Shown here: positions 1 through 64,000 of the stretch, one piece after another
Position numbering within the stretch: the stretch's first letter is position 1
Layout of the letters: the number at the start of each line of letters is the position of its first letter
NCBI GenBank assembly: GCA_016186145.1
Contig: JACPMF010000006.1
Location: 1,906-65,905 of the forward strand
Length of the DNA: 64,000 nt
Direction of reading: 5' to 3'
DNA from: Candidatus Sungiibacteriota bacterium
GTDB lineage: Bacteria; Patescibacteriota; Minisyncoccia; Sungbacterales; SURF-37
Position numbers and translations under genes: made by a program
The notes under the pieces: model-generated
What the model was told of the DNA's origin: nothing
The model's database searches: none
Seen by the model: the letters and a program-made list of their open reading frames with translations, nothing else

Positions 1-525
1 TTGTTGCCGGTTTTATTTTCGTTGTTTGCGGCGGGCGCATTTTTTCTTGCCCGTTTTTTTTCAAAATTCTGGCCCCCGCTTCTTCAATTCGCAAAATTCG
101 CCGCAGTCGGCGCGCTGAACTTTGCCATTGATTTCGGAGTCCTCAACGGGCTTATATTTCTCACGGGAATTGCCGCAGGTTCCCAGTTTATTGTTTTTAA
201 AACAATTTCGGTTGTGCTCGCGATAACAAACAGCTACCTATGGAATAAATTCTGGACTTTTCAGGATCGCGAAATAAAAGGCGCGGGAAGGGAGTTTCTG
301 GAATTTCTTATTGTAACCCTTATCGGTATTGGCATTAACGTGGGGGCGGCTCATTTTATGGTGAACATTCTTGGTCCGCAGGGGGGGATTGACCCGAAGG
401 CCTGGGCAAATATCGGCGCCGGAGTCTCGGTGGTCGTTACACTCTTTTGGAACTTCTTCGGCTACAAGTTTTTTGTTTTTAAAAAGGCCGAGGTGTCCGA
501 AGTACAAACACCCAACTGGCATTAA
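1..525 (+). CDS. GtrA-family polysaccharide-synthesis membrane protein (5' partial at window edge)
   Basis: Long ORF with four hydrophobic segments and a GtrA-like sequence (FAKFAAVGALNFAIDFGV...FGYKFFVF). It starts at base 1. Confidence 0.55.
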   Translation: MLPVLFSLFAAGAFFLARFFSKFWPPLLQFAKFAAVGALNFAIDFGVLNGLIFLTGIAAGSQFIVFKTISVVLAITNSYLWNKFWTFQDREIKGAGREFLEFLIVTLIGIGINVGAAHFMVNILGPQGGIDPKAWANIGAGVSVVVTLFWNFFGYKFFVFKKAEVSEVQTPNWH

Positions 526-596
526 ATGAAGGGTTGATGTCTGTATAATTAATAATTTATTATAATAACAGCGACTGTATTTTCATATAATCCAGC

Positions 597-644
597 TCAC
601 TCCATCACTCCCTCATTCGCGCGAATGAGGGAGTGATGGAGTGA
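597..644. promoter_or_regulatory. perfect 48-bp palindrome (24+24 bp) about 40 bp upstream of the ArsR-family gene; candidate operator or hairpin
   Basis: Left arm 597-620 is the exact reverse complement of right arm 621-644. The core is TCATTCGCGCGAATGA. Confidence 0.5.
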
Positions 645-669
645 TGAAAACGTCAAAACGCAAGTAAGC

Positions 670-680
670 GGGGGGGGGGG
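670..680. repeat. G11 homopolymer 3 nt upstream of the ArsR-family start codon
   Basis: Eleven consecutive G directly abut ...cgtATG at 684. Confidence 0.9.
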
Positions 681-683
681 CGT

Positions 684-983
684 ATGGGTATAAAATTTAT
701 GAAACCGCAAAGTGCAAAAATTGATTTAAAAATTGAAAGAGTCCTTAAAAGTCTGGCTAATCGCAGGCGTTTGGCCATTTTAAAATATCTTGCTAAAACG
801 CGTTTTGCAACGGTCAATGATATTGCAGAGGAAATCCACCTCTCACATAAATCAACCTCAAAACATTTAAAAATACTTACCGCAGTTGATATACTTGAAC
901 ATGAGCAAAGCAATAAATATGTCTTCTATCGGGTTGCTGATGATTTGCCGACACTCGTACATCCAATAATAAAGATGCTTTAA
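684..983 (+). CDS. ArsR/SmtB-family HTH transcriptional regulator
   Basis: 99 aa. The stretch RRRLAILKYLAKTRFATVNDIAEEIHLSHKSTSKHLKIL is a typical ArsR winged helix. Confidence 0.8.
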   Translation: MGIKFMKPQSAKIDLKIERVLKSLANRRRLAILKYLAKTRFATVNDIAEEIHLSHKSTSKHLKILTAVDILEHEQSNKYVFYRVADDLPTLVHPIIKML

Positions 984-1039
984 TACTTATTTTACTGCAG
1001 CATTATCTTTATGCAATCTGTATTCAGTATTCATTCGCA

Positions 1040-1059
1040 CATTCGCGCGAATGAGGGAG
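1040..1059. promoter_or_regulatory. second copy of the palindrome core (cattcgcgcgaatgagggag), downstream of arsR and upstream of ORF 1210
   Basis: This 20-mer is identical to 614-633 and contains the 14-bp palindrome CATTCGCGCGAATG. Confidence 0.45.
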
Positions 1060-1209
1060 GAGAAATGAATGGGGAAAAAATGGAAAATGAACGTAGGAAG
1101 AATGAGATTGAAGGGGAGGCTTGCGCTTTTTGTGTAAATATGCAACTAATTACATATAAACACAATCAATACCGCGGCCCTTTAAAATAAACGAAACAGG
1201 AGGATTGCC

Positions 1210-1530
1210 ATGCGGAGGCTAAGAACCGCTTTCCAGATCATAACGGCCATTTTCATCCTACTGATCCCGGCACCACTTGTTTTTGCCGGCCAAACACTGC
1301 TTGCGCGAGAAGAGGTTAGAATTACAGCTGATGGCGGCGTGGAAGCAATCAGGGATGCGCTGGGTAAGGAAATGCCTTCATTGATAGAGCGGATGGAAAA
1401 TCATCAGTGCGCAATTAAGGCCAGGAGTGAAGAACGTATTCTTAAGATTCGCTTTAATGTCATTTTTAAGGAAGTTGTGGATGGTAACCATACGATAGTC
1501 ATGGAAGTGTATAGTGACGAGTGCAGCTAA
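1210..1530 (+). CDS. small secreted hypothetical protein
   Basis: SD-like caggagg lies 7 nt upstream. The N-terminus has a signal peptide (ILLIPAPLVFAG). Confidence 0.55.
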   Translation: MRRLRTAFQIITAIFILLIPAPLVFAGQTLLAREEVRITADGGVEAIRDALGKEMPSLIERMENHQCAIKARSEERILKIRFNVIFKEVVDGNHTIVMEVYSDECS

Positions 1531-1542
1531 AAATTGATTATC

Positions 1543-1564
1543 CCGGCTATGCCGGGGTTTTTAT
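1543..1564 (+). terminator. rho-independent terminator
   Basis: Hairpin CCCGGC-TAT-GCCGGG followed by a T-run. Confidence 0.7.
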
Positions 1565-1599
1565 TGACAAAAAGGTTGCAATTTGATACGCTTGATTTG

Positions 1600-1720
1600 A
1601 TCCTGCGGCAGAGTTGGCATATCAGCGATTGATGTTGCAGGAGTTGTGCCTCGGGGAAGCCACCGAGTCACCCAGCCGGGTCTCACGGCGCCATGGGTTG
1701 GCGCGCTGCGACTCCGGCTC
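1600..1720 (+). ncRNA. ffs: candidate SRP RNA (4.5S/scRNA) upstream of dnaX
   Basis: Contains GTGCC-UCGG-GGAAGCCACCGAG, which resembles the helix-8 consensus guCC-GGAA-GGAAGCAGCC. A T-run follows at 1721-1730. scr-dnaX synteny is known from Bacillus. Confidence 0.4.
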
Positions 1721-1757
1721 TTTTATTTTGTATTTCCTGTGTTAAAGTAATAGCGAT

Positions 1758-2963
1758 ATGAATAATCAAGTGCTTTATCGGAAACATCGCCCGAAAAGTT
1801 TTGAGGAAGTGGTCGGGCAGGGGCATGTTGTTCTCCCGATCACAAATGCCATACGCATGGATAAAATCGCCCACGCGTATTTATTTTCGGGACCCCGTGG
1901 AACCGGAAAAACTACCATTGCCCGGCTCATTGCAAAAGCCGCGAATTGCGCCAATTTGTCCAAAATTTCTGAAGGAAATTTTGTTGACAAATTGAGCGTC
2001 CGCCGACCTGTCCGCCAAAGCTTTAGCGTCGGCGGAAGCCTTGGCGAAGGCGGATTATCCATACCTTGTAACTCATGCGATCCGTGCGTTCAATTCAACG
2101 AAGGGAAATCTTTTGACGTTATTGAGATTGACGCGGCATCAAACACCGGTGTTGATGATATGCGCGAGCTTCGCGAGGCAGTACGGTTCGTGCCGGCCGG
2201 CGGTAATAAAAAAACCTACATTATTGACGAAGTGCATATGCTTTCCAAAGGCGCGTTTAACGCTCTTTTGAAAACGCTTGAGGAGCCGCCGGAGCATGCA
2301 ATCTTTGTTCTTGCCACAACAGAGCTTGAAAAAGTGCCGGCAACGATTGTCTCCCGTACCCAGCATTACGAATTTCGGAGGCCGTCAATGACGGACATAG
2401 TGAGGCGCCTCAAGACCGTTGCCGAACTTGAAAAAGTCGCGCTTGAAAGTCAGGCCGCCCAAACAATTGCTTTTGTGGCGGAAGGTTCTTTGCGGGATGC
2501 CGAAAGCATTCTTGGAAAAATTCTTGCGGTGGAAAACAAGAAGATTACCGAGGAGGAAATTAACGAAACTCTCGGAATTCCGCGGCGGATTCTGCTTCGT
2601 GAAATGGTTACGGCGGCCGCCGCGAAAGACCGGAAACGGCTGCTTGAGTTGGCGAGCGAACTTACCGCCGGCGGTTATGATTACTCTTACGCCGTAAAAA
2701 TGCTTATTCAATATTTCCGAAACATGCTGTTGCTGAAAATAGATCCATCGTTTGTCGAACTCGCTCGGCAAGAAATGCCCGAAGAAGATATCGCATTTAT
2801 TCGGGAACAAGGCGGGCGTTTTTCGGATCTGCGAGTTAAAAACGCGCTTGCTTCGCTTATTGACGCTATGGCGAACTTTAAAAAATCCCCAATCCCGCAA
2901 CTTCCCCTTGAACTTGCGCTTCTTGAGATTGTTGAAGAGGGCAAGGGCAACGAACAGCCATGA
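1758..2963 (+). CDS. dnaX: DNA polymerase III subunit gamma/tau
   Basis: Walker A GPRGTGKTT, DEVHML and the clamp-loader sensor region are present. A ~35 aa insert sits in the Zn module. Confidence 0.9.
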   Translation: MNNQVLYRKHRPKSFEEVVGQGHVVLPITNAIRMDKIAHAYLFSGPRGTGKTTIARLIAKAANCANLSKISEGNFVDKLSVRRPVRQSFSVGGSLGEGGLSIPCNSCDPCVQFNEGKSFDVIEIDAASNTGVDDMRELREAVRFVPAGGNKKTYIIDEVHMLSKGAFNALLKTLEEPPEHAIFVLATTELEKVPATIVSRTQHYEFRRPSMTDIVRRLKTVAELEKVALESQAAQTIAFVAEGSLRDAESILGKILAVENKKITEEEINETLGIPRRILLREMVTAAAAKDRKRLLELASELTAGGYDYSYAVKMLIQYFRNMLLLKIDPSFVELARQEMPEEDIAFIREQGGRFSDLRVKNALASLIDAMANFKKSPIPQLPLELALLEIVEEGKGNEQP

Positions 2964-3448
2964 AGTTATATCTGATACGCCATGGAGAAAGCGAGTCAAA
3001 CGCCTCCGGATATTATTTGGGGAAGGACTCCAAGCTTTCAATCGCAGGCCGCACGCAAGCGCGCAAACTTGCGCGGCGATTTGTTAAAATCCCCATTAAT
3101 CTTGTTGTAGCGAGTGATTATCGGCGGGCAATCAGCACCGCCGAGATTATCGGGAGGGTAAAAAAGAAAAAAGTTGTCATTATTCCTTTTCTTGGCGAAG
3201 AAAGATACCCGACGGAATTTGAGCGAAAGCACACCAATGACCCTGAAGTTGCGCGAATGCGGCGGATTTTACGGAAGAATAGAAACAAAAAGGGATGGCA
3301 TTATTCCGACGAAGAAAATTTCTTTGATTTGAAACTGCGGATACAGAAATTTTTAAAGGTTTTAGGCCGGCGGAAGGAAAAAAGTATTCTTGCGGTGGGG
3401 CACGGCATATCTAATCGGATGATTGTCGGACTTATGCTGTTTGGGTGA
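2960..3448 (+). CDS. histidine phosphatase (phosphoglycerate-mutase-like) family protein
   Basis: RHGESESN catalytic motif at the N-terminus. The start ATG overlaps the dnaX stop codon (ATGA). Confidence 0.75.
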   Translation: MKLYLIRHGESESNASGYYLGKDSKLSIAGRTQARKLARRFVKIPINLVVASDYRRAISTAEIIGRVKKKKVVIIPFLGEERYPTEFERKHTNDPEVARMRRILRKNRNKKGWHYSDEENFFDLKLRIQKFLKVLGRRKEKSILAVGHGISNRMIVGLMLFG

Positions 3449-3588
3449 AAGCTCACGCGGACATATTCCAAAGACTCCGTCGCGGGCTTTTAACCAGAAA
3501 TACCGGTATTACGATGTGCGAGTTTGAAGACGGCCAATGGCGCATTCATACATGGAATGACCACGCGCATCTCGGATAAATCGATAAT

Positions 3589-3659
3589 TGGGGGATCGTC
3601 TAATGGTAGGACACTGCCCTTTGAAGGCAGGTATCGGGGTTCGAGTCCCTGTCCCCCAG
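3589..3659 (+). tRNA. tRNA-Gln (anticodon UUG)
   Basis: Full cloverleaf drawn by hand. Acceptor TGGGGGA/TCCCCCA, anticodon loop CTTTGAA, T-loop TTCGAGT. CCA is not encoded. Confidence 0.8.
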
Positions 3660-3730
3660 GATTAGAGGGAAGTATCGAGTGACCAGGACGGGTCGTAAAA
3701 GACCCCCCCTATGGCTGATGCTTTCCTTAG

Positions 3731-3803
3731 CTCGTCACCATCACGTCATACCGGCTGAGTGCCGTATCCAAAACGAAAGATCGCCTCCCAAGGCGGTTTT
3801 TCG
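3731..3803 (+). repeat. R1 repeat copy A (ctcgtcacca..gtcataccggctgagtgccgtat.caaaacgaaa plus terminator hairpin)
   Basis: Near-identical to 14911-14987. The hairpin CGCCT-CCCA-AGGCG is followed by a T-run. Confidence 0.8.
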
Positions 3804-3871
3804 TTAGAAATACCTTTAGTATACATATGTATACTTGACTTTTCTATTATAATAGATTATACTGCTTATAT

Positions 3872-6367
3872 ATGGCAATCAATAAAGCAGAATTTATTAC
3901 TGTGGCTGAAATGGCCAAAATGCTTGGGGTTACCCGAGCGGCAATAAACAAGCAAATTTCAGAGAAAAAGATCCCTGCTGAGAAGGTCGGGCGTAATTAC
4001 CTAATCCCCAAAACGGCCCTTCCGGCTGGGCTTGAGGAGCGTATTCGGACTGAGCAAAAGAAAGCCACCGATACGGTTATCAAGAAAAGCCATCATCACG
4101 ATCTCGATTTTGAGAAAGAACTGTGGGCGGCGGCAGACAAGCTTCGCGGCAATATTGATGTCTCCGAATACAAAAACATAGTCCTCGGACTCCTCTTCTT
4201 AAAATATATCTCTGACGCTTTTTACAAACGACGTGAAGAACTCGCGGGTTTTACTCGTGATTCGAAGAATGAGGATTTTTATGTGAAAGACGATAAGGCT
4301 CGCGCCCAAGTTCTTGAGACCAAAGATTTCTATAAGAGTGTTGGTGTGTTCTATGTACCAGAGAAATCTCGCTGGGAATATTTGCAGACAAAGACGATGC
4401 AGTCCGATATCGGGCAAGCGCTCGATAAGGCAATGGATCTTATCGAAGAGGACAACCGCGCCGAGCTTGAGGGGGTTCTCCCTAAAATTTATACTCGCAC
4501 AACCTTGGATCATGCTGTAATTGGCGAACTCGTAAATATATTTTCTCGCATTTCATTCAATCACGACTTTGACAGGGAGAAAGACATACTCGGCCGCATT
4601 TACGAATATTTCCTTGGTCAATTTGCTTCTTCTGAAGGCAAGCGTGGTGGTGAATTTTTTACTGCACGATCGATTGTTAATTTACTGGTAGAGATTCTTG
4701 AGCCATATGAAAATGCGCGGGTTCTTGATCCGGCCTGCGGAAGCGGCGGCATGTTTGTTTCTATGGGTGAATATCTGCGAAAACACGGGCAAGATCCATC
4801 GAAGCTTGCTGTCAATGGCCAAGAGAGTAACCAAACAACACTTCGTCTTGCAAAAATGAATCTCGCGATCCGTGGACTCTCTGGGAAAATTGAGCTTGGG
4901 AATAGTTATTACCAAGACAAGTTTCCCCACCTGCAAGCCGACTTCGTAATCGCCAATCCTCCGTTTAATGCAGAATGGGAACCGTCAAAACTTGCCGACA
5001 ACGATCCTCGCATGACACTAGGAGCCCCCCCAGGCAGTAACGCCAACTTTATGTGGATTCAACACTTCGCGCACCATTTAGCGCCAAATGGTCAGGCTGG
5101 GTTCGTTATGCCAAATGGAGCACTGGCAGTTTCTGGTAGAGAGGGTGATCTTCGTCAGAAATTGATCGAAGCGGATCTTGTCGACGCAATAATCACCTGC
5201 CCTTCAAAGCTTTTCTATAACGTCACTCTTCCAGTATCTCTCTGGTTCCTTTCGAAAAATAAATCCGGAGACCGTTTCCGTAGTCGCTCTGGCGAGATCC
5301 TATTTGTGGACGCTAGGGATACATTCGAGCAAATTTCTCGTAAGCAAGTTGTTTTCAACCCTACGCAAATCCAGAAAATTGCAAACACTGTTCGAGCATG
5401 GCGCGGAGAAAAGAGGTATGGCGAATACAAGGATGTCCCGGGTTTTTGTAAATCTGTTGATGTTAATAGAGTAAAAAAGAATCACTATATCTTGAGTCCA
5501 GAAAAATATGTTGATTCCGTTGTGATCCAGGGAGATGGGATATCATTCAAAAATGATCTTGAAAATACATCCAAGTTTTTAAAACAGCAGACAATAAAAT
5601 ATAAAGAGTTCGATCATAAAATATCCACCAGTCTAAATGAATTTTACCCGAGCTCTGATTGGAATAATATAAACTATTCATCGACAAGTGTTTTAGAAAG
5701 CCTAGCTTCTAAAATATTTGACGAGTGGTTTAATCGTTACCATATTCCTGGACGTAAAAAACTGAAGTTGGTTGAGCAGGATGATAAATTAATTCCGGAA
5801 GAATGGGGCGTAAAAAAGTTGGACGAAGTGGTGGATATTTCTATTGGACGAACTCCACCGAGGGAGCAGTATGAGTGGTTTTCTAGAAATGCAGAGGATA
5901 TAAAATGGATCTCCATAAAAGATCTCGGCACCAGTGGTGCATTTATACTTGACACCGAAGAGCGTCTAACAAGAGCAGCGGTTCAAAAATTTAATATTTC
6001 AATTATTCCAAAAAATACCGTTATCGTTAGTTTTAAACTCACGGTGGGACGTGTTGCGATTACGACGGAGAACATGTTGTCGAATGAGGCTATAGCGCAC
6101 CTGAAAACAAAAAAACAGCCACACATTCCATTCCAGTACCTCTATTTACTCATGAAAAAATATAATTATGCCTCTCTCGCTAGTACTTCTTCCATTGCAA
6201 ACGCCGTAAACTCAAAGACTATAAAAAATATTGAGATCGCAATTCCTGACCCTCAAACCCTGAGTCTTTTCGAGAAGATCATGACGCCTATCTTTGAAAA
6301 GATTTACGCGCTGCAGACAGAAGAAAGGGAGTTAAAAAAACTGAGGAATCAGCTATCGGTCAACTAA
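3872..6367 (+). CDS. hsdM: type I RM methyltransferase fused to a single-TRD specificity subunit, with an N-terminal HTH
   Basis: Excisionase-like HTH (AEMAKMLGVTRAAINKQI). HsdM N-domain, motif I LDPACGSGGMF and motif IV NPPFN. The C-terminal ~230 aa is an HsdS target-recognition domain. Confidence 0.85.
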   Translation: MAINKAEFITVAEMAKMLGVTRAAINKQISEKKIPAEKVGRNYLIPKTALPAGLEERIRTEQKKATDTVIKKSHHHDLDFEKELWAAADKLRGNIDVSEYKNIVLGLLFLKYISDAFYKRREELAGFTRDSKNEDFYVKDDKARAQVLETKDFYKSVGVFYVPEKSRWEYLQTKTMQSDIGQALDKAMDLIEEDNRAELEGVLPKIYTRTTLDHAVIGELVNIFSRISFNHDFDREKDILGRIYEYFLGQFASSEGKRGGEFFTARSIVNLLVEILEPYENARVLDPACGSGGMFVSMGEYLRKHGQDPSKLAVNGQESNQTTLRLAKMNLAIRGLSGKIELGNSYYQDKFPHLQADFVIANPPFNAEWEPSKLADNDPRMTLGAPPGSNANFMWIQHFAHHLAPNGQAGFVMPNGALAVSGREGDLRQKLIEADLVDAIITCPSKLFYNVTLPVSLWFLSKNKSGDRFRSRSGEILFVDARDTFEQISRKQVVFNPTQIQKIANTVRAWRGEKRYGEYKDVPGFCKSVDVNRVKKNHYILSPEKYVDSVVIQGDGISFKNDLENTSKFLKQQTIKYKEFDHKISTSLNEFYPSSDWNNINYSSTSVLESLASKIFDEWFNRYHIPGRKKLKLVEQDDKLIPEEWGVKKLDEVVDISIGRTPPREQYEWFSRNAEDIKWISIKDLGTSGAFILDTEERLTRAAVQKFNISIIPKNTVIVSFKLTVGRVAITTENMLSNEAIAHLKTKKQPHIPFQYLYLLMKKYNYASLASTSSIANAVNSKTIKNIEIAIPDPQTLSLFEKIMTPIFEKIYALQTEERELKKLRNQLSVN

Positions 6368-6371
6368 AATC

Positions 6372-9300
6372 ATGAACCCACTCAACGAAAATAATCTAAC
6401 AGAGCAATCACTCATTGAATGGCTTCAAGCTCAGGGTTATGAGTATGTTTATGGTCCAGCAATTGCTCCGGGACAACCTAGCGCAGAGCGTGAGGATTTT
6501 CGTGGTGTTGTACTTAAAAATCGTTTGCTTTCTGGTGTCCGTCGTTTCAATCCCCAGCTTCCAGCTGAACAAGCAGAACAAGTCGTGGATGATATCGCCG
6601 GATATCATAATGCTGACCTCGTTCTTGGCAACAAAGAAATGTTCACCCTCCTTACCGAGGGGGCGAAGAAGACGTGGCGAGAAAAGGGTGAGGAAAAGAC
6701 CGAAGTCGTGAAGTTGATTGACTTCACAAATGTGGACGCGAACGAATTCTTGATCGTCAACCAGTTTACAATCCAGGGTATCGAGAACGTTTGCCGCCTC
6801 GATGGCGTTGTTTTTGTAAACGGTCTTCCTCTTGGAGTCCTTGAACTCAAGAGTCCCGTACGTGAGGAAGCGACGATCGGTCAGGCGTACCGCGACATAG
6901 AATATTACAAAAGGGAAATACCGAGAATCTTCTTCTATAACCAAGTCCTTTGCTTATCTGACCTTACAGAAGCACGTCATGGAACGATATCTTCATCATG
7001 GGAGCGATATAGCGCGTGGAAAGGAATTGAATCAGAAACGGATGCACCTAAAGGAGCGGCGGAGCTTGAGGTTCTTGCTAGGGGTCTTTTTAACAAGGCG
7101 CGGCTTCTCGATGTAATTCAGAACTTTACGGTTTTTGAGGCCGACGGAGATGGTGACGCGGTGACGTACACAAAAAAATCTGCTTTGTACCATCAGTACT
7201 ACGGCGTAAATAAGACGATTCAAAGCACTGTGCATTCAGTGCTTGGAGAGCGGGAAAGAAAAATTGGTGTTTTCTGGCACACGCAGGGTTCGGGTAAGTC
7301 ACTCTCAATGGTTTTCTATGTGAATAAAACAAAGAGCATATCAGAGCTTAAAAGTCCCGCTTATGTATTTCTTAATGACCGCGAGGATCTCGACGACGCG
7401 CTATTTAAAACATTTAGTCGTACTGGGTATGGCACGCTCGCAAAACGCGCTTCGAGCATAAAAGATTTGAAAGATCGACTTTCCCACTTGGGAAGTGAAC
7501 TGATATTTACAACCATTCAGAAATTCCAAGAAGATCCTGACGCGAACGCCGTTCTCTCGGAAAGAGAAAATATTATTGTGCTTACTGATGAAGCACACCG
7601 CACGCAATACAGCATGCTTGCGGGTAATGTGCGACAGGCATTACCAAACGCGAGCTTTTTGGGCGTGACCGGAACTCCAATTTCACGGCATAATCGCAAC
7701 ACCATGCGTGTTTTTGGTGATGTAATAAGCGCATATAAGATTGGCCAGGCAGTAAAAGATAAAGCAACCGTCCCTATTTACTACGAGGGCCGTCTTGTTC
7801 CTCTCCATCTGGCTGATCAATTTGTTGATAGCAAACTCGACGAAATTCTTGGAGAAATTATCGTCGATGAAAAAGCAAAAGCCCGTAAAGAATGGGCCGT
7901 CCTTGAGGAGGTTGTAGGCGCGCCAAGCCGTATTGATCAAATATCAAAAGATATCGTTACTCATTTCAATAACCGTCCCATCGAGGGCAAAGCAATGGTA
8001 GTTACAATGAGTCGTCCTATCGCCGTCGCTATGTATCAAGCAATCAAAAAGATTTCCGGTACTCCAGAGTGCGCAGTGGTAATTTCCAAAATGGAGGACT
8101 TCCCGGGACAAATTCAAACTGAGCACGATGTGAAAAAACTCGAGAAGCGGTTTAAAAAGACGAATGACCCACTTCGTTTGGTTGTCGTCTGCGATATGTG
8201 GCTTACCGGATTTGATGTGCCGAGCATGCACACAATGTATCTCGATAAACCCCTTAAGAACCATGGGCTCATGCAAGCCATTGCTCGCGTGAACCGCGTC
8301 TACAAAGATAAGCCGGGTGGTTTAATTGTGGACTATATCGGTATTGCCGAACACTTAAAGAAAGCCTTGGCTATTTATGACTCTGATGTCCAAAAGGAAG
8401 CAATGATTCCTCTCGATGAAGTAATTAGTGAGATGAGAAAATTGCACGGAGAAATTTCTCGCTACTTTACGAATATCGACTTTTCTGGTTGGAGACAAAA
8501 GAAAGGCGTTGAACTGGTCAATCTCTTCCAGTCGGCAATGAATGAAGTTATCTCAGAGAATGGCCGGCTTTCTGATGATCGAAAAATGGCTTATATGGGT
8601 GGAGTTTCCAAACTTTCCCAGCTCCATGCCCTCGTCATGCCCGCAGAGGCGGCGATGAAGATTATAACCGATGTTCAATTCTTCCAGTCAATCCGCGAAG
8701 CAATCAACAAACAGACAGTGGTGCCGCATATTATCTTTCCCGAAGCAAAAGAGAGTGCCATCCGCAGCCTTATACAAGACGCGGTGCAAGCAGAAGGCGT
8801 AATTGACCTATTTACCAAAGAAGGCGAAGAGAAAAAAAGCATCTCCATCTTTGATAGTCGATTCGCAGAAGAAATAAAGAAGGTTAAATACCAAAATCTT
8901 GCCATTGATACGGTTCGCAAAATGCTTGATCAAGAAATAAAGGTACGCTCTCGTACAAACAAGGCGCGCTATGAAACGATGCTTACGCTTTTAACCGAAC
9001 TAATTGAGAAATACGAGAATAATGTTATTAGTTCGGCAGAGATCATTAAGCATCTACTCGAGATTGCCGACGAGATAAAGAAACTGGACGAAGAGAGCGA
9101 GGAACTCGGACTTTCCGAAGAGGAGATCGTCTTTTATGACACTCTTGCAGCCGATCCAGATCTCAAAGAAGCAGGGATTGATATCAAAGAATTCGTAAAG
9201 GAACTTACAAAACGTATTCGGCGCGACTTGGCTATTGATTGGACCAATAACGAAACTATCAAAGCGCGCATTCGCCAAAATGTTCGGTTGCTTTTGCTCC

Positions 9301-9401
9301 AGAAGGGCTTCGTCGAGCAGATGCAAACAGAACGACTAATAGAGTCGATATATCAGGAGACGGTGAGGGTGTACCGGGAATACTTACCAGTACCAGCGTA
9401 A
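6372..9401 (+). CDS. hsdR: type I restriction enzyme R subunit
   Basis: Walker A TQGSGKS and DEAH box LTDEAH. Length 1009 aa. Starts 5 nt after hsdM-S. Confidence 0.9.
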   Translation: MNPLNENNLTEQSLIEWLQAQGYEYVYGPAIAPGQPSAEREDFRGVVLKNRLLSGVRRFNPQLPAEQAEQVVDDIAGYHNADLVLGNKEMFTLLTEGAKKTWREKGEEKTEVVKLIDFTNVDANEFLIVNQFTIQGIENVCRLDGVVFVNGLPLGVLELKSPVREEATIGQAYRDIEYYKREIPRIFFYNQVLCLSDLTEARHGTISSSWERYSAWKGIESETDAPKGAAELEVLARGLFNKARLLDVIQNFTVFEADGDGDAVTYTKKSALYHQYYGVNKTIQSTVHSVLGERERKIGVFWHTQGSGKSLSMVFYVNKTKSISELKSPAYVFLNDREDLDDALFKTFSRTGYGTLAKRASSIKDLKDRLSHLGSELIFTTIQKFQEDPDANAVLSERENIIVLTDEAHRTQYSMLAGNVRQALPNASFLGVTGTPISRHNRNTMRVFGDVISAYKIGQAVKDKATVPIYYEGRLVPLHLADQFVDSKLDEILGEIIVDEKAKARKEWAVLEEVVGAPSRIDQISKDIVTHFNNRPIEGKAMVVTMSRPIAVAMYQAIKKISGTPECAVVISKMEDFPGQIQTEHDVKKLEKRFKKTNDPLRLVVVCDMWLTGFDVPSMHTMYLDKPLKNHGLMQAIARVNRVYKDKPGGLIVDYIGIAEHLKKALAIYDSDVQKEAMIPLDEVISEMRKLHGEISRYFTNIDFSGWRQKKGVELVNLFQSAMNEVISENGRLSDDRKMAYMGGVSKLSQLHALVMPAEAAMKIITDVQFFQSIREAINKQTVVPHIIFPEAKESAIRSLIQDAVQAEGVIDLFTKEGEEKKSISIFDSRFAEEIKKVKYQNLAIDTVRKMLDQEIKVRSRTNKARYETMLTLLTELIEKYENNVISSAEIIKHLLEIADEIKKLDEESEELGLSEEEIVFYDTLAADPDLKEAGIDIKEFVKELTKRIRRDLAIDWTNNETIKARIRQNVRLLLLQKGFVEQMQTERLIESIYQETVRVYREYLPVPA

Positions 9402-9405
9402 TTTT

Positions 9406-11961
9406 ATGGACAGTCGTATACCATTTGTAAAAGAAGTCGCCAAGGTCATCATTGAACGCCATGAAAAAGAGGGCGGCTCCTTTATTTTTGGTATATCCGG
9501 CAAGTGGGGTGAGGGTAAAACAACTTTTCTGGACGAATTGAAAAAAGTATTGGAAAAAGATAATTCATCATTCAAAGTTGTGGATATAAATCCATGGAAA
9601 TTTTCCGTCGACAGAATTTCTTTTTTGAGAAACTTCCTGCGAACTTTGCACGGAAAATGTGATTTGGGGGGTGACGATGATTTAAAACAGTTAGATGTTG
9701 ATACGTCAAAAAATGCAATCGATTGGGGACGATTTTTAAAATTTGTCGTATTGTTTGGAGTCATTTGTTGGGCTTTTACTTATGCCCCTCTTTTTAATTT
9801 TATAATTGGCCTTCCTGCGCAATGGCAATTTTTTCTAACCGTTTTGTTGCTCCCAATTGTCTTAGCAGCCGTTCAAGGCGTAGTAACTGTCCAAAAGACA
9901 GATCACGCTATAGTTACTTTAGACAAATTTGATGATCTACTTAAAAAAATATTAAAGAATTTTGAGATGGCGGGAAAGAAGATCATTGTTTTTGTCGATG
10001 ATTTGGACCGTGTAACTCCCGAAATGGCGAGAGATGTTCTCGATAATCTGCGGACGTTCTTTGATAAAAAAGAAATGACCTTCGTCGTAACAGGAGACCA
10101 TACAGTACTCGAAGGACATCTCGGGAGAAGTCTTCTTCCCGACGAAGAATCTTCTGCTGCTCAGCTAGAAGAAGGACGTAGATTTATGAAGAAAATCTTT
10201 AATGTTTATTGGCGACTTCCACTCCCAATCAAAAAGGGGATCCAAGACTTTATTGGAGGTGAGTTCAAAAAGAGGGACTCAGGGTTGAAAGAAGTGTTCT
10301 CTGAAGAGAGCCAGAAAATTACCTTCGCTACATATCTGGAGAAATATTTTGAAAGTAATTTCAGGCAAATAATCAGATTTTTAGACACTGTTCTTTTTAA
10401 TTTTCAAATCATAAAACAAAAAGCTGAAGGCGAAGACACACAAGCTCCTTACTTCAAGGATATGCTGACCAATCCGCTGCTTGTGATACGTATTCTTATA
10501 ATCCAAGAGTTGTGCGCCCCTCTTTTCGACAAAATGGTTAGAGATGTTTCCATTTTGCAGGGGCTTGAATACGCAGTCGAGAAAAAGGATTCTTCTAAAA
10601 CAACTGAGATCCTAGGACAAGGCAAGGATACGCTTTCTCCTAGTCAACGAGCTTTTATAGAAAAGTTTATTTATGAGGAACCACGTTTTTACAAAGGATC
10701 TCGCCTACAGGTCTTAAACCTTCAGCCCTATCTATCGTTAGCTGCTGACGTAAGCTTCGGCGATCAGCGTGGTCCGTCCAGCGAAGACTTTATTACGGCA
10801 CTTAACGGAGGAGATCCCAAGGGAGTAAAAAATGATCTCCTTTCAATGGGAGATGCAAAAGCAGAGGAGGGCGCAACTGCTTTGGTAACCCAGCTACCCC
10901 CCATGATTGATGTTACTCAAAAATTGGGCGCAATAAAAACACTTCTTGTCGCCTTGTCTGATTCACCCACCGAATTAACCATACATAAAATATTTGCTGA
11001 TCAATTAAGCAAGCTTGATTACCATTTTGTAAATAATGCTGCGTCTAATCTAAAAATGGAAGTTTTAAACCTTCTCTTTGGTTGGCTCGACCTGATTTCA
11101 GACCCCACTGTGATAAGTGCGTTTGAAAGTAAATTTACTCTGAAGGATATTACTGAATTTAATGCTGTAAATATTGAAGGAGCAGGTTCTTTCAAAAGTT
11201 TGGTTTTGGCGAAATGGATTAAGGAGTATTACTCTAAGCAAAAACCCGATGCCATAAACGCTATGGTTGCACACTTTCCAAAACTAAAAATTGAGAAAGT
11301 GAGGGAGCAAATGGATACTATTGATAAAATCTTGGTTACTGACCTTATTGGAGACTCCAACGCACTGTTAAGGGAGAACCGCTTTGCTTTGTTGAGAAAC
11401 TATACAACTAAAGGGGCTGAGATGCTCAAAGAAAATGTTCTGAACCAAGTTTCTGGTTTTGATCAAGGAATTACTGCGTGGGCTATCGCAAAAGCAAATG
11501 AGGAAAAAGCTCTGTGGACGATAGGTGAGCTTGAGACAAAAATCCTAGAAAAAATTGAGATTTCGGCGGACTTCAATGCCCTTAATCAGGGATTAAGGTT
11601 TGCTTTAACCAATAAAGTTGGATCCCCAGAGATGATTTGGCCCAAGCTTCTTCCTAAACACCAGAAAAGTATTCTTGAAAATTTACCAGCAATTATTGAT
11701 GACGCTTCACTTCAACCGATTTCACCACCACAAGCTTATGCAAATCAACTTATGGATGCAGTAGTAGCAAAAATTAAGACCATTCCGGAGGCTGACCAAG
11801 CCCGCTGGCTTAGTTATATAGTTAAAGGTAAATGGCCTTGGATTAATCTGGCTAAATACCCTATTACCAGTAAGTTTAGAAATATGAAGAAGTCTAAAAA
11901 CGAAGATCTTAAGAAGAATTTTGCAATTACTGAAGAAAGCTGGGTAGAGAAAAATGATTGA
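9406..11961 (+). CDS. KAP-family P-loop NTPase
   Basis: Walker A GKWGEGKTT and Walker B IIVFVDDLDR. Two TM helices inserted between them are the KAP hallmark. Starts 4 nt after hsdR. Confidence 0.8.
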   Translation: MDSRIPFVKEVAKVIIERHEKEGGSFIFGISGKWGEGKTTFLDELKKVLEKDNSSFKVVDINPWKFSVDRISFLRNFLRTLHGKCDLGGDDDLKQLDVDTSKNAIDWGRFLKFVVLFGVICWAFTYAPLFNFIIGLPAQWQFFLTVLLLPIVLAAVQGVVTVQKTDHAIVTLDKFDDLLKKILKNFEMAGKKIIVFVDDLDRVTPEMARDVLDNLRTFFDKKEMTFVVTGDHTVLEGHLGRSLLPDEESSAAQLEEGRRFMKKIFNVYWRLPLPIKKGIQDFIGGEFKKRDSGLKEVFSEESQKITFATYLEKYFESNFRQIIRFLDTVLFNFQIIKQKAEGEDTQAPYFKDMLTNPLLVIRILIIQELCAPLFDKMVRDVSILQGLEYAVEKKDSSKTTEILGQGKDTLSPSQRAFIEKFIYEEPRFYKGSRLQVLNLQPYLSLAADVSFGDQRGPSSEDFITALNGGDPKGVKNDLLSMGDAKAEEGATALVTQLPPMIDVTQKLGAIKTLLVALSDSPTELTIHKIFADQLSKLDYHFVNNAASNLKMEVLNLLFGWLDLISDPTVISAFESKFTLKDITEFNAVNIEGAGSFKSLVLAKWIKEYYSKQKPDAINAMVAHFPKLKIEKVREQMDTIDKILVTDLIGDSNALLRENRFALLRNYTTKGAEMLKENVLNQVSGFDQGITAWAIAKANEEKALWTIGELETKILEKIEISADFNALNQGLRFALTNKVGSPEMIWPKLLPKHQKSILENLPAIIDDASLQPISPPQAYANQLMDAVVAKIKTIPEADQARWLSYIVKGKWPWINLAKYPITSKFRNMKKSKNEDLKKNFAITEESWVEKND

Positions 11962-12084
11962 GTGGTCTATATCATAGCTGGAGGTTAATGAGCGATGGGG
12001 TAAGCTATCGACTAGGCATATTAAGCGGCCGGTTCCATGGTTCGTTACGAAAGAGAAGAGGATTTAATTAAACTGGTTACGTAG

Positions 12085-13488
12085 ATGTTTACGAGTGAGA
12101 ATTTTAAAAAAGTTGCTGATCTTGTCTATAAAGATTACTACAAATATCTCTTTAAGCACGCCGTATCTTTATTGCGACGTTCGAGACTTCCGTATCTTAG
12201 AAGGAATAATCTTTGGATAGGTGGAATTCAGCAAAACATGGTTAAATATAGACTCGGATTTGAAGAAACGGTCAGAAAGGGTAAGTCGATGGTCCCAAAA
12301 GACGACAAGGAGAAAAAAGCATTAGATATTGCACTGAGATCAAATAAAGAATTCCTCCGTGTCTTGAAGGATATTGGTGATGGTATTGCCTGGAGAAATC
12401 TAGACTATAGACGCTCATTAATTCGACTTATGTCGGAACATGCACCGACTGGCGATATTGGTCCGGATGCAGAGCGACTTATTTTGCTTTTAGGCGCTAG
12501 GAAAAAAGTAAGCGACCGAGTGATAATCAACGATTTGACCCACTGTCTAAAGATCGCCGATTTAACAGTTATCACATCAAAAAGTAGAATCTTTATTTAT
12601 GAAGTAAAGGCGCGAAAAGATAAGACCGAGATTATAGGTATATCAGAAATTTCAAGACGTATCCAAAAATATGGACAGGCAAGAAAGCAGGCTATTTCGC
12701 ACTGGATAGTTCAAGACGCTTTTATAAATAAAAAAGTTAAGACCCCCAAACTTGAAATAAGAATCGTAGATTTAGACTTTGTTTTTCACACTCACATCAG
12801 TAAGGTAAATCAATTGATTAAAGAGTCGGATAACAAGAACTTCTCCAACGCATTATTGGAAGGGGGATACCACATAGAAATTTGTGCGTTGGACAAGGTT
12901 TTTGAGAAATCAGGTCAGGAAAAAATTAAGGAACAATTGAATAAACTCAAGCCCTTTAATCCCCATAAAGAAGGGTGGTCCGATATGACACTTTGCATCT
13001 CAAACTATGATACCTTTTATTCGAGCATCAACGACAGATTTACGAATTTTACGCCGTATTCGGTTCTACCATTATCTGCTCGAAACTGCGTTAGGTTAAC
13101 GATGGGGCAACTTTATATTCGTATCTGCTTCGATTTTATGAAGTTAAAACAGAAATTCGAAGAAGCTGGATGGAGTGTCGAGGTTAAAGACTGGACATCA
13201 TGGGAATCTCAAAACAAGGAAACCATCAGAAAAATTAGGGAGGGTAAGGGTGGTTTCTTAGAGCATTCAGTTAATGAGTATATATTCAAAATTTCTAAAC
13301 AAGGCGAGAACGGTAGGTATACCCAGGATTTTCCGGTAAATCTAGTGATCATTATGCTCTCGGCTTTTTATACAACGGACTATCTCATTGGTATGGCCGA
13401 GGCTGTTTATCAAGATGCAAAATTAAACAGCCGAGGTGGTGGTTTATCAACGTTTAATTGTCTATATGAACGATGTATTTTAAGATGA
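12085..13488 (+). CDS. hypothetical protein with a PD-(D/E)XK-like nuclease motif
   Basis: 467 aa with low GC. LKIADLTVITSKSRIFIYEVKARKD fits the D...ExK core. Confidence 0.5.
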   Translation: MFTSENFKKVADLVYKDYYKYLFKHAVSLLRRSRLPYLRRNNLWIGGIQQNMVKYRLGFEETVRKGKSMVPKDDKEKKALDIALRSNKEFLRVLKDIGDGIAWRNLDYRRSLIRLMSEHAPTGDIGPDAERLILLLGARKKVSDRVIINDLTHCLKIADLTVITSKSRIFIYEVKARKDKTEIIGISEISRRIQKYGQARKQAISHWIVQDAFINKKVKTPKLEIRIVDLDFVFHTHISKVNQLIKESDNKNFSNALLEGGYHIEICALDKVFEKSGQEKIKEQLNKLKPFNPHKEGWSDMTLCISNYDTFYSSINDRFTNFTPYSVLPLSARNCVRLTMGQLYIRICFDFMKLKQKFEEAGWSVEVKDWTSWESQNKETIRKIREGKGGFLEHSVNEYIFKISKQGENGRYTQDFPVNLVIIMLSAFYTTDYLIGMAEAVYQDAKLNSRGGGLSTFNCLYERCILR

Positions 13489-13581
13489 TCCCTGCTCGCG
13501 GCGAACGCTGGTCCTATTCAGAATCAGAGGATTCGACAGCCGGCTGGCGTAGAGCATTGAACTGTAATTGAATAAAATCAT

Positions 13582-14235
13582 ATGCTAGACGCTGAAACAT
13601 TCAAAAAGTTTACAAGGCAAGCCAACCTTTCTCATCAGCAGTTTTGTGTTTGGTTCGCATTTAACAATGAGTATGCCAAACACCAGGATCGTTGGAACAA
13701 ATTTTATCCCGAAAGTTACTTTGCACCGGAAGATTTTGATAAGACGAAAGGATGTAAGTATAAAAACTTCTGGGGTGTAACTTTGGCCTCAACGCAGCAC
13801 GGCTGGATTCTGGGAATAGCAAGACTCTTTGATCCCGCATTTCATCCTTTTGATAAAAAACAGGAAAAACCTCGAATCTCTTTCGACTATATTCTTAGAA
13901 GACTTAATGATCAAAACTTGTCAGATAAACTGAGGCAAGAGTTAGATTGGCACAAAAATGTAATTGAATCTGTAAGAAAACATAGGGATAATGTTCTTGC
14001 GCATAACGATGCGAGCTTTGATTATAAAAAAATTGGGCCAGGAATTGAAAATCTTTTTGAATGGTTAGAAGATGTTATTTCAAGAATAAAAAAAACAGAG
14101 CCACACCTTAGTAGTTGTGGTGTAGTGAACGTTAAGTATCACGAGAAATTATCCCAATGTGGCGTAGATGAGGTTTTTGAAACTTTACTGCTTGGGGAAA
14201 AGCATGAGGTAGATGAGTCGAGGAGAACCTCATAA
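13582..14235 (+). CDS. hypothetical HEPN-like (Abi-type) protein
   Basis: 217 aa. RKHRDNVLAH fits the Rx4-6H HEPN motif (AbiD/F-like R..RN..AH). Confidence 0.4.
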   Translation: MLDAETFKKFTRQANLSHQQFCVWFAFNNEYAKHQDRWNKFYPESYFAPEDFDKTKGCKYKNFWGVTLASTQHGWILGIARLFDPAFHPFDKKQEKPRISFDYILRRLNDQNLSDKLRQELDWHKNVIESVRKHRDNVLAHNDASFDYKKIGPGIENLFEWLEDVISRIKKTEPHLSSCGVVNVKYHEKLSQCGVDEVFETLLLGEKHEVDESRRTS

Positions 14236-14250
14236 AAGCGATGATCATAT

Positions 14251-14655
14251 ATGTTTCCACTGGAAACTAAATCTTACGAAGCAAAATCGCTAGCCGACTC
14301 TTTGCTTGGCAATCCGTATCTCCAAGTTGAGTCCGCAGAACTCCCCGAGAGCGGAGGAGTTTATTTGTTCAGAAATGATGCAAATGAAATAGTATATATA
14401 GGCAAGGCGCGAAATCTAAAGAGAAGAATCCGCATTGACCACTTAAGCCAGGAACTGGGCGATACTATGAGTGCTTTTAGAAGAAGCATTAATAAGGTGC
14501 TTGGAATTCCTTTCGGCCATGAGATGAAAAGCTGGATATGCAGCAATTGCAAAATTTCTTTCATCCAGATAGATGATCCAGATATGCGCAGTTTGGTGGA
14601 GGCGCTTTTAATCGCTGCCGTCAGATCGAAGTCATTGCTCAATCATGATAGTTAG
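14251..14655 (+). CDS. GIY-YIG nuclease domain protein
   Basis: GVYLFRNDANEIVYIGKARNLKRRI. Lies 16 nt downstream of the HEPN-like gene. Confidence 0.7.
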   Translation: MFPLETKSYEAKSLADSLLGNPYLQVESAELPESGGVYLFRNDANEIVYIGKARNLKRRIRIDHLSQELGDTMSAFRRSINKVLGIPFGHEMKSWICSNCKISFIQIDDPDMRSLVEALLIAAVRSKSLLNHDS

Positions 14656-14674
14656 TGTTCACGGCATATGAAAT

Positions 14675-14709
14675 GAGACACACATAGTAGTGTCTCATTT
14701 GTCTCATTT
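14675..14709 (+). terminator. rho-independent terminator
   Basis: Hairpin GAGACAC-8 nt-GTGTCTC followed by ATTTGTCTCATTT. Confidence 0.6.
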
Positions 14710-14910
14710 AGGTTAAAATGACCTAGACCGAGACCCTTCACTATAGAGAAGGGAAGGATCTCCAAAGAAGCTCTAAGGTATCCCACTCGGGTTGGTTCTA
14801 GACTGGAGTGGCCAGCCACCTTGCGACCCCTACCGGGACGCCTGCCTGCCGGCAGGCAGGGGTCAGGCGTCGTAACGCTTGACTCGTCAATGTACGAAAT
14901 TTGGTCGCAA

Positions 14911-14987
14911 GACTCGTCACCATTTATGGCATACCGGCTGAGTGCCGTATTCAAGAACGAAAAACCACCAATGTCGGTGGTTTTTCG
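14911..14987 (+). repeat. R1 repeat copy B with terminator hairpin
   Basis: gactcgtcaccat..ggcataccggctgagtgccgtattcaagaacgaaa, then CCACC-AATGTC-GGTGG and a T-run. Confidence 0.8.
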
Positions 14988-15056
14988 TTTTGTACAAAAT
15001 AAACATGTTTTGATTCCGATATTTATTTTTCTGAGCTTATAAATTAGATTTAGTCT

Positions 15057-15953
15057 TTATTGGATTCCCATGGGGTTGCCAAATACCGGTACAAAGTTGG
15101 TTGGTTCTACTATGTTTCCTGTTTCCATTCCAATCGCTCGCATATCCGAAGAGTTCTCGATGCCGATGGCTATTCCATTCTCAGTACTATATGTATTGGC
15201 ATTTGGGTCTATATCAGCCTTAATCATCAATGTCTTGCTTAATCTCTCCGGTGTAACGAGCAGGAAATCCAAGCTAATCACGGCTTTGCCGTCTAAGAAA
15301 CTGCTCGCTGTTCCGATTCGGGTGCTGCCGTCAAAAATCTGAATGTTGAGAAGGTCGGCATCTGTCCCGCCGTTTCTTGTCAGCGTCAGTTGCTGGATTC
15401 CTACATTTTCGTTTCCAGCAGTAAAAGTAATCGCGCTAAAGTTATTCCATGCACTCCCGCGCTCATAGTAGGCAGACGGAGGTGTATTTGGAGAAAGCGC
15501 GACCGTAAGCGGTGCGGGAGTTTTTGGTTGAAGCGTTCCATGTACTTCCGTGTAGGCGATAACCATGCCGTTAGAATTTTTTGCCTCAACGCGAACCGTG
15601 AGCGGCACTTCGGTTTTGCTCCTCAAAACATTGGCGTCAAGAACGATGCCGAACCCGTATTTGCCCGCAGGGCGCAAGGACGGAAAAACTTGTTCCACAC
15701 CCTGCGATATTTGTTTGCTGTCAGTTGATGCGGAGACGATAAGTTGGCCGCCCAGTTTCAGGATGGGGCCGTCCCAAAACCCTTTAGCAATAGTGCCGCC
15801 GATAGGAAGCGTGTCTTGCTCTCCGGTAATTACGAATCCTTCAGAAAGCGAGGAAATCATTATTGGCCCGCCTGCCGCGCCCGTAAAAAGAGGTAGTAGC
15901 GAGATACCAATGATTATTGCGAATGATGTTTTCATATAAGTATATTGTAGCAT
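15057..15953 (-). CDS. secreted hypothetical protein
   Basis: 298 aa with an N-terminal signal peptide (SFAIIIGISLLPLFTGAAGG). Confidence 0.6.
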   Translation of the reverse strand: MLQYTYMKTSFAIIIGISLLPLFTGAAGGPIMISSLSEGFVITGEQDTLPIGGTIAKGFWDGPILKLGGQLIVSASTDSKQISQGVEQVFPSLRPAGKYGFGIVLDANVLRSKTEVPLTVRVEAKNSNGMVIAYTEVHGTLQPKTPAPLTVALSPNTPPSAYYERGSAWNNFSAITFTAGNENVGIQQLTLTRNGGTDADLLNIQIFDGSTRIGTASSFLDGKAVISLDFLLVTPERLSKTLMIKADIDPNANTYSTENGIAIGIENSSDMRAIGMETGNIVEPTNFVPVFGNPMGIQ

Positions 15954-15964
15954 ATTGAAAGGTT

Positions 15965-18061
15965 TTACTCTATTGTCAGCGGAACGGTTATTTGTCTCCC
16001 GTCTCTTAAGAGCAGACCAATAAAATATTCTCCGGAGGATATACTTTCTGGTATGAAAACGCCATTTATATGTGGTTCACAACTTGTTTTAAAAAAATAA
16101 TTAAGATTGTTTAAAGAAATTGTCATATTTAACACTATATCATCGAATCCCAAGGTGTTATCTCGAGAAAGTATTAATGCGGCGACTTCATCCTGTTGGA
16201 ACCCCGCGCTTGCACTTTGAAACCTTAAAAACCCTCCTTTTGCAACACTGTTGACACACAGTTTAAATTCCTTTACGACCACATTAGAAGGTTGATGCGC
16301 AGGCTGAAAAAGTATTTCCACCGCATCCGCTCGTGTTTTGAACTTTTTAATTTTTTTTAATAAATCATTTTTAGGTATGATTACAGGATCGTCATCGAGA
16401 TTGATCCATTGGTTGGATAATAACCTTGCGAGGGTTTCGATAGTAATATTTTCGTCTGATATTTCTGTGTGCGAAAATTTTGTCATGCCGCGGTCGTCTC
16501 TTTTTTCATGATTGACCACTTCGCTACGCCTCTCATTTTCTTCTTTAGTTAAACAAATAACTCCGAAAAGATAATGATTTGGAATTTGCTCATCGTGAAT
16601 TAAGTTGAAACTCGTATGATTACCTCTCACGCTAGAAAAACTCGGCTCGGGTAAATAGTCAAAAGTACTCCCATAGCTATTTATGTTGAAGTGAGAACAA
16701 AAATTGCTAACGTATAGCGCGTTATCTATGTCCCATTTTATTTCAGTAGTCGACGGGAAAGAAGATACCATGATGGGGCCATCGTTTCCGTTAGCCTTGA
16801 CCCCAACATAAGGATTGATAGGAGCACAAACATCCTGTGGTACGGCCACCTTCACGCCATCAGAAACTATTGTATGACTAGAAAAATCTCGCGCGTTATA
16901 ATGCTCTACCTTTAGAACGTATTCGTATGTTTTCCCAGTAACAATTGTTCCATCGCCGTATTCGGTTCCGTTCATTGAAGACAGACTGTGTATTTCTTTG
17001 CCATCTCGATATATAGTCTGGGACGCAATCAAATCGCCAGCCGGAATTGAGTCCAAATTCCACTCTAAGATAACAGTGGGAACAGCTCCTGTATTATCAG
17101 CTCCACGGTCACAATATGTTTTATAACGAAGATTTACCGTCTTTCCTTGCACCGCAATTGAAGATAGCTGTTGAGTTGCGGGTGGTTGTTGGTTTTTTTG
17201 CGGTTGTTCGTCTTCTTTTTGTTTTGTTTCTGTAGCTGGCCTTGTTACAATTTGAGTACTTTCCTTAGCAATTTCATGATGTTCCAACTCATTTGCTATA
17301 AGTTTTGCAATCTCCTCCGGAGCGGAGACACCAGTTTTTACTAATTTGTTCAACTCAACAAGACCAAACGCAAGTTTTGTTGCGGAAACTTTAAGGCCGA
17401 CTTCTTCGGAAATGGCTTCGGCAACTTTGCTGACAATCACATCTTTTGCCGCGTTTCTATCTGCGGTGGAAACGCTTTTGAATTGCGAGTCAAGCCAGTA
17501 ATTTAAGAGCATACTTTCAGCCCCCATCAAGGTGCTACCGAACTTTCCTCCAGCGGCCTTTCCCGCAAGCCCCGGAATACTTGCAGACAATTTTCCGATT
17601 TCATGCTCAATCTCTTGAGCTTTCTCTATGTTTCGGCTCCATACCTCCAACGCCGCGGAATCATAGAGATGCCAAAGGCGCTGGTAGGAAGTACTTCGTT
17701 CAATGTGCTCGTTGGCTATATCGGTATTACCGCTTATAAGAAACTTTTCGGCAATGCCGAGTTCCTGCAAAGCGTAATTTTTATAAGCGTGCGCGGAAAG
17801 ATAAAGTTCATTGTATTCGTCTAAGTGCGGCTGGCGTATTCCGAGAACAAACCATTTGCGCACGTTATTTAAAAACCCATCTGCTGGTTCAATGATTAAA
17901 TTAGGCGAGTCCGGCGTCTCAAGAATTATTTTTCTTGATTGCGAGATAACATTTTTGAGGTCCGGCATCTCGATGGCATTCGCTTGAGAAAAACTAAAGA
18001 TGAACCAGCCAGATATGACCAGCATTGTTGAAATTACAAATATGATTGGGTGTCTTTCCAT
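15965..18061 (-). CDS. large secreted or membrane-anchored hypothetical protein
   Basis: 698 aa. N-terminal TM/signal segment and a Q/P-rich linker. The segment around TVNLRYKTYCDRG..TYEYVLKVEHYN is a beta-sandwich, possibly fibronectin type III-like. Confidence 0.6.
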   Translation of the reverse strand: MERHPIIFVISTMLVISGWFIFSFSQANAIEMPDLKNVISQSRKIILETPDSPNLIIEPADGFLNNVRKWFVLGIRQPHLDEYNELYLSAHAYKNYALQELGIAEKFLISGNTDIANEHIERSTSYQRLWHLYDSAALEVWSRNIEKAQEIEHEIGKLSASIPGLAGKAAGGKFGSTLMGAESMLLNYWLDSQFKSVSTADRNAAKDVIVSKVAEAISEEVGLKVSATKLAFGLVELNKLVKTGVSAPEEIAKLIANELEHHEIAKESTQIVTRPATETKQKEDEQPQKNQQPPATQQLSSIAVQGKTVNLRYKTYCDRGADNTGAVPTVILEWNLDSIPAGDLIASQTIYRDGKEIHSLSSMNGTEYGDGTIVTGKTYEYVLKVEHYNARDFSSHTIVSDGVKVAVPQDVCAPINPYVGVKANGNDGPIMVSSFPSTTEIKWDIDNALYVSNFCSHFNINSYGSTFDYLPEPSFSSVRGNHTSFNLIHDEQIPNHYLFGVICLTKEENERRSEVVNHEKRDDRGMTKFSHTEISDENITIETLARLLSNQWINLDDDPVIIPKNDLLKKIKKFKTRADAVEILFQPAHQPSNVVVKEFKLCVNSVAKGGFLRFQSASAGFQQDEVAALILSRDNTLGFDDIVLNMTISLNNLNYFFKTSCEPHINGVFIPESISSGEYFIGLLLRDGRQITVPLTIE

Positions 18062-18314
18062 CGAAGTTAAAATAACATGATTTTGTGTTTAAGGTAAGTG
18101 CTTTCGCCTAACCAGCTATTTTCAACAGTTCTTGGTCCAACTCTTTTCCTAGTAGACGCGGCGGGACGCCTTTCGGTAAATGTGACACTACCAAGAACCT
18201 CTCCCGTGTCATGTTTGTAACATTTGCATGGGGCTACGGTTCGAATCCAAGAACCCCCCGTTTTTCGGATTCACACCACTAAGGTCTAAAACAAAGGGCC
18301 ACGCATGAACAAGA

Positions 18315-18342
18315 TAGACATCAAACAGCCTCTTTTTATAGT
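18315..18342. repeat. 28-bp direct repeat, copy 1 (tagacatcaaacagcctctttttatagt)
   Basis: Identical to 20477-20504. Confidence 0.9.
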
Positions 18343-18459
18343 ATGACTCGGACCCCCCATATTTAGACACAAAGGCCGGAAAGTATTCAGGGCGGAAAGC
18401 TGTTAACCTGTTCTGCTGCCCTTTTGTTTGCTTGTCTATTTTGATATAATTAGAGGAAT

Positions 18460-18699
18460 ATGGAAAACAAGTCCAAAACGATCATTATCGCGACAGTCGT
18501 GGTTCTTGTAGTAGCGGGGGCCGGCTTTTGGTATTGGTCAAAGAGCAAGCAGGCCCCGTCTTCAAAAGAAGCTTCTTCGTTAGGGGGCGAGATCTTTGAT
18601 AAAACGCAAAATCAACTTCAGGGCCAGGTTCCGGATACTAATCCCTTCAAAGACCAGAGGAATCCTTTAGATTTAATTTATCAAAACCCTTTTGAGTAA
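18460..18699 (+). CDS. small membrane protein
   Basis: 79 aa with one TM helix. Confidence 0.4.
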   Translation: MENKSKTIIIATVVVLVVAGAGFWYWSKSKQAPSSKEASSLGGEIFDKTQNQLQGQVPDTNPFKDQRNPLDLIYQNPFE

Positions 18700-18705
18700 T
18701 TAAAA

Positions 18706-20382
18706 ATGAAATTATTTTATTTCCCAAAATTCGTAATGCTCTCTTTCGCAATCATTGCGCTTTCGTTTTTTGCGGTCTTTTTCGTTACCTTTGCTCTGAA
18801 TGAAGTATCGGCACAAATTAGCAATATTACATACCCAGTAGCAGAGTTGGGGAGTTGTGTCGGCCAGCAAGAATGTGAAGCTTACTGCGGTGTGCCAAGC
18901 AATTATTCAAAATGCGCCGCATTTGCCCAAAAAAATAATTTAGCAATAGAAATACCCGACGATAAAAAAGCCGTTTTTGCGGCGATGCAAAAAGGAGAGA
19001 GTCCGGGCGGATGCAAGGATGAAGCATCTTGCCGCAATTATTGCGAAGATATTGACCACATAGAGGAATGCGTCAATTTTGTGGAAAAATTTAACTTGGC
19101 CAGTTCTGACGAGTTAAAGGAAATACGCCAGATGGCCGATGTTAAAAAAGCGGGTGTGGCGTTTCCGGGAAACTGCAAAACCAAAGAAAACTGTTTAAAG
19201 TATTGTGATAATTCCGATAACGCGGTTGTATGTATGGAATTTGCCCTGAAAGCCGGATTTATACCGAAAGCAGATACCGAGGCGGTTAGTAAAATTCTTC
19301 CTTATCTGAAGAGCGGCGGGAAATTACCCGGTGGGTGCACGACAAGGGAATCGTGCGACACATACTGTAATGACGACGCTCATGTTACTGAATGCATTAA
19401 CTTTGCCGAAAAAACCGGATTTGTATCAAAAGAGGATGCCGACATAGTGAGGAAGACCGGCGGTAAGAGTCCGGGAAATTGTAAATCGAAAGAGGCATGC
19501 GACAGTTACTGTAAGAGTGAAACGCATATTGATGAATGCGTGGACTTTGCGGTAAAAGCCGGTCTTATCTCAAAAGAAGACGCAGAAATGGCCAAAAGAT
19601 TCAAAATTACTTCCGGCCCCGGCGGATGCAAGAGCAAAGCCGATTGTGAAGCCTTCTGTGTCGTAAACCAGGATACTTGTTTCCAATTTGCCAAGGACCA
19701 TGGAATGCTTAGCGAAGAAGATCTCAAGAACATTGAGGAACAGAAAAAGTTCCTGGAATCGCTTGGTAAGGCCTCTCCGGAGTGGTTTGCCTGCATGGAG
19801 AAAGAGCTCGGTTCACCCTTTTTTGAACGATTTAAGGCTGGAAAATTAACACAAACAGAAGCCAAATCTCCAGCCCTGGAAAAAGCGCAGAGAAAATGCG
19901 GGGGCGAGATGGCCCAGGAAAAAGAGGCCGCCTGTTTGGCACTTTCCTGCTCCGAGTTTGAGTCCTGTCTAAAAGCTCTGCAGTCAAGCGGCGGAGACCA
20001 GGACGGAGAACAACAAGAAGAAGGCGCTCCGAATCCGGCAGTTAATGCGAAGGCCCAATCCTGCCAACAAGAAAAAATTAACGCGTGTTTGGCAAAATCG
20101 TGCAGTGAATTTGACGCTTGTGTAAATGCTCTTCAGCAAGGTGGTGGAAAACAGGGCGGACAACAGCAGCAGGGAGAGTCGGATCCGAAGCTAAAAGCAA
20201 AAATCCAGGCCTGTACTGATGAAAAAATTAACGCGTGTATTGCCAAACCATGCGGTGAATTTCAAGCCTGTCTTAATTCTTTAGGCGCTGGAGGTGAAGG
20301 CGGAGCACAACAGGGCGCACCGAATCCGGCTGTTCAGTCCAAGCTTATGACATGCTTTCCTCCGCCTCCTTCAGGTGAATGA
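18706..20382 (+). CDS. secreted Cys-rich tandem-repeat protein
   Basis: Signal/TM at the N-terminus. Six ~50 aa repeats of PGGCKxKExCxxYCxxxxHxxECxxFAxKxGxxSKED. Three C-terminal repeats of CxxEKINAC(L/I)AKxCxEFxACxNALQQGG. Confidence 0.7.
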   Translation: MKLFYFPKFVMLSFAIIALSFFAVFFVTFALNEVSAQISNITYPVAELGSCVGQQECEAYCGVPSNYSKCAAFAQKNNLAIEIPDDKKAVFAAMQKGESPGGCKDEASCRNYCEDIDHIEECVNFVEKFNLASSDELKEIRQMADVKKAGVAFPGNCKTKENCLKYCDNSDNAVVCMEFALKAGFIPKADTEAVSKILPYLKSGGKLPGGCTTRESCDTYCNDDAHVTECINFAEKTGFVSKEDADIVRKTGGKSPGNCKSKEACDSYCKSETHIDECVDFAVKAGLISKEDAEMAKRFKITSGPGGCKSKADCEAFCVVNQDTCFQFAKDHGMLSEEDLKNIEEQKKFLESLGKASPEWFACMEKELGSPFFERFKAGKLTQTEAKSPALEKAQRKCGGEMAQEKEAACLALSCSEFESCLKALQSSGGDQDGEQQEEGAPNPAVNAKAQSCQQEKINACLAKSCSEFDACVNALQQGGGKQGGQQQQGESDPKLKAKIQACTDEKINACIAKPCGEFQACLNSLGAGGEGGAQQGAPNPAVQSKLMTCFPPPPSGE

Positions 20383-20476
20383 GGGCCATCGAGCTCATTT
20401 ATAGGGCACTCATTTCTTACAACAATATCAAGGTTTCTTCTTAAATAACGGGGTTTTGATTTTTATAAAACGCCAG

Positions 20477-20504
20477 TAGACATCAAACAGCCTCTTTTTA
20501 TAGT
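20477..20504. repeat. 28-bp direct repeat, copy 2; here it forms part of a hairpin GTAGACA...TGTCTAC
   Basis: Identical to 18315-18342. Confidence 0.9.
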
Positions 20505-20646
20505 GTCTACTTTGTCTACTGAGGCCCCGCCTGCGCTAAAGCTACGGACGGGCAGGTCGGATTTTGTTCGGGGGGGACAGCACGCGTATGCTAAAGTCAG
20601 GTGACTGAGGTGCCCGCCCTTTGGGCGGCATCGCATACGACTCCTT

Positions 20647-20788
20647 TCCACCATGTCATACCGGCTGATGGTTCGACAAGCTCACCATAAAGCGCCGCTT
20701 GTCCTGTTTATGCCGAGCCGTGTCGAGGGAGGCGGAGTCGAAGGATATTCAAGAACGAAAAGTCCGCTGTAAAGTCAGCGACTTTTCG
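20647..20788 (+). repeat. R1 repeat copy C, split by a 77-bp insert (20669-20745) with inverted ends
   Basis: ccaccatgtcataccggctga | insert tggTTCGACaag..gaGTCGAAgga | tattcaagaacgaaaag, then hairpin CGCTG-TAAAGT-CAGCG and a T-run. Confidence 0.7.
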
Positions 20789-20965
20789 TCTGGACAGGGG
20801 AGCGCGTAAAATTTTCTCGAAGAAAATTATCAGTGCAAAAAGACTTATTTCATGATAAGCTTTTTATATTGTTTGCTTGCGATTTACCTTGTTAGAAATT
20901 TTGGATCAGCGGAATACGGTAAATAGCAGTGTTGAATTATATTATAGATGAACTTCTAGCGGAAT

Positions 20966-22012
20966 TTGTTTATGGTTAAAAAACTTCGCATTGCGCAACT
21001 TGCCCCCTTATGGATTCCGATACCGCCGCGAACATACGGCGGGATTGAGCTTATGCTCTCAGAACTGACAGAAGAGTTGGTAAAGCGTAAGTATGAGGTA
21101 ACGCTTTTTGCGTCTGGCGATTCAAAAACAACCGCGAAATTCGTCCCGATTATCGAAAAAGCGATTTGGCTTGATCATGAATTGAAAAATCCGCATGCGC
21201 CGGTGATGCGCATGCTGAAAGAGGTTTTTGAGAGGTTTTACGAGTTTGATGTTCTCCACAACCACTTCAATTTTTTCATGTTCCCGCTCTCACTACGTCT
21301 TGATTGTCCGCGATTTCTAACTACCGTTCATCGACCGGTTGACAAACAATATGCTGAAGCCATGAAAACCTATCATAAAATCAAGTATGTGGCGATCTCC
21401 GAAGATCATAAAAAAAGCATGGAAGAGTTGGGCGTTCCCGTGTGCGGCGTGGTCTATAACGGCATTGACCCCGCGCGTTATGAATTCAATGATTCTCCCG
21501 GCGATTATCTTTTATACTTGAGCCGTCTTAACCGAGAAAAAGGCGTGCTGACTGCCATTGAGGTTGCCAAGGCCATGGGACAAAAGTTGATTATTGCCGG
21601 AAACAGCGCAGGAAACGCCGAATGGTCTTTTTTCATGCACGAAATTCAGCCGCACCTCCATGACGACAATATCTCTTTTCGCGGACAGGTGAATTTTCAA
21701 GAAAAAGTTGCGCTTCTGAAAAACGCCAAGGCGCTTCTTTTTCCGATTGATCGTCGAGAGCCGTTCGGCCTTGTCATGATAGAGGCAATGGCTTGCGGAA
21801 CCCCGGTGATCGGTTTCAGAAAAGGTTCGGTGCCTGAAATAGTAGAACACGGAAAAACCGGCTTTGTTGTGAATACGCCGGAAGGGATGGTTAAGGCGAT
21901 AGGGCGGCTCTCAGAAATTAATCGAAAGATATGCCGCAAGACGGTAGAAGATAAATTCTCCTTGAAGCAAATGGTTGATAAATATGAGGAAATTTATAAA
22001 AAACTTGCCTAA
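20966..22012 (+). CDS. GT4-family glycosyltransferase
   Basis: N-terminus KKLRIAQLAPLW. C-terminus EPFGLVMIEAMACGTPVIGF..GKTGFVV. Confidence 0.8.
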   Translation: MFMVKKLRIAQLAPLWIPIPPRTYGGIELMLSELTEELVKRKYEVTLFASGDSKTTAKFVPIIEKAIWLDHELKNPHAPVMRMLKEVFERFYEFDVLHNHFNFFMFPLSLRLDCPRFLTTVHRPVDKQYAEAMKTYHKIKYVAISEDHKKSMEELGVPVCGVVYNGIDPARYEFNDSPGDYLLYLSRLNREKGVLTAIEVAKAMGQKLIIAGNSAGNAEWSFFMHEIQPHLHDDNISFRGQVNFQEKVALLKNAKALLFPIDRREPFGLVMIEAMACGTPVIGFRKGSVPEIVEHGKTGFVVNTPEGMVKAIGRLSEINRKICRKTVEDKFSLKQMVDKYEEIYKKLA

Positions 22013-23090
22013 AAAAACAAAAAAACTCCGCATCGCCCAAGTAGCGCCGCTGTGGTTTACTATCCCGCCAAAAGGATATGGCGGAATTGAGCGCATTGTT
22101 TCCATGCTTACGGAGGAACTTACGCGCCGAGGACACGCGGTAACGCTTTTTGCGGCTCCCGGTTCCCGAACTTCCGCAAAACTTATCTCGGTTTTTGACA
22201 AGCCTCTCAGCGAAGCAAATATCCCTTGGTCAAATCCTATTTGGAATTTAAGAAATCTTTCAACGGCATTCGAGATGGCGGACAAGGGAGCATTTGACAT
22301 CATTCACTCTCATCTTGATCTCTGGGCGCTTTTTTTTCAAAACCTGACGAAAGTACCTTCAATACACACCATGCATAACCCTCTTTATCGCACGAACGCC
22401 GATGCCACGAAAAATGAGCGCTTACGGCTTTTTACCGAAGAAGCGTCCCGCACCAATATCGTATTTATCAGCAAATCGGCGCGGAAACTTGCGATGGTAA
22501 ATTTGCCCAAAAGCCGGGTCATCTATAACGGCATTGATCTCAAACATTTTCGTTTCAATAAGAAGGGCGGCGAACATTTTATCTGGATCGCCAGGATGAA
22601 TAAGCATAAGGGTGTCGAGAATGCTATTGCGGCATGCGAGCAAATAAATGCCCGGCTTCTCCTTGCGGGAAGGATTGATCCCACCCAACGGGAATATTTT
22701 GAAAAGATGATTAAGCCGCACCTCAATGAAAAGATACGGTATGTTGGCGAGCTCAAAGACAACAAACTTTCCGAATTTTACGGCCGGGCGAAAGCCCTTC
22801 TTTACCCGATCGAATGGGAAGAGCCTTTCGGTTTAGTAGTTGCCGAAGCAATGGCCTGCGGCACGCCCGTGATTGCGTATAAGCGAGGATCGATGGAAGA
22901 ACTTATCAAAGACGGCGAAAGCGGATTTGTTGTCGAGAGCGACATTGGAAAACTTATTGAGGCAATGAAAAAGGTTGATACTGTTGATCGCGTCGCGGTT
23001 CGCAAACATACGAAAGATAATTTCAGCAAAGAACGAATGGTCGATGAATACGAAAAGCTTTACTACGAATTATGTCTAAAACAAAGATAG
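21975..23090 (+). CDS. GT4-family glycosyltransferase
   Basis: N-terminus KKLRIAQVAPLW. C-terminus EEPFGLVVAEAMACGTPVIAY..GESGFVV. Start may be at 21984. Confidence 0.8.
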   Translation: MINMRKFIKNLPKKTKKLRIAQVAPLWFTIPPKGYGGIERIVSMLTEELTRRGHAVTLFAAPGSRTSAKLISVFDKPLSEANIPWSNPIWNLRNLSTAFEMADKGAFDIIHSHLDLWALFFQNLTKVPSIHTMHNPLYRTNADATKNERLRLFTEEASRTNIVFISKSARKLAMVNLPKSRVIYNGIDLKHFRFNKKGGEHFIWIARMNKHKGVENAIAACEQINARLLLAGRIDPTQREYFEKMIKPHLNEKIRYVGELKDNKLSEFYGRAKALLYPIEWEEPFGLVVAEAMACGTPVIAYKRGSMEELIKDGESGFVVESDIGKLIEAMKKVDTVDRVAVRKHTKDNFSKERMVDEYEKLYYELCLKQR

Positions 23091-24238
23091 CGGTTAAAAA
23101 AATCAAGCAGAAGTTGGAGGAAAATATCGAGACATTGCGAGACCCGGAATTCGGCTATATTCGCGCGGGGCTTCCGCGATTTGCCGCGCTCTTTGGAAGA
23201 GACTCGTGTATTGTCTCATGGCAGTTGATTGATTACGATCCTGATATTGCCCGCCGCACCATTAAAATCCTTGCCCGGCTTCAAGGCAAAAAAGTTGACA
23301 ATGAAAGCGAAGAGGAGCCCGGGAAAATTGTCCATGAATGGCACCCGAATCCGTCAGAATATAAATCACTGCAGTGGCCTTTGCCGTATTACGGCTCGGT
23401 GGATTCAACTCCGTTTTTCATATACCTTTGCGGCCTTTATTACGAAAAGACCGTTGATACCGAATGGCTTGTAAAATACTGGCCGCATATCGTTGCCGCT
23501 CTTGAGTGGTGTGAAAAATACGGAGATTTTGACGGCGATACGCTCCTTGAATATGAGAGAAAAAATCCCACCGGTCTTTTTCATCAAGGATGGAAAGATA
23601 GCCGCATGGATCATTTGGGGCTTATGACGCCGGTAGAGCTGGTCGAGGCGCAGGGGTATTACTATGCAGCGCTTCGCGAAGCTGCGGAGTTTGCGTTAAT
23701 GCTAAAAAACGAATCCCTCGAAAGGAATCTTCGTTCGCGTGCCGAAAAATTAAAAGAAGCTGCCCTAAAAGAATTCTGGCTTCCAGAGAAAAACTTTTTT
23801 GCCACCGCTCTTACGGAATCCAAATTTCCGGACAAGCGAATTTCTTCCAATCCGGGCCATCTTCTTTTCAGCGGGATTCTTGACGGCGAAGATTTTAAAA
23901 TTAAAGCTACAGTAGATCGCCTTTTTCAAAATGATATGTGGACGACCTATGGCATCCGCACCCATGCGGAGTCAAATTCTGACTTCAATCCGATGAGTTA
24001 TCACCTCGGATCAATCTGGCCGCACGACAACTGGATTATTGCGCAAGGGCTGAAAAAGCACGGATACAACAAAGAGTATCGGAAAATAAAACAAGGACTT
24101 CTTAACGCATATTCCGAACTTGGAGAAATTCCGGAGCTTTATGCCGTGGTGGATGGCAAAATTGAGCAGATTCCTGTTGCGTGCTCTCCTCAAGCGTGGG
24201 CAAGCGGCGCATTATTAAATTTTATTTTGGAAAAATGA
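23072..24238 (+). CDS. amylo-alpha-1,6-glucosidase / glycogen-debranching-like six-hairpin glycoside hydrolase
   Basis: MWTTYGIRTHAESNSDFNPMSYHLGSIWPHDNW resembles the debranching-enzyme C-domain. Confidence 0.55.
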   Translation: MSKTKIAVKKIKQKLEENIETLRDPEFGYIRAGLPRFAALFGRDSCIVSWQLIDYDPDIARRTIKILARLQGKKVDNESEEEPGKIVHEWHPNPSEYKSLQWPLPYYGSVDSTPFFIYLCGLYYEKTVDTEWLVKYWPHIVAALEWCEKYGDFDGDTLLEYERKNPTGLFHQGWKDSRMDHLGLMTPVELVEAQGYYYAALREAAEFALMLKNESLERNLRSRAEKLKEAALKEFWLPEKNFFATALTESKFPDKRISSNPGHLLFSGILDGEDFKIKATVDRLFQNDMWTTYGIRTHAESNSDFNPMSYHLGSIWPHDNWIIAQGLKKHGYNKEYRKIKQGLLNAYSELGEIPELYAVVDGKIEQIPVACSPQAWASGALLNFILEK

Positions 24239-25335
24239 AAAAACTCCGAATTGCCGCAATGGTCTCCGGTCACTTCACTACGCCGCCGCCCCCCGGCGTA
24301 ATTTACGCGCCGATGGATATTGCGGTTGCAGTAAGCGAGGGTTTGGCGAAGCGGGGTCACGACGTGACCTTCTTCGCTCCCGAAGGTTCAAAAATAAAAG
24401 TCTCAAAAAATGAAACCGCCGGACTGAAACCGTTGCGCCAAAACGGAAAGCTCGCAATTTTGGCCGGGCCGAATGTCGGCGGAGCAGAAAAGGCAAAAAT
24501 CTACAACCTTTGGGACCAATTCCTGCTTTCTGCCATATATAAAGAATCTCTTGACGGTAAATTTGACGTTGTTCATATTCATCCCGTTGATCGCGCATTA
24601 CCCTTAGCGTACGCAATGCGCAATATCCCAACGGTATATACGCTCCATGATCCCATTTATCCATGGCGTGCCGAAATTTTCCGAATGTTTTCCTCGCCCA
24701 ATCAGCATTATGTGTCAATTAGTGATTCGCAGCGGCTACCAGCCCCGGATCTTAATTATCTCGCGACGATTTATAACGGAATCGACACCAAAGAAATTCC
24801 CTTTTACGAAAAACCGAAGGGAAATTATTTATTATTTGTCGGTCGGCTTCATCCGGAAAAGGGCGTAGCAGAAGCGGTGGAAATTGCCCGAAAAACCGGG
24901 GATGAGCTCATAATCCTTGGACCGCCGGTTACCGGAGAATATTGGGACAAAAAAATTAAACCATATCTCGGAGAGAAAATTCGCCACATCGGCGTTGTTT
25001 CAAGAAAGGAACTGTACGAATATTATGGAAACGCGAGAGCAACACTCGTGCCAATCCAGTGGGAAGAACCCTTCGGGCTCGTAATGATAGAATCAATGGC
25101 CACGGGAACGCCGGTTATAGCATTTCGGCGCGGATCGGTGCCGGAGATCGTCGTTGGCGGTAAGAACGGTTTTATTGTTGACACCGTTGATGAGATGGCC
25201 GAAGCGATTAAAAGAGTTGGCGCAATTCGCAGAAACGATTGCCGCATTCATGTTGAAGAAAACTTCGGAATGGAGCGCATGATCGATCGCTATGAAGAAG
25301 CATTTTTGCAATTGGTGGGCACTAAGTCAGGTTAA
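24235..25335 (+). CDS. GT4-family glycosyltransferase
   Basis: MKKLRIAAMV start overlaps the previous stop (ATGA). C-terminus EEPFGLVMIESMATGTPVIAF..GKNGFIV. Confidence 0.8.
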   Translation: MKKLRIAAMVSGHFTTPPPPGVIYAPMDIAVAVSEGLAKRGHDVTFFAPEGSKIKVSKNETAGLKPLRQNGKLAILAGPNVGGAEKAKIYNLWDQFLLSAIYKESLDGKFDVVHIHPVDRALPLAYAMRNIPTVYTLHDPIYPWRAEIFRMFSSPNQHYVSISDSQRLPAPDLNYLATIYNGIDTKEIPFYEKPKGNYLLFVGRLHPEKGVAEAVEIARKTGDELIILGPPVTGEYWDKKIKPYLGEKIRHIGVVSRKELYEYYGNARATLVPIQWEEPFGLVMIESMATGTPVIAFRRGSVPEIVVGGKNGFIVDTVDEMAEAIKRVGAIRRNDCRIHVEENFGMERMIDRYEEAFLQLVGTKSG

Positions 25336-25361
25336 AAGCATGGGAAAACACCGTAACTGAT

Positions 25362-25889
25362 ATGCGAAAATATTTGCGATACACATGGGCTAGCCCAAAG
25401 ATTGCCGCCGGAAAATCTCAAATACACGGCGAGGGCATTTTCGCAACTGAAAAAATAACCAGAGGAGAAAAAATTATGGAGTTTGGGGGAGAGTTGGTAT
25501 CGCGCGAGCAGGCATTTTCTGGAAATTATCGAAGCCGTTCAATCTGGATGGTGGATAAAGGTCATTTTCTTGCCTTGCCAAAAAGCGATACGCATATAAG
25601 CTTGGATGAGTATTTAAATCATTCCTGCGATGCGAATACCTGGCTTGAAGATGAGGTTACTATTGCGGCCTGCCGAGACATTAATTTTGGCGAGGAGATA
25701 ACTCTAGATCAGGGCACTTGGAATTTCGAAGACAGCGAATACACGGACAATCGTGAATTCTGCTCGTGTGGAACGACCCGGTGCCGCCATACGCTGACCA
25801 AAGATGATTGGAAACTTGTTGATATTCAAGAGCGATACAAAGATCATTTCCACCCCATGATTCAACAAAAGATTGATGCGATAGTATAA
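25362..25889 (+). CDS. SET-domain protein (putative lysine methyltransferase)
   Basis: GEGIFA, NHSCDAN, GEEITLD and a post-SET CSCGTTRCRH motif. Confidence 0.65.
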   Translation: MRKYLRYTWASPKIAAGKSQIHGEGIFATEKITRGEKIMEFGGELVSREQAFSGNYRSRSIWMVDKGHFLALPKSDTHISLDEYLNHSCDANTWLEDEVTIAACRDINFGEEITLDQGTWNFEDSEYTDNREFCSCGTTRCRHTLTKDDWKLVDIQERYKDHFHPMIQQKIDAIV

Positions 25890-25912
25890 AGAAGATCGAC
25901 GCGGCAAAAGTT

Positions 25913-26872
25913 ATGGAAAAATTTCAAAGACGGATCAAATTCAGCGGTGATATCCGCCCGCTTTTAGAAAAGATCGCGTTTGATTATAAATTAGGCCTCT
26001 ATAAAACGCACCGCATTATCCCTGTCGGTTACGAGGATTACAACCTCGTGCTCACGACTGAAAAAGATAGATATTTTGTAAAAATTTTCGCCTCCTATCG
26101 TTCGAGGGCGAACTGCGAACGGTATATCGCGATCATTCGTCAAGCTTTGAGACACGGAGTTTGCCATCCCATGCTTTATAAATCTCCGAGTGGATTTTTA
26201 TATTCATTGAATCTAAACAAAATCATGCTCCGGTTATGCGTGATGGAATATATAGATGGAACTAGCCTCTATTCTTTGGGGGGAAATTTGAGTCAAAAAA
26301 AGGCGAAATTCCTTATCAAACAGGCGGCACTTATTAACCAAATCAAGTTAAGGCCGAAATTCGTTTACGATAGCTGGGCGATTTCAAACTTTCTTAAGGA
26401 GTACAAGAAAAAGCGAAAATTTCTCGGAGTCAAAGAGCAAACAGCGCTTGATCGGCTCAAAAAGCAATTCGTACAAGTTTCAATTCGAAAATTGCCTCGT
26501 TGTTTAGTTCACGGGGACATTATTAAAACGAATGTTTTGAAAGATAAGAACGGGAGGCTCCATATCATTGATTTCTCGGTTGCAAACTATTATCCGCGAA
26601 TACAGGAATTAGCTGTTTTACTCTGCAGCGTCCTTTTCGATGAAAAATGCCCGGAGAAGATGGAAGACCAAAGACGTTTCGCCTTAAAGGAATACAAAAA
26701 ACATATCAAACTTACTGATGCAGAGGTCCTCGCTTTCCCTATTTTCTGCGATGTTGCTCATGCGATGCACCTGCTTCAGGCCGCTTACGAAGAAAAGGTG
26801 AAGCATAATACCAGTAAGGAGAATAAATACTGGTTAAGGTTGGGTAGAATCGGCCTCGGAGTCGCAAAATAA
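25913..26872 (+). CDS. phosphotransferase of the APH/choline-kinase-like family
   Basis: Catalytic loop LVHGDIIKTNVL and IIDFSVANY. Confidence 0.65.
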   Translation: MEKFQRRIKFSGDIRPLLEKIAFDYKLGLYKTHRIIPVGYEDYNLVLTTEKDRYFVKIFASYRSRANCERYIAIIRQALRHGVCHPMLYKSPSGFLYSLNLNKIMLRLCVMEYIDGTSLYSLGGNLSQKKAKFLIKQAALINQIKLRPKFVYDSWAISNFLKEYKKKRKFLGVKEQTALDRLKKQFVQVSIRKLPRCLVHGDIIKTNVLKDKNGRLHIIDFSVANYYPRIQELAVLLCSVLFDEKCPEKMEDQRRFALKEYKKHIKLTDAEVLAFPIFCDVAHAMHLLQAAYEEKVKHNTSKENKYWLRLGRIGLGVAK

Positions 26873-26954
26873 ATCCCCACCAAGATTCTTCCACCAGCGG
26901 CTTTGGTTTAAAAAAAGCCATCGTGTAAACGATGGCTGTTACGGATATATCCGG

Positions 26955-27431
26955 TTAGAACTTCGCGATTGTCACGTACGCGTCAGAGATGTGGAGGTTG
27001 AGTTCTTTCTCAAGGAGCTGCTCCCATTCGGCCGCAGTAGCACAGAGTTCATCGTAGATTGTCTCGTCGAAAACATGCACCGTGCGCGTGCTTACCTCGA
27101 CCAGAGCAGGGTACTGATCCGGCTTTTCCGGCTCGACTTTGTCCACGACAAAGTCAGGGATAGCAACCCTTCAACCAAAGCCATTCATTCTGACGACCCC
27201 AACCAACGCATCGTCGGTAAGACAAGCGTTGCTGTGTTCGCGGTTTGACTGCATCACAAGACTCAAAACCTCTTGAGCGCGTTCCTCGCCAAGAACTTCC
27301 GAAGAGAGATAATCAAGTAGCCGAAATCCTTTGGGCGCAAGGGCCCTGTTGAAAGCCGGAAGGATAGTTTCCTTGAATGCTCGTTCCATCAGCGGCCTGT
27401 CGGGCACCGCAAACGCCTCTGTTTTTGGCAC
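26955..27431 (-). pseudogene. GC-rich ORF interrupted by one in-frame TGA (pseudogene or recoding)
   Basis: ORFs 27171-27431 and 26955-27146 are in the same frame. Only the TGA at 27171-27173 separates them. GC is above that of the neighbours. Confidence 0.35.
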
Positions 27432-27565
27432 GTCGTGCCTCCGTTCTCTGCTTCTTAAGCGGTAATAAATTAAAGAGCATTCACAGTATAACTGTCATGG
27501 ACAAGATGTCAACTACAGCCAATAGATACGCTCGTCCTATTATTGTATAATGGCTTAACACTATT

Positions 27566-28558
27566 ATGTCTTTCCGCATTCTTTTGATCTTCGCCGCATT
27601 CGGCGGATTTCTCCTCGCGTTTTACATCCGGCATAAGAAACACGCGCGGGAGAAAATGGTCTGTCCGCTCGATTCCGATTGCGATGCGGTAGTCTACAGC
27701 AAATACGCGACTTTTCTTGGAATCCCCGTAGAAATACTCGGCCTTTTTTACTACGGCTTTATTGCGGTAAGTTACGCGATCTTTCTTGGCATCCCGTCTT
27801 TTGCTTCCACCTTGACCGTATTCGGGACGCTAGTGATAACGGCTGCAGCTTTTCTTTTTTCGCTCTACCTGACTTTTATCCAGGCGTTCGCCCTTAAACA
27901 GTGGTGCTCATGGTGTTTGACGTCTGCCGGTCTTTGCACCGTAATTTTTGGGACTGCGCTCATAAGTTCGGAATTTAGTTTTTTAGGGCTCCTTGCCCAG
28001 TATCGCGGCTTTATCCTAGCAGTGCATATTTTAGGCGTTGCTCTCGGCCTTGGCGGAGCAACGATTACCGATATTTTCTTTTTCAAGTTTTTAAAAGACT
28101 TCCGGATTTCAGACTGGGAAGCCGAAGTAATGCACACGCTATCCCAAGTAATTTGGTTTTCCCTTGCCATTTTGGTATTGGGCGGAATCGGCCTTTATCT
28201 CCCGGAGGCGCATGAGTTTAATCAGTCGCCGAAGTTTCTTTTAAAAATGGTTGTCGTTTCCGTATTGGTCGTAAACGGCGCGTTTCTCAACCTATTCATT
28301 GCTCCGAAGTTAATTCACATTTCCTTCGGCCAGAAGCACGACCATGAAGCCGGGGAACTTCGCCGTATTCGAAAATTTGCCTTCGCGCTGGGGGCAATTT
28401 CCATTGCCTCATGGTATTCGGCATTTCTACTCGGTTTTTTGCCAAGGGGCGTCTTTCCGGAATTTTGGACGCCTCTTTTCGGCTACCTTTTAATCGTGGG
28501 CGCGGGAGTAGCTACAAGCCAGCTTCTTGAACGGCTGTTTTCAAAAAAGGCGCCGTAA
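27566..28558 (+). CDS. VKOR-family thiol oxidoreductase with a C-terminal membrane extension
   Basis: Loop Cys pair CPLDSDC and active-site WCSWC in a TM helix. Multiple TM helices. Confidence 0.6.
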   Translation: MSFRILLIFAAFGGFLLAFYIRHKKHAREKMVCPLDSDCDAVVYSKYATFLGIPVEILGLFYYGFIAVSYAIFLGIPSFASTLTVFGTLVITAAAFLFSLYLTFIQAFALKQWCSWCLTSAGLCTVIFGTALISSEFSFLGLLAQYRGFILAVHILGVALGLGGATITDIFFFKFLKDFRISDWEAEVMHTLSQVIWFSLAILVLGGIGLYLPEAHEFNQSPKFLLKMVVVSVLVVNGAFLNLFIAPKLIHISFGQKHDHEAGELRRIRKFAFALGAISIASWYSAFLLGFLPRGVFPEFWTPLFGYLLIVGAGVATSQLLERLFSKKAP

Positions 28559-28600
28559 ACCCCGTTAGAAGTCGCGGACGCATGATATCATCGCATCTTT

Positions 28601-29347
28601 ATGTTTTCCATTTTTCTTACGTACATTCTTGTCGGATTTTTTAGCGCATTTTTGCTTCCGCAATTAATGCCGGTCGCCATCCTTCAAAAGCTGATTTATT
28701 ACGCAAAAAATTTTGAAACAAGCCATCGTGACCGAATTCTCAAACCGCTCGTATTGCCGCTTATTCGGCTGGGCATCCATCCTAACGTTATAACCATTCT
28801 CGGTTTTTTACTGGTCTTTGCCGTTGCGTACGGTTTTTTAGTCGAAGCAAATCCTTTATTTTTGTTTTTCGCAGCGCTTTTTGCGGGATTAAGCGATATG
28901 TTTGACGGTGTGCTGGCGCGCGCTTCGGGAAAAGTAACGATGCTTGGCGGTATCCTCGATGGCTCCAGGGATTTTTTTCTTTTCATAGTGCTTACCGCGC
29001 GATTCGTCTTCGCTAATTCCGTTCCATACACCCTTATTCTTTGGTTTATCGTCGGTGCTGCCGCTATTGAGGTATTGAAAGCCGGTGGAATAATTAAGAA
29101 CGGGATATTCGTCGGTTTCGGTTCGTCGACGAAAAAGCGTCTTGGCGGCGAGGGCAAATTGTCCATTGATCGCGCGAAATTTTTTTTCTATATTGCGGGA
29201 TGCCTCGGCATTCTTCTTGGCGAGGTGTGGCTGCCAGGCATCTATGCAGGCTATGTGTTCCTTACGGGCGCCATTGTGCTGGTTTTTCTTTCTATCATAT
29301 GCCACGCGGTTTTGCTTCGTATGCCGTATGAAGGCCATCCTGCCTAA
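28601..29347 (+). CDS. CDP-alcohol phosphatidyltransferase family protein
   Basis: DGVLARASGKVTMLGGILDGSRD fits D-G-x2-A-R-x8-G-x3-D-x3-D. Confidence 0.7.
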   Translation: MFSIFLTYILVGFFSAFLLPQLMPVAILQKLIYYAKNFETSHRDRILKPLVLPLIRLGIHPNVITILGFLLVFAVAYGFLVEANPLFLFFAALFAGLSDMFDGVLARASGKVTMLGGILDGSRDFFLFIVLTARFVFANSVPYTLILWFIVGAAAIEVLKAGGIIKNGIFVGFGSSTKKRLGGEGKLSIDRAKFFFYIAGCLGILLGEVWLPGIYAGYVFLTGAIVLVFLSIICHAVLLRMPYEGHPA

Positions 29348-29483
29348 AGCAGATTAAATACGCGGAGGCCTTGCATTCTTTTGCAGCATTCTTTATTATC
29401 AAATTTATGACTTTTGCGGTAATCAAAACCCCGCACCAAAACCTTCGGTTTGGTACGGGGCAGGCCGGCAGGAAACACTAAAT

Positions 29484-29804
29484 ATGGCAACATTCGCGGT
29501 AATTAAAACTGGAGGCAAACAATACCTGATAACTCCGGGCCAAAAACTAAAAATCGAAAAACTTGATGCCGATGGGGGCGCAGTGGTTTCGTTTAGCGAG
29601 GTTCTTCTTGTCGTTGACGGCGTTACGGCAGAGATCGGAATGCCTTTTATCGGGGGGGCAAAGGTTGAAGCGGAGGTGCTGGGACAGGGGCGGGAGAGAA
29701 AGAAAATTGTTTTTAAGTATCACGCTAAGGCCAGATACAGAAAAAAGAAAGGACATCGCCAACCTTATACCGAAATAGAAATCAAAAAAATCGCTATGAA
29801 ATGA
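29484..29804 (+). CDS. rplU: 50S ribosomal protein L21
   Basis: FAVIKTGGKQYLITPGQKL...GHRQPYTEIEI. Confidence 0.9.
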   Translation: MATFAVIKTGGKQYLITPGQKLKIEKLDADGGAVVSFSEVLLVVDGVTAEIGMPFIGGAKVEAEVLGQGRERKKIVFKYHAKARYRKKKGHRQPYTEIEIKKIAMK

Positions 29805-30345
29805 ACAACCGCCGATTCTGTCGGCGGTTGTTCATTTTCGGTTCATCAGGGAGATACCGCGCCGTTGCATCTCCATCAGTTGTTGCATTTGTGGCAAGAA
29901 TTATTTCTACCTCCTGTCCTTCTTTTTTTAGTGACTCCACTCTTTGGAAGAGCTGGGGTACATGAAGCCGTGCGGGAGCCGCAGAATCCAGCGGATCTAT
30001 TGTTCCGTTCAAAATATGATACACTCCTGAAAATCTTTTTGTTTTTTCGATATTTATAAAATCGGCTTCCTTTTCCACCACCATGATATGAGCGTCATTC
30101 CGGGCCTTATCGCGGCAATTTCTGCAGACTAACGCGTTTGCGTCACTTCCTCGCTCGGCCGATACATAACATTTTCCGCAAAAACCAACTTGGTCGTGCA
30201 GTGTTTTCAAAATTTCGGCAAGCGCTTGCGCTGTTTTTCGCTCTTCACCCAAAAGATAAAAAGCGAATCGGGCGGCTTGGCGCGGACCGATGCCGGGAAA
30301 ACGGAGAAAGAGGCCGATGAGTTTTTGAACAGAAGGTGGATACAT
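29794..30345 (-). CDS. recR: recombination protein RecR
   Basis: Helix-hairpin-helix LIGLFLRFPGIGPRQAARFAF, C4 zinc finger and Toprim region. Confidence 0.9.
   Translation of the reverse strand: MYPPSVQKLIGLFLRFPGIGPRQAARFAFYLLGEERKTAQALAEILKTLHDQVGFCGKCYVSAERGSDANALVCRNCRDKARNDAHIMVVEKEADFINIEKTKRFSGVYHILNGTIDPLDSAAPARLHVPQLFQRVESLKKEGQEVEIILATNATTDGDATARYLPDEPKMNNRRQNRRLFIS
29804..29838 (+). terminator. terminator hairpin after rplU, inside the convergent recR 3' end
   Basis: Perfect stem GAACAACCGCCG / CGGCGGTTGTTC followed by ATTTTCG. Confidence 0.5.
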
Positions 30346-30445
30346 GCTTGCTATCGCTCTATCAACGAATTACGAATCTTTTACGAATCTACGAATATAA
30401 TGAATAAAATTCGTATATTCGCGACCGATTCGTAATTCGATGATG
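30346..30445 (-). promoter_or_regulatory. family-1 palindromic TTCGTAA/TTACGAA array element, copy 1, oriented toward recR
   Basis: ACGAAT x3 then ATTCGT x3. Read on the minus strand it ends ..gtaattcgttgatagagcgatagcaagcATG (recR start). Confidence 0.75.
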
Positions 30446-30448
30446 CTT

Positions 30449-31813
30449 TTAGAACGCCTCGTCGTCAAACCCTTTTGCGAGCGAGTAGAAACTGACCGTG
30501 TTTTCATTAAAACCGAGTTCCACCACGCCGGTCGGTCCGTTTCGATGTTTGGCGATATGAATCTCCGCCACATTTTTTCGATCAGTGTTCTTTTTTACTT
30601 TGTCTTCGCGATAGATAAAAAGCACAACGTCGCTGTCCTGTTCTATGGTGCCGGAATCGCGCAAATCAGAAAGTTTCGGTATCGCATCATGCCGCATTTC
30701 AACTGCCCGAGAAAGCTGGGAAAGTGCGAGTACCGGAATGTTCAGTTCTTTTGCAAGACCCTTAAGCGACCGAGAAATCTCTGAAACTTCTTGAACCCGG
30801 CTTTCGGAATTATCCGACCCCTTAATCAGTTGCAGGTAGTCAACGACTACAAGGCCAAGGCCTTTATGTTCTGCTTGCAACCTGCGGGCCATTGCCCGTA
30901 TTTGCATAACGCTTGGGGAAGCAACATCGTCAACAAATATCGGGGCCTGTGAAAGCGAATCCATTGCGCTTTGGATTTTAACAAGGTCATCGTCGGAAAG
31001 ATTGCCGGTTCGCAACCGCCATAAATCCACCTCTGCTTCGGCTGCGATCAGCCGGTCTACCACCTGATCTTTCGACATTTCAAGAGAGAAAAAACCAACC
31101 GGCATTTTTTCGTTGATTGCAACGCTTCTGACGATATCAAGCGCGAGGGCGGTTTTCCCCAAACTTGGCCGTGCAGCAAGAACCACAAGATCTGATTTCT
31201 GCAAACCGGAAAGTTTGCCATCAATGTCTAAAAAACCTGTTGCCACGCCACGGATTTTCCGTTCCCCCGAATGCGACATTTCGATCCGCTGCCATGCTTC
31301 CTCCAACGCCTCTTTAACATGGAAAAAATTCTGCTGGAGCGAGTAATTCGAAACCCCGAAGATCTTTTGTTCCGCTTCGTCCAATAATTTTTCGATATCC
31401 TGTTTTTCGTCATACGCGAGTTCGGAAATAGTCGAGGCCGCCGCGATAAGATCCCGGTGGACTTTTTTTCGGTTCACGGTTTTCGCATAATGACTGGCAT
31501 TGGAAGCTGTGGGCACGAAATTTACCAGCGTCGTGAGGTATGTCATGCCGCCGATTGGGTCAAGCTCCTTTCGGTCTTTAAGGCGGTTTTTGACGCTCAC
31601 AATGTCTATCGGCTCGCGTTTTTCAATAAGATCGAGCATTGCCTGAAAAATCTGCTGGTGCGCCGGCTTGTAAAAATCAGCCGGGCGGATAAGGTCCGCA
31701 ACCCGGAATATCGCGTCTTTATCGAGCATAAGCGAACCAAGCACCGACATTTCGGCATCAATGCTTTGCGGAGGCATGCGAGCACCACCGATTTTTTTTG
31801 ATTCGTTTGGCAT
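30449..31813 (-). CDS. dnaB: replicative DNA helicase
   Basis: N-terminal domain PPQSIDAEMSVLGS. RecA-like GxxxxGKT LGKTALALDI and FSLEMS motif. Confidence 0.9.
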   Translation of the reverse strand: MPNESKKIGGARMPPQSIDAEMSVLGSLMLDKDAIFRVADLIRPADFYKPAHQQIFQAMLDLIEKREPIDIVSVKNRLKDRKELDPIGGMTYLTTLVNFVPTASNASHYAKTVNRKKVHRDLIAAASTISELAYDEKQDIEKLLDEAEQKIFGVSNYSLQQNFFHVKEALEEAWQRIEMSHSGERKIRGVATGFLDIDGKLSGLQKSDLVVLAARPSLGKTALALDIVRSVAINEKMPVGFFSLEMSKDQVVDRLIAAEAEVDLWRLRTGNLSDDDLVKIQSAMDSLSQAPIFVDDVASPSVMQIRAMARRLQAEHKGLGLVVVDYLQLIKGSDNSESRVQEVSEISRSLKGLAKELNIPVLALSQLSRAVEMRHDAIPKLSDLRDSGTIEQDSDVVLFIYREDKVKKNTDRKNVAEIHIAKHRNGPTGVVELGFNENTVSFYSLAKGFDDEAF

Positions 31814-31989
31814 AGTAAGCGGCGGGGGAATATAAGCTCGAAAATAGAATGGGGATTATGAAGACCCCGTTATCATACATTTTATGAAAATCGAGGTCGA
31901 CTTGACAAGAGGAAAAAGTGGTGATAACGTGTTAGTATTCTTTCACAACTTTTTGTGTTCACTCCAACTTTAACAAACCAGGAGAAACA

Positions 31990-32598
31990 ATGCCGAAAGG
32001 CCGTAAAACACGAGAGATGACAGAGACACGGAAAGACGCGATTGAGGCAGAAATCGCAAAAGGCATAACAAGCGTCAGAGAGATTGCACGAGTTCTTCAT
32101 GGACATCCGGGGTTTGATGCTGAAACATTCGAAGGCACTTCCGAGGGTATCCGTAGATACTTCAAAAAACGGAAGCTTTCGGCATCGCAACAGCCACGAA
32201 CCCACGCCTCTATGATAACGGCCATTGCTGCTTCTGCAGCAACTTCGGCAAGCTCAATTCAAACATTTCTCGAAAAATACCAAATCCGTCTGCCTGCCGG
32301 ACAGATTAGCGAATTTAACCGTTTTATTACCGCATTGACGGCCGTTGCCCGTCCGTTAGAGGAACGAGCCCTGCGGGTACCGATAATGGAAGAGAGGATT
32401 CGTGAATTGGAAGCATCTGTCCGTGATTTGAAATCGAATTTGCCGACAGTCATTTTGGAGGAGGAAAACCGCCGCCTTCGCGGTGTTATCGAAAAACAGG
32501 AAACAGTAATCGAAACCCTGAAAAGAACCAAGGGCTATCGAGGTGGGCGCATATTAACCCCGGAAAGCCACCTTGTGGTGAGTGCGGGGAGAGATTAA
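31990..32598 (+). CDS. hypothetical protein with a coiled-coil C-terminus
   Basis: SD aggag 8 nt upstream. 202 aa. Confidence 0.5.
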   Translation: MPKGRKTREMTETRKDAIEAEIAKGITSVREIARVLHGHPGFDAETFEGTSEGIRRYFKKRKLSASQQPRTHASMITAIAASAATSASSIQTFLEKYQIRLPAGQISEFNRFITALTAVARPLEERALRVPIMEERIRELEASVRDLKSNLPTVILEEENRRLRGVIEKQETVIETLKRTKGYRGGRILTPESHLVVSAGRD

Positions 32599-32694
32599 TA
32601 ACTAAGAAATACGATGTGGATAAGACTCCTTCAGGCCGTAGCAATACGGCCTTTCATTTTGTTACGGGGAAGGTTCTTGTTATACTATCAAGGT

Positions 32695-33834
32695 ATGTCC
32701 TTGCGGTGGAATATTTTTTCTTCATCCCAAAAAACGGTCAAGCATAGACTCTTTATTGATGTTGGATCGAGCGCTATCCGTTCTCTCCTTGTAGAATCAG
32801 GCCCCAAAGGACACCTGGGGATCAAAAAGCGAGTTCATTATCTTCCGGTGATGGCGGAGAGAAGCAGGTTTTTAAAAAAAGTTAGCGGGCAATTCCATGA
32901 AATCATCTTCCGCTACATAAAAAGTTTAGGTTCCATTCCTGAAAAGATCGTGATCAGCGCCTCTCCACCGCTTGCCCCGGTTGCCGTTGAAGTCATAAAA
33001 AAGGAGCGGCATGACAAAAATAAGCCCGTCAGCGTAAAGGAAATAGAAGGCCTTCTTGCGGAAAAAATAACCCGTACGCCAAGCGCTGCATGGCACCCTC
33101 CGCAGTTAACCCGTCTTACCGTAGATGGCTATGATATTTCTTTGGAGGATACGGAAAACATCACCGGTTCTGTTATAGAACTTTCCGCGGCCTATCCCAC
33201 CTTTGAACCGGATTTTATCGAAGCGTTTTCTGCTTTGAATAAAACATGGGGAGGGTTGACGCTGGAAATCCATTCAACCCCGATTACGGTGGCTATGGCG
33301 ACAATAAAAAAACTTGCTGAGCGAAATTTTGCTATTATAAAGATTGGCGGAACCGCAACGACTGTCATTGCGGTCGCCTCAGGCACTATCTTATGGGTTG
33401 AATCGTTTCCTTTCGGCGGAGACGACGTAACCAGGGAGCTGGTGAATCAATTAAAAATAGAAATTGGTGAGGCCGAGGATATAAAGCGGCGTTTCGGCAA
33501 ATTCGTGCTGCCTCAAGCCCTTTCCGAGAAGGCAGAAGAGATTTTTAAGCGCCATGCGGAAAAACTTGCGGGGACGGTCGTTTCTCCGTTTCTAAAACGG
33601 CAAAATGCTTTTCCTCCCACCGTTTTCCTTTATGGGGGCGGGGCTAAAGATTCAGCGGTTCAAAAAACCTTGTCGGATCCGCATTGGTTTGAAAATACTA
33701 CTTTTGCGGAAAAATTGCGTGTTGAGGTTTTAGCCGGCGAGCGGTTTACTGACGGAGTACTGTTTAACTCGCCGCTCCAAGGACCGGACTATGTTGAACT
33801 TGCGGCCTCGGTTTTTAAGACACTCAACACTTAA
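32695..33834 (+). CDS. actin-fold ATPase of the FtsA/PilM family
   Basis: IDVGSSAIRSLLV phosphate-1-like at the N-terminus and VFLYGGGAKDS near the C-terminus. Start chosen at the internal ATG. Confidence 0.45.
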   Translation: MSLRWNIFSSSQKTVKHRLFIDVGSSAIRSLLVESGPKGHLGIKKRVHYLPVMAERSRFLKKVSGQFHEIIFRYIKSLGSIPEKIVISASPPLAPVAVEVIKKERHDKNKPVSVKEIEGLLAEKITRTPSAAWHPPQLTRLTVDGYDISLEDTENITGSVIELSAAYPTFEPDFIEAFSALNKTWGGLTLEIHSTPITVAMATIKKLAERNFAIIKIGGTATTVIAVASGTILWVESFPFGGDDVTRELVNQLKIEIGEAEDIKRRFGKFVLPQALSEKAEEIFKRHAEKLAGTVVSPFLKRQNAFPPTVFLYGGGAKDSAVQKTLSDPHWFENTTFAEKLRVEVLAGERFTDGVLFNSPLQGPDYVELAASVFKTLNT

Positions 33835-33870
33835 AAAGACAACAACCATGGCGCGACAACGCATTATAAG

Positions 33871-35316
33871 TTGTCCGTTATAAGTTGTTGGCAATTAATG
33901 ATAAAAAATATGGCTGATTTCTTAAGAAAGATAGCCAAAGAAAGGGAGGAGAAAAGAGGCGGTAAAATCGTTCAAGACATCCTACCCCCGAAAAGCGGTC
34001 TGACGGCTAGAAAAAAGCCGCCCCTGCCCGCGATACAAGAAAAGGCCTCAAAAGAACCGGTGAAACCGAAAATCGAACAAAAGATTTCGCTTCCTTCGGT
34101 ACATTTCTGGAAACCCGCAGCAAGGCGCTTTAATCCCGCCCTTCTTTTGACCCGGCTGCTTTCTTCACGCCGCGCGCAAATAGGATCTGCCGCCGGTATT
34201 CTCATCCTTTTTACTATAATTTTCAGCATCGTTTTTGCATCAACTAAAATAACCATACGCCCAATTGCTGCCGACCTTTCGCTTTCGCCGCTTTCTATAA
34301 CCGCGGATCCGGGTACTAATACTGTTGACCTGGGGGCAAAAAAAATTCCAGCGCTCAAAATTGCGGTAGAAGATACCTATACCGCAACCCGCCAGTCTTC
34401 GGGAAAAAAATATGTTGAGGAACGCGCGACCGGAACTATTGCCATATTCAACCGTTTCGATTCTAACCCTCAAAATCTAGTCCGCACAACACGTTTTGTC
34501 GATTCTAACGGAAAAGTATTCCGTTTGGTAAATTCCGTTACGGTTCCGGGGGCTAAAATACAAGGAGGAAAAATAGTTCCGAGTTCGGTAGATGCTCAAG
34601 TTGTGGCCGACGGCCCCGGCCAAGATTACAATATACCGCCATCACGCTTTACGATTCCGGGTTTCCAAGGTTCTCCCAAATTTGAGGGGTTTTATGGCGA
34701 ATCCCGTTCTGCCATGAAGAATGGTTTTCGTGGTGAAGCTCGCGTGGTAACCGCCGAAGATATTAAAGCGGGGCAGGAGGAAGCAACCCGCCGGCTTTTC
34801 GAGGAATTAAGAAAAAAGCTTGATTCGAAAATTCCTCCGGGCAATGAATTTCTTTCCCTTGACGGTTCCCGGGATATCCGAATTGCAAAGGTAGTAAGCC
34901 CAAAAGCGGGGGAACGGAAAGAAGAATTTGCCATAGAAGCAAGCGGGATGGCCGAAGCGGTTGTGTTTCGCAAAACAGACCTTTTCGCATTTCTCGACTC
35001 CGCCCTGCTTTCCCCGGAACGGCCCTCAACAATATTGGAGGATACGAGCCAAATTGAATTTTCAGGCATCCAATTTGATATCGGAAAGGATATATTGGAA
35101 TTCACCGTTAAAGGATCTGCCACCGCAGTCCGTGTTATTCCGGTTGTAGAAATGCAAGCATTACTTGCCGGAAAAACCACTACGCAAGCCGAAGCATTTC
35201 TTCGCGGACGGCCGGAAATTGGCGGTTTTTCAATAAAAAATTCTCCATTCTGGCGATGGAAGACACCACGCCATCCTGAGGCAATTGAGGTGAAAGTGGA
35301 GATCCCGGCTGTCTGA
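33871..35316 (+). CDS. membrane-anchored hypothetical protein
   Basis: 481 aa with a single TM helix (ILILFTIIFSIVFA). Directly downstream of the FtsA/PilM-like gene. Confidence 0.5.
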   Translation: MSVISCWQLMIKNMADFLRKIAKEREEKRGGKIVQDILPPKSGLTARKKPPLPAIQEKASKEPVKPKIEQKISLPSVHFWKPAARRFNPALLLTRLLSSRRAQIGSAAGILILFTIIFSIVFASTKITIRPIAADLSLSPLSITADPGTNTVDLGAKKIPALKIAVEDTYTATRQSSGKKYVEERATGTIAIFNRFDSNPQNLVRTTRFVDSNGKVFRLVNSVTVPGAKIQGGKIVPSSVDAQVVADGPGQDYNIPPSRFTIPGFQGSPKFEGFYGESRSAMKNGFRGEARVVTAEDIKAGQEEATRRLFEELRKKLDSKIPPGNEFLSLDGSRDIRIAKVVSPKAGERKEEFAIEASGMAEAVVFRKTDLFAFLDSALLSPERPSTILEDTSQIEFSGIQFDIGKDILEFTVKGSATAVRVIPVVEMQALLAGKTTTQAEAFLRGRPEIGGFSIKNSPFWRWKTPRHPEAIEVKVEIPAV

Positions 35317-35411
35317 TGCCATGCTAAGAATGCGATTTCGGGGGGTACGAATTAAAAGATTGACACCATAACGGCAATCTGCTAAACTCGTGTGGTGCCG
35401 TTATTATCACT

Positions 35412-35633
35412 ATGAAGGGCGAAAAACGGGGTATTTTAAAAGAAGGAGTGGTGACAGAAGCGCTCCCTGCTACTCTTTTCCGGGTTAAACTTGACGACGG
35501 CGCTGAAATCATTGCCCACCTTGCGGGAAGACTGCGCCTTCATTACATCCGGGTAATGGCGGGGGATCGCGTTCGGATAGAAATGTCGGAGTACGACGCC
35601 ACGAAGGGAAGAATTGTGCACCGCTTGAAATAA
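35412..35633 (+). CDS. infA: translation initiation factor IF-1
   Basis: 73 aa S1-like protein ([31 protein letters not shown]). Confidence 0.9.
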
Positions 35634-35704
35634 TGTTAAATTTTGAATGCCGGATGCCGAATAGAAATTATTTAGCACCCAGCATTTATAATTTATAATT
35701 TTAT

Positions 35705-35818
35705 TTGAAAGTCCGAGCATCAGTTAAACGCATGTGCGCAAAATGCAAAGTAATACGGCGCAAGCGTCGTGTTTTTGTTATTTGCACAACCCCGAAACAT
35801 AAACAGCGCCAAGGGTAA
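35705..35818 (+). CDS. rpmJ: 50S ribosomal protein L36 (TTG start); absent from the ORF track
   Basis: Translation (M)[36 protein letters not shown]. Confidence 0.85.
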
Positions 35819-35917
35819 TTATCATCGAATTACGAATCAGCCGCGAATTTACGAATTTGATTCATTATTCGTAGATTCGTAAAAGATTCGTAATTCGTTG
35901 ATGAGGCGATAGCGAAC
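35819..35917 (+). promoter_or_regulatory. family-1 element, copy 2, ending at the rpsM ATG
   Basis: tcatcgaattacgaatc...gattcgtaattcgttgATGaggcgatagcgaacATG. Confidence 0.75.
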
Positions 35918-36304
35918 ATGAGAATAGCCGGAACCAATATACCCGACAATAAAAAAATAGAATATGCATTGCCCTATATTTTCGGCGTCGGCTTAAGTTT
36001 GTCGCGAAAGATTCTCGTTGCGGCGCGTGTAAACAAATCCAAGCGCGCAAAAGAGCTTGCCCCTGATGAGGTAAGCCGGCTTCGTGAAATAATCGAAAAA
36101 AATTACAGAATTGAAGGGGAACTACGAAGAGAAATTTTAATAAACGTAAAACGCCTGAAAGACATCGGTACATATCGGGGTAACCGCCATATTCGGGGCC
36201 TTCCGGTCAGAGGACAGCGGACCAAAACGAATTCTCGCACCCGCCGCGGCAATGTGAGAAAAACAATGGGTTCAGGAAGAAAATCGGCAGCAAGTCCGAC
36301 ATAA
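35918..36304 (+). CDS. rpsM: 30S ribosomal protein S13
   Basis: MRIAGTNIPDNKKIEYALPYIFGVG. Confidence 0.9.
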   Translation: MRIAGTNIPDNKKIEYALPYIFGVGLSLSRKILVAARVNKSKRAKELAPDEVSRLREIIEKNYRIEGELRREILINVKRLKDIGTYRGNRHIRGLPVRGQRTKTNSRTRRGNVRKTMGSGRKSAASPT

Positions 36305-36424
36305 TTTTAAAACAATCCTCCTTCGCTAAAGCTATGGAGGACATCTTTCGCTACCACATAACGAGAGGTGTCCCTAATTAGATGGCTTGCCATCCGTAGC
36401 TCCGAGCGATGCGAGAAGCGAAGA

Positions 36425-36886
36425 ATGGGAAAAAAGCGAATCATAACCAAAGGAGATACTGAAGGTGCTGCCTCAAGCAAGGTGGAGGGGGTATCCGGCA
36501 CCAATGACGGCGGGCAGGGAAATCCGCAAGAGCGGCAACATGTTCAATATGGAGCCGCGTATATTCTTGCAACATATAACAATACCTTAATTTCGATTGC
36601 CGACGAGAATGGTAATACCATCGCGTGGTCGTCTGCCGGGGCAATGGGTTTTAAAGGCACTAAAAAAGCAACACCTTATGCGGCTTCGCGTGCCGCGGAG
36701 GCCGTAGCGGAAAAAGCAAAAAAGTGGGGTATAACAGGGGTAACTGTTTTTGTGAAAGGCGTCGGCTCCGGCCGCGAGTCGGCAATCAGATCGCTTGCTA
36801 ACTATGGCCTTGACATAGCAATGATTAAAGATATTACCCCAATCCCGCATAATGGTCCGAGGCCTTCGAAAGTCCGACGAGTATAA
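36425..36886 (+). CDS. rpsK: 30S ribosomal protein S11
   Basis: [43 protein letters not shown]. Internal ATG start chosen. Confidence 0.85.
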
Positions 36887-36896
36887 CGAGGAGGAC

Positions 36897-36994
36897 CCAG
36901 CACATAAATTTACAATTGCCGTCTACTGCATTTCATAATTATTGCATCAGCCCCGCGACTAAAATTAATTGACGGATGTAAATTTATGTGCTGG
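36897..36994 (+). promoter_or_regulatory. perfect 18-bp inverted repeat, 62 bp apart, in the rpsK-rpsD leader
   Basis: ccagcacataaatttaca (36897-36914) and tgtaaatttatgtgctgg (36977-36994) are exact reverse complements. Confidence 0.5.
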
Positions 36995-37062
36995 GTGCTG
37001 AATTTTGTGGCGAAATTTTGTTCACAAAACAAGTTTCGCTCCAAAATTTCGACAAAATTCGC

Positions 37063-37698
37063 ATGCCACTATCTCGACCGAAGGAAAAAATTGAAAGAAG
37101 AATAGGCGAGCGGCTCTTTTTAAAAGGGGAGCGCAGTTTTTCTCAAAAGGCAGGAGTTGCCCGAAGGCCATATCCTCCCGGACAACACGGCAAACGAAAA
37201 ACAGGAAGAGGCGGTTTTTCTGAATTCGGACAACAGCTAAAAGAAAAACAGAAAGTTCGGCACATCTATGGAATCAGCGACAGGGCGCTTAAAAAATATT
37301 TTACTTTGGCACGCAGAAACCGAGCAAAGCCTACCGACGAAACTCTTGCGGAACTTCTGGAGCGGCGTCTTGATAACGTAGTTTTTCGTCTTGGACTGGC
37401 ACTATCACGAAGCATTGGACGCCATATGGTAAGCTACGGGCACATAACGGTTAACGGAAAACGAGCTAAACAGCCGTCATTAACGGTCAAACCGAGTGAT
37501 ATTATTTCAATCGCGGAAAAATCGCGCAATCTCGGTTTTTTCCAAGATCTCGGAGAGCGGATGAAAAAATACTCGCCACCGGCATGGCTGGAGTTTGATC
37601 CGGAAAAATACGAAGGAAAACTCAGGCATACCCCGGCTCTTCAGGACATCTCCGGCCAGCAAAACATGTCATTAGTAGTTGAGTATTATTCGAGATAA
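37063..37698 (+). CDS. rpsD: 30S ribosomal protein S4
   Basis: S4 domain VFRLGLALSRSIGRHMVSYGHITVNGKRAK. Internal ATG start. Confidence 0.85.
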   Translation: MPLSRPKEKIERRIGERLFLKGERSFSQKAGVARRPYPPGQHGKRKTGRGGFSEFGQQLKEKQKVRHIYGISDRALKKYFTLARRNRAKPTDETLAELLERRLDNVVFRLGLALSRSIGRHMVSYGHITVNGKRAKQPSLTVKPSDIISIAEKSRNLGFFQDLGERMKKYSPPAWLEFDPEKYEGKLRHTPALQDISGQQNMSLVVEYYSR

Positions 37699-37699
37699 T

Positions 37700-37790
37700 A
37701 GAAGCGGATCGCTTCGCTTCACGCAGATCACAACGCGGAAAAACGCGGATCCGCATGAATCCGCGTAGCTATCCGCGTTTATCTGCCTTT
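37700..37790 (+). promoter_or_regulatory. family-3 GCGGAT/ATCCGC array element ending before the rpoA ATG
   Basis: atccgcgtagctatccgcgtttatctgcc. Compare 50775-50815. Confidence 0.6.
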
Positions 37791-37794
37791 AAAT

Positions 37795-38769
37795 ATGATT
37801 CCACTTCCCCATCAACCAAAAATTATCCTCGAAGAGGAGGGCAAAGGAGTATATGAAATTGAGGGGCTGTATCCCGGTTACGGCCAAACACTTGGTAATG
37901 CAATACGGAGGGTTTTATTGTCGTCCTTGGACGGATCAGCCATAACGAGCGTAAGGATTGAAGGGGTAAATCATGAATTTACGACCATCCCGAACGTATT
38001 GGAAGACGTGATTGAAGTCACATTAAATTTGAAACAAATCCATTTTCGAATGCATGATGACGGCCCGGTAACCGCAACGCTTCACGTTAAGGGCGAAAAA
38101 AAAGTTACTGCGAAAGACATTCAAACTTCATCACAGCTCGAGATGATGAACCCCGACCAGCACATAGCGACTATCACTGATAAAAAGGGAGAATTAATAA
38201 TGGAGTTTACCGTTGAAAAGGGCCTCGGATATCAATCCGTTGAAACCAGGTCTCGCGAAAAGGTTCCGGTGGGAACAATCGCGTTAGATGCGGCATTCTC
38301 CCCGGTTCGGCTTGTCCATTATGAAGTCGAAAATATGCGCGTTGGCGACCGTACCGACTACAATCGGCTTCGACTGCACATTGAAACGGATGGGTCACTC
38401 GTTCCTCGAGAGGCGTTTCGGCGGGCGGCAAAAATTTTAGCAGATCAGTTCAATGCACTATATGGAGTTTTTGCTGATCAAGAACCAGCTTCCGAAAATC
38501 GTGGGGGCGGAATGGCAGACAGCGCGGAGGAGCAGGAAGGAGAAGACAAAGAAATGTCATATGAGGAAATCGTCGCAAAGAAAAAAATTGACGAGATGGA
38601 GTTTTCCACGCGAGTCCTTAATGCGCTCAGCAATGCGGGAATAAAAACCGCCGGACAACTGGCTAAAAAGAGCGAAAAAAAACTAAAGGAAGTCGAAGGG
38701 CTCGGCGATAAGGGAATTACGGAGGTAAAGAAGGCGCTGGGAAATTTAGGACTGACGCTTAAGCAATAA
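37795..38769 (+). CDS. rpoA: DNA-directed RNA polymerase subunit alpha
   Basis: N-terminal domain TLGNAIRRVLLSSL. C-terminal domain LNALSNAGIKTAGQL. Confidence 0.9.
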   Translation: MIPLPHQPKIILEEEGKGVYEIEGLYPGYGQTLGNAIRRVLLSSLDGSAITSVRIEGVNHEFTTIPNVLEDVIEVTLNLKQIHFRMHDDGPVTATLHVKGEKKVTAKDIQTSSQLEMMNPDQHIATITDKKGELIMEFTVEKGLGYQSVETRSREKVPVGTIALDAAFSPVRLVHYEVENMRVGDRTDYNRLRLHIETDGSLVPREAFRRAAKILADQFNALYGVFADQEPASENRGGGMADSAEEQEGEDKEMSYEEIVAKKKIDEMEFSTRVLNALSNAGIKTAGQLAKKSEKKLKEVEGLGDKGITEVKKALGNLGLTLKQ

Positions 38770-38774
38770 AGAAT

Positions 38775-38873
38775 TCATCATCGAATTACGAATCCAGTAC
38801 GAATGTACGAATTTAATTGATTATTCGTAGATTCGTAAGAGATTCGCTATTCGTTGATGGAACGGCAGCGAAT
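38775..38873 (+). promoter_or_regulatory. family-1 element, copy 3, ending at the rplQ ATG
   Basis: The mini-uORF ATGGAACGGCAGCGAATATGA (MERQRI*) overlaps the rplQ ATG. Confidence 0.75.
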
Positions 38874-39224
38874 ATGAGACACCTCAAAAAAGGGAGAAAA
38901 TTCGGCCGTTTGGCTCGCCAGCGAAAAGCGCTGTTGCGAAATTTAGCTGCGGCATTAATCGAGAAAAGGAAGATCACTACAACAGCGGCAAAGGCAAAGG
39001 AACTTCGCCCGTTTGTGGAACAACTGATTACTTCCGGAAAAATAAAAACGGCCGCCGCAATACGGAAATTGTATGCCATACTCCCTGAGCGTTCTGCTAA
39101 AAAAATAATGGCGAGTCTGGAAAAACATACAGCCTCCCGGCAAAGCGGATATACGCGCATTATTAAACTCGGGCGGCGCAAAAGCGACGGGGCGGAAATG
39201 GCAATTATTGAATTCGTAGACTAG
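38874..39224 (+). CDS. rplQ: 50S ribosomal protein L17
   Basis: MRHLKKGRKFGRLARQRKALLRNLA. The ORF-track start at 38817 lies inside the repeat element. Confidence 0.85.
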   Translation: MRHLKKGRKFGRLARQRKALLRNLAAALIEKRKITTTAAKAKELRPFVEQLITSGKIKTAAAIRKLYAILPERSAKKIMASLEKHTASRQSGYTRIIKLGRRKSDGAEMAIIEFVD

Positions 39225-39233
39225 CAAAAAACC

Positions 39234-39578
39234 ATGGAGACTATTCAAATTGACGCCGCAAACAAAAAAGTTGGCAGGATAGCAAGTGAAATCGCGCACC
39301 GTCTTCAGGGGAAAGACAGGCCGGACTGGCGTGCTCACAAAATGCCGTCTGTCCGAATTCTTGTTACCAATACCGATAAGCTCGTTTTTACGGGAAAAAA
39401 ATTCGATCAGAAAAAGTATTATCGTCATACCGGAACAATCGGTCATTTGAAAATCATTCCGCTTTCGCGGCGTTTTGCGGCAGATTCCCGCAAAGTTCTT
39501 TATGCGGCAATAGCGCGAATGCTTCCGTATAACCGGCTTAAAAAAGAGCGCCTAAAAAATCTCGTTCTCCAGAAATAG
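39234..39578 (+). CDS. rplM: 50S ribosomal protein L13
   Basis: IQIDAANKKVGRIASEIAHRLQGK. Confidence 0.85.
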   Translation: METIQIDAANKKVGRIASEIAHRLQGKDRPDWRAHKMPSVRILVTNTDKLVFTGKKFDQKKYYRHTGTIGHLKIIPLSRRFAADSRKVLYAAIARMLPYNRLKKERLKNLVLQK

Positions 39579-39609
39579 CAGAGGTTTTCTACCACACTCA
39601 AAACAAACC

Positions 39610-40191
39610 ATGCCAGTTCAAAAAACAAAAAAGGCGGCAAAGCCAAAAAAGGCGCTGAAGGAAAAAGGCGCCGAACTTGAATTGCCAAAAAAGAAAGCGG
39701 AGAAACTTGAAATCGAGGCGACTCTGATTCCGGAACCGGCAATTGATAAAGAAAAACTGGAGGAAACGGATGAAAATTCCGCCGCCTTTTTATCTCAATC
39801 TGAACGATATTGGGAAGCGGTTGGAAGAAGAAAAACCGCAGTTGCAAGAGCACGCCTTTTTACACGCGGTGAAAAAGGGGTTTGGGTCCACGAAAAGCCG
39901 GTACAAACATATTTTCAGCAAGACCGCTTGGTTTCAATTATCGAAGAGCCGTTGAAGAAAATGAAATCCACCGATCGTTTTCGCGTAACCATAAAAGTTT
40001 CCGGGGGCGGAATGAACGCGCAAGCCGAAGCGGCCCGCCACGCTATTTCCCGCGCTCTCGTAAAATTTAATCCCGACTTCCGAAAACGCTTAAAACGGGC
40101 CGGATTCTTAAAACGAGACCCGCGTATGAAGGAGCGGAAGAAGTTTGGCCTGAAAGGGGCGCGCAAGGCTCCGCAGTGGGCGAAACGATAA
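39610..40191 (+). CDS. rpsI: 30S ribosomal protein S9 with a Lys-rich N-terminal extension
   Basis: YWEAVGRRKTAVARARLF...GGGMNAQAEAARHAISRALV...KFGLKGARKAPQWAKR. Confidence 0.85.
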   Translation: MPVQKTKKAAKPKKALKEKGAELELPKKKAEKLEIEATLIPEPAIDKEKLEETDENSAAFLSQSERYWEAVGRRKTAVARARLFTRGEKGVWVHEKPVQTYFQQDRLVSIIEEPLKKMKSTDRFRVTIKVSGGGMNAQAEAARHAISRALVKFNPDFRKRLKRAGFLKRDPRMKERKKFGLKGARKAPQWAKR

Positions 40192-40236
40192 GCGAACCCG
40201 GCATTAAGTTTCAGAACTGGTTTTATAAAGCAAAAT

Positions 40237-40278
40237 AAGAGGAGTGCGAAAAAAACGCATTCCTCTTATTTTTTTATT
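40237..40278. terminator. bidirectional rho-independent terminator
   Basis: 12-bp stem AAGAGGAGTGCG / CGCATTCCTCTT with an A7 loop. A T-run follows on the plus strand and the A-run gives a T-run on the minus strand. Confidence 0.7.
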
Positions 40279-40291
40279 CGTTTGAGACGGC

Positions 40292-41692
40292 TCAAAAACT
40301 TGAAGAGTAAAGAAAACTGCCGCTTGCGCGCAAAATCCGGTTTGCCGATGCGTCGTAATCAAATACCCCGCCGCCCTGTTCAAAAATAATCGTTGCTGCA
40401 GGACCGCCGCCTCGGTTATCGATATCCACAACGCCGATGAATTTGCCGGCGGAAAAAATGCTATGCGCTTCTTTTTCTCCAAACCATGACGCATTGGCAA
40501 GACGCTCCTCGCCGGGCGAAAGTATCCGCTCGCGCGTTCCTGCTTTTCGAAACGGCGCCTGTTTCTCATCGGCGATCCACAATACTTCAAGAGCTCTCTC
40601 CGACCAAAAAAGAAGTTTTTTCCCGTCTTCAGAAAACTCCGCCCCGATAATGTTGCCCGAAATTGGAATTACTTCCGGCTCTTTACGCCTTCGGACAAAA
40701 AAGCCGCCGGCCGAATCAATTAAAAATGCGTCGCCGTATGAATTCATTTCCATCCGGGTCGGTTCATCGCTTAAGTAAAACCCTTTCCGTCCTAAATTTT
40801 CAACCTCCTCGCCGTTGAAATTCGCTGATGACAAAAATCCTCTCTTCGTTACGAACAATATTTGTTCTCCCGATACGCGAAAAGAGTGAACATCGGAAAA
40901 AAGCGGTTCGGCCGTCCTTTTTGTCCGATTGAACCGCAAAAGGGCGCCGCGATTCGTCAAAATGAAAAACTCGTCAGCAGACCCTCCAAAATCCGCCATG
41001 GTCACCATTCCAATATCCGTTGGCGGACGCAATTGCAATTCCTGGACGCGACCGCCCGCTAAGTTGATGATCGAAAACCGCACCGGCCCCCTCCGCTTTA
41101 CCAAAAGCCGCTGATTCTCCGAATCCCATCGAAAATCTTCGATTCGTTCTACTGCGTCAAAAATTTTACTCTCAAGATTAAAAAGGTATGTGAATGCTGT
41201 TCGTTCCGGCGCATAGATGAGGATCCACGAACTTCCCGGCAAAATTTCAAATTGCTCGATAGTGAGATCTCTGCGCATGAGACTAAGAACCTCATCTTCA
41301 GTAATGGTTTCTGGAATAAGCAAAACGGAGCGAAATTCACTAATTGACTCCGGGGTAACATGAATTACCCGCTGCCAAGGGCGAAAGCCCTCCTTTTCAA
41401 CTCGTACCGAATACAAATCCGGCGTAAGGTTAGTAACCAGGGCCCCGAACGAAATGATTCCGCTGTCTTTTACGGCATTGTTGTTTATAAAAATCCTGAA
41501 GTTATTTTGATTCGCCTTTATAAAAATACCGCCGGTGCGCACCACATGCCCGGTTTTTAAATCGAAATTGTATCCCAACGAGTATAAGACAATAAGAGGC
41601 GTGAGCAACAAGAAGAGCAGCGAGCCAAGATAAAAGATCACCCGCCGTTGGGCCTTTGGAAAAGGATGAGATGGTCTAAAAAATTCCGTCAT
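40292..41692 (-). CDS. membrane-anchored hypothetical protein
   Basis: 466 aa with an N-terminal TM helix (VIFYLGSLLFLLLTPLIVLYSLGY). Confidence 0.55.
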   Translation of the reverse strand: MTEFFRPSHPFPKAQRRVIFYLGSLLFLLLTPLIVLYSLGYNFDLKTGHVVRTGGIFIKANQNNFRIFINNNAVKDSGIISFGALVTNLTPDLYSVRVEKEGFRPWQRVIHVTPESISEFRSVLLIPETITEDEVLSLMRRDLTIEQFEILPGSSWILIYAPERTAFTYLFNLESKIFDAVERIEDFRWDSENQRLLVKRRGPVRFSIINLAGGRVQELQLRPPTDIGMVTMADFGGSADEFFILTNRGALLRFNRTKRTAEPLFSDVHSFRVSGEQILFVTKRGFLSSANFNGEEVENLGRKGFYLSDEPTRMEMNSYGDAFLIDSAGGFFVRRRKEPEVIPISGNIIGAEFSEDGKKLLFWSERALEVLWIADEKQAPFRKAGTRERILSPGEERLANASWFGEKEAHSIFSAGKFIGVVDIDNRGGGPAATIIFEQGGGVFDYDASANRILRASGSFLYSSSF

Positions 41693-41775
41693 ATTCTACT
41701 TTATACATTAAACGAGAAATAGGATGACTTGCAACACCCGGCGTTTACCAGTAATCTAAAAGTGGTTTTCCTGTA

Positions 41776-41880
41776 TTCATCATCGAATTACGAATCAGCT
41801 GCGAATATACGAATTTCCACAACCTGATTATTCGTAAATTCGTAAAAGATTCGTTATTCGCCAATGAAGCGGCAGCGAAT
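41776..41880 (+). promoter_or_regulatory. family-1 element, copy 4, ending at the murA ATG
   Basis: About 95% identical to 47281-47384. Confidence 0.8.
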
Positions 41881-43158
41881 ATGCAAAAATTCATTATTGA
41901 AGGCGGACACCCTTTAGAGGGCGAAGTCATTATCGGCGGATCTAAAAATGCAGCTCTTCCGCTTATTGCGGCATCTCTTTTAACCGAAGAGCCGGTTTTG
42001 CTTGAAAATATTCCCGCCATCAGCGATGTCGCTGCGATGGCAAAAATTGCCGAAGGACTCGGGGCTCACATAGAATTTAATGCGGAGAAGAGCGCTATTC
42101 GCATTACCGCCGCCGCCCTTTCCAACCCCTCTGTTGACGAGGCGTTAACGAGAAAACTTCGCGGATCAGTCCTTTTTTCCGGAGCCCTCGTCGGCAGAAT
42201 GCGAAATGCAATTTTACCATACCCTGGAGGGGATGTTATCGGAGCCCGTCCTCTTGCAACCCACCTCCATGCGCTTGAAGGCCTCGGATGCGTCATATAC
42301 GAGGACGGGAATAATCTGCGGATTGACGGCGCGTCACTTCACGGCGGCGAAATCGTTCTTGAGGAACAAAGCGTAACCGCAACAGAAAATACAATACTGG
42401 CGGCAGTGCTTGTCCCCGGCGAAACGATCATAACGCTTGCCGCGTTCGAACCGCATGTTCAGGAACTGGTTGCCTTTTTAAACAAAATGGGGGCGGATAT
42501 TCAGTGGATTGATTTTTCGCGTCTTATGATTCGCGGCGTTAAACGCCTTAACGGGATAACGCACCGGATTAATCCCGATGAAATCGAGATTTCAAGTTTC
42601 GCCGCGCTGGCCGGAGCAACTCGATCGCGAATCTTTCTTCGAAATGTAGAACCGAAGTATCTTGATGCCATTTTCCTGCAACTAAGAAAAATGGGCGTTT
42701 CTTATACCATTTCGGGTAACGGACCACTGGCAACTCTAGGAATTGAGAAGCCGCCTGCCGTTTATAAAAGCTTTCGAATCCAGTCGGGGTTTTATCCAAA
42801 ACTGGTTACCGACCATATACCGCCATTTGCGGTTCTGGCAACGCAAGCCCACGGAACTTCTCTCATTCACGACTGGATGTACGAAAATCGGCTGCGTTAT
42901 ATTCCCGAATTGCAAAAAATGGGCGCTCATTGTACTATATTAGATCCGCACCGAGCACTCATAACCGGCCCGTCCAGCCTCCGAGGAAGCGAAATTGAAA
43001 CCTACGATATTCGTTCCGGCATGACGCTTGTCATCGCGGGCCTTACCGCAGAGGGCCGTTCAACGATTTCCAATATCGAACATATCGATAGGGGATATGA
43101 AAAAATAGACCAGAGATTACGCGCTCTTGGAGCAAACATTGAAAGAATCAATGAATAA
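41881..43158 (+). CDS. murA: UDP-N-acetylglucosamine 1-carboxyvinyltransferase
   Basis: FIIEGGHPLEGEVIIGGSKNAALPLIAASLL. Confidence 0.9.
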   Translation: MQKFIIEGGHPLEGEVIIGGSKNAALPLIAASLLTEEPVLLENIPAISDVAAMAKIAEGLGAHIEFNAEKSAIRITAAALSNPSVDEALTRKLRGSVLFSGALVGRMRNAILPYPGGDVIGARPLATHLHALEGLGCVIYEDGNNLRIDGASLHGGEIVLEEQSVTATENTILAAVLVPGETIITLAAFEPHVQELVAFLNKMGADIQWIDFSRLMIRGVKRLNGITHRINPDEIEISSFAALAGATRSRIFLRNVEPKYLDAIFLQLRKMGVSYTISGNGPLATLGIEKPPAVYKSFRIQSGFYPKLVTDHIPPFAVLATQAHGTSLIHDWMYENRLRYIPELQKMGAHCTILDPHRALITGPSSLRGSEIETYDIRSGMTLVIAGLTAEGRSTISNIEHIDRGYEKIDQRLRALGANIERINE

Positions 43159-43180
43159 AAATTTGATATAACAAGTAACT

Positions 43181-44188
43181 ATGTTTACAAAAAAACTAGG
43201 CATTGATCTCGGCACAACCAATACTCTTGTTTTTGTCCCAAACAGAGGAGTGGTTATCAACGAACCATCCGTTGTCGCGGTCTCTGTCGATGACAATCGC
43301 GTTCTCGCGGTAGGCAATTCGGCCAAAGAAATGATCGGCCGCACTCCGGAAACCATTGTCGCGTATCGCCCCCTGAAAGACGGCGTTATCGCCGATTACC
43401 GCGTAACCGAAGCCATGCTTCGCTATTTTATCGATAAATCCCTCGGCCGTATGCGTATGTTCCAGCCGGAAGTCATGATTTCTGTTCCCGCTGGAGTTAC
43501 TTCAACCGAGCGAAGAGCCGTTGTTGAGGCCGCCACCAAAGCTGGCGCCAAAGCGGCGTATGTTGTGAAAGAACCCGTGCTTGCGGCAATCGGAGCGGGG
43601 ATTCCCATCAATGAACCGTCAGGCCACATGATTGTCGATATCGGCGGCGGCACAACCGATGTCGCAGTCATCTCTCTTGGCGGCATTGTTGCCTCAACTT
43701 CGGTAAAAGTAGCCGGGAATAAACTCGACCAGGCAATCGCCGACTATATTAAACGAAATTACAATCTTGCAATTGGAGACCGCACCGCCGAAGACATCAA
43801 AATAGCTATTGGCAGCGCCGTTCCTTTAAGCGAAGAACTTTCCATGGAAATTAAAGGGCGTGATTTGATGAGCGGTTTGCCGCGAGTTATCGAAATACGC
43901 TCCCCGGAAATAACAGAAGCGGTCTCGAATGAATTGAGCGAAATAATCCAGGCCATAAAGCAGGTTTTACATCAGACGCCGCCGGAACTTGCTGCGGATA
44001 TTATGGAGCGGGGGATTGTGATGTCGGGAGGCACATCGCTCCTTCGCGGCATTGATGAGCTTGTATTTCAAGAAACCGGCGTTATTGCGCATATCGCTCA
44101 AAATCCCCTTCTTTCGGTGGCAAACGGAACCGGCATCGCGCTTGAACACTTAGACGTATACAAAAGAAGCATTATGACAAAACGGTAG
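43181..44188 (+). CDS. mreB: rod-shape-determining protein MreB
   Basis: GIDLGTTNTLVF, DIGGGTTDVAVISLGG, VMSGGTSLLRG. Confidence 0.9.
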   Translation: MFTKKLGIDLGTTNTLVFVPNRGVVINEPSVVAVSVDDNRVLAVGNSAKEMIGRTPETIVAYRPLKDGVIADYRVTEAMLRYFIDKSLGRMRMFQPEVMISVPAGVTSTERRAVVEAATKAGAKAAYVVKEPVLAAIGAGIPINEPSGHMIVDIGGGTTDVAVISLGGIVASTSVKVAGNKLDQAIADYIKRNYNLAIGDRTAEDIKIAIGSAVPLSEELSMEIKGRDLMSGLPRVIEIRSPEITEAVSNELSEIIQAIKQVLHQTPPELAADIMERGIVMSGGTSLLRGIDELVFQETGVIAHIAQNPLLSVANGTGIALEHLDVYKRSIMTKR

Positions 44189-44598
44189 CTCGGCATCACG
44201 AAATTTTTTTCAGCTCGTTTGAAACAAAATTTCCATGCACTGCACAATGAAAAATTTTTATGAAGCCTTGCTTGCCTTACAAGCCATGAAGAAAAACTTT
44301 ATGTCAAAAAATATGCGATAGCAGAAATTTTGACAATTCGGCAATAAAAGTTTCCGACATACAGCCATTTTTGAAGTAAAATAATTGGCGGACTCGAAAA
44401 TCCGCCAGAAATCGTTGCTATGGACTAGCAATAACGAATCTTTCCACCGAGATATCTGGATGGTATACGGCAAAAAACTCGATCGCAAGTTCCACTTCCT
44501 CATCTGTAATGTCCTCGACCCACACCGGGGTTACCCACGAACCAGGGTTAACCTTTTCTGCTCCGAACAAGTAAACCGCAACCGCTACCACGCCCATG

Positions 44599-45342
44599 CT
44601 ACCGGGTGTCAGTTTGATCTTTGCCACGCAAGTCCTCCTTTACTTTATTTCCATGTTCGTCTAAGCGTTTTATCGCAATTATATAAAGTAGCCAATCCAT
44701 TCCCATACCAACGCTATTGATAAAGAGATGTATTATCCCGGCAAAGACAATACTTCCTGAATTGATTGAGACGATGCCCCACAGAAGAGCGTAGGTTGGC
44801 GCGAAAATAAAGTAGCGGATAAGTGAAGCTTTTTGCATACCAGAATCCAGATGATATGCGCCAAAAAGAATCGCTTGGAGAAAGAGAAAGAAGACACCGA
44901 ACGTACTTCCGAAGTCTTGCCAGACGATTATGAGTACCGCTCGATATAGAATCTCCTCCATGATAACCATGGGTATCATCAGGAAGAAATCACGTCTAAC
45001 ACTACCTTCCGCCTCCCGCAATTGTTCTAGAAACTCCTTTGATTGGTCGGCTGGCAATGCCCAGTAGAAAACCACTTTTCCATGCCCTCGTATGAGATTG
45101 AACACCGAACGACATCCTCCGAAGAAGTGAATAAGATGCAGATCGGTAACTACAACAAGCAGGTTTACTACAAGAACCGTGATAATGCTTGGATTAAGAG
45201 GGGGTAGTTTGAAAAGACCAAGAATGTTGTCCCTGTTTGCGAAACCTTCTAGGAAATGGTTTGCAAGTACAGCCCCGGCTAAGCCAAAGCTTATTCCTTG
45301 TCCAATAGCACCGGCTTTGCGTAGGACTTCATCCTTTTTCAA
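44599..45342 (-). CDS. CPBP-family (CAAX-like) intramembrane metalloprotease
   Basis: EEILYRAVL and FGAYH motifs. Multi-TM. Confidence 0.7.
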   Translation of the reverse strand: MKKDEVLRKAGAIGQGISFGLAGAVLANHFLEGFANRDNILGLFKLPPLNPSIITVLVVNLLVVVTDLHLIHFFGGCRSVFNLIRGHGKVVFYWALPADQSKEFLEQLREAEGSVRRDFFLMIPMVIMEEILYRAVLIIVWQDFGSTFGVFFLFLQAILFGAYHLDSGMQKASLIRYFIFAPTYALLWGIVSINSGSIVFAGIIHLFINSVGMGMDWLLYIIAIKRLDEHGNKVKEDLRGKDQTDTR

Positions 45343-45567
45343 AGATCCCTCCCCTTAGAAGAAGAAATCGCCAACTTTTCAGGAACTTCCAACATCTTGC
45401 CGGCCATTTCCGCCCCTCCCTACAATCGTTTTGGTTTGACCAAAAATACCATAATAAAAGCTATTTGTCAATGATTGTGGTTTTTCCAGTTTTTGCTATA
45501 GTTTTAACATTGTCATTAAATATTTGTATTTAGAGTTTAGAATTTAGGGTTTAGGATTTTCAAAAAT

Positions 45568-45852
45568 ATGGTAGTCCGAATGCGGCATACAAAATCGAAA
45601 CGGAATCGGGTACGCTCACACCATGCGCTCGCCCCGGTAAAATTTGGCGCATGCAGCCACTGCAAAGCGCCGATTTTGGGGCACACTGTTTGTAAAAATT
45701 GCGGCTATTACAAAAACCGGCAAGTGGTTGACGTTCTTGCCCGTCTTGATAAGAAAGAACGAAAAAAGAAAGAAAAAGAATTGCACGAACACGAAGAAGA
45801 AGCTGCCAAAAAAGGAGAAACATTGAACGCAGAAGAGTTATCGCACAAATGA
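45568..45852 (+). CDS. rpmF: 50S ribosomal protein L32 with a K/E-rich C-terminal tail
   Basis: HTKSKRNRVRSHHAL...CSHCKAPILGHTVCKNCGYY. The true start may be the ATG at 45580. Confidence 0.8.
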   Translation: MVVRMRHTKSKRNRVRSHHALAPVKFGACSHCKAPILGHTVCKNCGYYKNRQVVDVLARLDKKERKKKEKELHEHEEEAAKKGETLNAEELSHK

Positions 45853-45925
45853 ATCAGGAATTATGAATTAGGAATTACGGCACACTATAAACCCATAATT
45901 CATAATTCATAATTCATAATTCCAG
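45849..45925 (+). promoter_or_regulatory. family-2 TTCATAA/TTATGAA array element ending at the nusB ATG
   Basis: atgaatcaggaattatgaattagg...cataattcataattcataattcataattccagATG. Confidence 0.7.
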
Positions 45926-46432
45926 ATGGCTTCACGTCACTTAGCTCGCTCCATCGCAATGCAAACACTCTATGAGTGGGATTTTAACAACCAGGACGAA
46001 TCGCGCCTCGAAAGCATCATGAACAAGAATATTGCAGAATTCGGCCCCGGGCTCGAAGATGCGGAATTTATTCAAAAACTTGTCCGAGGCACTATCGATC
46101 ATCTTAAGGAAATTAATGCGATTATCGAGAAGGCGGCGCCGGAGTGGCCGATTACTCAAATTGCAACAGTCGATCGGAGCGTTCTTCGCCTCGGGCTCTA
46201 TGAACTGCTCTTCGGAAACCGTGAAGAGGTTCCGCCAAAAGTGGCAATCAATGAAGCAATTGAGCTCGCAAAATCATTTGGCGGCGAGGCATCCGGGCGA
46301 TTTGTTAATGGCGTACTTGGAACTGTGTACCGCGAAATCGGGGAGCCCGGTAAGGAGCATCCGACTAGACACGAAAAGACGGAAAATGATGGCGAGGTTC
46401 AGGCGGAGGATAAAAAATTAAGTGGCAGTTAA
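45926..46432 (+). CDS. nusB: transcription antitermination factor NusB
   Basis: SRHLARSIAMQTLYEWDF. Confidence 0.85.
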   Translation: MASRHLARSIAMQTLYEWDFNNQDESRLESIMNKNIAEFGPGLEDAEFIQKLVRGTIDHLKEINAIIEKAAPEWPITQIATVDRSVLRLGLYELLFGNREEVPPKVAINEAIELAKSFGGEASGRFVNGVLGTVYREIGEPGKEHPTRHEKTENDGEVQAEDKKLSGS

Positions 46433-46439
46433 TTAATAA

Positions 46440-46585
46440 TCTAATTCTTAAATTCGAATATCGAAATTCGAAACAAATTCTAAATCCCAATTATCCAAAC
46501 TCAAAAGTATTTGATATTTCGGGATTCGAGCGTTGGAATTTGTTTAGAATTTCGGATTTCGTGCTTCGACATTTATGTTTTAACA
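46440..46585 (+). promoter_or_regulatory. TTCGAA hexamer array (direct then inverted) upstream of rnc
   Basis: aattcgaatatcgaaattcgaaac ... gggattcgagcg..gaatttcggatttcgtgcttcgac. Confidence 0.5.
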
Positions 46586-47275
46586 ATGGATATCTCTCAA
46601 CTGGAAGCGCGGCTCGGCGCCCCGTTCCAAAATAAGGACCTCCTCCAACAAGCATTCGTACATCGTTCCTACCTCAACGAAAATCCAAATTTTCGGCTTT
46701 CGCACAATGAACGCTTAGAATACCTGGGCGATGCCGTACTCGAGCTCATAATCTCTGAAGAGCTTTATAAGCGTTTCCCCGATAAGCCGGAGGGGGATCT
46801 TACCAGTTTCCGCGCGGCATTGGTAAATTCCAAAATGCTTGCAGAAGTTGCGGCAGAATTTGATTTTAACGACTTTTTGATGCTTTCCCGCGGTGAAGCG
46901 AAGGACGTCGGACGGGCGCGCCAGTTCATTCTTGCAAACACTCTTGAAGCGGTTATTGGCGCCATCTATCTTGATCGGGGCTATGAGGCGGCGGCTCAAT
47001 TTATTCAGAAAGGCCTTTTTTCCAGGATTGACGAGGTGGTGACAAAAAAGCTCTACCGCGATCCAAAAAGCTTGTTTCAAGAAATTGCCCAAGAACATCA
47101 TGGCGTCACTCCCACTTACGAGGTTCTCAAGGAATGGGGGCCTGATCACAATAAACATTTTATTGTAGGCATATATATTGATAAGGAGCTGGTTGCCGAA
47201 GGCGAAGGCCCCTCAAAACAAGCCGCACAAGAAGAAGCCGCCCGAATGGCGTTAAAGGCACGGGGGTGGCTGTAA
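46586..47275 (+). CDS. rnc: ribonuclease III
   Basis: ERLEYLGDAVLELIISEELY signature and a C-terminal dsRBD. Confidence 0.9.
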   Translation: MDISQLEARLGAPFQNKDLLQQAFVHRSYLNENPNFRLSHNERLEYLGDAVLELIISEELYKRFPDKPEGDLTSFRAALVNSKMLAEVAAEFDFNDFLMLSRGEAKDVGRARQFILANTLEAVIGAIYLDRGYEAAAQFIQKGLFSRIDEVVTKKLYRDPKSLFQEIAQEHHGVTPTYEVLKEWGPDHNKHFIVGIYIDKELVAEGEGPSKQAAQEEAARMALKARGWL

Positions 47276-47280
47276 TATAT

Positions 47281-47384
47281 TCATCATCGAATTACGAATC
47301 AGCTGCGAATATACGAATTTCCACAACCTGATTATTCGTAAATTCGTAAAAGATTCGCTATTCGTTGATGAAGCGATAGCGCAC
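47281..47384 (+). promoter_or_regulatory. family-1 element, copy 5, ending at the smc GTG
   Basis: ...gattcgctattcgttgATGaagcgatagcgcacGTG. Confidence 0.8.
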
Positions 47385-49577
47385 GTGAAATTAATCCAAT
47401 TTCATCTCTCCGGATTCAAGTCATTCGCTAAACAAACCACTCTCGAATTCCCGCAGCCGGTAACCGCAATTGTCGGTCCGAACGGCAGCGGCAAGTCGAA
47501 TTTGGCGGAGGCCATCCGCTGGGTGCTTGGCGAACAATCAATGAAAATTCTCCGCGGCAAACGCGGAGAAGATTTGATTTTCAACGGAACCCCCGATACT
47601 CCCCGCATGGGTAAGGCGGGGGTACGCCTCGTATTCGACAACCGCGACGGAAAAATCCCGATTGATTTTGAACAAGTTATTTTTGAACGAAAAATATTTC
47701 GTGACGGAACAAACGAATACTATTTGAATAACTCCCAAGTCCGGCTAAAAGACGTTGTGGAGCTTTTGGCCAGAATGGGGCTCGGGGAAACAAAGCATAA
47801 TATTATCGGGCAGGGCGAGGTTGATCGAACTCTTCTTGCCGGCGCCCGAGAACGGCGAGAAATGCTTGAGGAGGCAATCGGCTTACGAGTGTATCAGCTA
47901 AAAAAAGCCGAAGCGGAACGGCGTCTTGAAGAAACCTCGAAAAACATCATACAAGCGCAGGCGCTCTTAAAAGAAATATCGCCGCATCTCCGATTCTTGC
48001 GGCTGCAAGCAGAGAAGGCAGAAAATAGAACCGGGCTTGAGCAGGAGCTTCGCAAAACAACCATCGCCTGGATTCTCTCCTCTAAAAGCGCCATCGAACG
48101 CGAGCTTGCGAAAACTGCCGGGGCTCATCAAAACCAGGAGCTGCGGCTTACAACGCTTTCCGAAGAAATCAGTGCCATAAAAAAGGATATCGCGGAGGCC
48201 GAAGAAAAGCTTAAACAATATAAAATCCTTCAGCAAGGAGAAAAGGAAATCTCCGTATGGGAACAAAAACGATGGGAGCTGGAGCGGGAGCTTGGCAGAG
48301 TCGAGGGAAAAATCGAGGCAGGCGGAGCGGCAAAGGCATCTGTAACGCACGCCGAACGAACCATTGAAATTTCGTACGTGCGCAAACACCTTTCAACCAT
48401 TCTTGATCGGTTGGAAGAAATTCAGGTTATTGATGATCTGGATGACGTTCGCGAGCGTATTGAGTTTTTAGTTTCGTCAATTGAAACAGTGCTCGGCGAA
48501 ATTGAAGAGCAGGCGCGCGGCGAATCGAAGGCAGAAGTAAAAATTGAAGCTGGGGCTCAATTAAAACAGCTTCATGAAAAAATTCAAAAAGAGCTTGAGG
48601 GACTCCACAAAAAGATTAACGATATGCGAGAATCGCTTCGCGACCAGACACGCGCCTTTACGGAAATCCAGGAGGCCTTGCGAGGATATGAGCGCGCGAT
48701 TCGAGAACGCGAAGAAGAGCGCGGCTCAATACAATCGGCAATCCAGCGGTGGCTTTTTGAAAAAGAGCGTATTGCCGAGCGCGAGCAGGAAGTCATAGAG
48801 GAAGAAGGGCGCCAGGCCCTGTCTCCCGGAGAATTTAACGCAATTGTAGAAACCCCTCTTGCGTCACATTCTCCCGATGAACTCACAAAAAAAATAGAGA
48901 AACTTCGGATCAGGCTTGAAGAAGTTGGCGGAATTGATCCCTCGGTTGTCAAAGAATATCGGGATACAAAAACACGGCATGAGTTTCTCGAGAAGGAAAT
49001 CGGGGATTTGGAAAGGGCATTGCGCGATCTTCGGCTTTTGATCAAAGAATTGGATGAAACAATCGAGCGCGATTTTAAAAACGGCTTCAATAAAATAAAA
49101 GAGGAGTTTAATAATTACTTTCGCATCATTTTTGGAGGCGGCAAAGGAGTTTTGAGATATGCGGAATTACGGAACCAAAACGCCGAAAGCGAAGATAGCG
49201 ATGGCAACACCGAGCCGGAATACGGAATAGAAATAGAAGTTGATGTCCCGAGAAAGCGCGTTCATTCAATCGCAATGCTCTCCGGCGGCGAACGAGCGCT
49301 GACATCTATTGCCCTTTTATTTGCGATCACTGCCGTAAATCCGCCTCCTTTCCTGGTCCTCGACGAAACCGATGCGGCGTTGGATGAGGCAAATTCACAA
49401 AAGTACGCGGCGATCCTTAAAGAACTTGCAAAAAAAACACAGTTGATTCTCATTACCCACAACCGCGAAACCATGAAGGCCGCGGGGGTTCTCTATGGCG
49501 TTACTATGGGAAGCGATGGAGTATCAAAATTGCTTTCGCTAAAACTAGATGAAGCCGAGGCTTACACGAATCGGTGA
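47385..49577 (+). CDS. smc: short SMC-family chromosome-segregation ATPase
   Basis: N-terminal Walker A GPNGSGKSN. Long coiled coil. C-terminal LSGGERALTSIALLFAI and D-loop VLDETDAALD. 730 aa. Confidence 0.75.
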   Translation: MKLIQFHLSGFKSFAKQTTLEFPQPVTAIVGPNGSGKSNLAEAIRWVLGEQSMKILRGKRGEDLIFNGTPDTPRMGKAGVRLVFDNRDGKIPIDFEQVIFERKIFRDGTNEYYLNNSQVRLKDVVELLARMGLGETKHNIIGQGEVDRTLLAGARERREMLEEAIGLRVYQLKKAEAERRLEETSKNIIQAQALLKEISPHLRFLRLQAEKAENRTGLEQELRKTTIAWILSSKSAIERELAKTAGAHQNQELRLTTLSEEISAIKKDIAEAEEKLKQYKILQQGEKEISVWEQKRWELERELGRVEGKIEAGGAAKASVTHAERTIEISYVRKHLSTILDRLEEIQVIDDLDDVRERIEFLVSSIETVLGEIEEQARGESKAEVKIEAGAQLKQLHEKIQKELEGLHKKINDMRESLRDQTRAFTEIQEALRGYERAIREREEERGSIQSAIQRWLFEKERIAEREQEVIEEEGRQALSPGEFNAIVETPLASHSPDELTKKIEKLRIRLEEVGGIDPSVVKEYRDTKTRHEFLEKEIGDLERALRDLRLLIKELDETIERDFKNGFNKIKEEFNNYFRIIFGGGKGVLRYAELRNQNAESEDSDGNTEPEYGIEIEVDVPRKRVHSIAMLSGGERALTSIALLFAITAVNPPPFLVLDETDAALDEANSQKYAAILKELAKKTQLILITHNRETMKAAGVLYGVTMGSDGVSKLLSLKLDEAEAYTNR

Positions 49578-49957
49578 CCTCTTCAAAATTTTCCAGAACT
49601 ACGATTTTGACAAATGGAGCCTCGCCGCTTCGGGGAGCCCCTCCCTTACGCTGCGGCTCGGGTTTCCCTTCTCGCGGCTCTCTCCATTTGTTACCAAAAT
49701 CTCCGTAATGGAAAATTTTGGAGTGGTCACCTCAAAAGGTGACGAAAAGGATTTGTCATAAAATCTCCGCAATGAAAAATTTTATGGCAATATCTCATGG
49801 AGGAGGGGGTTGAAATTTTACGGTCGCACTTATCCCATCTTTTGTGGAACACCGTGCCCGCTCGGCTCCGCGAGGCCAGAAAAAAGCATATCGGCCCGCT
49901 TGGGTTAAACCGAAAAATCGTTCTCAAGAAATTGCCTTGGCCATATCTCACCTTCGG

Positions 49958-50003
49958 AGAAATTAAAATAAAAGGCGGACGGTAGGATTAACCCACCGCC
50001 CGC
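49958..50003 (-). terminator. rho-independent terminator for the minus-strand gene at 50024
   Basis: GC-rich hairpin GGCGGACGGTAGG..CCCACCGCC. The minus strand reads TTTTATTTTAATTT after the stem. Confidence 0.6.
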
Positions 50004-50023
50004 ACGCGTTGACGAACTGTCGC

Positions 50024-50569
50024 TCAGACGAACATCACAAGGGCATCAATGACGATGAAAACGAGAAAGAACACTGCGTGAGTGATCTTCTCGTCTCCGT
50101 TGGGCTTCGTCACCTCATACCTCGTGACTTTCCCTTCTGACGTCAGTTCCACAGGGATCTTCCTCGGGATGCAGTTTCTGCTGTACGACCATGTGAAGAG
50201 CCCCGTACCAATGGCAAGTAAGGGCAGGCCGATCGCGAGCTGAAGAAGATCGACGCCCATCACCTTCCAGGCGATCATGACCATCACGAACATACCGACT
50301 CCGGTCTTGCCGAAGTTCGCCGCGTGATCCGTCACGGCCTTGAGCCCTTCGTTGACGGCGGTGCCGACTTCGCGGCCGAGACCGACCCAGCTGCCGACCT
50401 TCTCCACCTGTTGCTTCTGCTCGATCTTCTGGAGAAGATCCGGCGGCAAGTCGGACTTCTTCACCACGATCCGGTCGTCGGCCTGTTGGGTGTCATCGGC
50501 CACGGCCGATGTGACATTGAAGCCCGTGACTAGTGCGAAAACTATGGCGGTGACGAACAATCTCTTCAT
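50024..50569 (-). CDS. hypothetical membrane protein, GC-rich
   Basis: 181 aa with a signal peptide and TM helices. GC is visibly higher than the surrounding DNA. Confidence 0.55.
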   Translation of the reverse strand: MKRLFVTAIVFALVTGFNVTSAVADDTQQADDRIVVKKSDLPPDLLQKIEQKQQVEKVGSWVGLGREVGTAVNEGLKAVTDHAANFGKTGVGMFVMVMIAWKVMGVDLLQLAIGLPLLAIGTGLFTWSYSRNCIPRKIPVELTSEGKVTRYEVTKPNGDEKITHAVFFLVFIVIDALVMFV

Positions 50570-50774
50570 GGTGCTATCTCCCTTCCCGCGTTTTTAGAGA
50601 CGCGGCCCTCTTTTTTCTAAAGTTTGAAAAAGAACCGGCTTACTACTGCAATATAATTATACCATTTCTAATAACACTGAGTCAATAGCTTGTAAAATAA
50701 CGGCTTAAAAACAAAAAAATTGGTTATTTACAAGCGCCGCTTATTTTCTTATAATTTCAAGAGTTGCTTAGAAA

Positions 50775-50815
50775 CGTATCCGCATAAATCTGCGTAGATA
50801 TCTGCGTTTATCCGC
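50775..50815 (+). promoter_or_regulatory. family-3 element upstream of htpX
   Basis: atccgcataaatctgcgtagatatctgcgtttatccgc. Confidence 0.6.
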
Positions 50816-50827
50816 TTCTAAAAATAG

Positions 50828-51745
50828 ATGGCAACACTTTATACCCACAAAGCCGCGAATATAAGAAAAACATGGCTCTTGATGGCCGTGTTTTTTGGGG
50901 TAGTTATCGGAATAGGATGGATAGTCAGTCGAGTTTATGACAACCCGGGGATTCTTTATTTCGCAGTCATTTTCAGTATTTTTATGAATGTACTCTCATA
51001 CTGGTTCTCCGACAAAATCGTATTGAAACTTCACCATGCCGAACCTGTTGATATGAAAGCTCATCCGGAGCTTTATCGGGTATTGGAAAATCTTGCTATA
51101 ACAGCGGGCCTTCCCATGCCGAAATTTTATCTGATCCGCGATCCGGCGCCAAACGCTTTTGCCACCGGCCGCGACCCAAAACATGCAGTCGTCGCAGTTA
51201 CCGCCGGACTTCTTGAGAAACTTGATAGATCGGAACTTGAAGGCGTACTTGCGCACGAACTCTCTCATATCGGGAACCGTGATATGCTGGTATCAACTAT
51301 TGCCGTAGTTCTGGTAGGATTTGTTTCTATAGTTTCCGACATGTTTATGCGCTCCATGTGGTTCGGGGGAATGGGGGGCGGTCGGGAAGAACGCGGCAGG
51401 GCCGGAGGCGTACTCATTATCATCGGAATCGTCCTATCCATCCTCGCACCAATAATCGCTTCGTTGATACACCTTGCCATATCGCGAAGGCGGGAATTCC
51501 TTGCCGATACTTCAGGCGCCCTGCTTACCCGTTATCCGGTTGGCCTTGCTGCGGCCCTAAAAAAAATCGCCGGCTATCAGCGCCCCTTGCGTAGTGCTAC
51601 AAACGCAACCGCGCACCTTTTCTTTGAAAACCCTTTTGGGGCGGACCGCAACGGCACCCGGAAAACGCCGTTTCTAATAAAGATGTTTTCCACCCACCCG
51701 CCGATCAAGGAAAGAATTGCGGCTCTTGAGCAAATAAGGATGTAA
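50828..51745 (+). CDS. htpX: M48 zinc metalloprotease HtpX
   Basis: HELSHIGNRD (HExxH) and four TM segments. Confidence 0.85.
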   Translation: MATLYTHKAANIRKTWLLMAVFFGVVIGIGWIVSRVYDNPGILYFAVIFSIFMNVLSYWFSDKIVLKLHHAEPVDMKAHPELYRVLENLAITAGLPMPKFYLIRDPAPNAFATGRDPKHAVVAVTAGLLEKLDRSELEGVLAHELSHIGNRDMLVSTIAVVLVGFVSIVSDMFMRSMWFGGMGGGREERGRAGGVLIIIGIVLSILAPIIASLIHLAISRRREFLADTSGALLTRYPVGLAAALKKIAGYQRPLRSATNATAHLFFENPFGADRNGTRKTPFLIKMFSTHPPIKERIAALEQIRM

Positions 51746-51748
51746 GGG

Positions 51749-52849
51749 TTGATTCTTATGAGAGACAATTTCGAGCGGCCAAAGGAAATCATCACCGGCG
51801 AAGCAAAGGAGGCCGGACAAGAAATTTTTGCCGCGGAGATAAAAAACGAAGTGGTATGGCAAAATAAAGATGTTGATATGCCGTTCCGGCTTGAAGAAGG
51901 AAAACCGACAAAACTCGGAGTATTTTTAGTCGAACATCCGCAGAAGCGAAGAGAGGGGCTGAAGGTAAGGGCGTTTAACGAACATTTTCGAAGCGCGCTT
52001 CTTGGGAGAGTTGTATTTCAGGATAAAGAAGGGCGCCTATACCGTGATGTTGACCTAAAAGGAATGGGCGGATTAGACCGACGACTCGAACCGAAAATTC
52101 GCGTTGAACCCCTGCGGCCACGCCGTAGGAGCGAGCAAAAATACGAAACCACGTGGGGAATTCTCAACTGGGGATATGCAGAAAATGACCGCGAGCTTTC
52201 GGAATTCTTTACGAAAGAGGGGCTACGGACACATCGGGTTCTTGCAATTATACGGCTTGATGAAGTGCTGGATGAACGGGGCCGCAAAATTTCCGTCACG
52301 GAGGCGCGGGAAAAAGGTTACATTAAAAAAAATGAAGAACCGGTAATTGCAATCCGCGCGTTCGGTACGAAAGCGCGAATTAGCGAGATAAAAAATGAAG
52401 CGCTTTTGAAAGACGCGGAGAAAATGGTCGCGCAGGAATTCGGAATTGATCCGAAAAAATTTTCAGACAAGGAGTATGCCGAATGGTTTGCGAAAACGCT
52501 GGGAGAACAAGTTGGGCGTATCCATCGGCTTGGATACTACCATCGATACCTAACTATTCATAATGTTACGCTCGATTGCAGAATAGTTGACCTTGATACG
52601 GTAATAAAGCTTCCCCGTAATAAGGAGCAGCGGGGGAAGGAGCTTATTAAAGAAGACATCACGGCTGTTTTAGATACGATCGATTTTTTTGACAGTTGTT
52701 TGAACCACCCTGCAGGCAAACGAATTTTGGGGAATTTATTTTGGCAGGGATATCAGCAAGAAGTTGGCGAAAAATTCTTAAGCGAAAACCCGGCGATCGC
52801 TAAATTCATACGTGGTTTACAATTCCTAACGCCACAGCGCAATTTATAA
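51749..52849 (+). CDS. hypothetical protein
   Basis: 366 aa ORF with no recognised motif. Confidence 0.5.
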   Translation: MILMRDNFERPKEIITGEAKEAGQEIFAAEIKNEVVWQNKDVDMPFRLEEGKPTKLGVFLVEHPQKRREGLKVRAFNEHFRSALLGRVVFQDKEGRLYRDVDLKGMGGLDRRLEPKIRVEPLRPRRRSEQKYETTWGILNWGYAENDRELSEFFTKEGLRTHRVLAIIRLDEVLDERGRKISVTEAREKGYIKKNEEPVIAIRAFGTKARISEIKNEALLKDAEKMVAQEFGIDPKKFSDKEYAEWFAKTLGEQVGRIHRLGYYHRYLTIHNVTLDCRIVDLDTVIKLPRNKEQRGKELIKEDITAVLDTIDFFDSCLNHPAGKRILGNLFWQGYQQEVGEKFLSENPAIAKFIRGLQFLTPQRNL

Positions 52850-53018
52850 TACAAAAAGAAGGGTCGCATAATGGGTGAAAAGCGTTTGAATAGCTTTTCA
52901 CGGGTGTAACGAGCACGCCGCAAAGCGGCGGCGCAGTTCTACACCCCGGACGAGTGCGCTCGCTTGTTCCCGATTTGTTTGCGCGGAGCGAAGCGAGCAC
53001 AACTACAAATCGCAATCC

Positions 53019-53105
53019 CGCTTAAAACGGAGGCGTCGCATAGCGGTCTAGTGCGTTCGCTTGGAAAGCGAATATGCCAGAAATGGCATCAGAGGTTCGA
53101 ATCCT
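53019..53105 (+). tRNA. tRNA-Ser (anticodon GGA), class II with long variable arm
   Basis: Acceptor GGAGGCG/CGCCTCC, anticodon loop TTGGAAA, variable-arm stem GCCA/TGGC, T-arm AGAGG-TTCGAAT-CCTCT. Confidence 0.8.
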
Positions 53106-53438
53106 CTCGCCTCCGTTTTGTGCGGGACAAATCCCACCCCTTCCGCCTTCGCTCGCCAAAGCGAGCTACGGCGGACACAGTCCGCACGTAGATCGCGAAG
53201 GAGAGAAGAAATATGCACATAGTTGGAGGATGAGCTGGCTCCGACATGCTTCGAGAAGCCGTGAGAAAATTAAGCGAGCTCCCGATTAAAAAAGCCGTTG
53301 TATCTGCAGAAAAAAATAAATTAGCAGACGCGCCTGACATTTCAAAGATAGTTGGAAAGGAAATACCGCGCGAACAAAAACAAAAACCGCCCCGGCACTC
53401 AAAGAGAAAGGGACAAAAATATTAAAAACATTTTTGCT

Positions 53439-55199
53439 ATGAATTCTCCAACCGAAGAAATCAAATCGCGAATAGACATCGCCGAGCTGGTGGGAGGGTA
53501 TGTGCGCCTTATAAAAGCCGGCTCGAATTTCAAAGCGCTTTGCCCGTTCCATAAAGAAAAAACCCCGTCGTTTAACGTATCTCCAACACGGCAGATTTGG
53601 CATTGCTTCGGGTGCGGCAAGGGCGGCGATCACTTTAAATTTGTAATGGAAATTGAGGGGCTTGATTTTCCGGAAGCACTCCAACTTCTCGCAAAACGAG
53701 CCGGCGTCGAGTTAAAACGCGAAGACCCGCGCATACGCTCGGAAAGAAACCGCACATACGACCTTCTGGAGGAGGCCGCAAAATACTTCGCAGATAATCT
53801 TGAGACAGTATCGGCGATCAAAACATATCTGAAAAAGCGCGGAGTAATCGACAAGACGATAACAGATTTTAGGATCGGGTTCAGCTTTGACTCGTGGGAC
53901 GGCCTCCTTAGACATCTTCATAAAAAAAAATATGCCGATGCGGAAATAGAAAAAGCCGGTCTTGCCATAAAAGGCGAGGGCGGCAGCTGGTACGACCGAT
54001 TCCGCTCAAGAATTATGTTTCCCATAAATGATGTAAACGGACGCGTTGTGGGCTTCGGCGGGCGTATTTTTCAACCCATCGGCGACAGTCAACGGCCAAC
54101 GGCCGAAGCGAAATACATAAATACCCCCCAAACGCTTGTTTATGACAAATCACGCGTGCTGTATGCCTTTGACAAGGCGAAAGAGTCAATCCGCAAGCAA
54201 AACACCTGCGTTATTGTGGAAGGATACATGGATGCGCTCATGTCGCACCAGGCCGGAGTCGTCAACACGGTTGCCGTTTCCGGAACCGCGTTGACCGCAG
54301 AACAGCTCAAAGCAATCCGCCGTCTCGCCGAAACCGTAATCTCATGTTTTGACAGCGATCTCGCAGGCGAAGAAGCCACAAAACGAAGCATTGATCTTGC
54401 CGTGGAGTTTGATTTTGAACGGAAGGCGGCAATCCTTCCACACGGAATTAAAGATCCTGCCGATGCCGTTCTCCAAAACCCGCAAGCGTGGCAAAAAGCA
54501 GTGCTTGAAGCGGTACCAATAACACAGCTCTTTTTTGACAATGCGCTTCTACGATTCAATCCGGAAACCTCCGAAGGGGCGAAAGCAATCGCGGCGGCAG
54601 TTTTGCCGGAAATCAAACGCCTCGCAAACGAAGTTGAAAAAGCCCATTGGATAAAAAAACTCGCCGGCGCCATTAGAATTTCCGAGGAGTCGGTTTGGAA
54701 CGAATTTACCCGCCCAACCCCAGAGACACGCGTGGCAACGACAGCGGAAGCGGTAGAGAAAAGAACCCCCCAGAAAAGCCGGCACGAGCAGTTGGAAGAA
54801 CTTGTACTCGGACTCATGGGGCTTTCCGTAAAAGCGCCCGAAATCTTCACAGGGCTCACCAGTGATATGTTTGTAAAAGAAGCCCACCGTGATATATTCA
54901 ATGAATTGAAACAAAACGCGGGCAAAACCGCTACTCTTGTGCAAATTCAGACAGACCGGCTCAATCATCTAGCCTTTCGGGCCGAAGTTTTTCTTGCCGC
55001 TTCTCCGGATAAAGAAATTGAAGTCGGATCTATAGTCCGAGAATTCAAATCTGAACACTTAAAGCAAAAACGAGACGGTCTTTCCCGAAAAATCGCGGAG
55101 GCGGAAAAAACAGATGAAGAGACAATACTTGCCGCTCTCGTAAAAGAATATAAAGACACATGCGACGAAATTCTAAAAATATCAGCTAAAAAGGTTTAA
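53439..55199 (+). CDS. dnaG: DNA primase
   Basis: Zn ribbon CPFHKEKTPSFNVS..WHCFGCGKGGD and Toprim VIVEGYMDALMSH. Confidence 0.9.
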   Translation: MNSPTEEIKSRIDIAELVGGYVRLIKAGSNFKALCPFHKEKTPSFNVSPTRQIWHCFGCGKGGDHFKFVMEIEGLDFPEALQLLAKRAGVELKREDPRIRSERNRTYDLLEEAAKYFADNLETVSAIKTYLKKRGVIDKTITDFRIGFSFDSWDGLLRHLHKKKYADAEIEKAGLAIKGEGGSWYDRFRSRIMFPINDVNGRVVGFGGRIFQPIGDSQRPTAEAKYINTPQTLVYDKSRVLYAFDKAKESIRKQNTCVIVEGYMDALMSHQAGVVNTVAVSGTALTAEQLKAIRRLAETVISCFDSDLAGEEATKRSIDLAVEFDFERKAAILPHGIKDPADAVLQNPQAWQKAVLEAVPITQLFFDNALLRFNPETSEGAKAIAAAVLPEIKRLANEVEKAHWIKKLAGAIRISEESVWNEFTRPTPETRVATTAEAVEKRTPQKSRHEQLEELVLGLMGLSVKAPEIFTGLTSDMFVKEAHRDIFNELKQNAGKTATLVQIQTDRLNHLAFRAEVFLAASPDKEIEVGSIVREFKSEHLKQKRDGLSRKIAEAEKTDEETILAALVKEYKDTCDEILKISAKKV

Positions 55200-55217
55200 T
55201 TATAGACGGAAGTTCAT

Positions 55218-56414
55218 ATGGTTAAGCAAAAACCGCAAACTAAACCAAAAGTCCCGCTGCCAAAAAAAGACACCTCAAAAAGCGGCAAATCACCGGGGTC
55301 GACAAAGAAAAAACTTCAACCGGCAAAAGGCAAGACAGCAGCAAAGAATCAATTCGGAGACGTTGAAACAAAAATCGACATTCTCGTCAAAAAGGGAAGA
55401 GAACGTGGTTTTGTCACATACTCCGAAATTCTTGCGCAGTTTCCCGCTATCGAAGAAGACATCCCGCTCCTCGAGGATATTTATCGCCGCTTCGAAGAAC
55501 TCAACGTTGAAATTTTCGATACCTCGGAATTCATCAAAATTGACGAAGAGAAGAAAAAGAAAAAAGAAGAATCGTCGCGCGATGACGCTTCAGACTCCGT
55601 GCAAATGTATTTGCGCGAGATCGGAAAAATTCCGCTCATTACCGGGGACCAAGAAAAGGAATTTGCGCGGCACATCGAGCGCGGAGATAATGAGGCGCGG
55701 GAGCAGCTTGCCAAGGCAAATCTCCGGCTCGTCGTATCCATTGCAAAACGCTATGTCGGCAGAAGTCCGCACCTGACGCTTCTCGACCTTATTCAAGAGG
55801 GAAATCTTGGCCTTTTCAAAGCGGTTGAAAAATTTGACTATCGGCGCGGCTTTAAGTTTTCGACATACGCAACATGGTGGATCAGGCAGGCAATTACCCG
55901 CGCTCTCGCGGACCAGGCACGCACCATTCGCATCCCCGTGCATATGGTCGAGACAATATCAAAATTCCAACAGGTAAAACGCCGTCTTCTTCAGGATCTC
56001 GGCCGCGAACCCTTGCCGGAAGAAATTGCCTCCGAGATGGGAATTGAGGTTGAAAAAGCCCACCATATTGCAAAAATTTCTCAAGAAACAGTTTCTCTCG
56101 AGTCGCCGGTGGGAGAAGACGACGAAGACTCGCTTCTTGGAGAATTCATTGTTGATGAAAAGACTTTATCGCCGGCTCAATCAGCCGCGCGAAAACTTCT
56201 TCGTGAACAAATGATGAAAATAATCAATGACCTTTCTCCCCGGGAGCAGAAAATTTTGCGGCTGCGTTTCGGACTGGATGATGGCGTAACGCATACGCTT
56301 GAGGAGGTTGGAAAAGAATTCGGCGTAACGCGCGAACGAATACGGCAAATTGAAGCAAAAGCTCTTGAACGAATGCGAACGCACGGATTGGTAAGAAAGC
56401 TCGAAGGGTATTAG
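55218..56414 (+). CDS. rpoD: RNA polymerase sigma-70 factor
   Basis: Region 2 [37 protein letters not shown] and region 4 [24 protein letters not shown]. Confidence 0.9.
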
Positions 56415-56417
56415 TAC

Positions 56418-56498
56418 ATGAATTATGAATTGTGAATAATGAATTAGGAATAACCAAATTTTCTATATTCATAATTCATAATTCCTGATTCCTGATTC
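56418..56498 (+). promoter_or_regulatory. family-2 element upstream of murC
   Basis: catgaattatgaattgtgaataatgaattagg...tattcataattcataattcctgattcctgattc. Confidence 0.7.
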
Positions 56499-56503
56499 AA
56501 AAA

Positions 56504-57895
56504 GTGTCCGCAAACTCAAAAATACAACAAGTGCACTTCGTTGGTATCGGCGGTATCGGCGTTTCGGCCCTTGCCCGTTGGTATCACGCACAAAAGTGGA
56601 TGGTAAGCGGATCGGATATTGAACCATCGGAAATTACCGATGCCCTAAAAAGCGAAGGTATTCTCATAACGACAGGTCCACACAAGGCGCAAAACGTGCC
56701 TCCAAATACTGAACTGCTTATCTATACCGCCGCGGCAAAGAAAAACCCGGAGATGGAAGCGGCAAAAAGCCGAAATGTGAAAATACAGAGTTATGCGGAA
56801 GCGCTCGGCGGCATCACGAAAAAATACCTGACGATTGCTATTGCCGGTTCACATGGCAAAAGCACCACTACGGCGCTTATTTCTTTGATTCTCACAAAAG
56901 CAGGATTCGATCCCACCGTCATTATCGGCACAAAGCTCCGTGAATTTGCCAATCCGTACGCATGGCGGGATCTTTGGCTCTCACCCGAGAATAGAAGTCT
57001 CGGCTCGAATTTTAGGGTGGGGTCATCGCCGATTCTCGTCATTGAAGCGGACGAATGGAACGGTTCTTTTTGGAACCATACGCCGGCGCTCACTGTCCTT
57101 ACCAACGTGGACAAAGAACACCTTGACTCCTATAAAACAGAAGCGGGAGTACGCGCGGCATTTAGAAAATTCCTCCTTCGGACGCGGCCCGGCGGGCGAA
57201 TTGTTGTGAATATCGATGACAAACCGGCACGCGACCTGGTAGATAGCTTGAAGAAAAAATATCCGGGCCGATTTAAGCAGAACGTCCATTCGTATTCGGT
57301 ATCCGAAAATACGGCCCCTGAAATCCGCGCCGCTATCCGCCTTCCCGGAAAACATGGCGCTTCAAACGCCCTTGCCGCGTATACTGTTGCAAAAATTTTG
57401 AATGTCCCTGATGAAGTAACTAAACAGACTCTTTCTGAATTTGAAGGAGCGTGGCGGCGATTCGAATACATTGGGACGCTGAGCGGATCGCCGGTCATTG
57501 CCGATTACGCGCATCACCCAACCGAAGTCAAAAAAACCCTGGAGGCGGCGCGAACCCGATTTGGCAAAAAGAAGCTTATTACCGTCTTCCAGCCCCACCA
57601 GATCGAACGAACTCGTGCGCTATTTCAAGATTTTCAGAAAGCTTTTGGTGATGCCGATATCGTATGCTTTATTGATATTTACGAAGTTGCCGGCAGGGAA
57701 CGAGGAATCCGGAATTCAAAAACAAGCGCGTTCAAGCTTGCCCAGTCACTGGCAAAAAACGGAGCAGACGCGCGCTATATTCCGTACCCGAGCAAACTCA
57801 AAGAATTTCTCACGACGGAAGCGGGCTCAAATTCCGTTATCCTCATGCTCGGCGCCGGTTCGATTTGGAATATAAGCAAAGAAATTGTACAATAA
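56504..57895 (+). CDS. murC: UDP-N-acetylmuramate--L-alanine ligase (GTG start)
   Basis: VHFVGIGGIGVSALA and GSHGKSTTT. Confidence 0.85.
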   Translation: MSANSKIQQVHFVGIGGIGVSALARWYHAQKWMVSGSDIEPSEITDALKSEGILITTGPHKAQNVPPNTELLIYTAAAKKNPEMEAAKSRNVKIQSYAEALGGITKKYLTIAIAGSHGKSTTTALISLILTKAGFDPTVIIGTKLREFANPYAWRDLWLSPENRSLGSNFRVGSSPILVIEADEWNGSFWNHTPALTVLTNVDKEHLDSYKTEAGVRAAFRKFLLRTRPGGRIVVNIDDKPARDLVDSLKKKYPGRFKQNVHSYSVSENTAPEIRAAIRLPGKHGASNALAAYTVAKILNVPDEVTKQTLSEFEGAWRRFEYIGTLSGSPVIADYAHHPTEVKKTLEAARTRFGKKKLITVFQPHQIERTRALFQDFQKAFGDADIVCFIDIYEVAGRERGIRNSKTSAFKLAQSLAKNGADARYIPYPSKLKEFLTTEAGSNSVILMLGAGSIWNISKEIVQ

Positions 57896-57920
57896 ATAGC
57901 TGTGTAAACTCCGGCAATTC

Positions 57921-59138
57921 ATGAACTTATCGCCATCAACAAAACAAATAACGCTTGCGGTTGCGCTCTCTGCCATAATTTTGTCGGCGGTTTTTGCAGC
58001 CGGAGTATTCATAGGGTTTGAGCGAAAGGCCGCAATTGAACAGGTGAGTGGGGTTAGCGCGCCGGAAACCGGAAAACCGTCCGAGGTTGATTTTTCCCTG
58101 TTTTGGAAAGTTTGGGCGCGCCTTCAAGAAAAATATGTTGATCGCTCGCACATCGATTCGCAAAAGCAGGTTTGGGGGGCAATTTCCGGAATGGTGCGCG
58201 CTTTGGGTGATCCGTATACGAACTTTCTCCCGCCGGAAGATACAAAACAATTTCAGGAGGATTTAAACGGGGAATTCGGGGGGATAGGAGCAGAGCTTGG
58301 AATACGAAAAGAAGTACTTACCGTGATCACGCCGCTGAAAAATTCTCCGGCCCAGCGCGCAGGCTTAACGGCTGGCGACAAAATAATCAAAATCGACGAA
58401 GAAGTCACTACCGGGCTTTCACTCGAAGGCGCGGTGCGCCTGATTCGGGGCGAAAAAGGAACTCCGGTTAAACTCTCTGTCCTGCGAAACGGGGAGGAAG
58501 CGCATGAATTTACAATCATCCGCGAAACAATAGTAATTCCGACGATTGAAACCAAAGAGCTTGGCAACGGCGTCTTCTACATACGGCTATTCAGCTTTAA
58601 CGGGCCATCGCCTCAAATCTTCCGTGAAGCCGTTGGCGAATTCCTCGGGTCAAAAAATACAAAACTGGTACTTGATCTTCGCGGAAATGCGGGAGGGTTC
58701 CTCAACGCGGCGGTCGACATCGCCTCGTGGTTCCTGCGAGCAGGGGAGGTGGTTGCACGGGAAAAATACGGAGACGGTTCAGAAGATAATTATCGTTCAA
58801 TCGGCAGGCGGCTTCTCGAGGACATTCCTACGGTAGTCCTAATTGACCAAGGATCAGCTTCAGCCTCTGAAATTCTTGCCGGCGCCCTTCGAGATGTTCG
58901 CGGAATCAAACTCGTCGGGCAAAAATCGTTTGGAAAAGGATCGGTCCAAGAGCTGGTTGAACTTGATGACGGCGCGTCACTGAAGGTAACTATTGCAAAA
59001 TGGCTTACCCCGTCAGGTAAAACCATCGACGGGGAGGGGTTGGAACCGGATGTAGTTGTTGAAATAAAAAAAGAAGATACCGAGGAAGGAAAAGATCCGC
59101 AGTTAGATAAGGCGGTTGAGATATTAAAAGAATTATAA
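57921..59138 (+). CDS. S41 carboxyl-terminal processing protease
   Basis: PDZ domain GGIGAELG, catalytic GSASASEILAGAL and KSFGKGSVQ. Confidence 0.85.
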   Translation: MNLSPSTKQITLAVALSAIILSAVFAAGVFIGFERKAAIEQVSGVSAPETGKPSEVDFSLFWKVWARLQEKYVDRSHIDSQKQVWGAISGMVRALGDPYTNFLPPEDTKQFQEDLNGEFGGIGAELGIRKEVLTVITPLKNSPAQRAGLTAGDKIIKIDEEVTTGLSLEGAVRLIRGEKGTPVKLSVLRNGEEAHEFTIIRETIVIPTIETKELGNGVFYIRLFSFNGPSPQIFREAVGEFLGSKNTKLVLDLRGNAGGFLNAAVDIASWFLRAGEVVAREKYGDGSEDNYRSIGRRLLEDIPTVVLIDQGSASASEILAGALRDVRGIKLVGQKSFGKGSVQELVELDDGASLKVTIAKWLTPSGKTIDGEGLEPDVVVEIKKEDTEEGKDPQLDKAVEILKEL

Positions 59139-59225
59139 ATTTGGGGGCCCCACACAAAAAATTTCCTGCCCCGATTCAATCAAAAAGGCGCGCCACAGCA
59201 CGCCGTAAATAATGGTCGTATATTT

Positions 59226-59582
59226 TTATCTCTCGGTGTAATAAATTTGGAGAGCTGGGCCAGAACCATGGCCGCTAGCGTGCTGTTCCACAGGAACGAT
59301 ACAAAGAATTTTCTTATCTGCAAATTTACGTGCGATATATTCTTTTACCGAGATACCGACAAAACGCCGTGCTTGACTATCAAAAAAGTACACATAAATC
59401 CTGGAGAAATTTTGATGGTCTACTTCTAACTTAACCTCGTCTAGATACACAACATCAGCCGTGATTAAACCAGAACAATTTGTATCCGAGGCGTTTGCGC
59501 CATGATCGCCAGCATAAACGGGAGCAATCAGAATCGCAGTTAGTATGACTGTGATGCCGAAAACGACCCGGTAAATGAACAT
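59226..59582 (-). CDS. secreted hypothetical protein
   Basis: 118 aa with a signal peptide ending VYAGDHG. Confidence 0.5.
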   Translation of the reverse strand: MFIYRVVFGITVILTAILIAPVYAGDHGANASDTNCSGLITADVVYLDEVKLEVDHQNFSRIYVYFFDSQARRFVGISVKEYIARKFADKKILCIVPVEQHASGHGSGPALQIYYTER

Positions 59583-59710
59583 ATTTCTCCTCCAGGGTTT
59601 AAAATTTCAAAATACCAACATAGTGTTCAAATGGTAACACGGGGTATAAAAATGTCAAAGGAGTTGGAAATAAAAATAGCCGGTTGGATACAGGGGGCGT
59701 TTTTTAGAAT

Positions 59711-60154
59711 ATGAAAGTTATATTTTTACAAGATATAGCAAAACTTGGTAAAAAACATGAAGTTAAGGATGTAAGCGACGGATACGCGCGGAATTTTTTG
59801 TTGCCGAGAGGTCTCGCAAAACCCGCCGGTGATACGGCATTAAAAGCCGTTGCCAAAGAAAAAGCTGTGGCCGGTCAAAGGGCGGCTGAAGAAAAAAAGC
59901 ACTATGAGAACATTTCAAAAATGCTTGCTGATAAAGCTATTGTTATAAAAACCAAAGTAGGGGAGCGGGGAAAGGCGTTTGGCGCCGTGACCGCCGCACG
60001 CATCAATGACGCCCTAAGGCAAGAAAATATTTCAATTGAAAAAGAGTGGATCCTCCTCGATCATCCGATTAAAAAAACCGGAGAAGTAATAATTCCGGTG
60101 AGGTTTCCGCACGGGATTACCGGCGAAATCAGAATCAATATTATAGGAGAATAA
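59711..60154 (+). CDS. rplI: 50S ribosomal protein L9
   Basis: MKVIFLQDIAKLGKKHEVKDVSDGYARNFLLPRGLA. Confidence 0.9.
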   Translation: MKVIFLQDIAKLGKKHEVKDVSDGYARNFLLPRGLAKPAGDTALKAVAKEKAVAGQRAAEEKKHYENISKMLADKAIVIKTKVGERGKAFGAVTAARINDALRQENISIEKEWILLDHPIKKTGEVIIPVRFPHGITGEIRINIIGE

Positions 60155-60164
60155 AAAACGATAA

Positions 60165-60443
60165 CTAAACCGCGAGAACATTGATAACACTAACTCGTCT
60201 CATTCTTCCGTTGAATTTTGTTTTCCGCCTTTCTGTAAACTTCACAACGCCGGAGTGCATTGCATACAGCGTATCGTCTCCGCCTCTTTTCACATTCTTT
60301 CCAGGGTAAAACTTCGTCCCTCGCTGGCGAATTAAAATAGAACCGGCATTCACGCGTTCTCCATCGAATTTTTTAACCCCCAGGTATTTGGGCCCGGAAT
60401 CCCGGGCATTTTTTGCAGCTCCGGAAGATTTTGTATGTGCCAT
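60165..60443 (-). CDS. rpmA: 50S ribosomal protein L27
   Basis: [31 protein letters not shown]. Start placed at the L27-like ATG. Confidence 0.85.
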
Positions 60444-60605
60444 TTTTGCCAGCGAGTCCGTTAGGACGAGATGTTGCAAAAATGAGCATCCCGTACTAAA
60501 ATTTATCGGACTAAGTTAGATGCGAATTGTTAATTTTAAGTAAGCTCCCGGCCAAACTTATACAGGCTGGATGTAAATTTTAGTGCGGGATGCCATCTGC
60601 CCTAG

Positions 60606-61094
60606 ATGGAGCTGGGTCAGACTTGGCGAAGCGCGCCATGCCTTATTTACAAAAGCCATAAAAGGGCGGGGTGCCAATACTTAATATTTTTTATGCTATC
60701 AAACCACCTCAAAAAACTCAATACCCTTCTTTCCGCGCACAAAACCGATCTTTCGGTAGCGTTTTTAATTTTTCTGGCAAGCATGGCCAGTTTCGGCCTT
60801 GGCCGCCTTTCATCCGTATGGCCGAAAAAAGAGCCGATCACCGTTACGGAAAATGATAAATTACAAATGCTGAATGCTGAATCAAAAAACAGGCGAAATG
60901 TTGCGGCTTCATCATTCATCATTCAGAATTCAGCATTAAGCAAATATGTTGCATCAAAATCAGGCAGCGCGTATCATTTTCCATGGTGCGCCGGAGCGCA
61001 AAAAATAAAAGATAAAAATAAAATCTTGTTTAATTCAAAAGAAGAAGCGGAAAAAGCCGGATACAAACCGGCAGGGAACTGCCCGGGGTTATAG
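60606..61094 (+). CDS. membrane-anchored protein with a C-terminal Ada-like Zn-ribbon domain
   Basis: One TM helix. C-terminus YHFPWCAGAQKIKDKNKILFNSKEEAEKAGYKPAGNC resembles the Ada metal-binding fold. Confidence 0.45.
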   Translation: MELGQTWRSAPCLIYKSHKRAGCQYLIFFMLSNHLKKLNTLLSAHKTDLSVAFLIFLASMASFGLGRLSSVWPKKEPITVTENDKLQMLNAESKNRRNVAASSFIIQNSALSKYVASKSGSAYHFPWCAGAQKIKDKNKILFNSKEEAEKAGYKPAGNCPGL

Positions 61095-61100
61095 TCTTTA

Positions 61101-62267
61101 TTAACCGGGGCTTACTTTTTTCTGGCTCGCAGTTAAAACCGTAAATTCTTTGATAAGAACCCTCGCGGCTTCAATTTCTTGGCGAATATGCGGAGGTAGT
61201 TGTTTCTCCACTAATTTTAATTTCTTATCATCGGCTTCCAGTATATCCTCCCATTTACCGAGCGGTTCAAGAATAGCGCGCACTTTTTCAAAATCATACG
61301 CGAACCTCTTTTGCAGCGATTTTGAGATAAAACCGCCCTCGCCGAACACTCGATCATAACCGCCGCGTTCCATGTATTCCCGTATTTTTTGCTTCAGTTC
61401 AGCCATTCGCGCTTCTGTAGCGGCATTATTTTTAACTAAATCAAAATACTCCTTAAGCGCCGCGTCAATTTCCTCTTGATTCTTGATTCCTGGATCCTGA
61501 CTCCGGTATAAATGCTTCCACGCCGGACATATGGGCTTAAACGCGCACCAGTCGCAAAGAGGGGAGGGATTTGGTTCAAAACGCTCTGCGGCCCCAAGTT
61601 TCTTCGCGATTTCCCGGATGGCATCAAGGACGCCCTGCCGGGTCAACTCGATTTCTTCCTGCGTTCGCGCGGTTGAGAGTTTTTCGCCGTGCTTCAAAAA
61701 GTAAAGAGAAAGTTTAATGTGGCTCGGCTCCAATTGAGGCCATTTTTTTTGAAGGCCGAGGTGATACAAAGAAAGCTGAAAATCTGCATCGACTTTTTCC
61801 TGCGACGGCAGTTTCTTTGCGGTTTTATAATCAATGATTTCAAACGTACCGTCTTCTAACTTGTCGATCCGGTCGATTTTCCCGGCCAGGGTATGCGTTT
61901 CGCTGGAAATTGGATCCTCAATCAGCACCTCGAATTTCGATTCCAAATCCACTACTGAAAAATTCCAAGGGGCATTTTTTGCATAGAAATTTTTGAGCAT
62001 GCCAAGGGCGCTTTCGCGATATGCTTCTCGTTCCGCATCCTGCCAATTCATGCTTTTTGCATCAAAATTTTCACGAAAATACGCCGCAACCTGACCAAGG
62101 GTAGGGTAGAGCGGATCACGGCTGAACATAAATTTAAGCGCGTCGTGAACCAAAGTGCCAAAAATCGCCTCCTTGCTCTTTGGAGCCCGAATCCTATCGA
62201 TTTCTTGAAATTTGTACTTCTGCGGGCACTGTCGGTAGGTGTCCAACGCAGAATACGAGGTACGCAT
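61101..62267 (-). CDS. PD-(D/E)XK nuclease with a Cas4/AddB-like C-terminal Cys cluster
   Basis: GKIDRIDKLEDGTFEIIDYKTAKK (D...E-x-K) and CDWCAFKPICPAW. Confidence 0.65.
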   Translation of the reverse strand: MRTSYSALDTYRQCPQKYKFQEIDRIRAPKSKEAIFGTLVHDALKFMFSRDPLYPTLGQVAAYFRENFDAKSMNWQDAEREAYRESALGMLKNFYAKNAPWNFSVVDLESKFEVLIEDPISSETHTLAGKIDRIDKLEDGTFEIIDYKTAKKLPSQEKVDADFQLSLYHLGLQKKWPQLEPSHIKLSLYFLKHGEKLSTARTQEEIELTRQGVLDAIREIAKKLGAAERFEPNPSPLCDWCAFKPICPAWKHLYRSQDPGIKNQEEIDAALKEYFDLVKNNAATEARMAELKQKIREYMERGGYDRVFGEGGFISKSLQKRFAYDFEKVRAILEPLGKWEDILEADDKKLKLVEKQLPPHIRQEIEAARVLIKEFTVLTASQKKVSPG

Positions 62268-62278
62268 AAATCAATAGA

Positions 62279-62524
62279 TCAATAAAAATACGTCGTAAAC
62301 ACGATATAGCCGTCGACAAAAAGACCGGCTATGCCAACGGCAAAAAGAAAAAAGAGAGACCACCGCGGAAGTGGTCTTCTGAATCTTAAACCCCAAACGG
62401 CAAGAACGATAATAAAGCCAAAAACCAAAATACCAAAGATGTCAAAAAATTGCGGTTGCGGTATGGACATAAGGGAATATGAGCAGGTGAGTGTTGTTTT
62501 TTTGGTCTTTTTGTAAAAAGGCAA
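62279..62524 (-). CDS. small membrane protein
   Basis: 81 aa with two TM helices. Confidence 0.4.
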   Translation of the reverse strand: MPFYKKTKKTTLTCSYSLMSIPQPQFFDIFGILVFGFIIVLAVWGLRFRRPLPRWSLFFLFAVGIAGLFVDGYIVFTTYFY

Positions 62525-62556
62525 CGTCGCACAATCATACTTTTGCGACGTTTATT

Positions 62557-62940
62557 TTATATCCCATCGATTAATTGGCGGATTATGCGGGCGATGCCCT
62601 CAAGGACTATTACGAAAATTTTCCCGATAAACTGAAAAAACTTCAAGAGATCCACACCTGTTTCTTTGGTTATTTGAACATTAAGCTCGGAAACTTTTTC
62701 CGGGTCAACTTCAACTTCTCTTACTCCCGTACCCGGCAATGGCACTTTAACATACTGCTGGAGCGTATTAAACAGCTTTTCCGGCTGAAGAATTTGCAAA
62801 ATAGCATCCCGCGCTGTTGGCTTGTTTCCTGCGGAGGGCGCTTCCAAAACGATTAATTCTTGACCCTGAGCATATAAAAATCCGCATGGAACCGCGACAA
62901 CTGCCGCTGAAATGGACAAAACAATAAATATGTTTTTCAT
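62557..62940 (-). CDS. secreted hypothetical protein
   Basis: Signal peptide MKNIFIVLSISAAVVAVPCGFLYAQ. Confidence 0.5.
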   Translation of the reverse strand: MKNIFIVLSISAAVVAVPCGFLYAQGQELIVLEAPSAGNKPTARDAILQILQPEKLFNTLQQYVKVPLPGTGVREVEVDPEKVSELNVQITKETGVDLLKFFQFIGKIFVIVLEGIARIIRQLIDGI

Positions 62941-62980
62941 ATAATGGCTCGCAAAGTGCCACCCTTATTATACCTCCGCC

Positions 62981-63928
62981 TTAAAGATAATCCAAAGGGT
63001 TAAGATAAGCGCTGGTAGGCGCAATCGGCAGCGTCATTTGGCGGCCGCACACACGGGACCGAATCGAAGTAACTTCTACCGCGTTAGCGACAAAAGCTCC
63101 GAAATGGAGATGAGGGCCGGTTGCATAGCCGGTTTTCCCTGAAAACCCGATTCTGTCCCCACGCGCCACTTCTTGTCCCGTTGATGCATGGATTGCCGAA
63201 AGGTGCGTGTAAAGAGTTGCAAGGTTATTGGGATGACGGATTAAAATCCATTTTCCATATGAGGCGCCGCGGCACCCGATATCCGTATCCCCAACCGCAG
63301 TTATCACGCCGCCGTCTGCCGCAAACACCGGCGTTCCAATATCCGCCCGCAGGTCAACGCCATTATGCCCTTTACCGTTATAGCCGCCGCGCCGGGCAAA
63401 ATCCGTATTGCCAAAATACTGCGTGATGCAATTTTTTGCTCCTTGGCCGCCATTCCAACACGACTTCAATGAAATGTCGGAAAGGGGCCAACCCAAAATG
63501 CCGGAGCCGCGCAAAGGAATCGAAGACGGATCCAGCGTAAAGCCGATTTTTTGCTCAATTTCCTGAATTTCGTTTTCGAGCGCGGCCCTCTTTTTTTCTT
63601 GCTCCTGAAGAAGAGCTTGATACTTTTTCTCTTGATTTTGAGTTTCCTGAAGAAGTTGCGCTTGTTCTTTGCGTTCCACGGCATGAAGACTTCTTTCATC
63701 AGCCAAAGTCCTCAAAAGCCCCGCAAGTTCCTGATTCTTTGCTTTTGCCGCCTCATTGGATTCTTCTAAACCTTGTTTTAACACGCGCAGTTCAACGAGT
63801 TTTTTCTGGAGTTCGCCTTCAAAACTGATAATTGAATAAAATGAATTAAAAAAACCGGCAAGCGATTTATATTTTGCAACCAGCTGCAGCAGCCCTTCTT
63901 CATCTTGCCGGGAAAGAGAAACCATCAA
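62981..63928 (-). CDS. M23-family (LytM/EnvC-like) peptidase with an N-terminal coiled coil
   Basis: GHNGVDLRADIGTPVFAADGG and HLHFG motifs. Q/E-rich coiled coil. Confidence 0.8.
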   Translation of the reverse strand: MMVSLSRQDEEGLLQLVAKYKSLAGFFNSFYSIISFEGELQKKLVELRVLKQGLEESNEAAKAKNQELAGLLRTLADERSLHAVERKEQAQLLQETQNQEKKYQALLQEQEKKRAALENEIQEIEQKIGFTLDPSSIPLRGSGILGWPLSDISLKSCWNGGQGAKNCITQYFGNTDFARRGGYNGKGHNGVDLRADIGTPVFAADGGVITAVGDTDIGCRGASYGKWILIRHPNNLATLYTHLSAIHASTGQEVARGDRIGFSGKTGYATGPHLHFGAFVANAVEVTSIRSRVCGRQMTLPIAPTSAYLNPLDYL

Positions 63929-64000
63929 CGCCGCAAGCGAAACCCGCGAATTGCCTATTGCTCCGGCTTTCCCCCTTATTTCACCATCAAGCTCCCGTAT

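Follow-up and report, generated by a model that had tools for sequence, protein, structure and literature searches.

A KAP-family P-loop NTPase gene directly downstream of hsdR in a type I restriction-modification operon of Candidatus Sungbacteria: a candidate membrane-anchored immune sensor

Results

The window analyzed here, a stretch of 64,000 nucleotides, originates from a genome of Candidatus Sungbacteria and harbors the gene of a KAP-family P-loop NTPase within an island of ~11 kb adjoining tRNA-Gln; the genes and sites located below by window coordinates lie on the plus strand unless stated otherwise. The tRNA-Gln (UUG) gene was detected with ARAGORN at 3588..3660 and provides the insertion landmark of the island, whose edges are marked by a left imperfect direct repeat at 3731..3805, with the exact 20-mer ATACCGGCTGAGTGCCGTAT at 3748-3767, and a right repeat at 14913..14989 that pairs with it. 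The repeats share 63 matches over 75-77 nt and reached a local score of 72, whereas none of 200 shuffles exceeded 31; chance expectation for the 20-mer is 0. In locus L001, the polIII-tRNA-Gln site is occupied by a different island, and the tRNA located there (7341-7413 of that locus) is 82% identical to tRNA-Gln of the window. Elements related to the island carry a ParB-MTase, and the one in locus L060 additionally a GpA-type terminase. Neither of these genes nor a recombinase gene was found in the window; the assignment as a prophage was therefore rejected, and we refer to a repeat-bounded island only.

The island contains a type I restriction-modification (RM) operon. Its first gene, hsdMS (3872..6367), encodes a fusion of a type I methyltransferase with a single-TRD specificity domain (831 aa), in which Pfam detected an N-terminal HTH_17, HsdM_N, N6_Mtase (E = 3e-96) and Methylase_S, and PADLOC detected MTase_I and Specificity_I. 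A sigma-70-like promoter candidate (TTGACT-17-TATACT; 3835..3863) located 5′ of hsdMS with 10 of 12 consensus matches is a possible operon promoter; across the region, sites of this kind are no more numerous in total than expected from shuffles, and the candidate is to be read as a consensus match only. The gene hsdR (6372..9401) follows with a 4-nt spacing (6367/6372), as at the junction of hsdR with KAP. Its product, the restriction subunit of 1009 aa, was identified by Pfam, PADLOC and NCBIfam and shows the domains HSDR_N, SWI2_SNF2, T1R_D3-like and T1RH-like_C as well as a TIGR00348 score of 575 bits (cutoff 285). Judged by these domains, the type I set of fused HsdM and single-TRD HsdS together with HsdR appears complete and intact. 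The HsdR lineage is highly conserved, with at least 70% identity in more than 120 clusters.

The KAP gene extends over 9406..11961 and encodes a protein of 851 aa, as indicated by its ORF, Pfam and PADLOC matches, homologues and AF2 model. The junction with hsdR (TAA-TTTT-ATG; 9399..9408), read directly from the sequence, consists of the hsdR stop codon TAA at 9399-9401, a 4-nt spacer TTTT and the KAP start codon ATG at 9406; a Shine-Dalgarno-like purine run is not visible in the 20 nt 5′ of this start. Scanning of the plus strand revealed no terminator-like site across the junction and no promoter-like site between 7694 and 10962. GC3 is 0.45 in hsdR and steps down to 0.35 in KAP. The ORF at 9406-11961 is a genuine gene and not a chance ORF, because it has 213 homologues, full length down to ~30% identity, because its start codon agrees with the N-termini of orthologues, and because the 4-nt junction recurs in L060. 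Translation of KAP is probably coupled to that of hsdR. An antisense ORF at 9384-9764 was dismissed as an artefact; its conservation only mirrors the coding conservation of KAP.

Three genes follow in the island. The cargo gene orf467 (12085..13488) showed no Pfam, PADLOC, NCBIfam or PHROG matches; its family comprises 10 clusters with an invariant D159...E173-x-K175, and the AF2 model (pLDDT 55) is too poor for use. A role of orf467 as effector partner of KAP was rejected because the gene is absent from all KAP orthologue loci. It is followed by a HEPN_AbiU2-family gene, an abortive-infection-type cargo (13582..14235; PF18734, E = 1.5e-7, 31.5 bits at a cutoff of 26.8) that is also present in the related element L147, and by a small gene with a GIY-YIG nuclease domain (14251..14655; Pfam GIY_YIG_2 and GIY-YIG). 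The strongest terminator-like hairpin of the island, with an 11-bp stem (14671..14700; RNA fold -16.2 kcal/mol, z = -2.35), likely ends the transcription unit reaching from hsdMS to the GIY-YIG gene.

The KAP protein matched Pfam KAP_NTPase (PF07693) over residues 4-328 with E = 2e-32 and 113 bits (cutoff 20). At E ≤ 0.01, Pfam additionally reported AAA_22, nSTAND_NTPase5 and AAA, and PADLOC reported PifA (7e-22), QatA and PDC-S20. Alignment of 33 sequences revealed an intact Walker A motif or P-loop, GISGKWGEGKT (residues 29-39; 9490..9522), with invariant G29, S31, G32, W34, G35, G37 and K38, and an intact Walker B motif, IIVFVDDLDR (residues 193-202; 9982..10011), with invariant D198, D199, L200, D201 and R202. 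Hydropathy and the AF2 model place a two-helix transmembrane (TM) hairpin between both motifs (residues ~107-159; 9724..9882). Hydrophobic segments at residues ~110-134 and 141-161 have Kyte-Doolittle peaks of 1.8 and 2.5, helices are modeled at 107-125/127-135 and 138-159, and the hydrophobic pair is present in nearly all 33 aligned homologues. Hydrophobicity of the hairpin is kept, but the stretch between D99 and F175 contains no invariant residue; with no invariant polar residue, a defined channel is therefore not indicated. The preliminary description had placed the KAP start 4 nt past the hsdR stop on the same strand and had reported intact Walker motifs with a TM insertion between them, and in all these respects it agrees with the present data.

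A highly conserved loop motif, LSLAADVSFGDQRGPSSEDF (residues 443-462; 10732..10791), was identified by alignment where the conserved N-terminal core passes into the C-terminal domain. In this motif, residues D453 and G456 are invariant and D448, R455 and F462 nearly so; AF2 pLDDT is below 50 at residues 448-454 and 85.6 for the overall model. AF2, Foldseek and the clusters describe the C-terminal region (residues 461-851; 10786..11958) as an all-alpha solenoid, modeled entirely as helices with pLDDT mostly above 85-90 and with HEAT/ARM-like matches in Foldseek. This domain was matched by no more than 61 of 1.84 billion representative clusters, mostly from CPR bacteria, and always at the C-terminus of proteins of the same architecture. 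Identity to close relatives amounts to 65% in the C-terminal domain as compared to 81-86% in the N-terminal half. The solenoid is presumed to be the sensor domain. A viral fold search (BFVD) with KAP yielded generic AAA+ matches only, and a plasmid collection searched with the KAP core two weak matches only.

The surroundings of KAP were compared among 23 distinct orthologue loci. At nine of them an RM-like operon directly precedes KAP, at a distance of ≤40 nt and in the same orientation; KAP is always found 3′ of the operon, and at least six operon architectures occur, with partners including type I systems of two lineages, EcoRI-MTase with GmrSD_N-HNH, a helicase with Eco57I/MmeI-type MTases, and an N6_N4 MTase. 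Distant KAP loci showed such an operon in only ~4 of 98 cases (Fisher p = 3e-5). The samples are few and in part biased: the HsdR baits were the nearest relatives of the window HsdR, the RM seeds of the first survey were drawn from the orthologue loci, and one control was only partially unbiased. KAP homologues not enriched beside RM genes, the outcome named beforehand as refuting a tie of KAP to RM, were thus not what we observed; furthermore, two other KAP subfamilies are located at HsdR stops. This part of the earlier claim is supported, but its specific functional link to HsdR is not. Linkage to a type I system was seen at only three of the 23 loci. At 13 loci there is no RM module next to KAP, and five of these lie beside a serine recombinase.

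Following the idea of the preliminary description, KAP may be a dedicated accessory subunit of HsdR. It would then bind to the type I enzyme and act as a sensor or regulator of stalled translocation or of restriction alleviation. The 4-nt gap with probable translational coupling, kept in L060, speaks for this idea, as does a second type I lineage with a KAP orthologue after hsdR-YgjP. However, at the same chromosomal site the closest relative of the window KAP (L001, 76% identity) follows a non-type-I EcoRI-MTase/HNH pair. KAPs linked to type I systems form no cluster of their own, and each has a non-type I relative as its sister; for the L060 protein this is a KAP without RM. HsdRs of 74-91% identity without any KAP also exist, and KAP was found within 8 kb of hsdR at 0 of 77 HsdR-baited IMG/VR loci. 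The proposed coupling to HsdR, for example as a sensor of stalled translocation, also conflicts with the unrelated RM types, with the loci lacking RM and with the varied occupancy of the junction described below. The accessory subunit is already disfavored, and we regard it as very improbable. A general rule placing KAP beside hsdR throughout the superfamily was rejected, since only L029 fits among ~115 distant KAP loci and none of the 77 IMG/VR loci does. Among distant KAPs, a PifA-like protein is encoded 1 nt past hsdR in Sphingobacterium, and flavobacterial KAPs are found in a housekeeping context, following ruvC.

In relatives with HsdRs of 85-94% identity, the corresponding hsdR 3′ junction is followed by KAP1082 or KAP942, members of two other KAP subfamilies with 1082 and 942 aa, by CBASS, by an unknown 816-aa gene, or by nothing. 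In the cases of KAP1082 and KAP942, the KAP gene overlaps the hsdR stop codon, and these HsdRs are 89-94% identical to that of the window. The hsdR 3′ end appears to be a generic cargo slot because CBASS, which is independent of RM, occupies the identical junction. On the other hand, three KAP subfamilies among the cargo behind one HsdR lineage look non-random, which counts against mere co-expression, and the directional 3′ enrichment at 9 of 23 loci exceeds loose defense-island clustering; a functional tie beyond co-expression may exist.

Such a tie would be provided by a guardian of RM similar to PrrC or PARIS, with KAP sensing anti-restriction (DNA-mimic inhibitors, neutralized RM) and responding by a membrane abortive response. 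This role would explain the repeated attachment to the ends of many RM operon types, as seen in the nine RM-linked orthologue loci, in the overlap of KAP1082 and KAP942 with near-identical HsdRs, and in Sphingobacterium. A sensor of a generic anti-restriction factor would also tolerate unrelated RM partners and stand-alone copies, comparable to PARIS, which binds Ocr independently of EcoKI (PMC12707154). But the 13 orthologue loci without adjacent RM do not fit, CBASS needs no RM at the identical junction, homology of KAP to PrrC, RloC or PARIS was not detected with Pfam, PADLOC and NCBIfam, and promoter-less cassettes that rely on RM operons for their expression may be all that lies behind the association. 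We therefore consider a guardian unlikely. Equally doubtful is the extension of this idea to the CPR KAP subfamilies (851, 942 and 1082 aa) as dedicated restriction back-ups, that is, membrane guardians against anti-restriction or RM failure, although it would explain the repeated 3′, same-strand fusion to unrelated RM operons.

A self-sufficient KAP is supported by the 13 of 23 loci without adjacent RM, by the absence of a conserved downstream partner gene across the orthologue loci, and by relatives that swap type I, EcoRI-MT/HNH or no RM at all. Specific dependence on RM seems unlikely. The PADLOC matches to PifA, QatA and PDC-S20 and the neighboring RM, AbiU2 and GIY-YIG genes support a defense role, as do orthologues located next to large serine recombinase, ParB-MTase, Shedu SduA_C and Schlafen genes. 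KAP might instead serve as a non-immune membrane NTPase, either for a mobile element (maintenance, addiction, competitor exclusion) or for a host membrane process, hitch-hiking in islands. Large serine recombinases and ParB-MTase or terminase-like genes of integrative elements are frequent neighbors, distant KAPs follow ruvC as mentioned above, and for PifA a primary role other than its anti-T7 activity has been argued (PMC13552941). However, KAP loci are shared with RM, CBASS, AbiU2, Shedu (SduA_C) and Schlafen genes, the family is distributed patchily across phyla with one copy pseudogenised, a fast-evolving C-terminus is typical of conflict sensors, and four other KAP proteins have experimental defense activity (PMC13552941). 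A non-immune role is hence rather improbable.

Discussion

PifA is encoded by the F plasmid and mediates exclusion of phage T7, with T7 gp1.2 and gp10 as triggers; membrane permeability lesions are the classical model of KAP action. According to the preliminary description, KAP NTPases lack an established mechanism; this view is outdated. PifA, reported to lack TM helices, causes membrane depolarization and leakage, and for the related Tmn, a membrane P-loop NTPase with ARM/HEAT-type sensors, a mechanism has been described (PMC13001434). Furthermore, single-gene KAP defenses, namely EF_KAP and three metagenomic KAPs (RADS study, PLoS Biol 2026), protect against phage, and EF_KAP requires Walker B and its C-terminal region (PMC13552941).

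The window KAP shares the KAP NTPase domain with PifA (PADLOC E = 7e-22, residues 8-276), but only this domain aligns, covering model positions 25-258 of 720, and homology does not extend over the full length. The C-terminal regions are unrelated and the PifA triggers cannot be transferred to the window KAP. The EF_KAP-type defenses are more similar in having membrane helices, one within the NTPase domain, and a long C-terminal region without known domain, and in being located beside serine recombinases on mobile islands. They act as one gene, a property in which the window KAP is likened to them from its sequence. It differs by a distinct alpha-solenoid C-terminus found in ~60 clusters, mostly CPR, by recombinases that are of the large serine type, and by the frequent location at the 3′ end of RM operons.

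Tmn resembles KAP in architecture only, with two TM helices inside the P-loop domain and alpha-superhelical sensor regions; the YobI/Tmn model was not among the Pfam and PADLOC matches at E ≤ 0.01. Tmn defends as a single protein, through recognition of a phage protein and action on the membrane, which parallels the working proposed here for KAP, and it shows synergy with neighboring systems, including RM-embedded PrrC. Tmn forms a decamer and exports Mg2+, whereas the TM hairpin of KAP, compared at the level of sequence, has no conserved polar residues.

Membership in other systems was also considered. RdrA is the top PDB fold match of KAP, although the TM-score is only ~0.24; the match by sequence profile (E = 8e-4) spans just 55 residues. 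RdrA is soluble and lacks the TM hairpin, and RADAR was rejected because the RdrB adenosine deaminase is absent near KAP, with no deaminase domain in neighboring genes. QatABCD was rejected as well: QatA scored 56 bits against an NCBIfam cutoff of 600, and QatB, QatC and QatD were absent in PADLOC and NCBIfam. No above-threshold match was obtained with the STAND NTPase (Avs-like) model. As an additional defense gene joined to an RM operon, KAP is similar to PrrC/EcoprrI, PARIS, TgvAB and the Hma/BREX/RM 'guilt-by-embedding' candidates, but it follows hsdR instead of lying between subunits and is unrelated in sequence. A PrrC-type guardian would be expected near-exclusively in type I RM loci, as opposed to the 3 of 23 KAP loci that are type I-linked and the 13 without adjacent RM. 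Among these precedents PrrC depends on RM, while TgvAB, BrxU and HECs are independent; in operons of type I RM, BREX and DISARM, embedded defense genes function on their own (10.1101/2024.01.29.577857; PMC11411939).

With moderate confidence, we favor KAP as a self-sufficient membrane-anchored immune sensor of the PifA, EF_KAP or Tmn kind. As mobile cargo spliced onto the 3′ end of the type I RM operon, it would hence be co-transcribed with hsdR. We infer its defense function, trigger and effector step as follows. The two-helix hairpin would tether an Orc/Cdc6-STAND-like P-loop domain to the membrane on its cytoplasmic side, and the fast-evolving C-terminal alpha-solenoid may recognize a phage-derived cue. 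NTP-dependent switching or oligomerization could then alter the membrane or energy state by leakage, ion export or NTP turnover, and phage replication would be halted. Defense would be layered, with RM cutting unmodified DNA first and KAP catching escaping phages; the tie between KAP and RM would consist in shared expression and not in physical or mechanistic dependence on HsdR.

Genomes of CPR bacteria (Patescibacteria) are tiny, and their defense is thought to be RM-based; to our knowledge, most of them lack CRISPR. Their defense repertoire matters for gauging the phage pressure on a large share of bacterial diversity. The locus is an example of a serine-recombinase-borne island family whose type I RM operon acts as an expression platform, with exchangeable second-line defenses (KAP sensors, CBASS, unknowns) attached at the hsdR stop codon. 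The repeated wiring of KAP to RM poses the question of whether it reflects co-expression alone or a guarding of restriction; if only co-expression, the locus would be an ordinary instance of defense genes embedded in RM operons. Being compact and consisting of a single protein, the 851-aa KAP family is a candidate for studying how KAP NTPases inserted in the membrane detect phage and stop it.

The KAP gene and its protein

The KAP gene (9406-11961, + strand) lies on a MAG contig assigned to Candidatus Sungbacteria (CPR/Patescibacteria) and encodes a protein of 851 aa with 100% identity to NCBI HYW90_01495. Six + strand genes follow each other without large gaps between 3872 and 14655: a fusion gene encoding an N-terminal HTH_17 domain and a type I methyltransferase joined to a single target-recognition domain (3872-6367), hsdR (6372-9401), the KAP gene, orf467 encoding 467 aa without assigned function (12085-13488), a HEPN_AbiU2 gene (13582-14235), and a small GIY-YIG gene (14251-14655). 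The hsdR stop codon TAA (9399-9401) is separated by TTTT from the ATG of the KAP gene.

The KAP protein matched Pfam KAP_NTPase (E 2e-32), and two hydrophobic helices (residues ~107-159) lie between Walker A (GISGKWGEGKT, residues 29-39) and Walker B (IIVFVDDLDR, residues 193-202). Across 33 aligned homologues, the NTPase domain and both Walker motifs are kept, and nearly all contain the helix pair; this TM hairpin is conserved in hydrophobicity, with no invariant residue in the alignment. The preliminary description of the gene, its Walker motifs, TM insertion, and 4-nt gap to hsdR was therefore right in every detail.

An AF2 model (33-sequence alignment; mean pLDDT 85.6) predicts an all-alpha solenoid with HEAT/ARM-like matches for residues 461-851. 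This C-terminal domain is restricted to the protein's own family, as only 61 of 1.84 billion representative clusters matched, in each case as the C-terminal part of an 850-930-aa protein with this architecture. It evolves faster, being ~65% identical to the closest relatives as compared to 81-86% for the N-terminal half. Residues 443-462 (nt 10732-10791), LSLAADVSFGDQRGPSSEDF, are nearly invariant in the family and were modelled as a low-confidence loop joining NTPase core and solenoid. PADLOC matched PifA, QatA, and PDC-S20 via the NTPase domain only; the QatA equivalog score was far under threshold.

The HsdS part of the methyltransferase fusion is half-size (single-TRD), and its HTH_17 is excisionase-like. 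The same fusion occurs at two loci of HsdR relatives, L146 (824 aa) and L151 (813 aa); other close relatives have separate hsdM and hsdS genes. The orf467 family is tiny (10 clusters) and contains an invariant D159...E173-x-K175 reminiscent of PD-(D/E)xK nucleases, a putative resemblance for which the AF2 model (pLDDT 55) was too poor a test.

Island borders and transcription signals

Imperfect direct repeats (3731-3805 and 14913-14989; 63 matches over 75-77 nt) bracket the six genes and share an exact 20-mer (chance expectation 0); the left copy lies just 3' of tRNA-Gln (3588-3660). A partial third copy (20648-20668, 19/21 matching) was found 5.7 kb past the second, and the copies suggest that a single attachment site took up two islands in tandem. 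Three ORFs between copies two and three (15057-15953 and 15965-18061, - strand; 18706-20382, + strand; 298, 698, and 558 aa, respectively) had no match in Pfam, PADLOC, NCBIfam or PHROGs and may be uncharacterised island cargo. Neither a recombinase nor a ParB-MTase is present in the window.

GC content falls from ~0.46 outside to 0.385-0.42 within the island. GC3 is 0.45 in hsdR, drops to 0.35 in the KAP gene, remains at 0.38 in orf467 and 0.34 in the AbiU2 gene, and returns to 0.44 in the GIY-YIG gene; these compositional steps indicate a mosaic origin. In consensus scans, the best + strand promoter-like site 5' of the operon was located at 3835-3863, none was detected between 7694 and 10962, and the strongest terminator-like hairpin (14671-14700) lies 3' of the GIY-YIG gene, a pattern suggesting that the six genes probably form one transcription unit.

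Enrichment of this KAP family behind RM-like operons

KAP relatives were retrieved from 55 genome, 80 metagenome, and 2 viral-contig loci, and annotated neighbourhoods were obtained for seven orthologues. Among 23 distinct loci with a full-length orthologue and upstream sequence, nine carried an RM-like operon directly upstream on the same strand (gap ≤40 nt), including two with a small intervening ORF. Upstream of KAP are type I systems in the window and at L060 (HsdR 91% identical, gap also 4 nt), a different type I lineage followed by YgjP (L056), an EcoRI-type methylase and a GmrSD_N-HNH nuclease (L001), a helicase and an Eco57I/MmeI-type enzyme (L007, gap 3 nt), an Eco57I-type enzyme overlapping the KAP start (L011), a PLD-SNF2 helicase, an Eco57I-type enzyme and a 189-aa ORF (L014), an SNF2 helicase and an overlapping 1767-aa Eco57I-type enzyme (L067), and an 837-aa N6_N4 methylase protein (L013). 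At a further locus (L063), a PLD-SNF2/Eco57I pair lies 2.2 kb upstream. Adjacent RM was absent at 13 loci, at five of which KAP and a large serine recombinase or ParB-MTase are divergently oriented at the edge of an element.

Related loci commonly consist of a large serine recombinase, RM operon, cargo, and ParB_N/N6_N4 methylase; L060 additionally contains a GpA-type terminase. Type I RM on genomic islands has been reported from Patescibacteria (PMC12455944). In a related genome, the corresponding polIII-tRNA-Gln site holds another island (L001, 7341-13925), in the order HTH, EcoRI-type methylase, GmrSD_N-HNH nuclease, KAP orthologue (76% identical), large serine recombinase.

Members of the uncharacterised 851-aa family come almost exclusively from CPR bacteria. 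Orthologues were also assigned to an anammox planctomycete, a Clostridia isolate, a gammaproteobacterial MAG, and an actinomycete MAG (P0013/P0123, L012, L014, L015), the actinomycete copy being frameshifted; this could reflect cross-phylum transfer or binning error. Some taxa may be misassigned, e.g. a 16,871-nt contig labelled Candidatus Wunengus sp. YC60 (P0013/P0123), which encodes an HsdR (93% identical) as well as a partial KAP (81%).

In a jackhmmer survey of ~115 distant KAP loci, whose RM seeds were drawn from the orthologue loci, only L029 (Sphingobacterium, 1-nt gap) had HsdR upstream and only L127 an N6_N4 methylase. Among the 67 genes directly upstream on the same strand, an unbiased Pfam scan, which offsets this bias only partly, revealed RuvC 15 times, ResIII twice, HSDR_N and GmrSD_N once each, and no methylase in the top 25 families. 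The 15 ruvC loci belong to Flavobacteriia (L017-L046), and this conserved synteny is apparently housekeeping, unlike the defence context in the window. A lack of enrichment beside RM genes had been named as speaking against a functional link; we found RM-like operons upstream of 9/23 orthologues as compared to ~4/98 distant KAPs (Fisher p = 3e-5; small samples). Hence, the enrichment of this family 3' of RM-like operons is genuine.

Exchangeable cargo behind hsdR

The window HsdR lineage is highly conserved (>120 clusters at ≥70% identity), and the contexts of its nearest relatives were examined. A KAP gene overlaps the hsdR stop (ATGA) at L144 (HsdR 94% identical; KAP 1082 aa) and L146 (89%; 942 aa). 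An 816-aa protein without assigned function is found at the hsdR stop of L145 (91%), a CBASS operon (patatin and SMODS cyclase) after a 4-nt gap at L147/L148 (89%), nothing downstream and an AAA_15/21 ATPase embedded upstream of hsdR at L228 (85%), and a small ORF or serine recombinase at L149/150 and L151 (74%). DUF4145, CHAP and Trypsin_2, AAA_15/21 ATPase, and 445-448-aa proteins of unknown function are embedded inside RM operons of the L144-L148/L228 set. The NTPase domains of the three KAP forms (851, 942, 1082 aa) are only ~25% identical, and the C-termini are unrelated. None of 77 HsdR-baited IMG/VR loci had a KAP gene near HsdR.

In the KAP tree, the window protein is sister to that of L001, whose gene has an EcoRI-MT/HNH context and shares the polIII-tRNA-Gln chromosomal site, and the type I-linked L060 protein is sister to that of L064, where RM is missing. 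Together with the varied cargo, this shows that the 3' end of hsdR accepts exchangeable defence cargo in general. The KAP gene moves freely between RM partners. This speaks against HsdR and KAP interacting specifically and makes a dedicated HsdR accessory role highly improbable. Of the earlier proposal that KAP is tied to HsdR, for example to sense stalled translocation or back up restriction, the association with RM-like operons thus stands; specificity for HsdR is not supported.

Known systems and proposed role

No mechanism had been thought established for KAP NTPases, a view now outdated: PifA depolarises the membrane and makes it leaky (cited in PMC13001434). Four single-gene KAP proteins with C-terminal regions lacking known domains adjoin serine recombinases and protect against phage; EF_KAP requires both Walker B and its C-terminal region (PMC13552941). 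Tmn, a related membrane P-loop NTPase, has two TM helices in its P-loop domain and ARM/HEAT-type sensors, detects a phage protein, and causes plasmolysis; it acts in synergy with systems encoded nearby, among them the RM-embedded PrrC (PMC13001434). It is recognised that type I RM, BREX, and DISARM operons can harbour defence genes that usually act on their own (10.1101/2024.01.29.577857; PMC11411939). The general principles are established; the docking pattern of this KAP family had no account in the literature searched.

KAP might guard RM, as precedented by PrrC and PARIS (PMC12707154). That it is repeatedly fused, in one direction, to unrelated RM types, and that three KAP subfamilies occur behind one HsdR lineage, would fit such a role, which we nevertheless regard as rather unlikely. 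We favour, with some reserve, an autonomous, membrane-anchored sensor-switch: the KAP gene would ride on RM operons for its expression, and its protein would supply a second layer of defence.

Follow-up and report, generated by a model that had tools for sequence, protein, structure and literature searches.

A gene in a 64,000-nt stretch of DNA (the window) from a Candidatus Sungbacteria MAG encodes a protein with two kinds of cysteine-rich helical units, here termed A-units and B-units, and directly follows a gene for a small membrane protein. The explanation that we favor, with about even confidence, is that this array is a Sec-exported, disulfide-stapled helical surface protein that works together with the membrane partner. 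The A-unit family is large and unnamed and has no known fold. The features of the locus are listed in Table 1.

Table 1. Features of the array locus and its surroundings (positions within the window).
Feature	Position	Strand	Description
Promoter-like site, copy 1	18315..18342	+	TAGACA-16 nt-TATAGT, 117 nt 5' of the small (partner) gene
Partner gene	18460..18699	+	79-aa single-pass membrane protein; adjoins the array gene upstream
Array gene ORF	18706..20382	+	558 aa, 38 Cys
Signal peptide of array protein, residues 1-36	18706..18813	+	predicted SPase I site VSA↓Q; putative cleavage
Six A-units, residues ~46-355	18841..19770	+	three-helix modules, C-x5-C-x3-C-x8-C; unit model pLDDT 89
Helical middle region, residues ~356-385	19771..19860	+	conserved; lone Cys363 (EWFACMEKELG) also conserved
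Three B-units, linkers and end	19861..20382	+	two-helix hairpins, C-x7/11-C-x4-C-x5-C
Cryptic in-frame continuation past TGA	20383..20448	+	GPSSSFIGHSFLTTISRFLLK, then stop; homolog of the hydrophobic tail at the C-terminus of many relatives
Promoter-like site, copy 2	20477..20504	+	identical 28-mer, 29 nt past the stop of the cryptic tail
VKOR-family membrane protein	27566..28558	+	PF07884, E = 2e-21, 77 bits vs 27.5 cutoff

Architecture and predicted fold of the array protein

Six repeats of about 50 aa with four cysteines each had been predicted, and all six were borne out in the ORF. The A-units have their first cysteines at C51, C103, C157, C211, C259, and C308 and are joined by short, Gly/Lys-rich junctions; five of the six share the spacing given in Table 1, while unit 6 has six residues ahead of the last cysteine. 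The single histidine ascribed to every unit was not found in this form, as a histidine between the third and fourth cysteines occurs only in units 2, 4, and 5 (H118, H226, and H274). All three of the expected C-terminal repeats, the B-units, are present with four cysteines; the consensus proposed for them, CxxEKINACxAKxCxEFxAC, fits units 2 and 3 exactly and does not hold for the divergent unit 1 (C398-x11-C410-x4-C415-x5-C421). The G/Q-rich linkers described between these repeats occur at three places (residues 427-441, 479-492, and 528-538), and in the AF2 model they are disordered. The four-Cys sets account for 36 of the 38 cysteines, and the protein closes behind the B-units with a conserved KxMTCFPPPPSGE followed by a TGA stop.

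AF2 modeling of the full-length protein gave a pLDDT of 73.7, with values of 85-90 in the units and below 50 in the linkers. A single A-unit was modeled as three helices (pLDDT 89.2, pTM 0.67) on which the second, third, and fourth cysteines are located, and the B-unit as two antiparallel helices carrying two cysteines each. The models show the predicted array to be all-alpha, consisting of six A-units, a helical middle region, and three B-units on disordered linkers. Foldseek searches yielded generic helical repeats only, with best E values of 0.32 (full model) and 4.7 (unit model) against PDB and of 0.22 against the viral structures of BFVD. A search of the array protein against Pfam returned no family at E ≤ 1, and the sole NCBIfam match, BilQ, covered 36 residues, scored 17.6 bits where the cutoff is 125, and recurred below threshold in homologs. 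Searches with the full protein and a profile of 95 units against Pfam, NCBIfam, and PDB sequences gave nothing usable. The A-unit matched no known domain in Pfam, NCBIfam, PDB sequences, or by Foldseek. A literature search returned Cys-rich proteins of CPR in general and MdbA/VKOR only, and the family itself was absent from its results.

Among the closest known systems are the Helicobacter cysteine-rich proteins (Hcp) of the Sel1-like repeat (SLR) family: Hcp and the array are both secreted bacterial proteins composed of tandem alpha-helical units that are stapled by disulfides, putative ones in the array, and the top Foldseek matches of the whole array were non-significant hits to Sel1/TPR proteins. 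However, Hcp consists of 36-aa helix-turn-helix SLRs with one disulfide, in contrast to the three-helix A-unit of about 50 aa with four cysteines, it has no obligate membrane partner, and it matches the array neither in sequence nor significantly in fold (E ≥ 0.3). Membership of the array in the Sel1/TPR group found no support from Pfam, and the best SLR/TPR matches in Foldseek had E values of 0.85-2 at a TM of 0.1. The modeled B-unit resembles CHCH proteins and plant alpha-hairpinins in its antiparallel helices with two cysteines each, between which two nested inter-helix disulfides would be possible. Its motif, C-x7-C ... C-x5-C, differs from their twin CX9C or CX3C; those proteins are mitochondrial or plant peptides whereas the B-units belong to a bacterial secreted array, and homology was not detected.

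The A-unit family and its unit number

Homologs of the A-unit, for which an exhaustive HMMER scan was run, form about 1,900 clusters when grouped at 50% identity; all named sources are Patescibacteria lineages. All four cysteines are kept in 1764 of 1766 distinct A-units and their spacing is the same in 595 of 640. A histidine in the loop between the third and fourth cysteines is present in 298 of 620 units across the family (~48%), and its role as a conserved ligand is not supported. Correlated loss of cysteines could not be used to infer the disulfide connectivity because the A-units offered no losses to analyze. Homology between A- and B-units was rejected (hhalign probability 0.5%). Searches by tblastn for carriage of the array by phages or plasmids gave no matches.

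Repeats at the DNA level and variation in copy number had also been suggested, and neither was confirmed. TRF detected no tandem DNA repeats at a score of at least 30. Pairwise, the A-units are 41-63% identical in DNA with exact runs of no more than 9 nt, and B-units 2 and 3 share 64% identity and one exact run of 18 nt, so that a repeat substrate for copy-number change is lacking. The units are old and individualized: in 171 of 198 cases a unit was closest to the unit at the same position in homologs. Unit number was compared among relatives: six A-units are constant in all homologs of at least 75% identity, with the exception of one N-terminally truncated call (P0006) with five. The near-identical tandem DNA repeats and length polymorphism in close relatives that mark contingency genes were not found for the array gene. 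Copy number does differ across the family on an evolutionary scale, ranging from 4 to 13 A-units and from 0 to 5 B-units per protein, and among homologs of at least 59% identity the number of B-units varies from 2 to 4. Proteins from candidate phyla of different names are 79-81% identical, which hints at horizontal transfer.

The two-gene locus, its promoter-like sites, and the cryptic tail

A partner of about 80 aa is encoded directly upstream of the array gene in all 31 loci examined, and the pairing is also apparent as adjacent NCBI locus tags. The gap between the two genes is usually 3-14 nt, the largest being 53 nt and 231 nt, while the outer neighbors of the pair vary among loci. The locus is a two-gene operon with the partner gene first and the array gene second. 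All partner homologs (n = 311) are annotated as 'hypothetical'. The N-terminus of the partner protein is short and basic and leads into a single TM helix that closes with FWYW; the remaining tail lacks Cys, contains NPF/NPL motifs, and terminates in NPFE. Basic residues on either side of the TM helix make the topology ambiguous; the tail could be cytoplasmic, which would exclude direct tethering.

The locus is bracketed by a 28-bp exact direct repeat, present in two copies in the window with none expected from shuffles. The flanking repeats had been noted as a possible sign of copy-number variation; they are real and exact, yet they enclose the two-gene unit and not the array gene alone, and both copies are a promoter-like site instead of a recombination signature. 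The 28-mer is spanned exactly by sigma70-like -35 and -10 hexamers at a spacing of 16 nt that match the consensus at 10 of 12 positions, and the identity of the copies stops at 28 bp without longer extension. Copy 2 points toward a non-coding stretch of 460 nt followed by glycosyltransferase genes. We infer from the sequence that the repeats are one promoter in two copies and not recombination sites, and we rejected an att site, a TSD, or a mobile-element end in favor of the promoter reading. The 28-mer was not found in 32 related loci with up to 5 mismatches allowed or in JGI metagenome contigs, and no recombinase is encoded among the ORFs between the copies. Minus-strand ORFs across the 28-mers were dismissed, as the copies are read in different frames and the peptides that start from ATG are just 6 and 11 aa long. 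The flanks were searched for tRNA and other RNA genes on account of a GGTTCGAATCC motif at 18238; ARAGORN detected none, nor did Rfam, whether run with the gathering threshold or with E ≤ 1. As a general caution, short exact repeats around a gene may be mere duplicated promoters.

Many relatives of the array protein end in a hydrophobic tail of about 12 hydrophobic residues plus K/R. These tails contain neither an LPXTG nor a PEP motif and are matched by none of the NCBIfam sorting models, and the array protein of the window, ending in PPPPSGE, has no sortase or exosortase sorting signal. The in-frame continuation behind its TGA is probably a decaying remnant of such a tail. It is also possible that the UGA, which in this sub-lineage stands before a still intact anchor tail, is leaky and that read-through would let a single gene yield an anchored as well as a released isoform. 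An alternative code with UGA as Gly was rejected, since 13 of the 52 long ORFs stop at TGA and translation with table 11 leaves long multi-domain genes intact. Selenocysteine was likewise rejected by inference, since homologs carry Gly or Arg at this position and not Cys.

Export, competing explanations, and significance

The predicted secretion of the protein was supported by a signal-like N-terminus with K2, K8, and a hydrophobic core at about residues 9-30 ahead of the predicted cleavage site. Such an N-terminus occurs in 109 of 116 full-length homologs, the cysteine number is even in 96 of the 116, and neither the array protein nor any of these homologs contains an internal TM segment; homologs also share the putative mature N-terminus, I(T/S)YPVAELG. 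Together with the nearly invariant cysteines of the family, a VKOR encoded 7 kb from the array gene (loop pair C33/C39 and C113-SW-C116) agrees with the original prediction of a Cys-stabilized extracellular array. The VKOR is a component of an extracytoplasmic disulfide-forming pathway in this genome, and at one homolog locus a DsbA-like gene lies 1.1 kb away. By its sequence, the array protein would belong to the class of Sec-secreted disulfide-bonded extracellular proteins. MdbA-like oxidoreductases and VKOR are enriched in CPR genomes (PMC6744442). Many of the host organisms inhabit anoxic groundwater, a setting in which the benefit of disulfides is less evident, and this speaks against the explanation that we favor.

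Under that explanation, an MdbA/VKOR-type pathway would oxidize the cysteines of the exported array to two disulfides per unit, and these would staple the helices together, making the array a rigid extracellular rod that resists proteases and that would belong to the cell envelope or surface in a structural or adhesive capacity. The small membrane protein would act with the array stoichiometrically, its simplest role being that of a membrane tether or assembly partner via the NPF-motif tail. Some relatives carry an N-terminal LamG lectin-like domain, and Kazal fusions are also present; in sister genes that combine the same array with a LamG head and a hydrophobic C-terminal tail, the product may be organized as head, stalk, and anchor. 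The gene in the window has no head and its tail is cut by the TGA, and its product would therefore be a tail-less version. An adhesin or binding-protein role, as originally proposed, is plausible from the sequence of the family; since the protein itself has neither LamG head nor anchor, the term adhesin derives only from its relatives.

In domain order, family members with a signal peptide, LamG head, repeat stalk, flexible Pro/Gly/Gln region, and hydrophobic tail with basic end are comparable to Gram-positive head-stalk-anchor adhesins (LPXTG-anchored MSCRAMM and stalk-repeat proteins). They differ in an all-alpha, disulfide-rich stalk without LPXTG, the Gram-positive stalk being Ig-like, and the protein of the window further lacks the head and a translated anchor. 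Attachment has been proposed for Cys-rich extracellular proteins of CPR, and attachment or rigidity for those of Peribacteria (Anantharaman et al. 2016, PMC4736985). The latter proteins come from the same superphylum as the array and likewise have a signal peptide and a Cys content of about 7%; they comprise about 1,655 aa and are weakly similar to Myxococcus Cys-rich repeats and FG-GAP (PMC4736985). In contrast, the array family has A- and B-units of its own, matched no such model, and possesses a conserved small partner.

That the cysteines and some of the histidines instead bind Zn, Fe, Cu, or another thiophilic metal without forming disulfides, the array serving in surface sequestration, storage, or sensing of the metal, appears unlikely to us. 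Four strictly invariant cysteines in each unit of about 50 aa, the grouping of nearly all cysteines in sets of four, a loop histidine in about half of the units, and the names of many MAGs, which point to anoxic groundwater, would fit such sites. However, the histidine is not conserved, and the C-x5-C-x3-C-x8-C spacing on helices differs from that of Zn(Cys)4 sites with their CxxC-pair knuckles; it resembles the helix-stapling disulfides of CHCH, alpha-hairpinin, and saposin-type proteins. A VKOR is present, AF2 folds the unit confidently without metal, and the signal peptide is of the Sec and not the Tat type, so that no cofactor would be loaded before export.

We consider it less probable still that the protein is a precursor of disulfide-rich peptides of about 50 aa, cleaved between units like plant alpha-hairpinin precursors and venom SCREPs, or a secreted toxin or inhibitor effector with the partner as immunity protein or export helper. 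A small membrane protein gene beside a secreted protein gene is reminiscent of bacteriocin-immunity pairs and favors an effector, as do the modular Cys-rich units with their short junctions and the Kazal protease-inhibitor domains of one relative. An episymbiotic way of life has been suggested for many Patescibacteria (PMC4736985), which also counts for this possibility. Nevertheless, the units are individualized and positionally conserved and not interchangeable, the stretches between them show neither a dibasic nor any other processing motif that is conserved, the partner lies upstream and has a tail with stronger conservation than is typical of immunity proteins, and the pair has no peptidase or ABC exporter as a conserved neighbor. 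An adhesin varying in phase or copy number, in which recombination at repeats within the gene or at the flanking 28-mers alters the unit number or excises the gene, is very improbable, and its in-gene version is largely refuted. The exact repeat around the cassette, the range of unit numbers across the family, the genomic context that changes from genome to genome, and the hint of horizontal transfer are compatible with it; against it stand unit DNA of only 41-64% identity without tandem repeats or exact runs beyond 18 nt, the positional orthology of the units, the six A-units retained in close homologs, the missing recombinase, and the promoter-like nature of a 28-mer that is absent from related loci and metagenome contigs.

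Patescibacteria (CPR) account for a large part of bacterial diversity and most are thought to be attached to other cells; to our knowledge, very little is known of their surface molecules. The pairing of partner and array provides a concrete two-protein system, and new domain models of A-unit, B-unit, and partner would be useful for annotation. The array lends itself to structure determination and could be taken up in studies of the CPR envelope or of attachment. More speculatively, and in our view doubtful, the A-unit array and its NPF partner may form an undescribed Patescibacteria-specific two-component surface system in which the A-unit is a peptide-binding module of new fold that docks NPF/NPL. 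If so, docking would tether the array to the membrane of wall-poor, host-dependent cells, and array and partner would constitute a structure of the envelope or for attachment on which episymbiotic life depends.

The array protein and its family

The predicted array ORF is real and encodes a protein with 38 Cys (6.8%) that is 100% identical to the hypothetical protein HYW90_01530 of a Candidatus Sungbacteria MAG. The features of the gene and its surroundings are compiled in the table. The signal peptide, whose presence had been left to be checked, is Sec-like, and no TM-like segment was found beyond it. Both types of four-Cys repeat are present as described, the six A-units of about 50 aa and the three C-terminal B-units, the latter separated by Gly/Gln-rich linkers. 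The A-units lead into a helical middle region, conserved together with its one Cys (Cys363), and the end of the protein, KLMTC(550)FPPPPSGE, is conserved as well. As a sequence observation, the original prediction was mostly right, except for the DNA-level repeats and the one His per unit: His occurs in the C3-C4 loop of units 2, 4, and 5 only, and in 298 of 620 canonical units from homologs.

Features of the array gene and its surroundings (nucleotide positions in the window; residues of the array protein where indicated)
Feature	Position	Strand	Details
Promoter-like copy 1 of the 28-bp repeat	18315-18342		117 nt upstream of the small gene
Small gene (partner)	18460-18699	+	79-aa product; ends 6 nt upstream of the array gene
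Array ORF	18706-20382	+	558 aa
Predicted Sec signal peptide	residues 1-36		K2 and K8; hydrophobic core at about 9-30; predicted site between VSA and Q
Six A-units	first Cys at residues 51, 103, 157, 211, 259, 308		C-x5-C-x3-C-x8-C; x6 instead of x8 in the last unit
Three B-units	start at C398, C453, C503		C-x7(11)-C-x4-C-x5-C
TGA stop of the array gene	20380-20382		
Promoter-like copy 2 of the 28-bp repeat	20477-20504		after the array gene; faces a 460-nt non-coding stretch and the glycosyltransferase cluster
VKOR-family protein	27566-28558		PF07884, E = 2e-21; loop pair C33/C39; active site C113-SW-C116

Homologs of the array protein number at least 500, and the named sources are all Patescibacteria (candidate phyla radiation, CPR): Sung-, Uhr-, Wildermuth-, Yanofsky-, Azam-, Lloyd-, Blackburn-, Davies-, and Giovannonibacteria. 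A few TPA MAGs with homologs bear the labels Gammaproteobacteria or Saccharibacteria; the label of one of these is probably unreliable. With a profile of 95 A-units, an exhaustive HMMER scan of clusters at 50% identity matched 1,908 representatives (E <= 1e-3; 1,091 at E <= 1e-30), with at most 13 units and a length of at most 1,555 aa. Neither the array protein nor the A-unit profile matched any known domain in Pfam, NCBIfam, or PDB sequences, and no phage or plasmid carrying the array gene was found. The family is large, unnamed, and apparently restricted to Patescibacteria, and it brings two new, probably Cys-stapled helical modules.

The full set of four Cys is kept in 1,764 of 1,766 distinct A-units, with identical spacing in 595 of 640. 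The A-units are individualised: in 171 of 198 comparisons with six-unit homologs, a unit best matched the unit at the same place in the order. Homologs at >=75% identity keep six A-units, the one exception (P0006, five units) being an N-terminally truncated call. The closer homologs (>=59% identity) have 2-4 B-units; the family-wide range is 4-13 A-units and 0-5 B-units. It follows that the array is ancient and that its length is set within a lineage, most of the remodelling during evolution having affected the C-terminal end.

Copy-number variation through DNA-level and flanking repeats, as originally suggested, is not borne out by these unit counts or by the DNA. Tandem Repeats Finder detected no tandem repeats in 18300-20800, even at score 30, and codon-aligned A-units are 41-63% identical in DNA, their exact runs being <=9 nt long (B2 versus B3, 64% with one 18-nt run). 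Slippage and recombination between units have no substrate here. The exact 28-bp direct repeat does exist in two copies (0 expected by chance), and similarity stops at its ends. Each copy is a sigma70-type promoter-like site (TAGACA, 16-nt spacer, TATAGT; 10 of 12 positions in a consensus scan) with the -35/-10-like hexamers occupying both ends. None of the related loci or JGI metagenome contigs contains the 28-mer. We infer a duplicated promoter, and the identical spacer suggests either recent duplication or an overlapping operator. The stretch behind copy 2 (20505-20965) may encode a small RNA or serve the glycosyltransferase operon as a long 5' leader. GC content rises to 58% at about 20500-20750 (background about 44%), and a hairpin at 20765-20790 resembles a terminator; the stretch has no Rfam match, no conservation in related loci, and a fold z-score of only -1.8.

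Pairing with a small membrane protein

The most informative result of the analysis is the pairing of the array gene with the small gene upstream. In the 79-aa product, a short basic N-terminus leads into a single TM helix that closes with FWYW, and the tail behind it, LGGEIFDKTQNQLQGQVPDTNPFKDQRNPLDLIYQNPFE, is free of Cys. Identity across seven orthologs is 67-78%, and their NPF, NPL, and NPF motifs are invariant. Basic residues on both sides of the TM helix render the membrane topology ambiguous. The pairing was determined in both directions. Starting from the small protein, an A-unit array ORF lies directly downstream in 21/21 recovered genome loci (gap <=14 nt), also in loci where the identity of the small protein falls to 36-53% and the array runs to 10-11 units. 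Starting from the arrays, the small gene is the next gene upstream in six of six close and four of four distant loci, with gaps of <=53 nt except in one locus (L031, 231 nt). In total, the pairing holds in 31/31 loci, the genes beyond the pair are different at each locus, and members of the two families carry neighbouring NCBI locus tags. Judged by gene order, the small membrane protein is an obligate partner of the array family; its own family has 311 detectable members, every one annotated 'hypothetical'.

Upstream of the two-gene cassette lies a defence island with type I HsdR, a KAP NTPase, AbiU2, and GIY-YIG; this cluster (6372-14655) also holds an unannotated 467-aa ORF, the AbiU2-like protein being a HEPN protein and GIY-YIG a nuclease. 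Two adjacent unannotated, signal-bearing ORFs of 298 and 698 aa follow on the minus strand (15057-18061). The larger, divergent from the cassette, has a signal-like hydrophobic N-terminus and no Pfam match, and its product is another candidate surface protein. Three GT4 glycosyltransferases and one glycoside hydrolase are located downstream. None of these neighbours is conserved beside the cassette at other loci. At 18238-18260, a T-loop-like motif, GGTTCGAATCC, precedes a C-run and a T-run, and the region scores as terminator-like. Neither ARAGORN nor Rfam called a tRNA there; a homologous cassette (L001) has, on inspection of its sequence, a real-looking tRNA at the corresponding upstream position, and the motif may thus be a tRNA remnant.

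Structure models and cysteine chemistry

AlphaFold2 (34-sequence alignment) modelled the array protein as all-alpha with a mean pLDDT of 73.7 (80-92 in the A-units, <50 in the linkers, low in the signal peptide). A single A-unit, modelled from 95 aligned units, gave a confident three-helix structure (pLDDT 89.2, pTM 0.67; helices at 11-18, 24-34, and 39-48), in which C1 lies in the PGGC loop immediately ahead of helix 1, C2 and C3 on helix 1, and C4 on helix 2. B-units were modelled as two-helix hairpins with two Cys per helix, and the profiles of the two unit types show no relationship to each other (hhalign probability 0.5%). Foldseek returned nothing significant for the whole array in the PDB (best E = 0.32; generic TPR, Sel1, and HEAT proteins only) or among BFVD viral structures (best E = 0.22), nor for the single A-unit in the PDB (best E = 4.7).

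The Cys of a unit could form disulfides or a metal site. Two helix-stapling disulfides per unit are favoured by the Sec-type route of export, by Cys numbers that are even in 96 of 116 homologs, by the modelled position of Cys on packed helices, and by the non-conserved His; a metal site is an unlikely alternative. The window also encodes a VKOR-family protein; of its 330 aa, about 200 form a C-terminal extension with many hydrophobic stretches, and no thioredoxin domain fused to it was detected. An MdbA-like oxidoreductase, often found beside VKOR, is reported to be enriched in CPR genomes (PMC6744442). Near two homologous arrays we observed a DsbA/thioredoxin-like gene about 1.1 kb downstream (L004, 5257-5640) and a downstream AhpC/redoxin gene (L005, 5160-5627), which may be thiol-redox neighbours or in chance proximity.

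The C-terminal tail and the role of the array

Many relatives carry a LamG/concanavalin-like domain between signal peptide and first A-unit (PF13385, E about 1e-23), and one has two C-terminal Kazal domains. The C-terminus of relatives takes several forms: a Pro-rich stretch and then a hydrophobic/amphipathic tail of about 12 residues ending in K or R (e.g., FLGAILRYLLK), small extra Cys modules, or a stop right after PPPPSG. The tail matched no NCBIfam sorting-signal model. The fullest members, with LamG domain and tail, thus read as head-stalk-tail proteins in which the signal peptide is followed by a lectin-like head, a helical stalk, flexible linkers, and the tail.

In the window, 21 codons, GPSSSFIGHSFLTTISRFLLK, remain in frame after the TGA (20380-20448 with stop), and by sequence comparison they are clearly homologous to the hydrophobic tails of relatives, such as ...PPPPSGGPPSSFIENSFLAAILRFLLK in P0003 and ...PPPPSGERQPSSLIEHSLLGAMLRYLLK in P0042, where Arg stands at the position of the window's stop. 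The locus L003, encoding a 59% identical array protein (P0007), likewise has SGE-TGA, with GPPSSFIWYSFLAAISRYLFK and a stop after it; L001 and L016 have SGE-TGA-GPPSSRR and a stop, the tail being lost. TGA is an ordinary stop in the source genome, where it terminates 13 of 52 long ORFs. DNA identity between the window and L003 is 82% in the tail, 80% in the 66 coding nt ahead of it, and 29% just past the tail stop, and the codon differences number seven nonsynonymous to four synonymous. The simplest reading is an inherited nonsense mutation giving a tail-less form with a slowly decaying remnant; functional UGA read-through producing the tailed protein is a possible alternative. In a second Sungbacteria MAG (L017, 5179-7571), two overlapping ORFs of 404 and 417 aa, with three and four A-units, stand in place of one array gene, due to a frameshift or assembly error; the C-terminus there keeps the whole tail, with Arg in place of the TGA.

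The earlier view of a secreted, Cys-stabilised extracellular array is supported by the signal peptide, the even Cys counts, the Cys conserved in nearly every unit, and VKOR. In the proposed mechanism, the array would be a disulfide-stapled rod at the surface or envelope that works with its NPF-motif small membrane partner, a reading to which we give roughly even chances; a secreted disulfide-rich helical repeat protein is held with greater confidence and an adhesin with less. Secreted Cys-rich repeat surface proteins are a known kind, of which this family would be a variant with its own modules and a small partner. To CPR surface biology it offers a two-gene system that is well defined, widespread, and open to testing.

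Follow-up and report, generated by a model that had tools for sequence, protein, structure and literature searches.

In a Candidatus Sungbacteria (Patescibacteria/CPR) MAG, five palindromic elements of one family, family-1, stand directly before the start codons of unrelated genes. The most likely reading of the element is that of a selfish hairpin that is tolerated, rather than of a promoter or operator. Probably it resembles the intervening sequences (IVSs) of 23S rRNA as well as MITE and REP repeats, and survives at permissive sites in transcripts. Its copies are scattered before unrelated genes in several genomes, at sites where the transcript tolerates an added hairpin. The window analyzed here, by which we mean the whole stretch of DNA, is 64,000 nucleotides long.

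A sequence-only reading of this DNA had described five copies of about 100 bp fused to the starts of unrelated genes. All five are real and lie where that reading had placed them, as supported by a shared 18-mer, pairwise identity, RNA folding and Pfam-supported N-termini. The 18-mer ATCATCGAATTACGAATC is common to all copies and occurs exactly five times in the window, starting at 35821, 38777, 41779 and 47283 on the plus strand and at 30427 on the minus strand; by chance, approximately 2e-6 occurrences per 128 kb are expected. The copies are 97-105 nt long with palindromic arms, fall within 17 kb and share 77-92% pairwise identity. Their positions, with folding energies and z scores, are as follows.

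Copy 1, 30346-30444, minus strand: between the dnaB stop (30449-30451) and the recR ATG (30343-30345); -37.1 kcal/mol, z -6.5.
Copy 2, 35819-35917, plus strand: between the rpmJ stop (35806-35808) and the rpsM ATG (35918); -45.6 kcal/mol, z -7.3.
Copy 3, 38774-38873, plus strand: between the rpoA stop (38767-38769) and the rplQ ATG (38874); -38.9 kcal/mol, z -6.1.
Copy 4, 41776-41880, plus strand: start-proximal part of the divergent spacer 41693-41880, ending at the murA ATG (41881); -34.7 kcal/mol, z -4.9.
Copy 5, 47280-47384, plus strand: between the rnc (RNase III) stop (47273-47275) and an smc-like GTG (47385); -39.2 kcal/mol, z -7.0.

The element starts with ATCA(A/G/T)CGAAT. Three ACGAAT motifs followed by three inverted ATTCGT motifs had been reported per copy; the motifs and their inversion were confirmed, but the count was slightly low. 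The 5′ half of each copy holds four CGAAT cores, of which 2-3 read ACGAAT, and the 3′ half holds four ATTCG cores, of which 3-4 read ATTCGT. These units are non-contiguous, spaced 7, 11 and 8 nt, and mirrored by the complementary arm. RNA folding predicted a single long interrupted hairpin of about 30 bp for each copy, at -35 to -46 kcal/mol and with z scores of -4.9 to -7.3. A sliding-window scan of RNA folding across all 64,000 nucleotides gave too much noise to be useful. The parts of copy 2, the first three of them taken from the dot-bracket structure, illustrate the architecture.

35821-35856, plus strand: 5′ arm, with foot ATCATC, outer stem CGAATTACGAATC (35826-35838), a 4-nt internal loop and inner stem (35843-35856).
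35857-35866, plus strand: apical loop.
35867-35904, plus strand: 3′ arm, with inner stem (35867-35880), internal loop AAAA, outer stem GATTCGTAATTCG (35885-35897) and foot TGATGA.
35905-35917, plus strand: tail GGCGATAGCGAAC, largely unpaired, its last base preceding the ATG.

In four of the five copies the element makes up the whole spacer between co-directional genes (dnaB-recR, rpmJ-rpsM, rpoA-rplQ and rnc-smc), with 4-12 nt between the upstream stop and the hairpin foot; only the murA copy occupies a divergent spacer. The tail abuts the ATG or GTG directly in all five, and these start codons are true N-termini according to Pfam coverage and N-terminal sequence. Pfam assigned the downstream products as RecR, S13, L17, a MurA-type EPSP-synthase family protein and an SMC_N protein, and the upstream flanks include the dnaB product (before copy 1), RpoA (before copy 3) and RNase III (before copy 5), which is encoded at 46511-47275. 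Copy 1 is oriented like its minus-strand gene recR. Replication strand was rejected as the cause of orientation on this single case, since copy 1 follows a minus-strand gene where the GC skew is unswitched. The earlier remark that no copy has a canonical SD is true, though it is not specific to the element, since most genes in the window lack one and the genome rarely uses it.

The sequence-only reading had interpreted the element as a shared promoter-operator-leader cassette or as a MITE donating 5′ UTRs. The second alternative came close to the evidence, and the first was not supported. A DNA-level cassette would bind a transcription factor through its inverted hexamer arrays and would carry the promoter itself; such arrays of inverted short motifs do resemble operator architecture, and the divergent spacer of copy 4 must hold the murA promoter somewhere. 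However, four of the five copies and most family members lie within operons, right after a stop codon. A consensus scan of copies 2-5 for -35 and -10 hexamers with 16-18-nt spacing within the element detected no sigma-70-like pair, CPR promoters being uncharacterised. Members within a 23S rRNA gene, described below, also argue against the cassette, and the downstream genes form no plausible regulon. We therefore consider this explanation very improbable. The consensus scan for intrinsic terminators gave no match at copies 2-5, and in all five copies the AT-rich stems are followed by the tail and start codon, with no U tract. Rfam 15 at the gathering threshold returned two tRNAs only in the window, and its E-value mode only matches to eukaryotic miRNA hairpins far below threshold.

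The family is a dispersed non-coding imperfect palindrome of about 70-110 nt, built of reiterated CGAAT/ATTCG units and present in many Patescibacteria (CPR) genomes. From fetched genome and metagenome loci we obtained 64 unique tailed members. In 39 of them a start codon, belonging to one of many unrelated housekeeping genes, lies 0-10 nt past the tail, which bears out the prediction that copies are found preferentially next to start codons, and tails are oriented toward the downstream gene far above chance. The 3′ end of the tail is variably truncated across 39 other family copies. The MAG CAYSWC01 contains three more copies with the same tail leading into an ATG, and one ribosomal protein operon (L010) has copies at both the S10/L3 and the L23/L2 junction. 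Named from N-terminal sequences read by eye without search confirmation, the genes downstream of family copies encode S8, S7, S21, L2, L17, L24, L25, L32, GroES, GroEL, ProRS, RsmH and HU.

The mini-ORFs previously described in the tails of copies 2-5 are present, including the ATGA overlap in copy 3. Three of them are closed and the fourth runs out of frame into murA, which is compatible with a 3-6 codon upstream ORF regulating the main ORF by re-initiation or stalling. Copy 1, however, has no ATG in its tail. Conservation of the mini-ORF was not borne out either: among the 39 copies with a mapped start, 21 have a tail ATG, just seven of these close a mini-ORF, and the peptides vary in length and sequence. 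The ATG merely belongs to the foot pairing, in which GATGA pairs with TCATC. The mini-ORFs are incidental, and control by an upstream ORF is extremely improbable.

A different context was found in a single 23S rRNA gene (L161), which family members interrupt at three points. One, 99 nt long, is inserted at a helix tip in the 5′ domain; another, of 106 nt, lies near model position 228; and the third occupies the tip of the hairpin spanning Rfam LSU model positions 1206-1227, with GGUAGGAGAGC after it. From its sequence context we take this hairpin to be helix 45. The rRNA inserts are collinear with the window copies in the alignment; among 20 further loci, none had an rRNA context. As in IVSs, the inserts in this gene are stem-loops that replace the terminal loop of a 23S helix, whereas the five window copies lie outside rRNA. 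In published IVSs, an extended stem-loop takes the place of the tetraloop of helix 9, 25 or 45, and RNase III excises it (PMC4990558, PMC8708148); short unclassified insertions have been reported at IVS sites of CPR 23S genes (PMC11270868). The family shares with the IVSs of Salmonella, Yersinia, Campylobacter, Coxiella and Alphaproteobacteria, and with the CPR insertions, a stem-loop of about 100 nt without an ORF, sporadic occurrence and residence at helix tips including helix 45. Unlike IVSs, the window copies lie between protein-coding genes, and excision by RNase III would apply here by analogy. To our knowledge, no description has placed IVSs in a repeat family that lies between cistrons throughout a genome.

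The placement between stop and start codons could also reflect selected intercistronic coupling. The foot would mask a purine-rich stretch and the start region of the downstream gene, and a ribosome terminating at the upstream stop, 0-12 nt from the 5′ foot, would melt the lower stem and so expose the downstream start, yielding a fixed translation ratio of the two genes. In favor of coupling, 28 copies follow a long ORF that ends within 60 nt, and in 17 of these its stop is 0-5 nt away from the 5′ foot; the distance from foot to start is short. But any element inserted into a 3-10 nt spacer yields the same geometry, and a co-directional gene upstream is lacking for copy 4 and for about 24 other hairpins. 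In CPR lineages that use SD sequences (e.g., L095), the 3′ foot carries TAGGAG paired with CCTA of the 5′ foot, which favors coupling. Similarly, many tails have GGAG or GAGG 6-11 nt before the ATG; about half read AGAG instead, and against coupling approximately half of the tails read GATAGAGC and lack an SD-like core. Coupling is further favored by hairpins of different families recurring at the same ribosomal protein junctions in different genomes, and by the conservation of the leader. Across genomes the rpsU leader is 93% identical compared with 78% for the rpsU coding sequence, so that family sequence is better conserved than flanking coding DNA, and the element precedes rplQ even in genomes whose L17 proteins share just 54% identity. 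On sequence comparison, this higher conservation could indicate selection for function instead of neutrality. The members resident in 23S rRNA, by contrast, cannot serve coupling, and the stem mismatches described below show no bias that would favor it. Taken together, we regard coupling as unlikely.

The stems themselves were then compared within and between families. Within the family they are almost invariant, and no compensatory change was observed at any of 28 pairs; the sole compensatory signal is between families, where F2 matches F1 except that every unit has T:A in place of C:G. Isolated stem mismatches displayed no excess of sense-strand G-U (30 G-U versus 24 A-C, with 78 transversions), and further counts of sense-strand G-U versus A-C were unbiased as well (33 versus 42, 32 versus 29, and 5 versus 4). 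With neither a G-U excess nor compensatory changes, there is no direct signature of selection on an RNA hairpin. In a symmetric search set the 3′ arm was not better kept than the 5′ arm (48 versus 56 motifs, p = 0.38).

This symmetry bears on another possibility, a heptamer-repeat translational leader in which AUUCGUA units would bind a ribosomal or other RNA-binding protein and the 5′ arm would act as an anti-leader. The closest published analogue consists of TAACTGA heptamer direct repeats directly upstream of SD-less start codons, including those in ribosomal protein operons, in Beggiatoaceae, Cyanobacteria and Bacteroidetes, for which a protein-binding role was proposed in Beggiatoaceae (PMC4679880); heptamer repeats are also known from Nostoc (bioRxiv 10.1101/2022.06.06.494920). 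Family-1 shares with these the units of about 7 nt before SD-less starts, the ribosomal protein operons, the patchy cross-phylum distribution and the unexplained function. The TAACTGA and Nostoc repeats, however, are tandem and direct and have no complementary arm, whereas family-1 units are interrupted, mirrored into a hairpin and also found in rRNA; adjacency to the start and lack of an SD fit a tandem heptamer leader, and contiguity and absence of a mirror arm do not. In line with a heptamer leader, in two loci (L038 and L050) the 3′ inner arm has survived replacement of its 5′ counterpart, and the window has arrays before starts without a complementary arm, namely four TTTAGRR units before rpmF and the 3′ half of an F3 element before the gene at 50828. 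Against it, both arms are equally kept, the rRNA copies speak against such a role, and the units are unrelated from family to family (CGAAT, TGAAT, ATCCGCGT, AGCTTGT, AACAAC), so no single binding factor fits. We consider this leader improbable.

The hairpin at a given junction differs between related genomes. Syntenic Sungbacteria loci have other hairpin families, or none, at the same junctions: the rpoA/rplQ spacer of L096 is 3 nt long and has no hairpin, and the pilB-pilC spacer of L036 holds an F1-type or F2-type hairpin. Exact-protein look-ups among close strains returned the same allele or nothing and thus no pair of filled and empty sites, and orthologous pairs in metagenomes come from nearly identical strains. 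With a divergence of 8-23% among copies, nothing points to very recent spread.

Among known mobile repeats, the element has the general features of a MITE, being short and non-coding with inverted termini and multiple dispersed copies. Inspection of 5′ and 3′ junctions, with boundaries placed without a related empty site, revealed no shared direct repeat or clear target-site duplication. No transposase partner was seen either; an ORF repeated between hairpins in L023 reads on inspection as a zinc-ribbon-like CxxC protein. Correia (NEMIS) elements of Neisseria and enterobacterial ERIC sequences are non-coding MITEs of 100-150 nt with inverted termini that lie beside genes and are co-transcribed. 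RNase III acts on Correia hairpins, which can alter expression of the neighboring gene; Correia elements duplicate a TA target and have defined terminal repeats of 26 bp. Family-1 is likewise non-coding, has inverted termini and lies next to genes. In contrast to Correia, it has no target duplication or autonomous partner that we could see, and it exactly bridges stop and start codon. REPs are co-transcribed and affect mRNA stability. Family-1 is similar to the REP/BIME elements of Proteobacteria in being an extragenic, multi-copy palindrome often located in operons near stop codons. REPs, however, measure 20-40 nt, are headed by GTAG or CGTC and are linked to RAYT transposases (PMC3733652, PMC2817692, PMC8266576). 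The family-1 element is about 100 nt long, begins with ATCA(N)CGAAT and consists of reiterated 7-8-nt units. It also resembles the early-gene hairpins of phage T7, which are intercistronic, have internal loops and a common consensus, and separate consecutive cistrons of one transcript. The T7 hairpins are experimentally proven RNase III processing sites and are not a mobile repeat family, whereas cleavage of family-1 is suggested by analogy. A phage origin was rejected, as no match was found in a viral contig collection. TIGR arrays, which are known in CPR (PMC12045711), were rejected as well, since the unit spacing is 7-11 nt and not 36 nt, with one hairpin per site.

We therefore return to the tolerated selfish hairpin. 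The element would spread or be copied as selfish DNA, be co-transcribed into polycistronic mRNA and fold into an interrupted double-stranded stem of about 30 bp. By analogy with classical 23S intervening sequences, RNase III may then cut the hairpin. The cistrons would thereby come apart, and the downstream gene would keep a short leader consisting of the rest of the 3′ arm and the tail. The tail would be retained beside the start codon since it now supplies the final untranslated bases of that gene. Several observations weigh against this explanation. The bias of the tail toward the downstream gene is not predicted by purely random insertion, and no mobility mechanism was identified, with neither a clear target-site duplication nor a transposase partner seen. 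The lack of a filled and empty pair among close strains, the divergence of the copies, the conservation of the family above that of flanking coding DNA and the absence of a signature of selection in the stems also count against it.

A bolder interpretation, which we advance tentatively and judge unlikely, is that the hairpins of Patescibacteria serve as working operon punctuation. RNase III would cut every long polycistronic transcript and the 23S precursor at exchangeable cassettes. Each cut would free the next cistron with a short leader, lacking an SD, for direct use by the ribosome, and selection would keep the cassettes. Such selection would account for the swapping of families at one junction, for the constant orientation of the tail toward the start and for the conservation of the family above that of flanking coding DNA.

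In practice, the repeats likely break metagenomic assemblies and confuse the prediction of CPR gene starts. They also raise the question of how initiation is efficient on essential and highly expressed genes, among them those of S13, L17 and GroEL, when a hairpin of -35 to -45 kcal/mol ends 0-14 nt before an SD-less start. If true, our interpretation links two separately described features, the short insertions in CPR rRNA genes and the very abundant intergenic hairpins, which account for the bulk of the "extra" intergenic DNA in CPR operons. rRNA intervening sequences would then have originated as rRNA-resident copies of dispersed palindromic repeats. As a corollary of operon punctuation, the classical rRNA intervening sequences would be the rRNA-resident copies of genome-wide repeat families.

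Re-reading of the window sequence confirmed the coordinates at which the sequence-only reading had placed five copies of Family-1, a palindromic CGAAT/ATTCG hairpin repeat of about 100 nt:

30346-30445, minus strand: copy 1, before recR
35819-35917, plus strand: copy 2, before rpsM
38775-38873, plus strand: copy 3, before rplQ
41776-41880, plus strand: copy 4, before murA
47281-47384, plus strand: copy 5, before an smc-like gene

The 18-mer ATCATCGAATTACGAATC is common to all five copies and occurs exactly five times, against about 2e-6 occurrences expected by chance. The copies align over about 100 nt with 77-92% identity, and each carries four cores per half, CGAAT on the 5′ side and ATTCG on the 3′ side. 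RNA folding resulted in a single long interrupted hairpin for each copy (-35 to -46 kcal/mol, z -4.9 to -7.3), in which a 3-4-nt internal loop separates the 13-bp outer stem on its foot from a 13-14-bp inner stem, capped by a loop of 10-16 nt. The tail that follows is 13-14 nt long (consensus GRRGCGRYAGCGMAY), and its last base directly precedes ATG or GTG.

Pfam identified the genes 3′ of the copies as RecR, S13, L17, a MurA-type enzyme and an SMC_N protein, and genes 5′ of them as DnaB, RpoA and RNase III, the last encoded at 46511-47275. L36, also an upstream neighbour, was identified by reading its translation and is not among the Pfam results. Four of the five copies thus occupy the entire spacer between co-directional genes, where the upstream stop codon lies 4-12 nt from the foot; the rpmJ-rpsM and rnc-smc spacers are 110 nt long. 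The murA copy is the only one in a divergent spacer. The same strain was also assembled independently in a Logan contig (L001, SRR12113424), which corresponds to window positions 35873-37005 and breaks off within the 3′ arm of copy 2, probably at a repeat-induced assembly break.

To assess the distribution of the family, a pattern consisting of the two outer arms was searched in a species-representative genome collection, where it matched 90 stretches. Patescibacteria account for about 18 of the MAGs with matches (Moran-, Uhr-, Falkow- and Staskawiczbacteria, 'Saccharibacteria' and Peribacteria) and Bacteroidota for about 11, many of which are multi-copy, with GGGAA/TTCCC feet; a few matches come from other bins, the labels of which may not be trustworthy. 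Several of the Bacteroidota MAGs among the fetched loci L002-L091 (JALYQL01, JANOCU01, JBKJMR01 and others) contain, in multiple copies, hairpins that share the CGAATTACGAATC outer arm, have a CGAAT(A/G)TACGAAT inner arm and often stand close to half-elements. The likeness of the Bacteroidota and CPR CGAATTACGAATC hairpins may reflect either horizontal transfer or convergence. Context classes were assigned for 100 unique hairpins: 28 are placed between a stop and a start codon of co-directional genes, 24 are flanked by a start on just one side, at most 40 nt away, 19 by a stop alone, and 5 lie between convergent genes.

A second pattern, the 3′ outer arm with the beginning of the tail, was searched in metagenomes and matched 88 stretches. 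Together with the tailed copies from genome loci and the window copies, these matches gave 64 unique tailed copies. The ATG or GTG of a long ORF is located 0-10 nt after GATRRNRC in 39 of them, so the start-codon adjacency first noticed in the window is a family-wide rule. Judging by a reading of their N-termini, these ORFs probably include S8, S7, S21, L2, L17, L24, L25, L32, GroES, GroEL, ProRS, RsmH, HU and others. The tail ends at differing points among copies; thus, the spacing to the start codon is tight, not fixed. This rule is mirrored by the upstream stop codon: in 28 copies a long upstream ORF ends at most 60 nt away, and in 17 of these its stop is separated by 0-5 nt from the 5′ foot, ATCA(N)CGAAT. 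The copies had also been described as lacking a canonical Shine-Dalgarno sequence, which is true but not specific to the element. Most predicted gene starts in the window have no recognizable Shine-Dalgarno, and its lack is therefore a trait of the genome; a few genes do have strong AGGAGG-type sites, e.g. at 1210, 31990 and 59582 (minus strand).

Both pattern matches on one metagenome contig (L161) fall in an ORF-free region, which Rfam identifies as a 23S rRNA gene. Local alignments to the bacterial LSU model revealed three insertions in this gene:

model positions 152-178: 99-nt insert at the tip of a 5′-domain helix
near model position 228: 106-nt insert
model positions 1206-1227: insert at a hairpin tip, the hairpin being followed by GGUAGGAGAGC

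From the E. coli 23S context, we take the last hairpin, with GGUAGGAGAGC after it, to be helix 45. The inserts and the window copies could be aligned collinearly over the foot, the outer arm, the internal loop, the inner arm and GATTCGTAATTCGTTGATGG. A group I intron is located near the 3′ end of the same gene (L161 7009-7319). Helices 9, 25 and 45 are classical sites of 23S rRNA intervening sequences (IVSs), extended stem-loops that are regarded as parasitic and are excised by RNase III (PMC4990558, PMC8708148). The Family-1 members in L161 share with them the placement at 23S helix tips, including helix 45. In a 2024 survey, numerous short insertions of no assigned class were noted at these kinds of site in the 23S genes of CPR bacteria, with the guess that they are IVSs (PMC11270868); we found no statement linking CPR 23S insertions to an intergenic repeat family in that survey or in the other literature searched.

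Because Family-1 members also reside in rRNA helices, the sequence cannot have the intrinsic role of a promoter, an operator, a terminator or a dedicated translational leader. Neither a sigma-70-like promoter nor a U-tract terminator was detected within the four plus-strand copies (2-5) that the scan covered, and no Rfam family matched the Family-1 copies. The promoter-operator cassette proposed in the sequence-only reading is thus not borne out. The mini-ORF described alongside it is not conserved and does not fit either: an upstream ATG is present in 21 of 39 copies and a closed mini-ORF in 7, with variable peptides, and this ATG is a mere part of the foot pairing. What stands is the proposal of a MITE donating 5′ UTRs, which fits the evidence.

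Family-1 is accompanied in the window by hairpins that are built of other short reiterated units and likewise stop just a few bases short of start codons. These and further repeats are:

597-644: perfect 48-nt palindrome (TCACTCCATCACTCCCTCATTCGC and its complement), in a co-directional spacer
about 1030-1060: partial copy of the TCACTCCATCACTCCCTCATTCGC palindrome, in the following spacer
between infA and rpmJ: hairpin
37721-37794: full ATCCGCGT-unit hairpin (third family), before rpoA
about 50775-50827: start-proximal half only of the ATCCGCGT-unit family, as direct repeats, before the gene at 50828
45528-45560: tandem array TTTAGAG TTTAGAA TTTAGGG TTTAGGA (TTTAGRR x4), 7 nt before the rpmF ATG
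45853-45925 and 56415-56503: TGAATTA-unit hairpins (second family), one before nusB and one before a murC-like gene, ending 3-5 nt from the ATG and the GTG, respectively

Replacing C:G by T:A in each unit of Family-1 gives the TGAATTA family. The array before rpmF is purely tandem, has no complementary arm and resembles published TAACTGA-type leader repeats. The region directly after the smc-like ORF (49585-49735) holds an element of about 130 nt that is conserved and structured, with the core TTCGGGGAnCCCTCCnTTACGCnGCGGCTCGGGTTTCCC inside a long closing stem. Two further copies are present in a related Sungbacteria locus (L096, 7290-7445 and 11975-12135), and the closing stem varies between copies on both sides. 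This element has no Rfam match and could be an ncRNA of a new type or another repeat family.

The S13 protein encoded in the window has an identical counterpart in a Candidatus Sungbacteria MAG (Patescibacteria/CPR). We compared the window with four syntenic Sungbacteria loci (S13 identity 78-91%). Their corresponding operon junctions hold hairpins of other units or none, and a CGAAT hairpin occurs at another junction; the rpoA-rplQ gap is 3 nt in L096 and the murA spacer 25 nt in L095. Two variants of one pilB-pilC junction, joined in a single scaffold by a run of N (L036, 3790-4200), carry a TGAATTA-type hairpin in one and a CGAATTA-type hairpin in the other at the identical position. Every unit has C:G in the CGAATTA-type hairpin and T:A in the other, and the coding DNA on either side is about 13% divergent. 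The Methanosarcinales label of this bin is probably a binning error. Therefore, the hairpin content of these spacers changes fast, with one family replacing another.

Selection on the RNA hairpin was tested for, with results that were either negative or silent. There are no compensatory pairs within the family, whose stems are nearly invariant, and isolated stem mismatches display no sense-strand G-U excess (30 vs 24, plus 78 transversions). The 5′ and 3′ arms are equally well kept. Several observations argue against simple neutrality. In the large majority of cases the tail is oriented toward the downstream gene, and copy 1 is oriented with its minus-strand gene, where there is no switch in GC skew. 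Between two genomes compared, the 60 nt upstream of rpsU are 93% identical vs 78% for the rpsU CDS, and the element precedes rplQ even among genomes with an L17 identity of only 54%. In addition, the same junction is held by different hairpin families. These points keep alive a selected role, for instance in translational coupling via ribosome-mediated melting of the foot or as obligatory RNase III punctuation. Gene conversion among copies and the scarcity of insertion-tolerant positions in a compact operon can account for them too.

Taken together, Family-1 is best supported as an IVS-like or MITE/REP-like palindromic repeat family of CPR bacteria. It would persist at permissive sites within transcripts and be co-transcribed as a long hairpin, which is probably an RNase III substrate; we infer both this cleavage and the mode of spread. 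The interest of the family lies in the link of intercistronic hairpins with rRNA intervening sequences, and in the puzzle of translation initiation immediately behind a strong hairpin.
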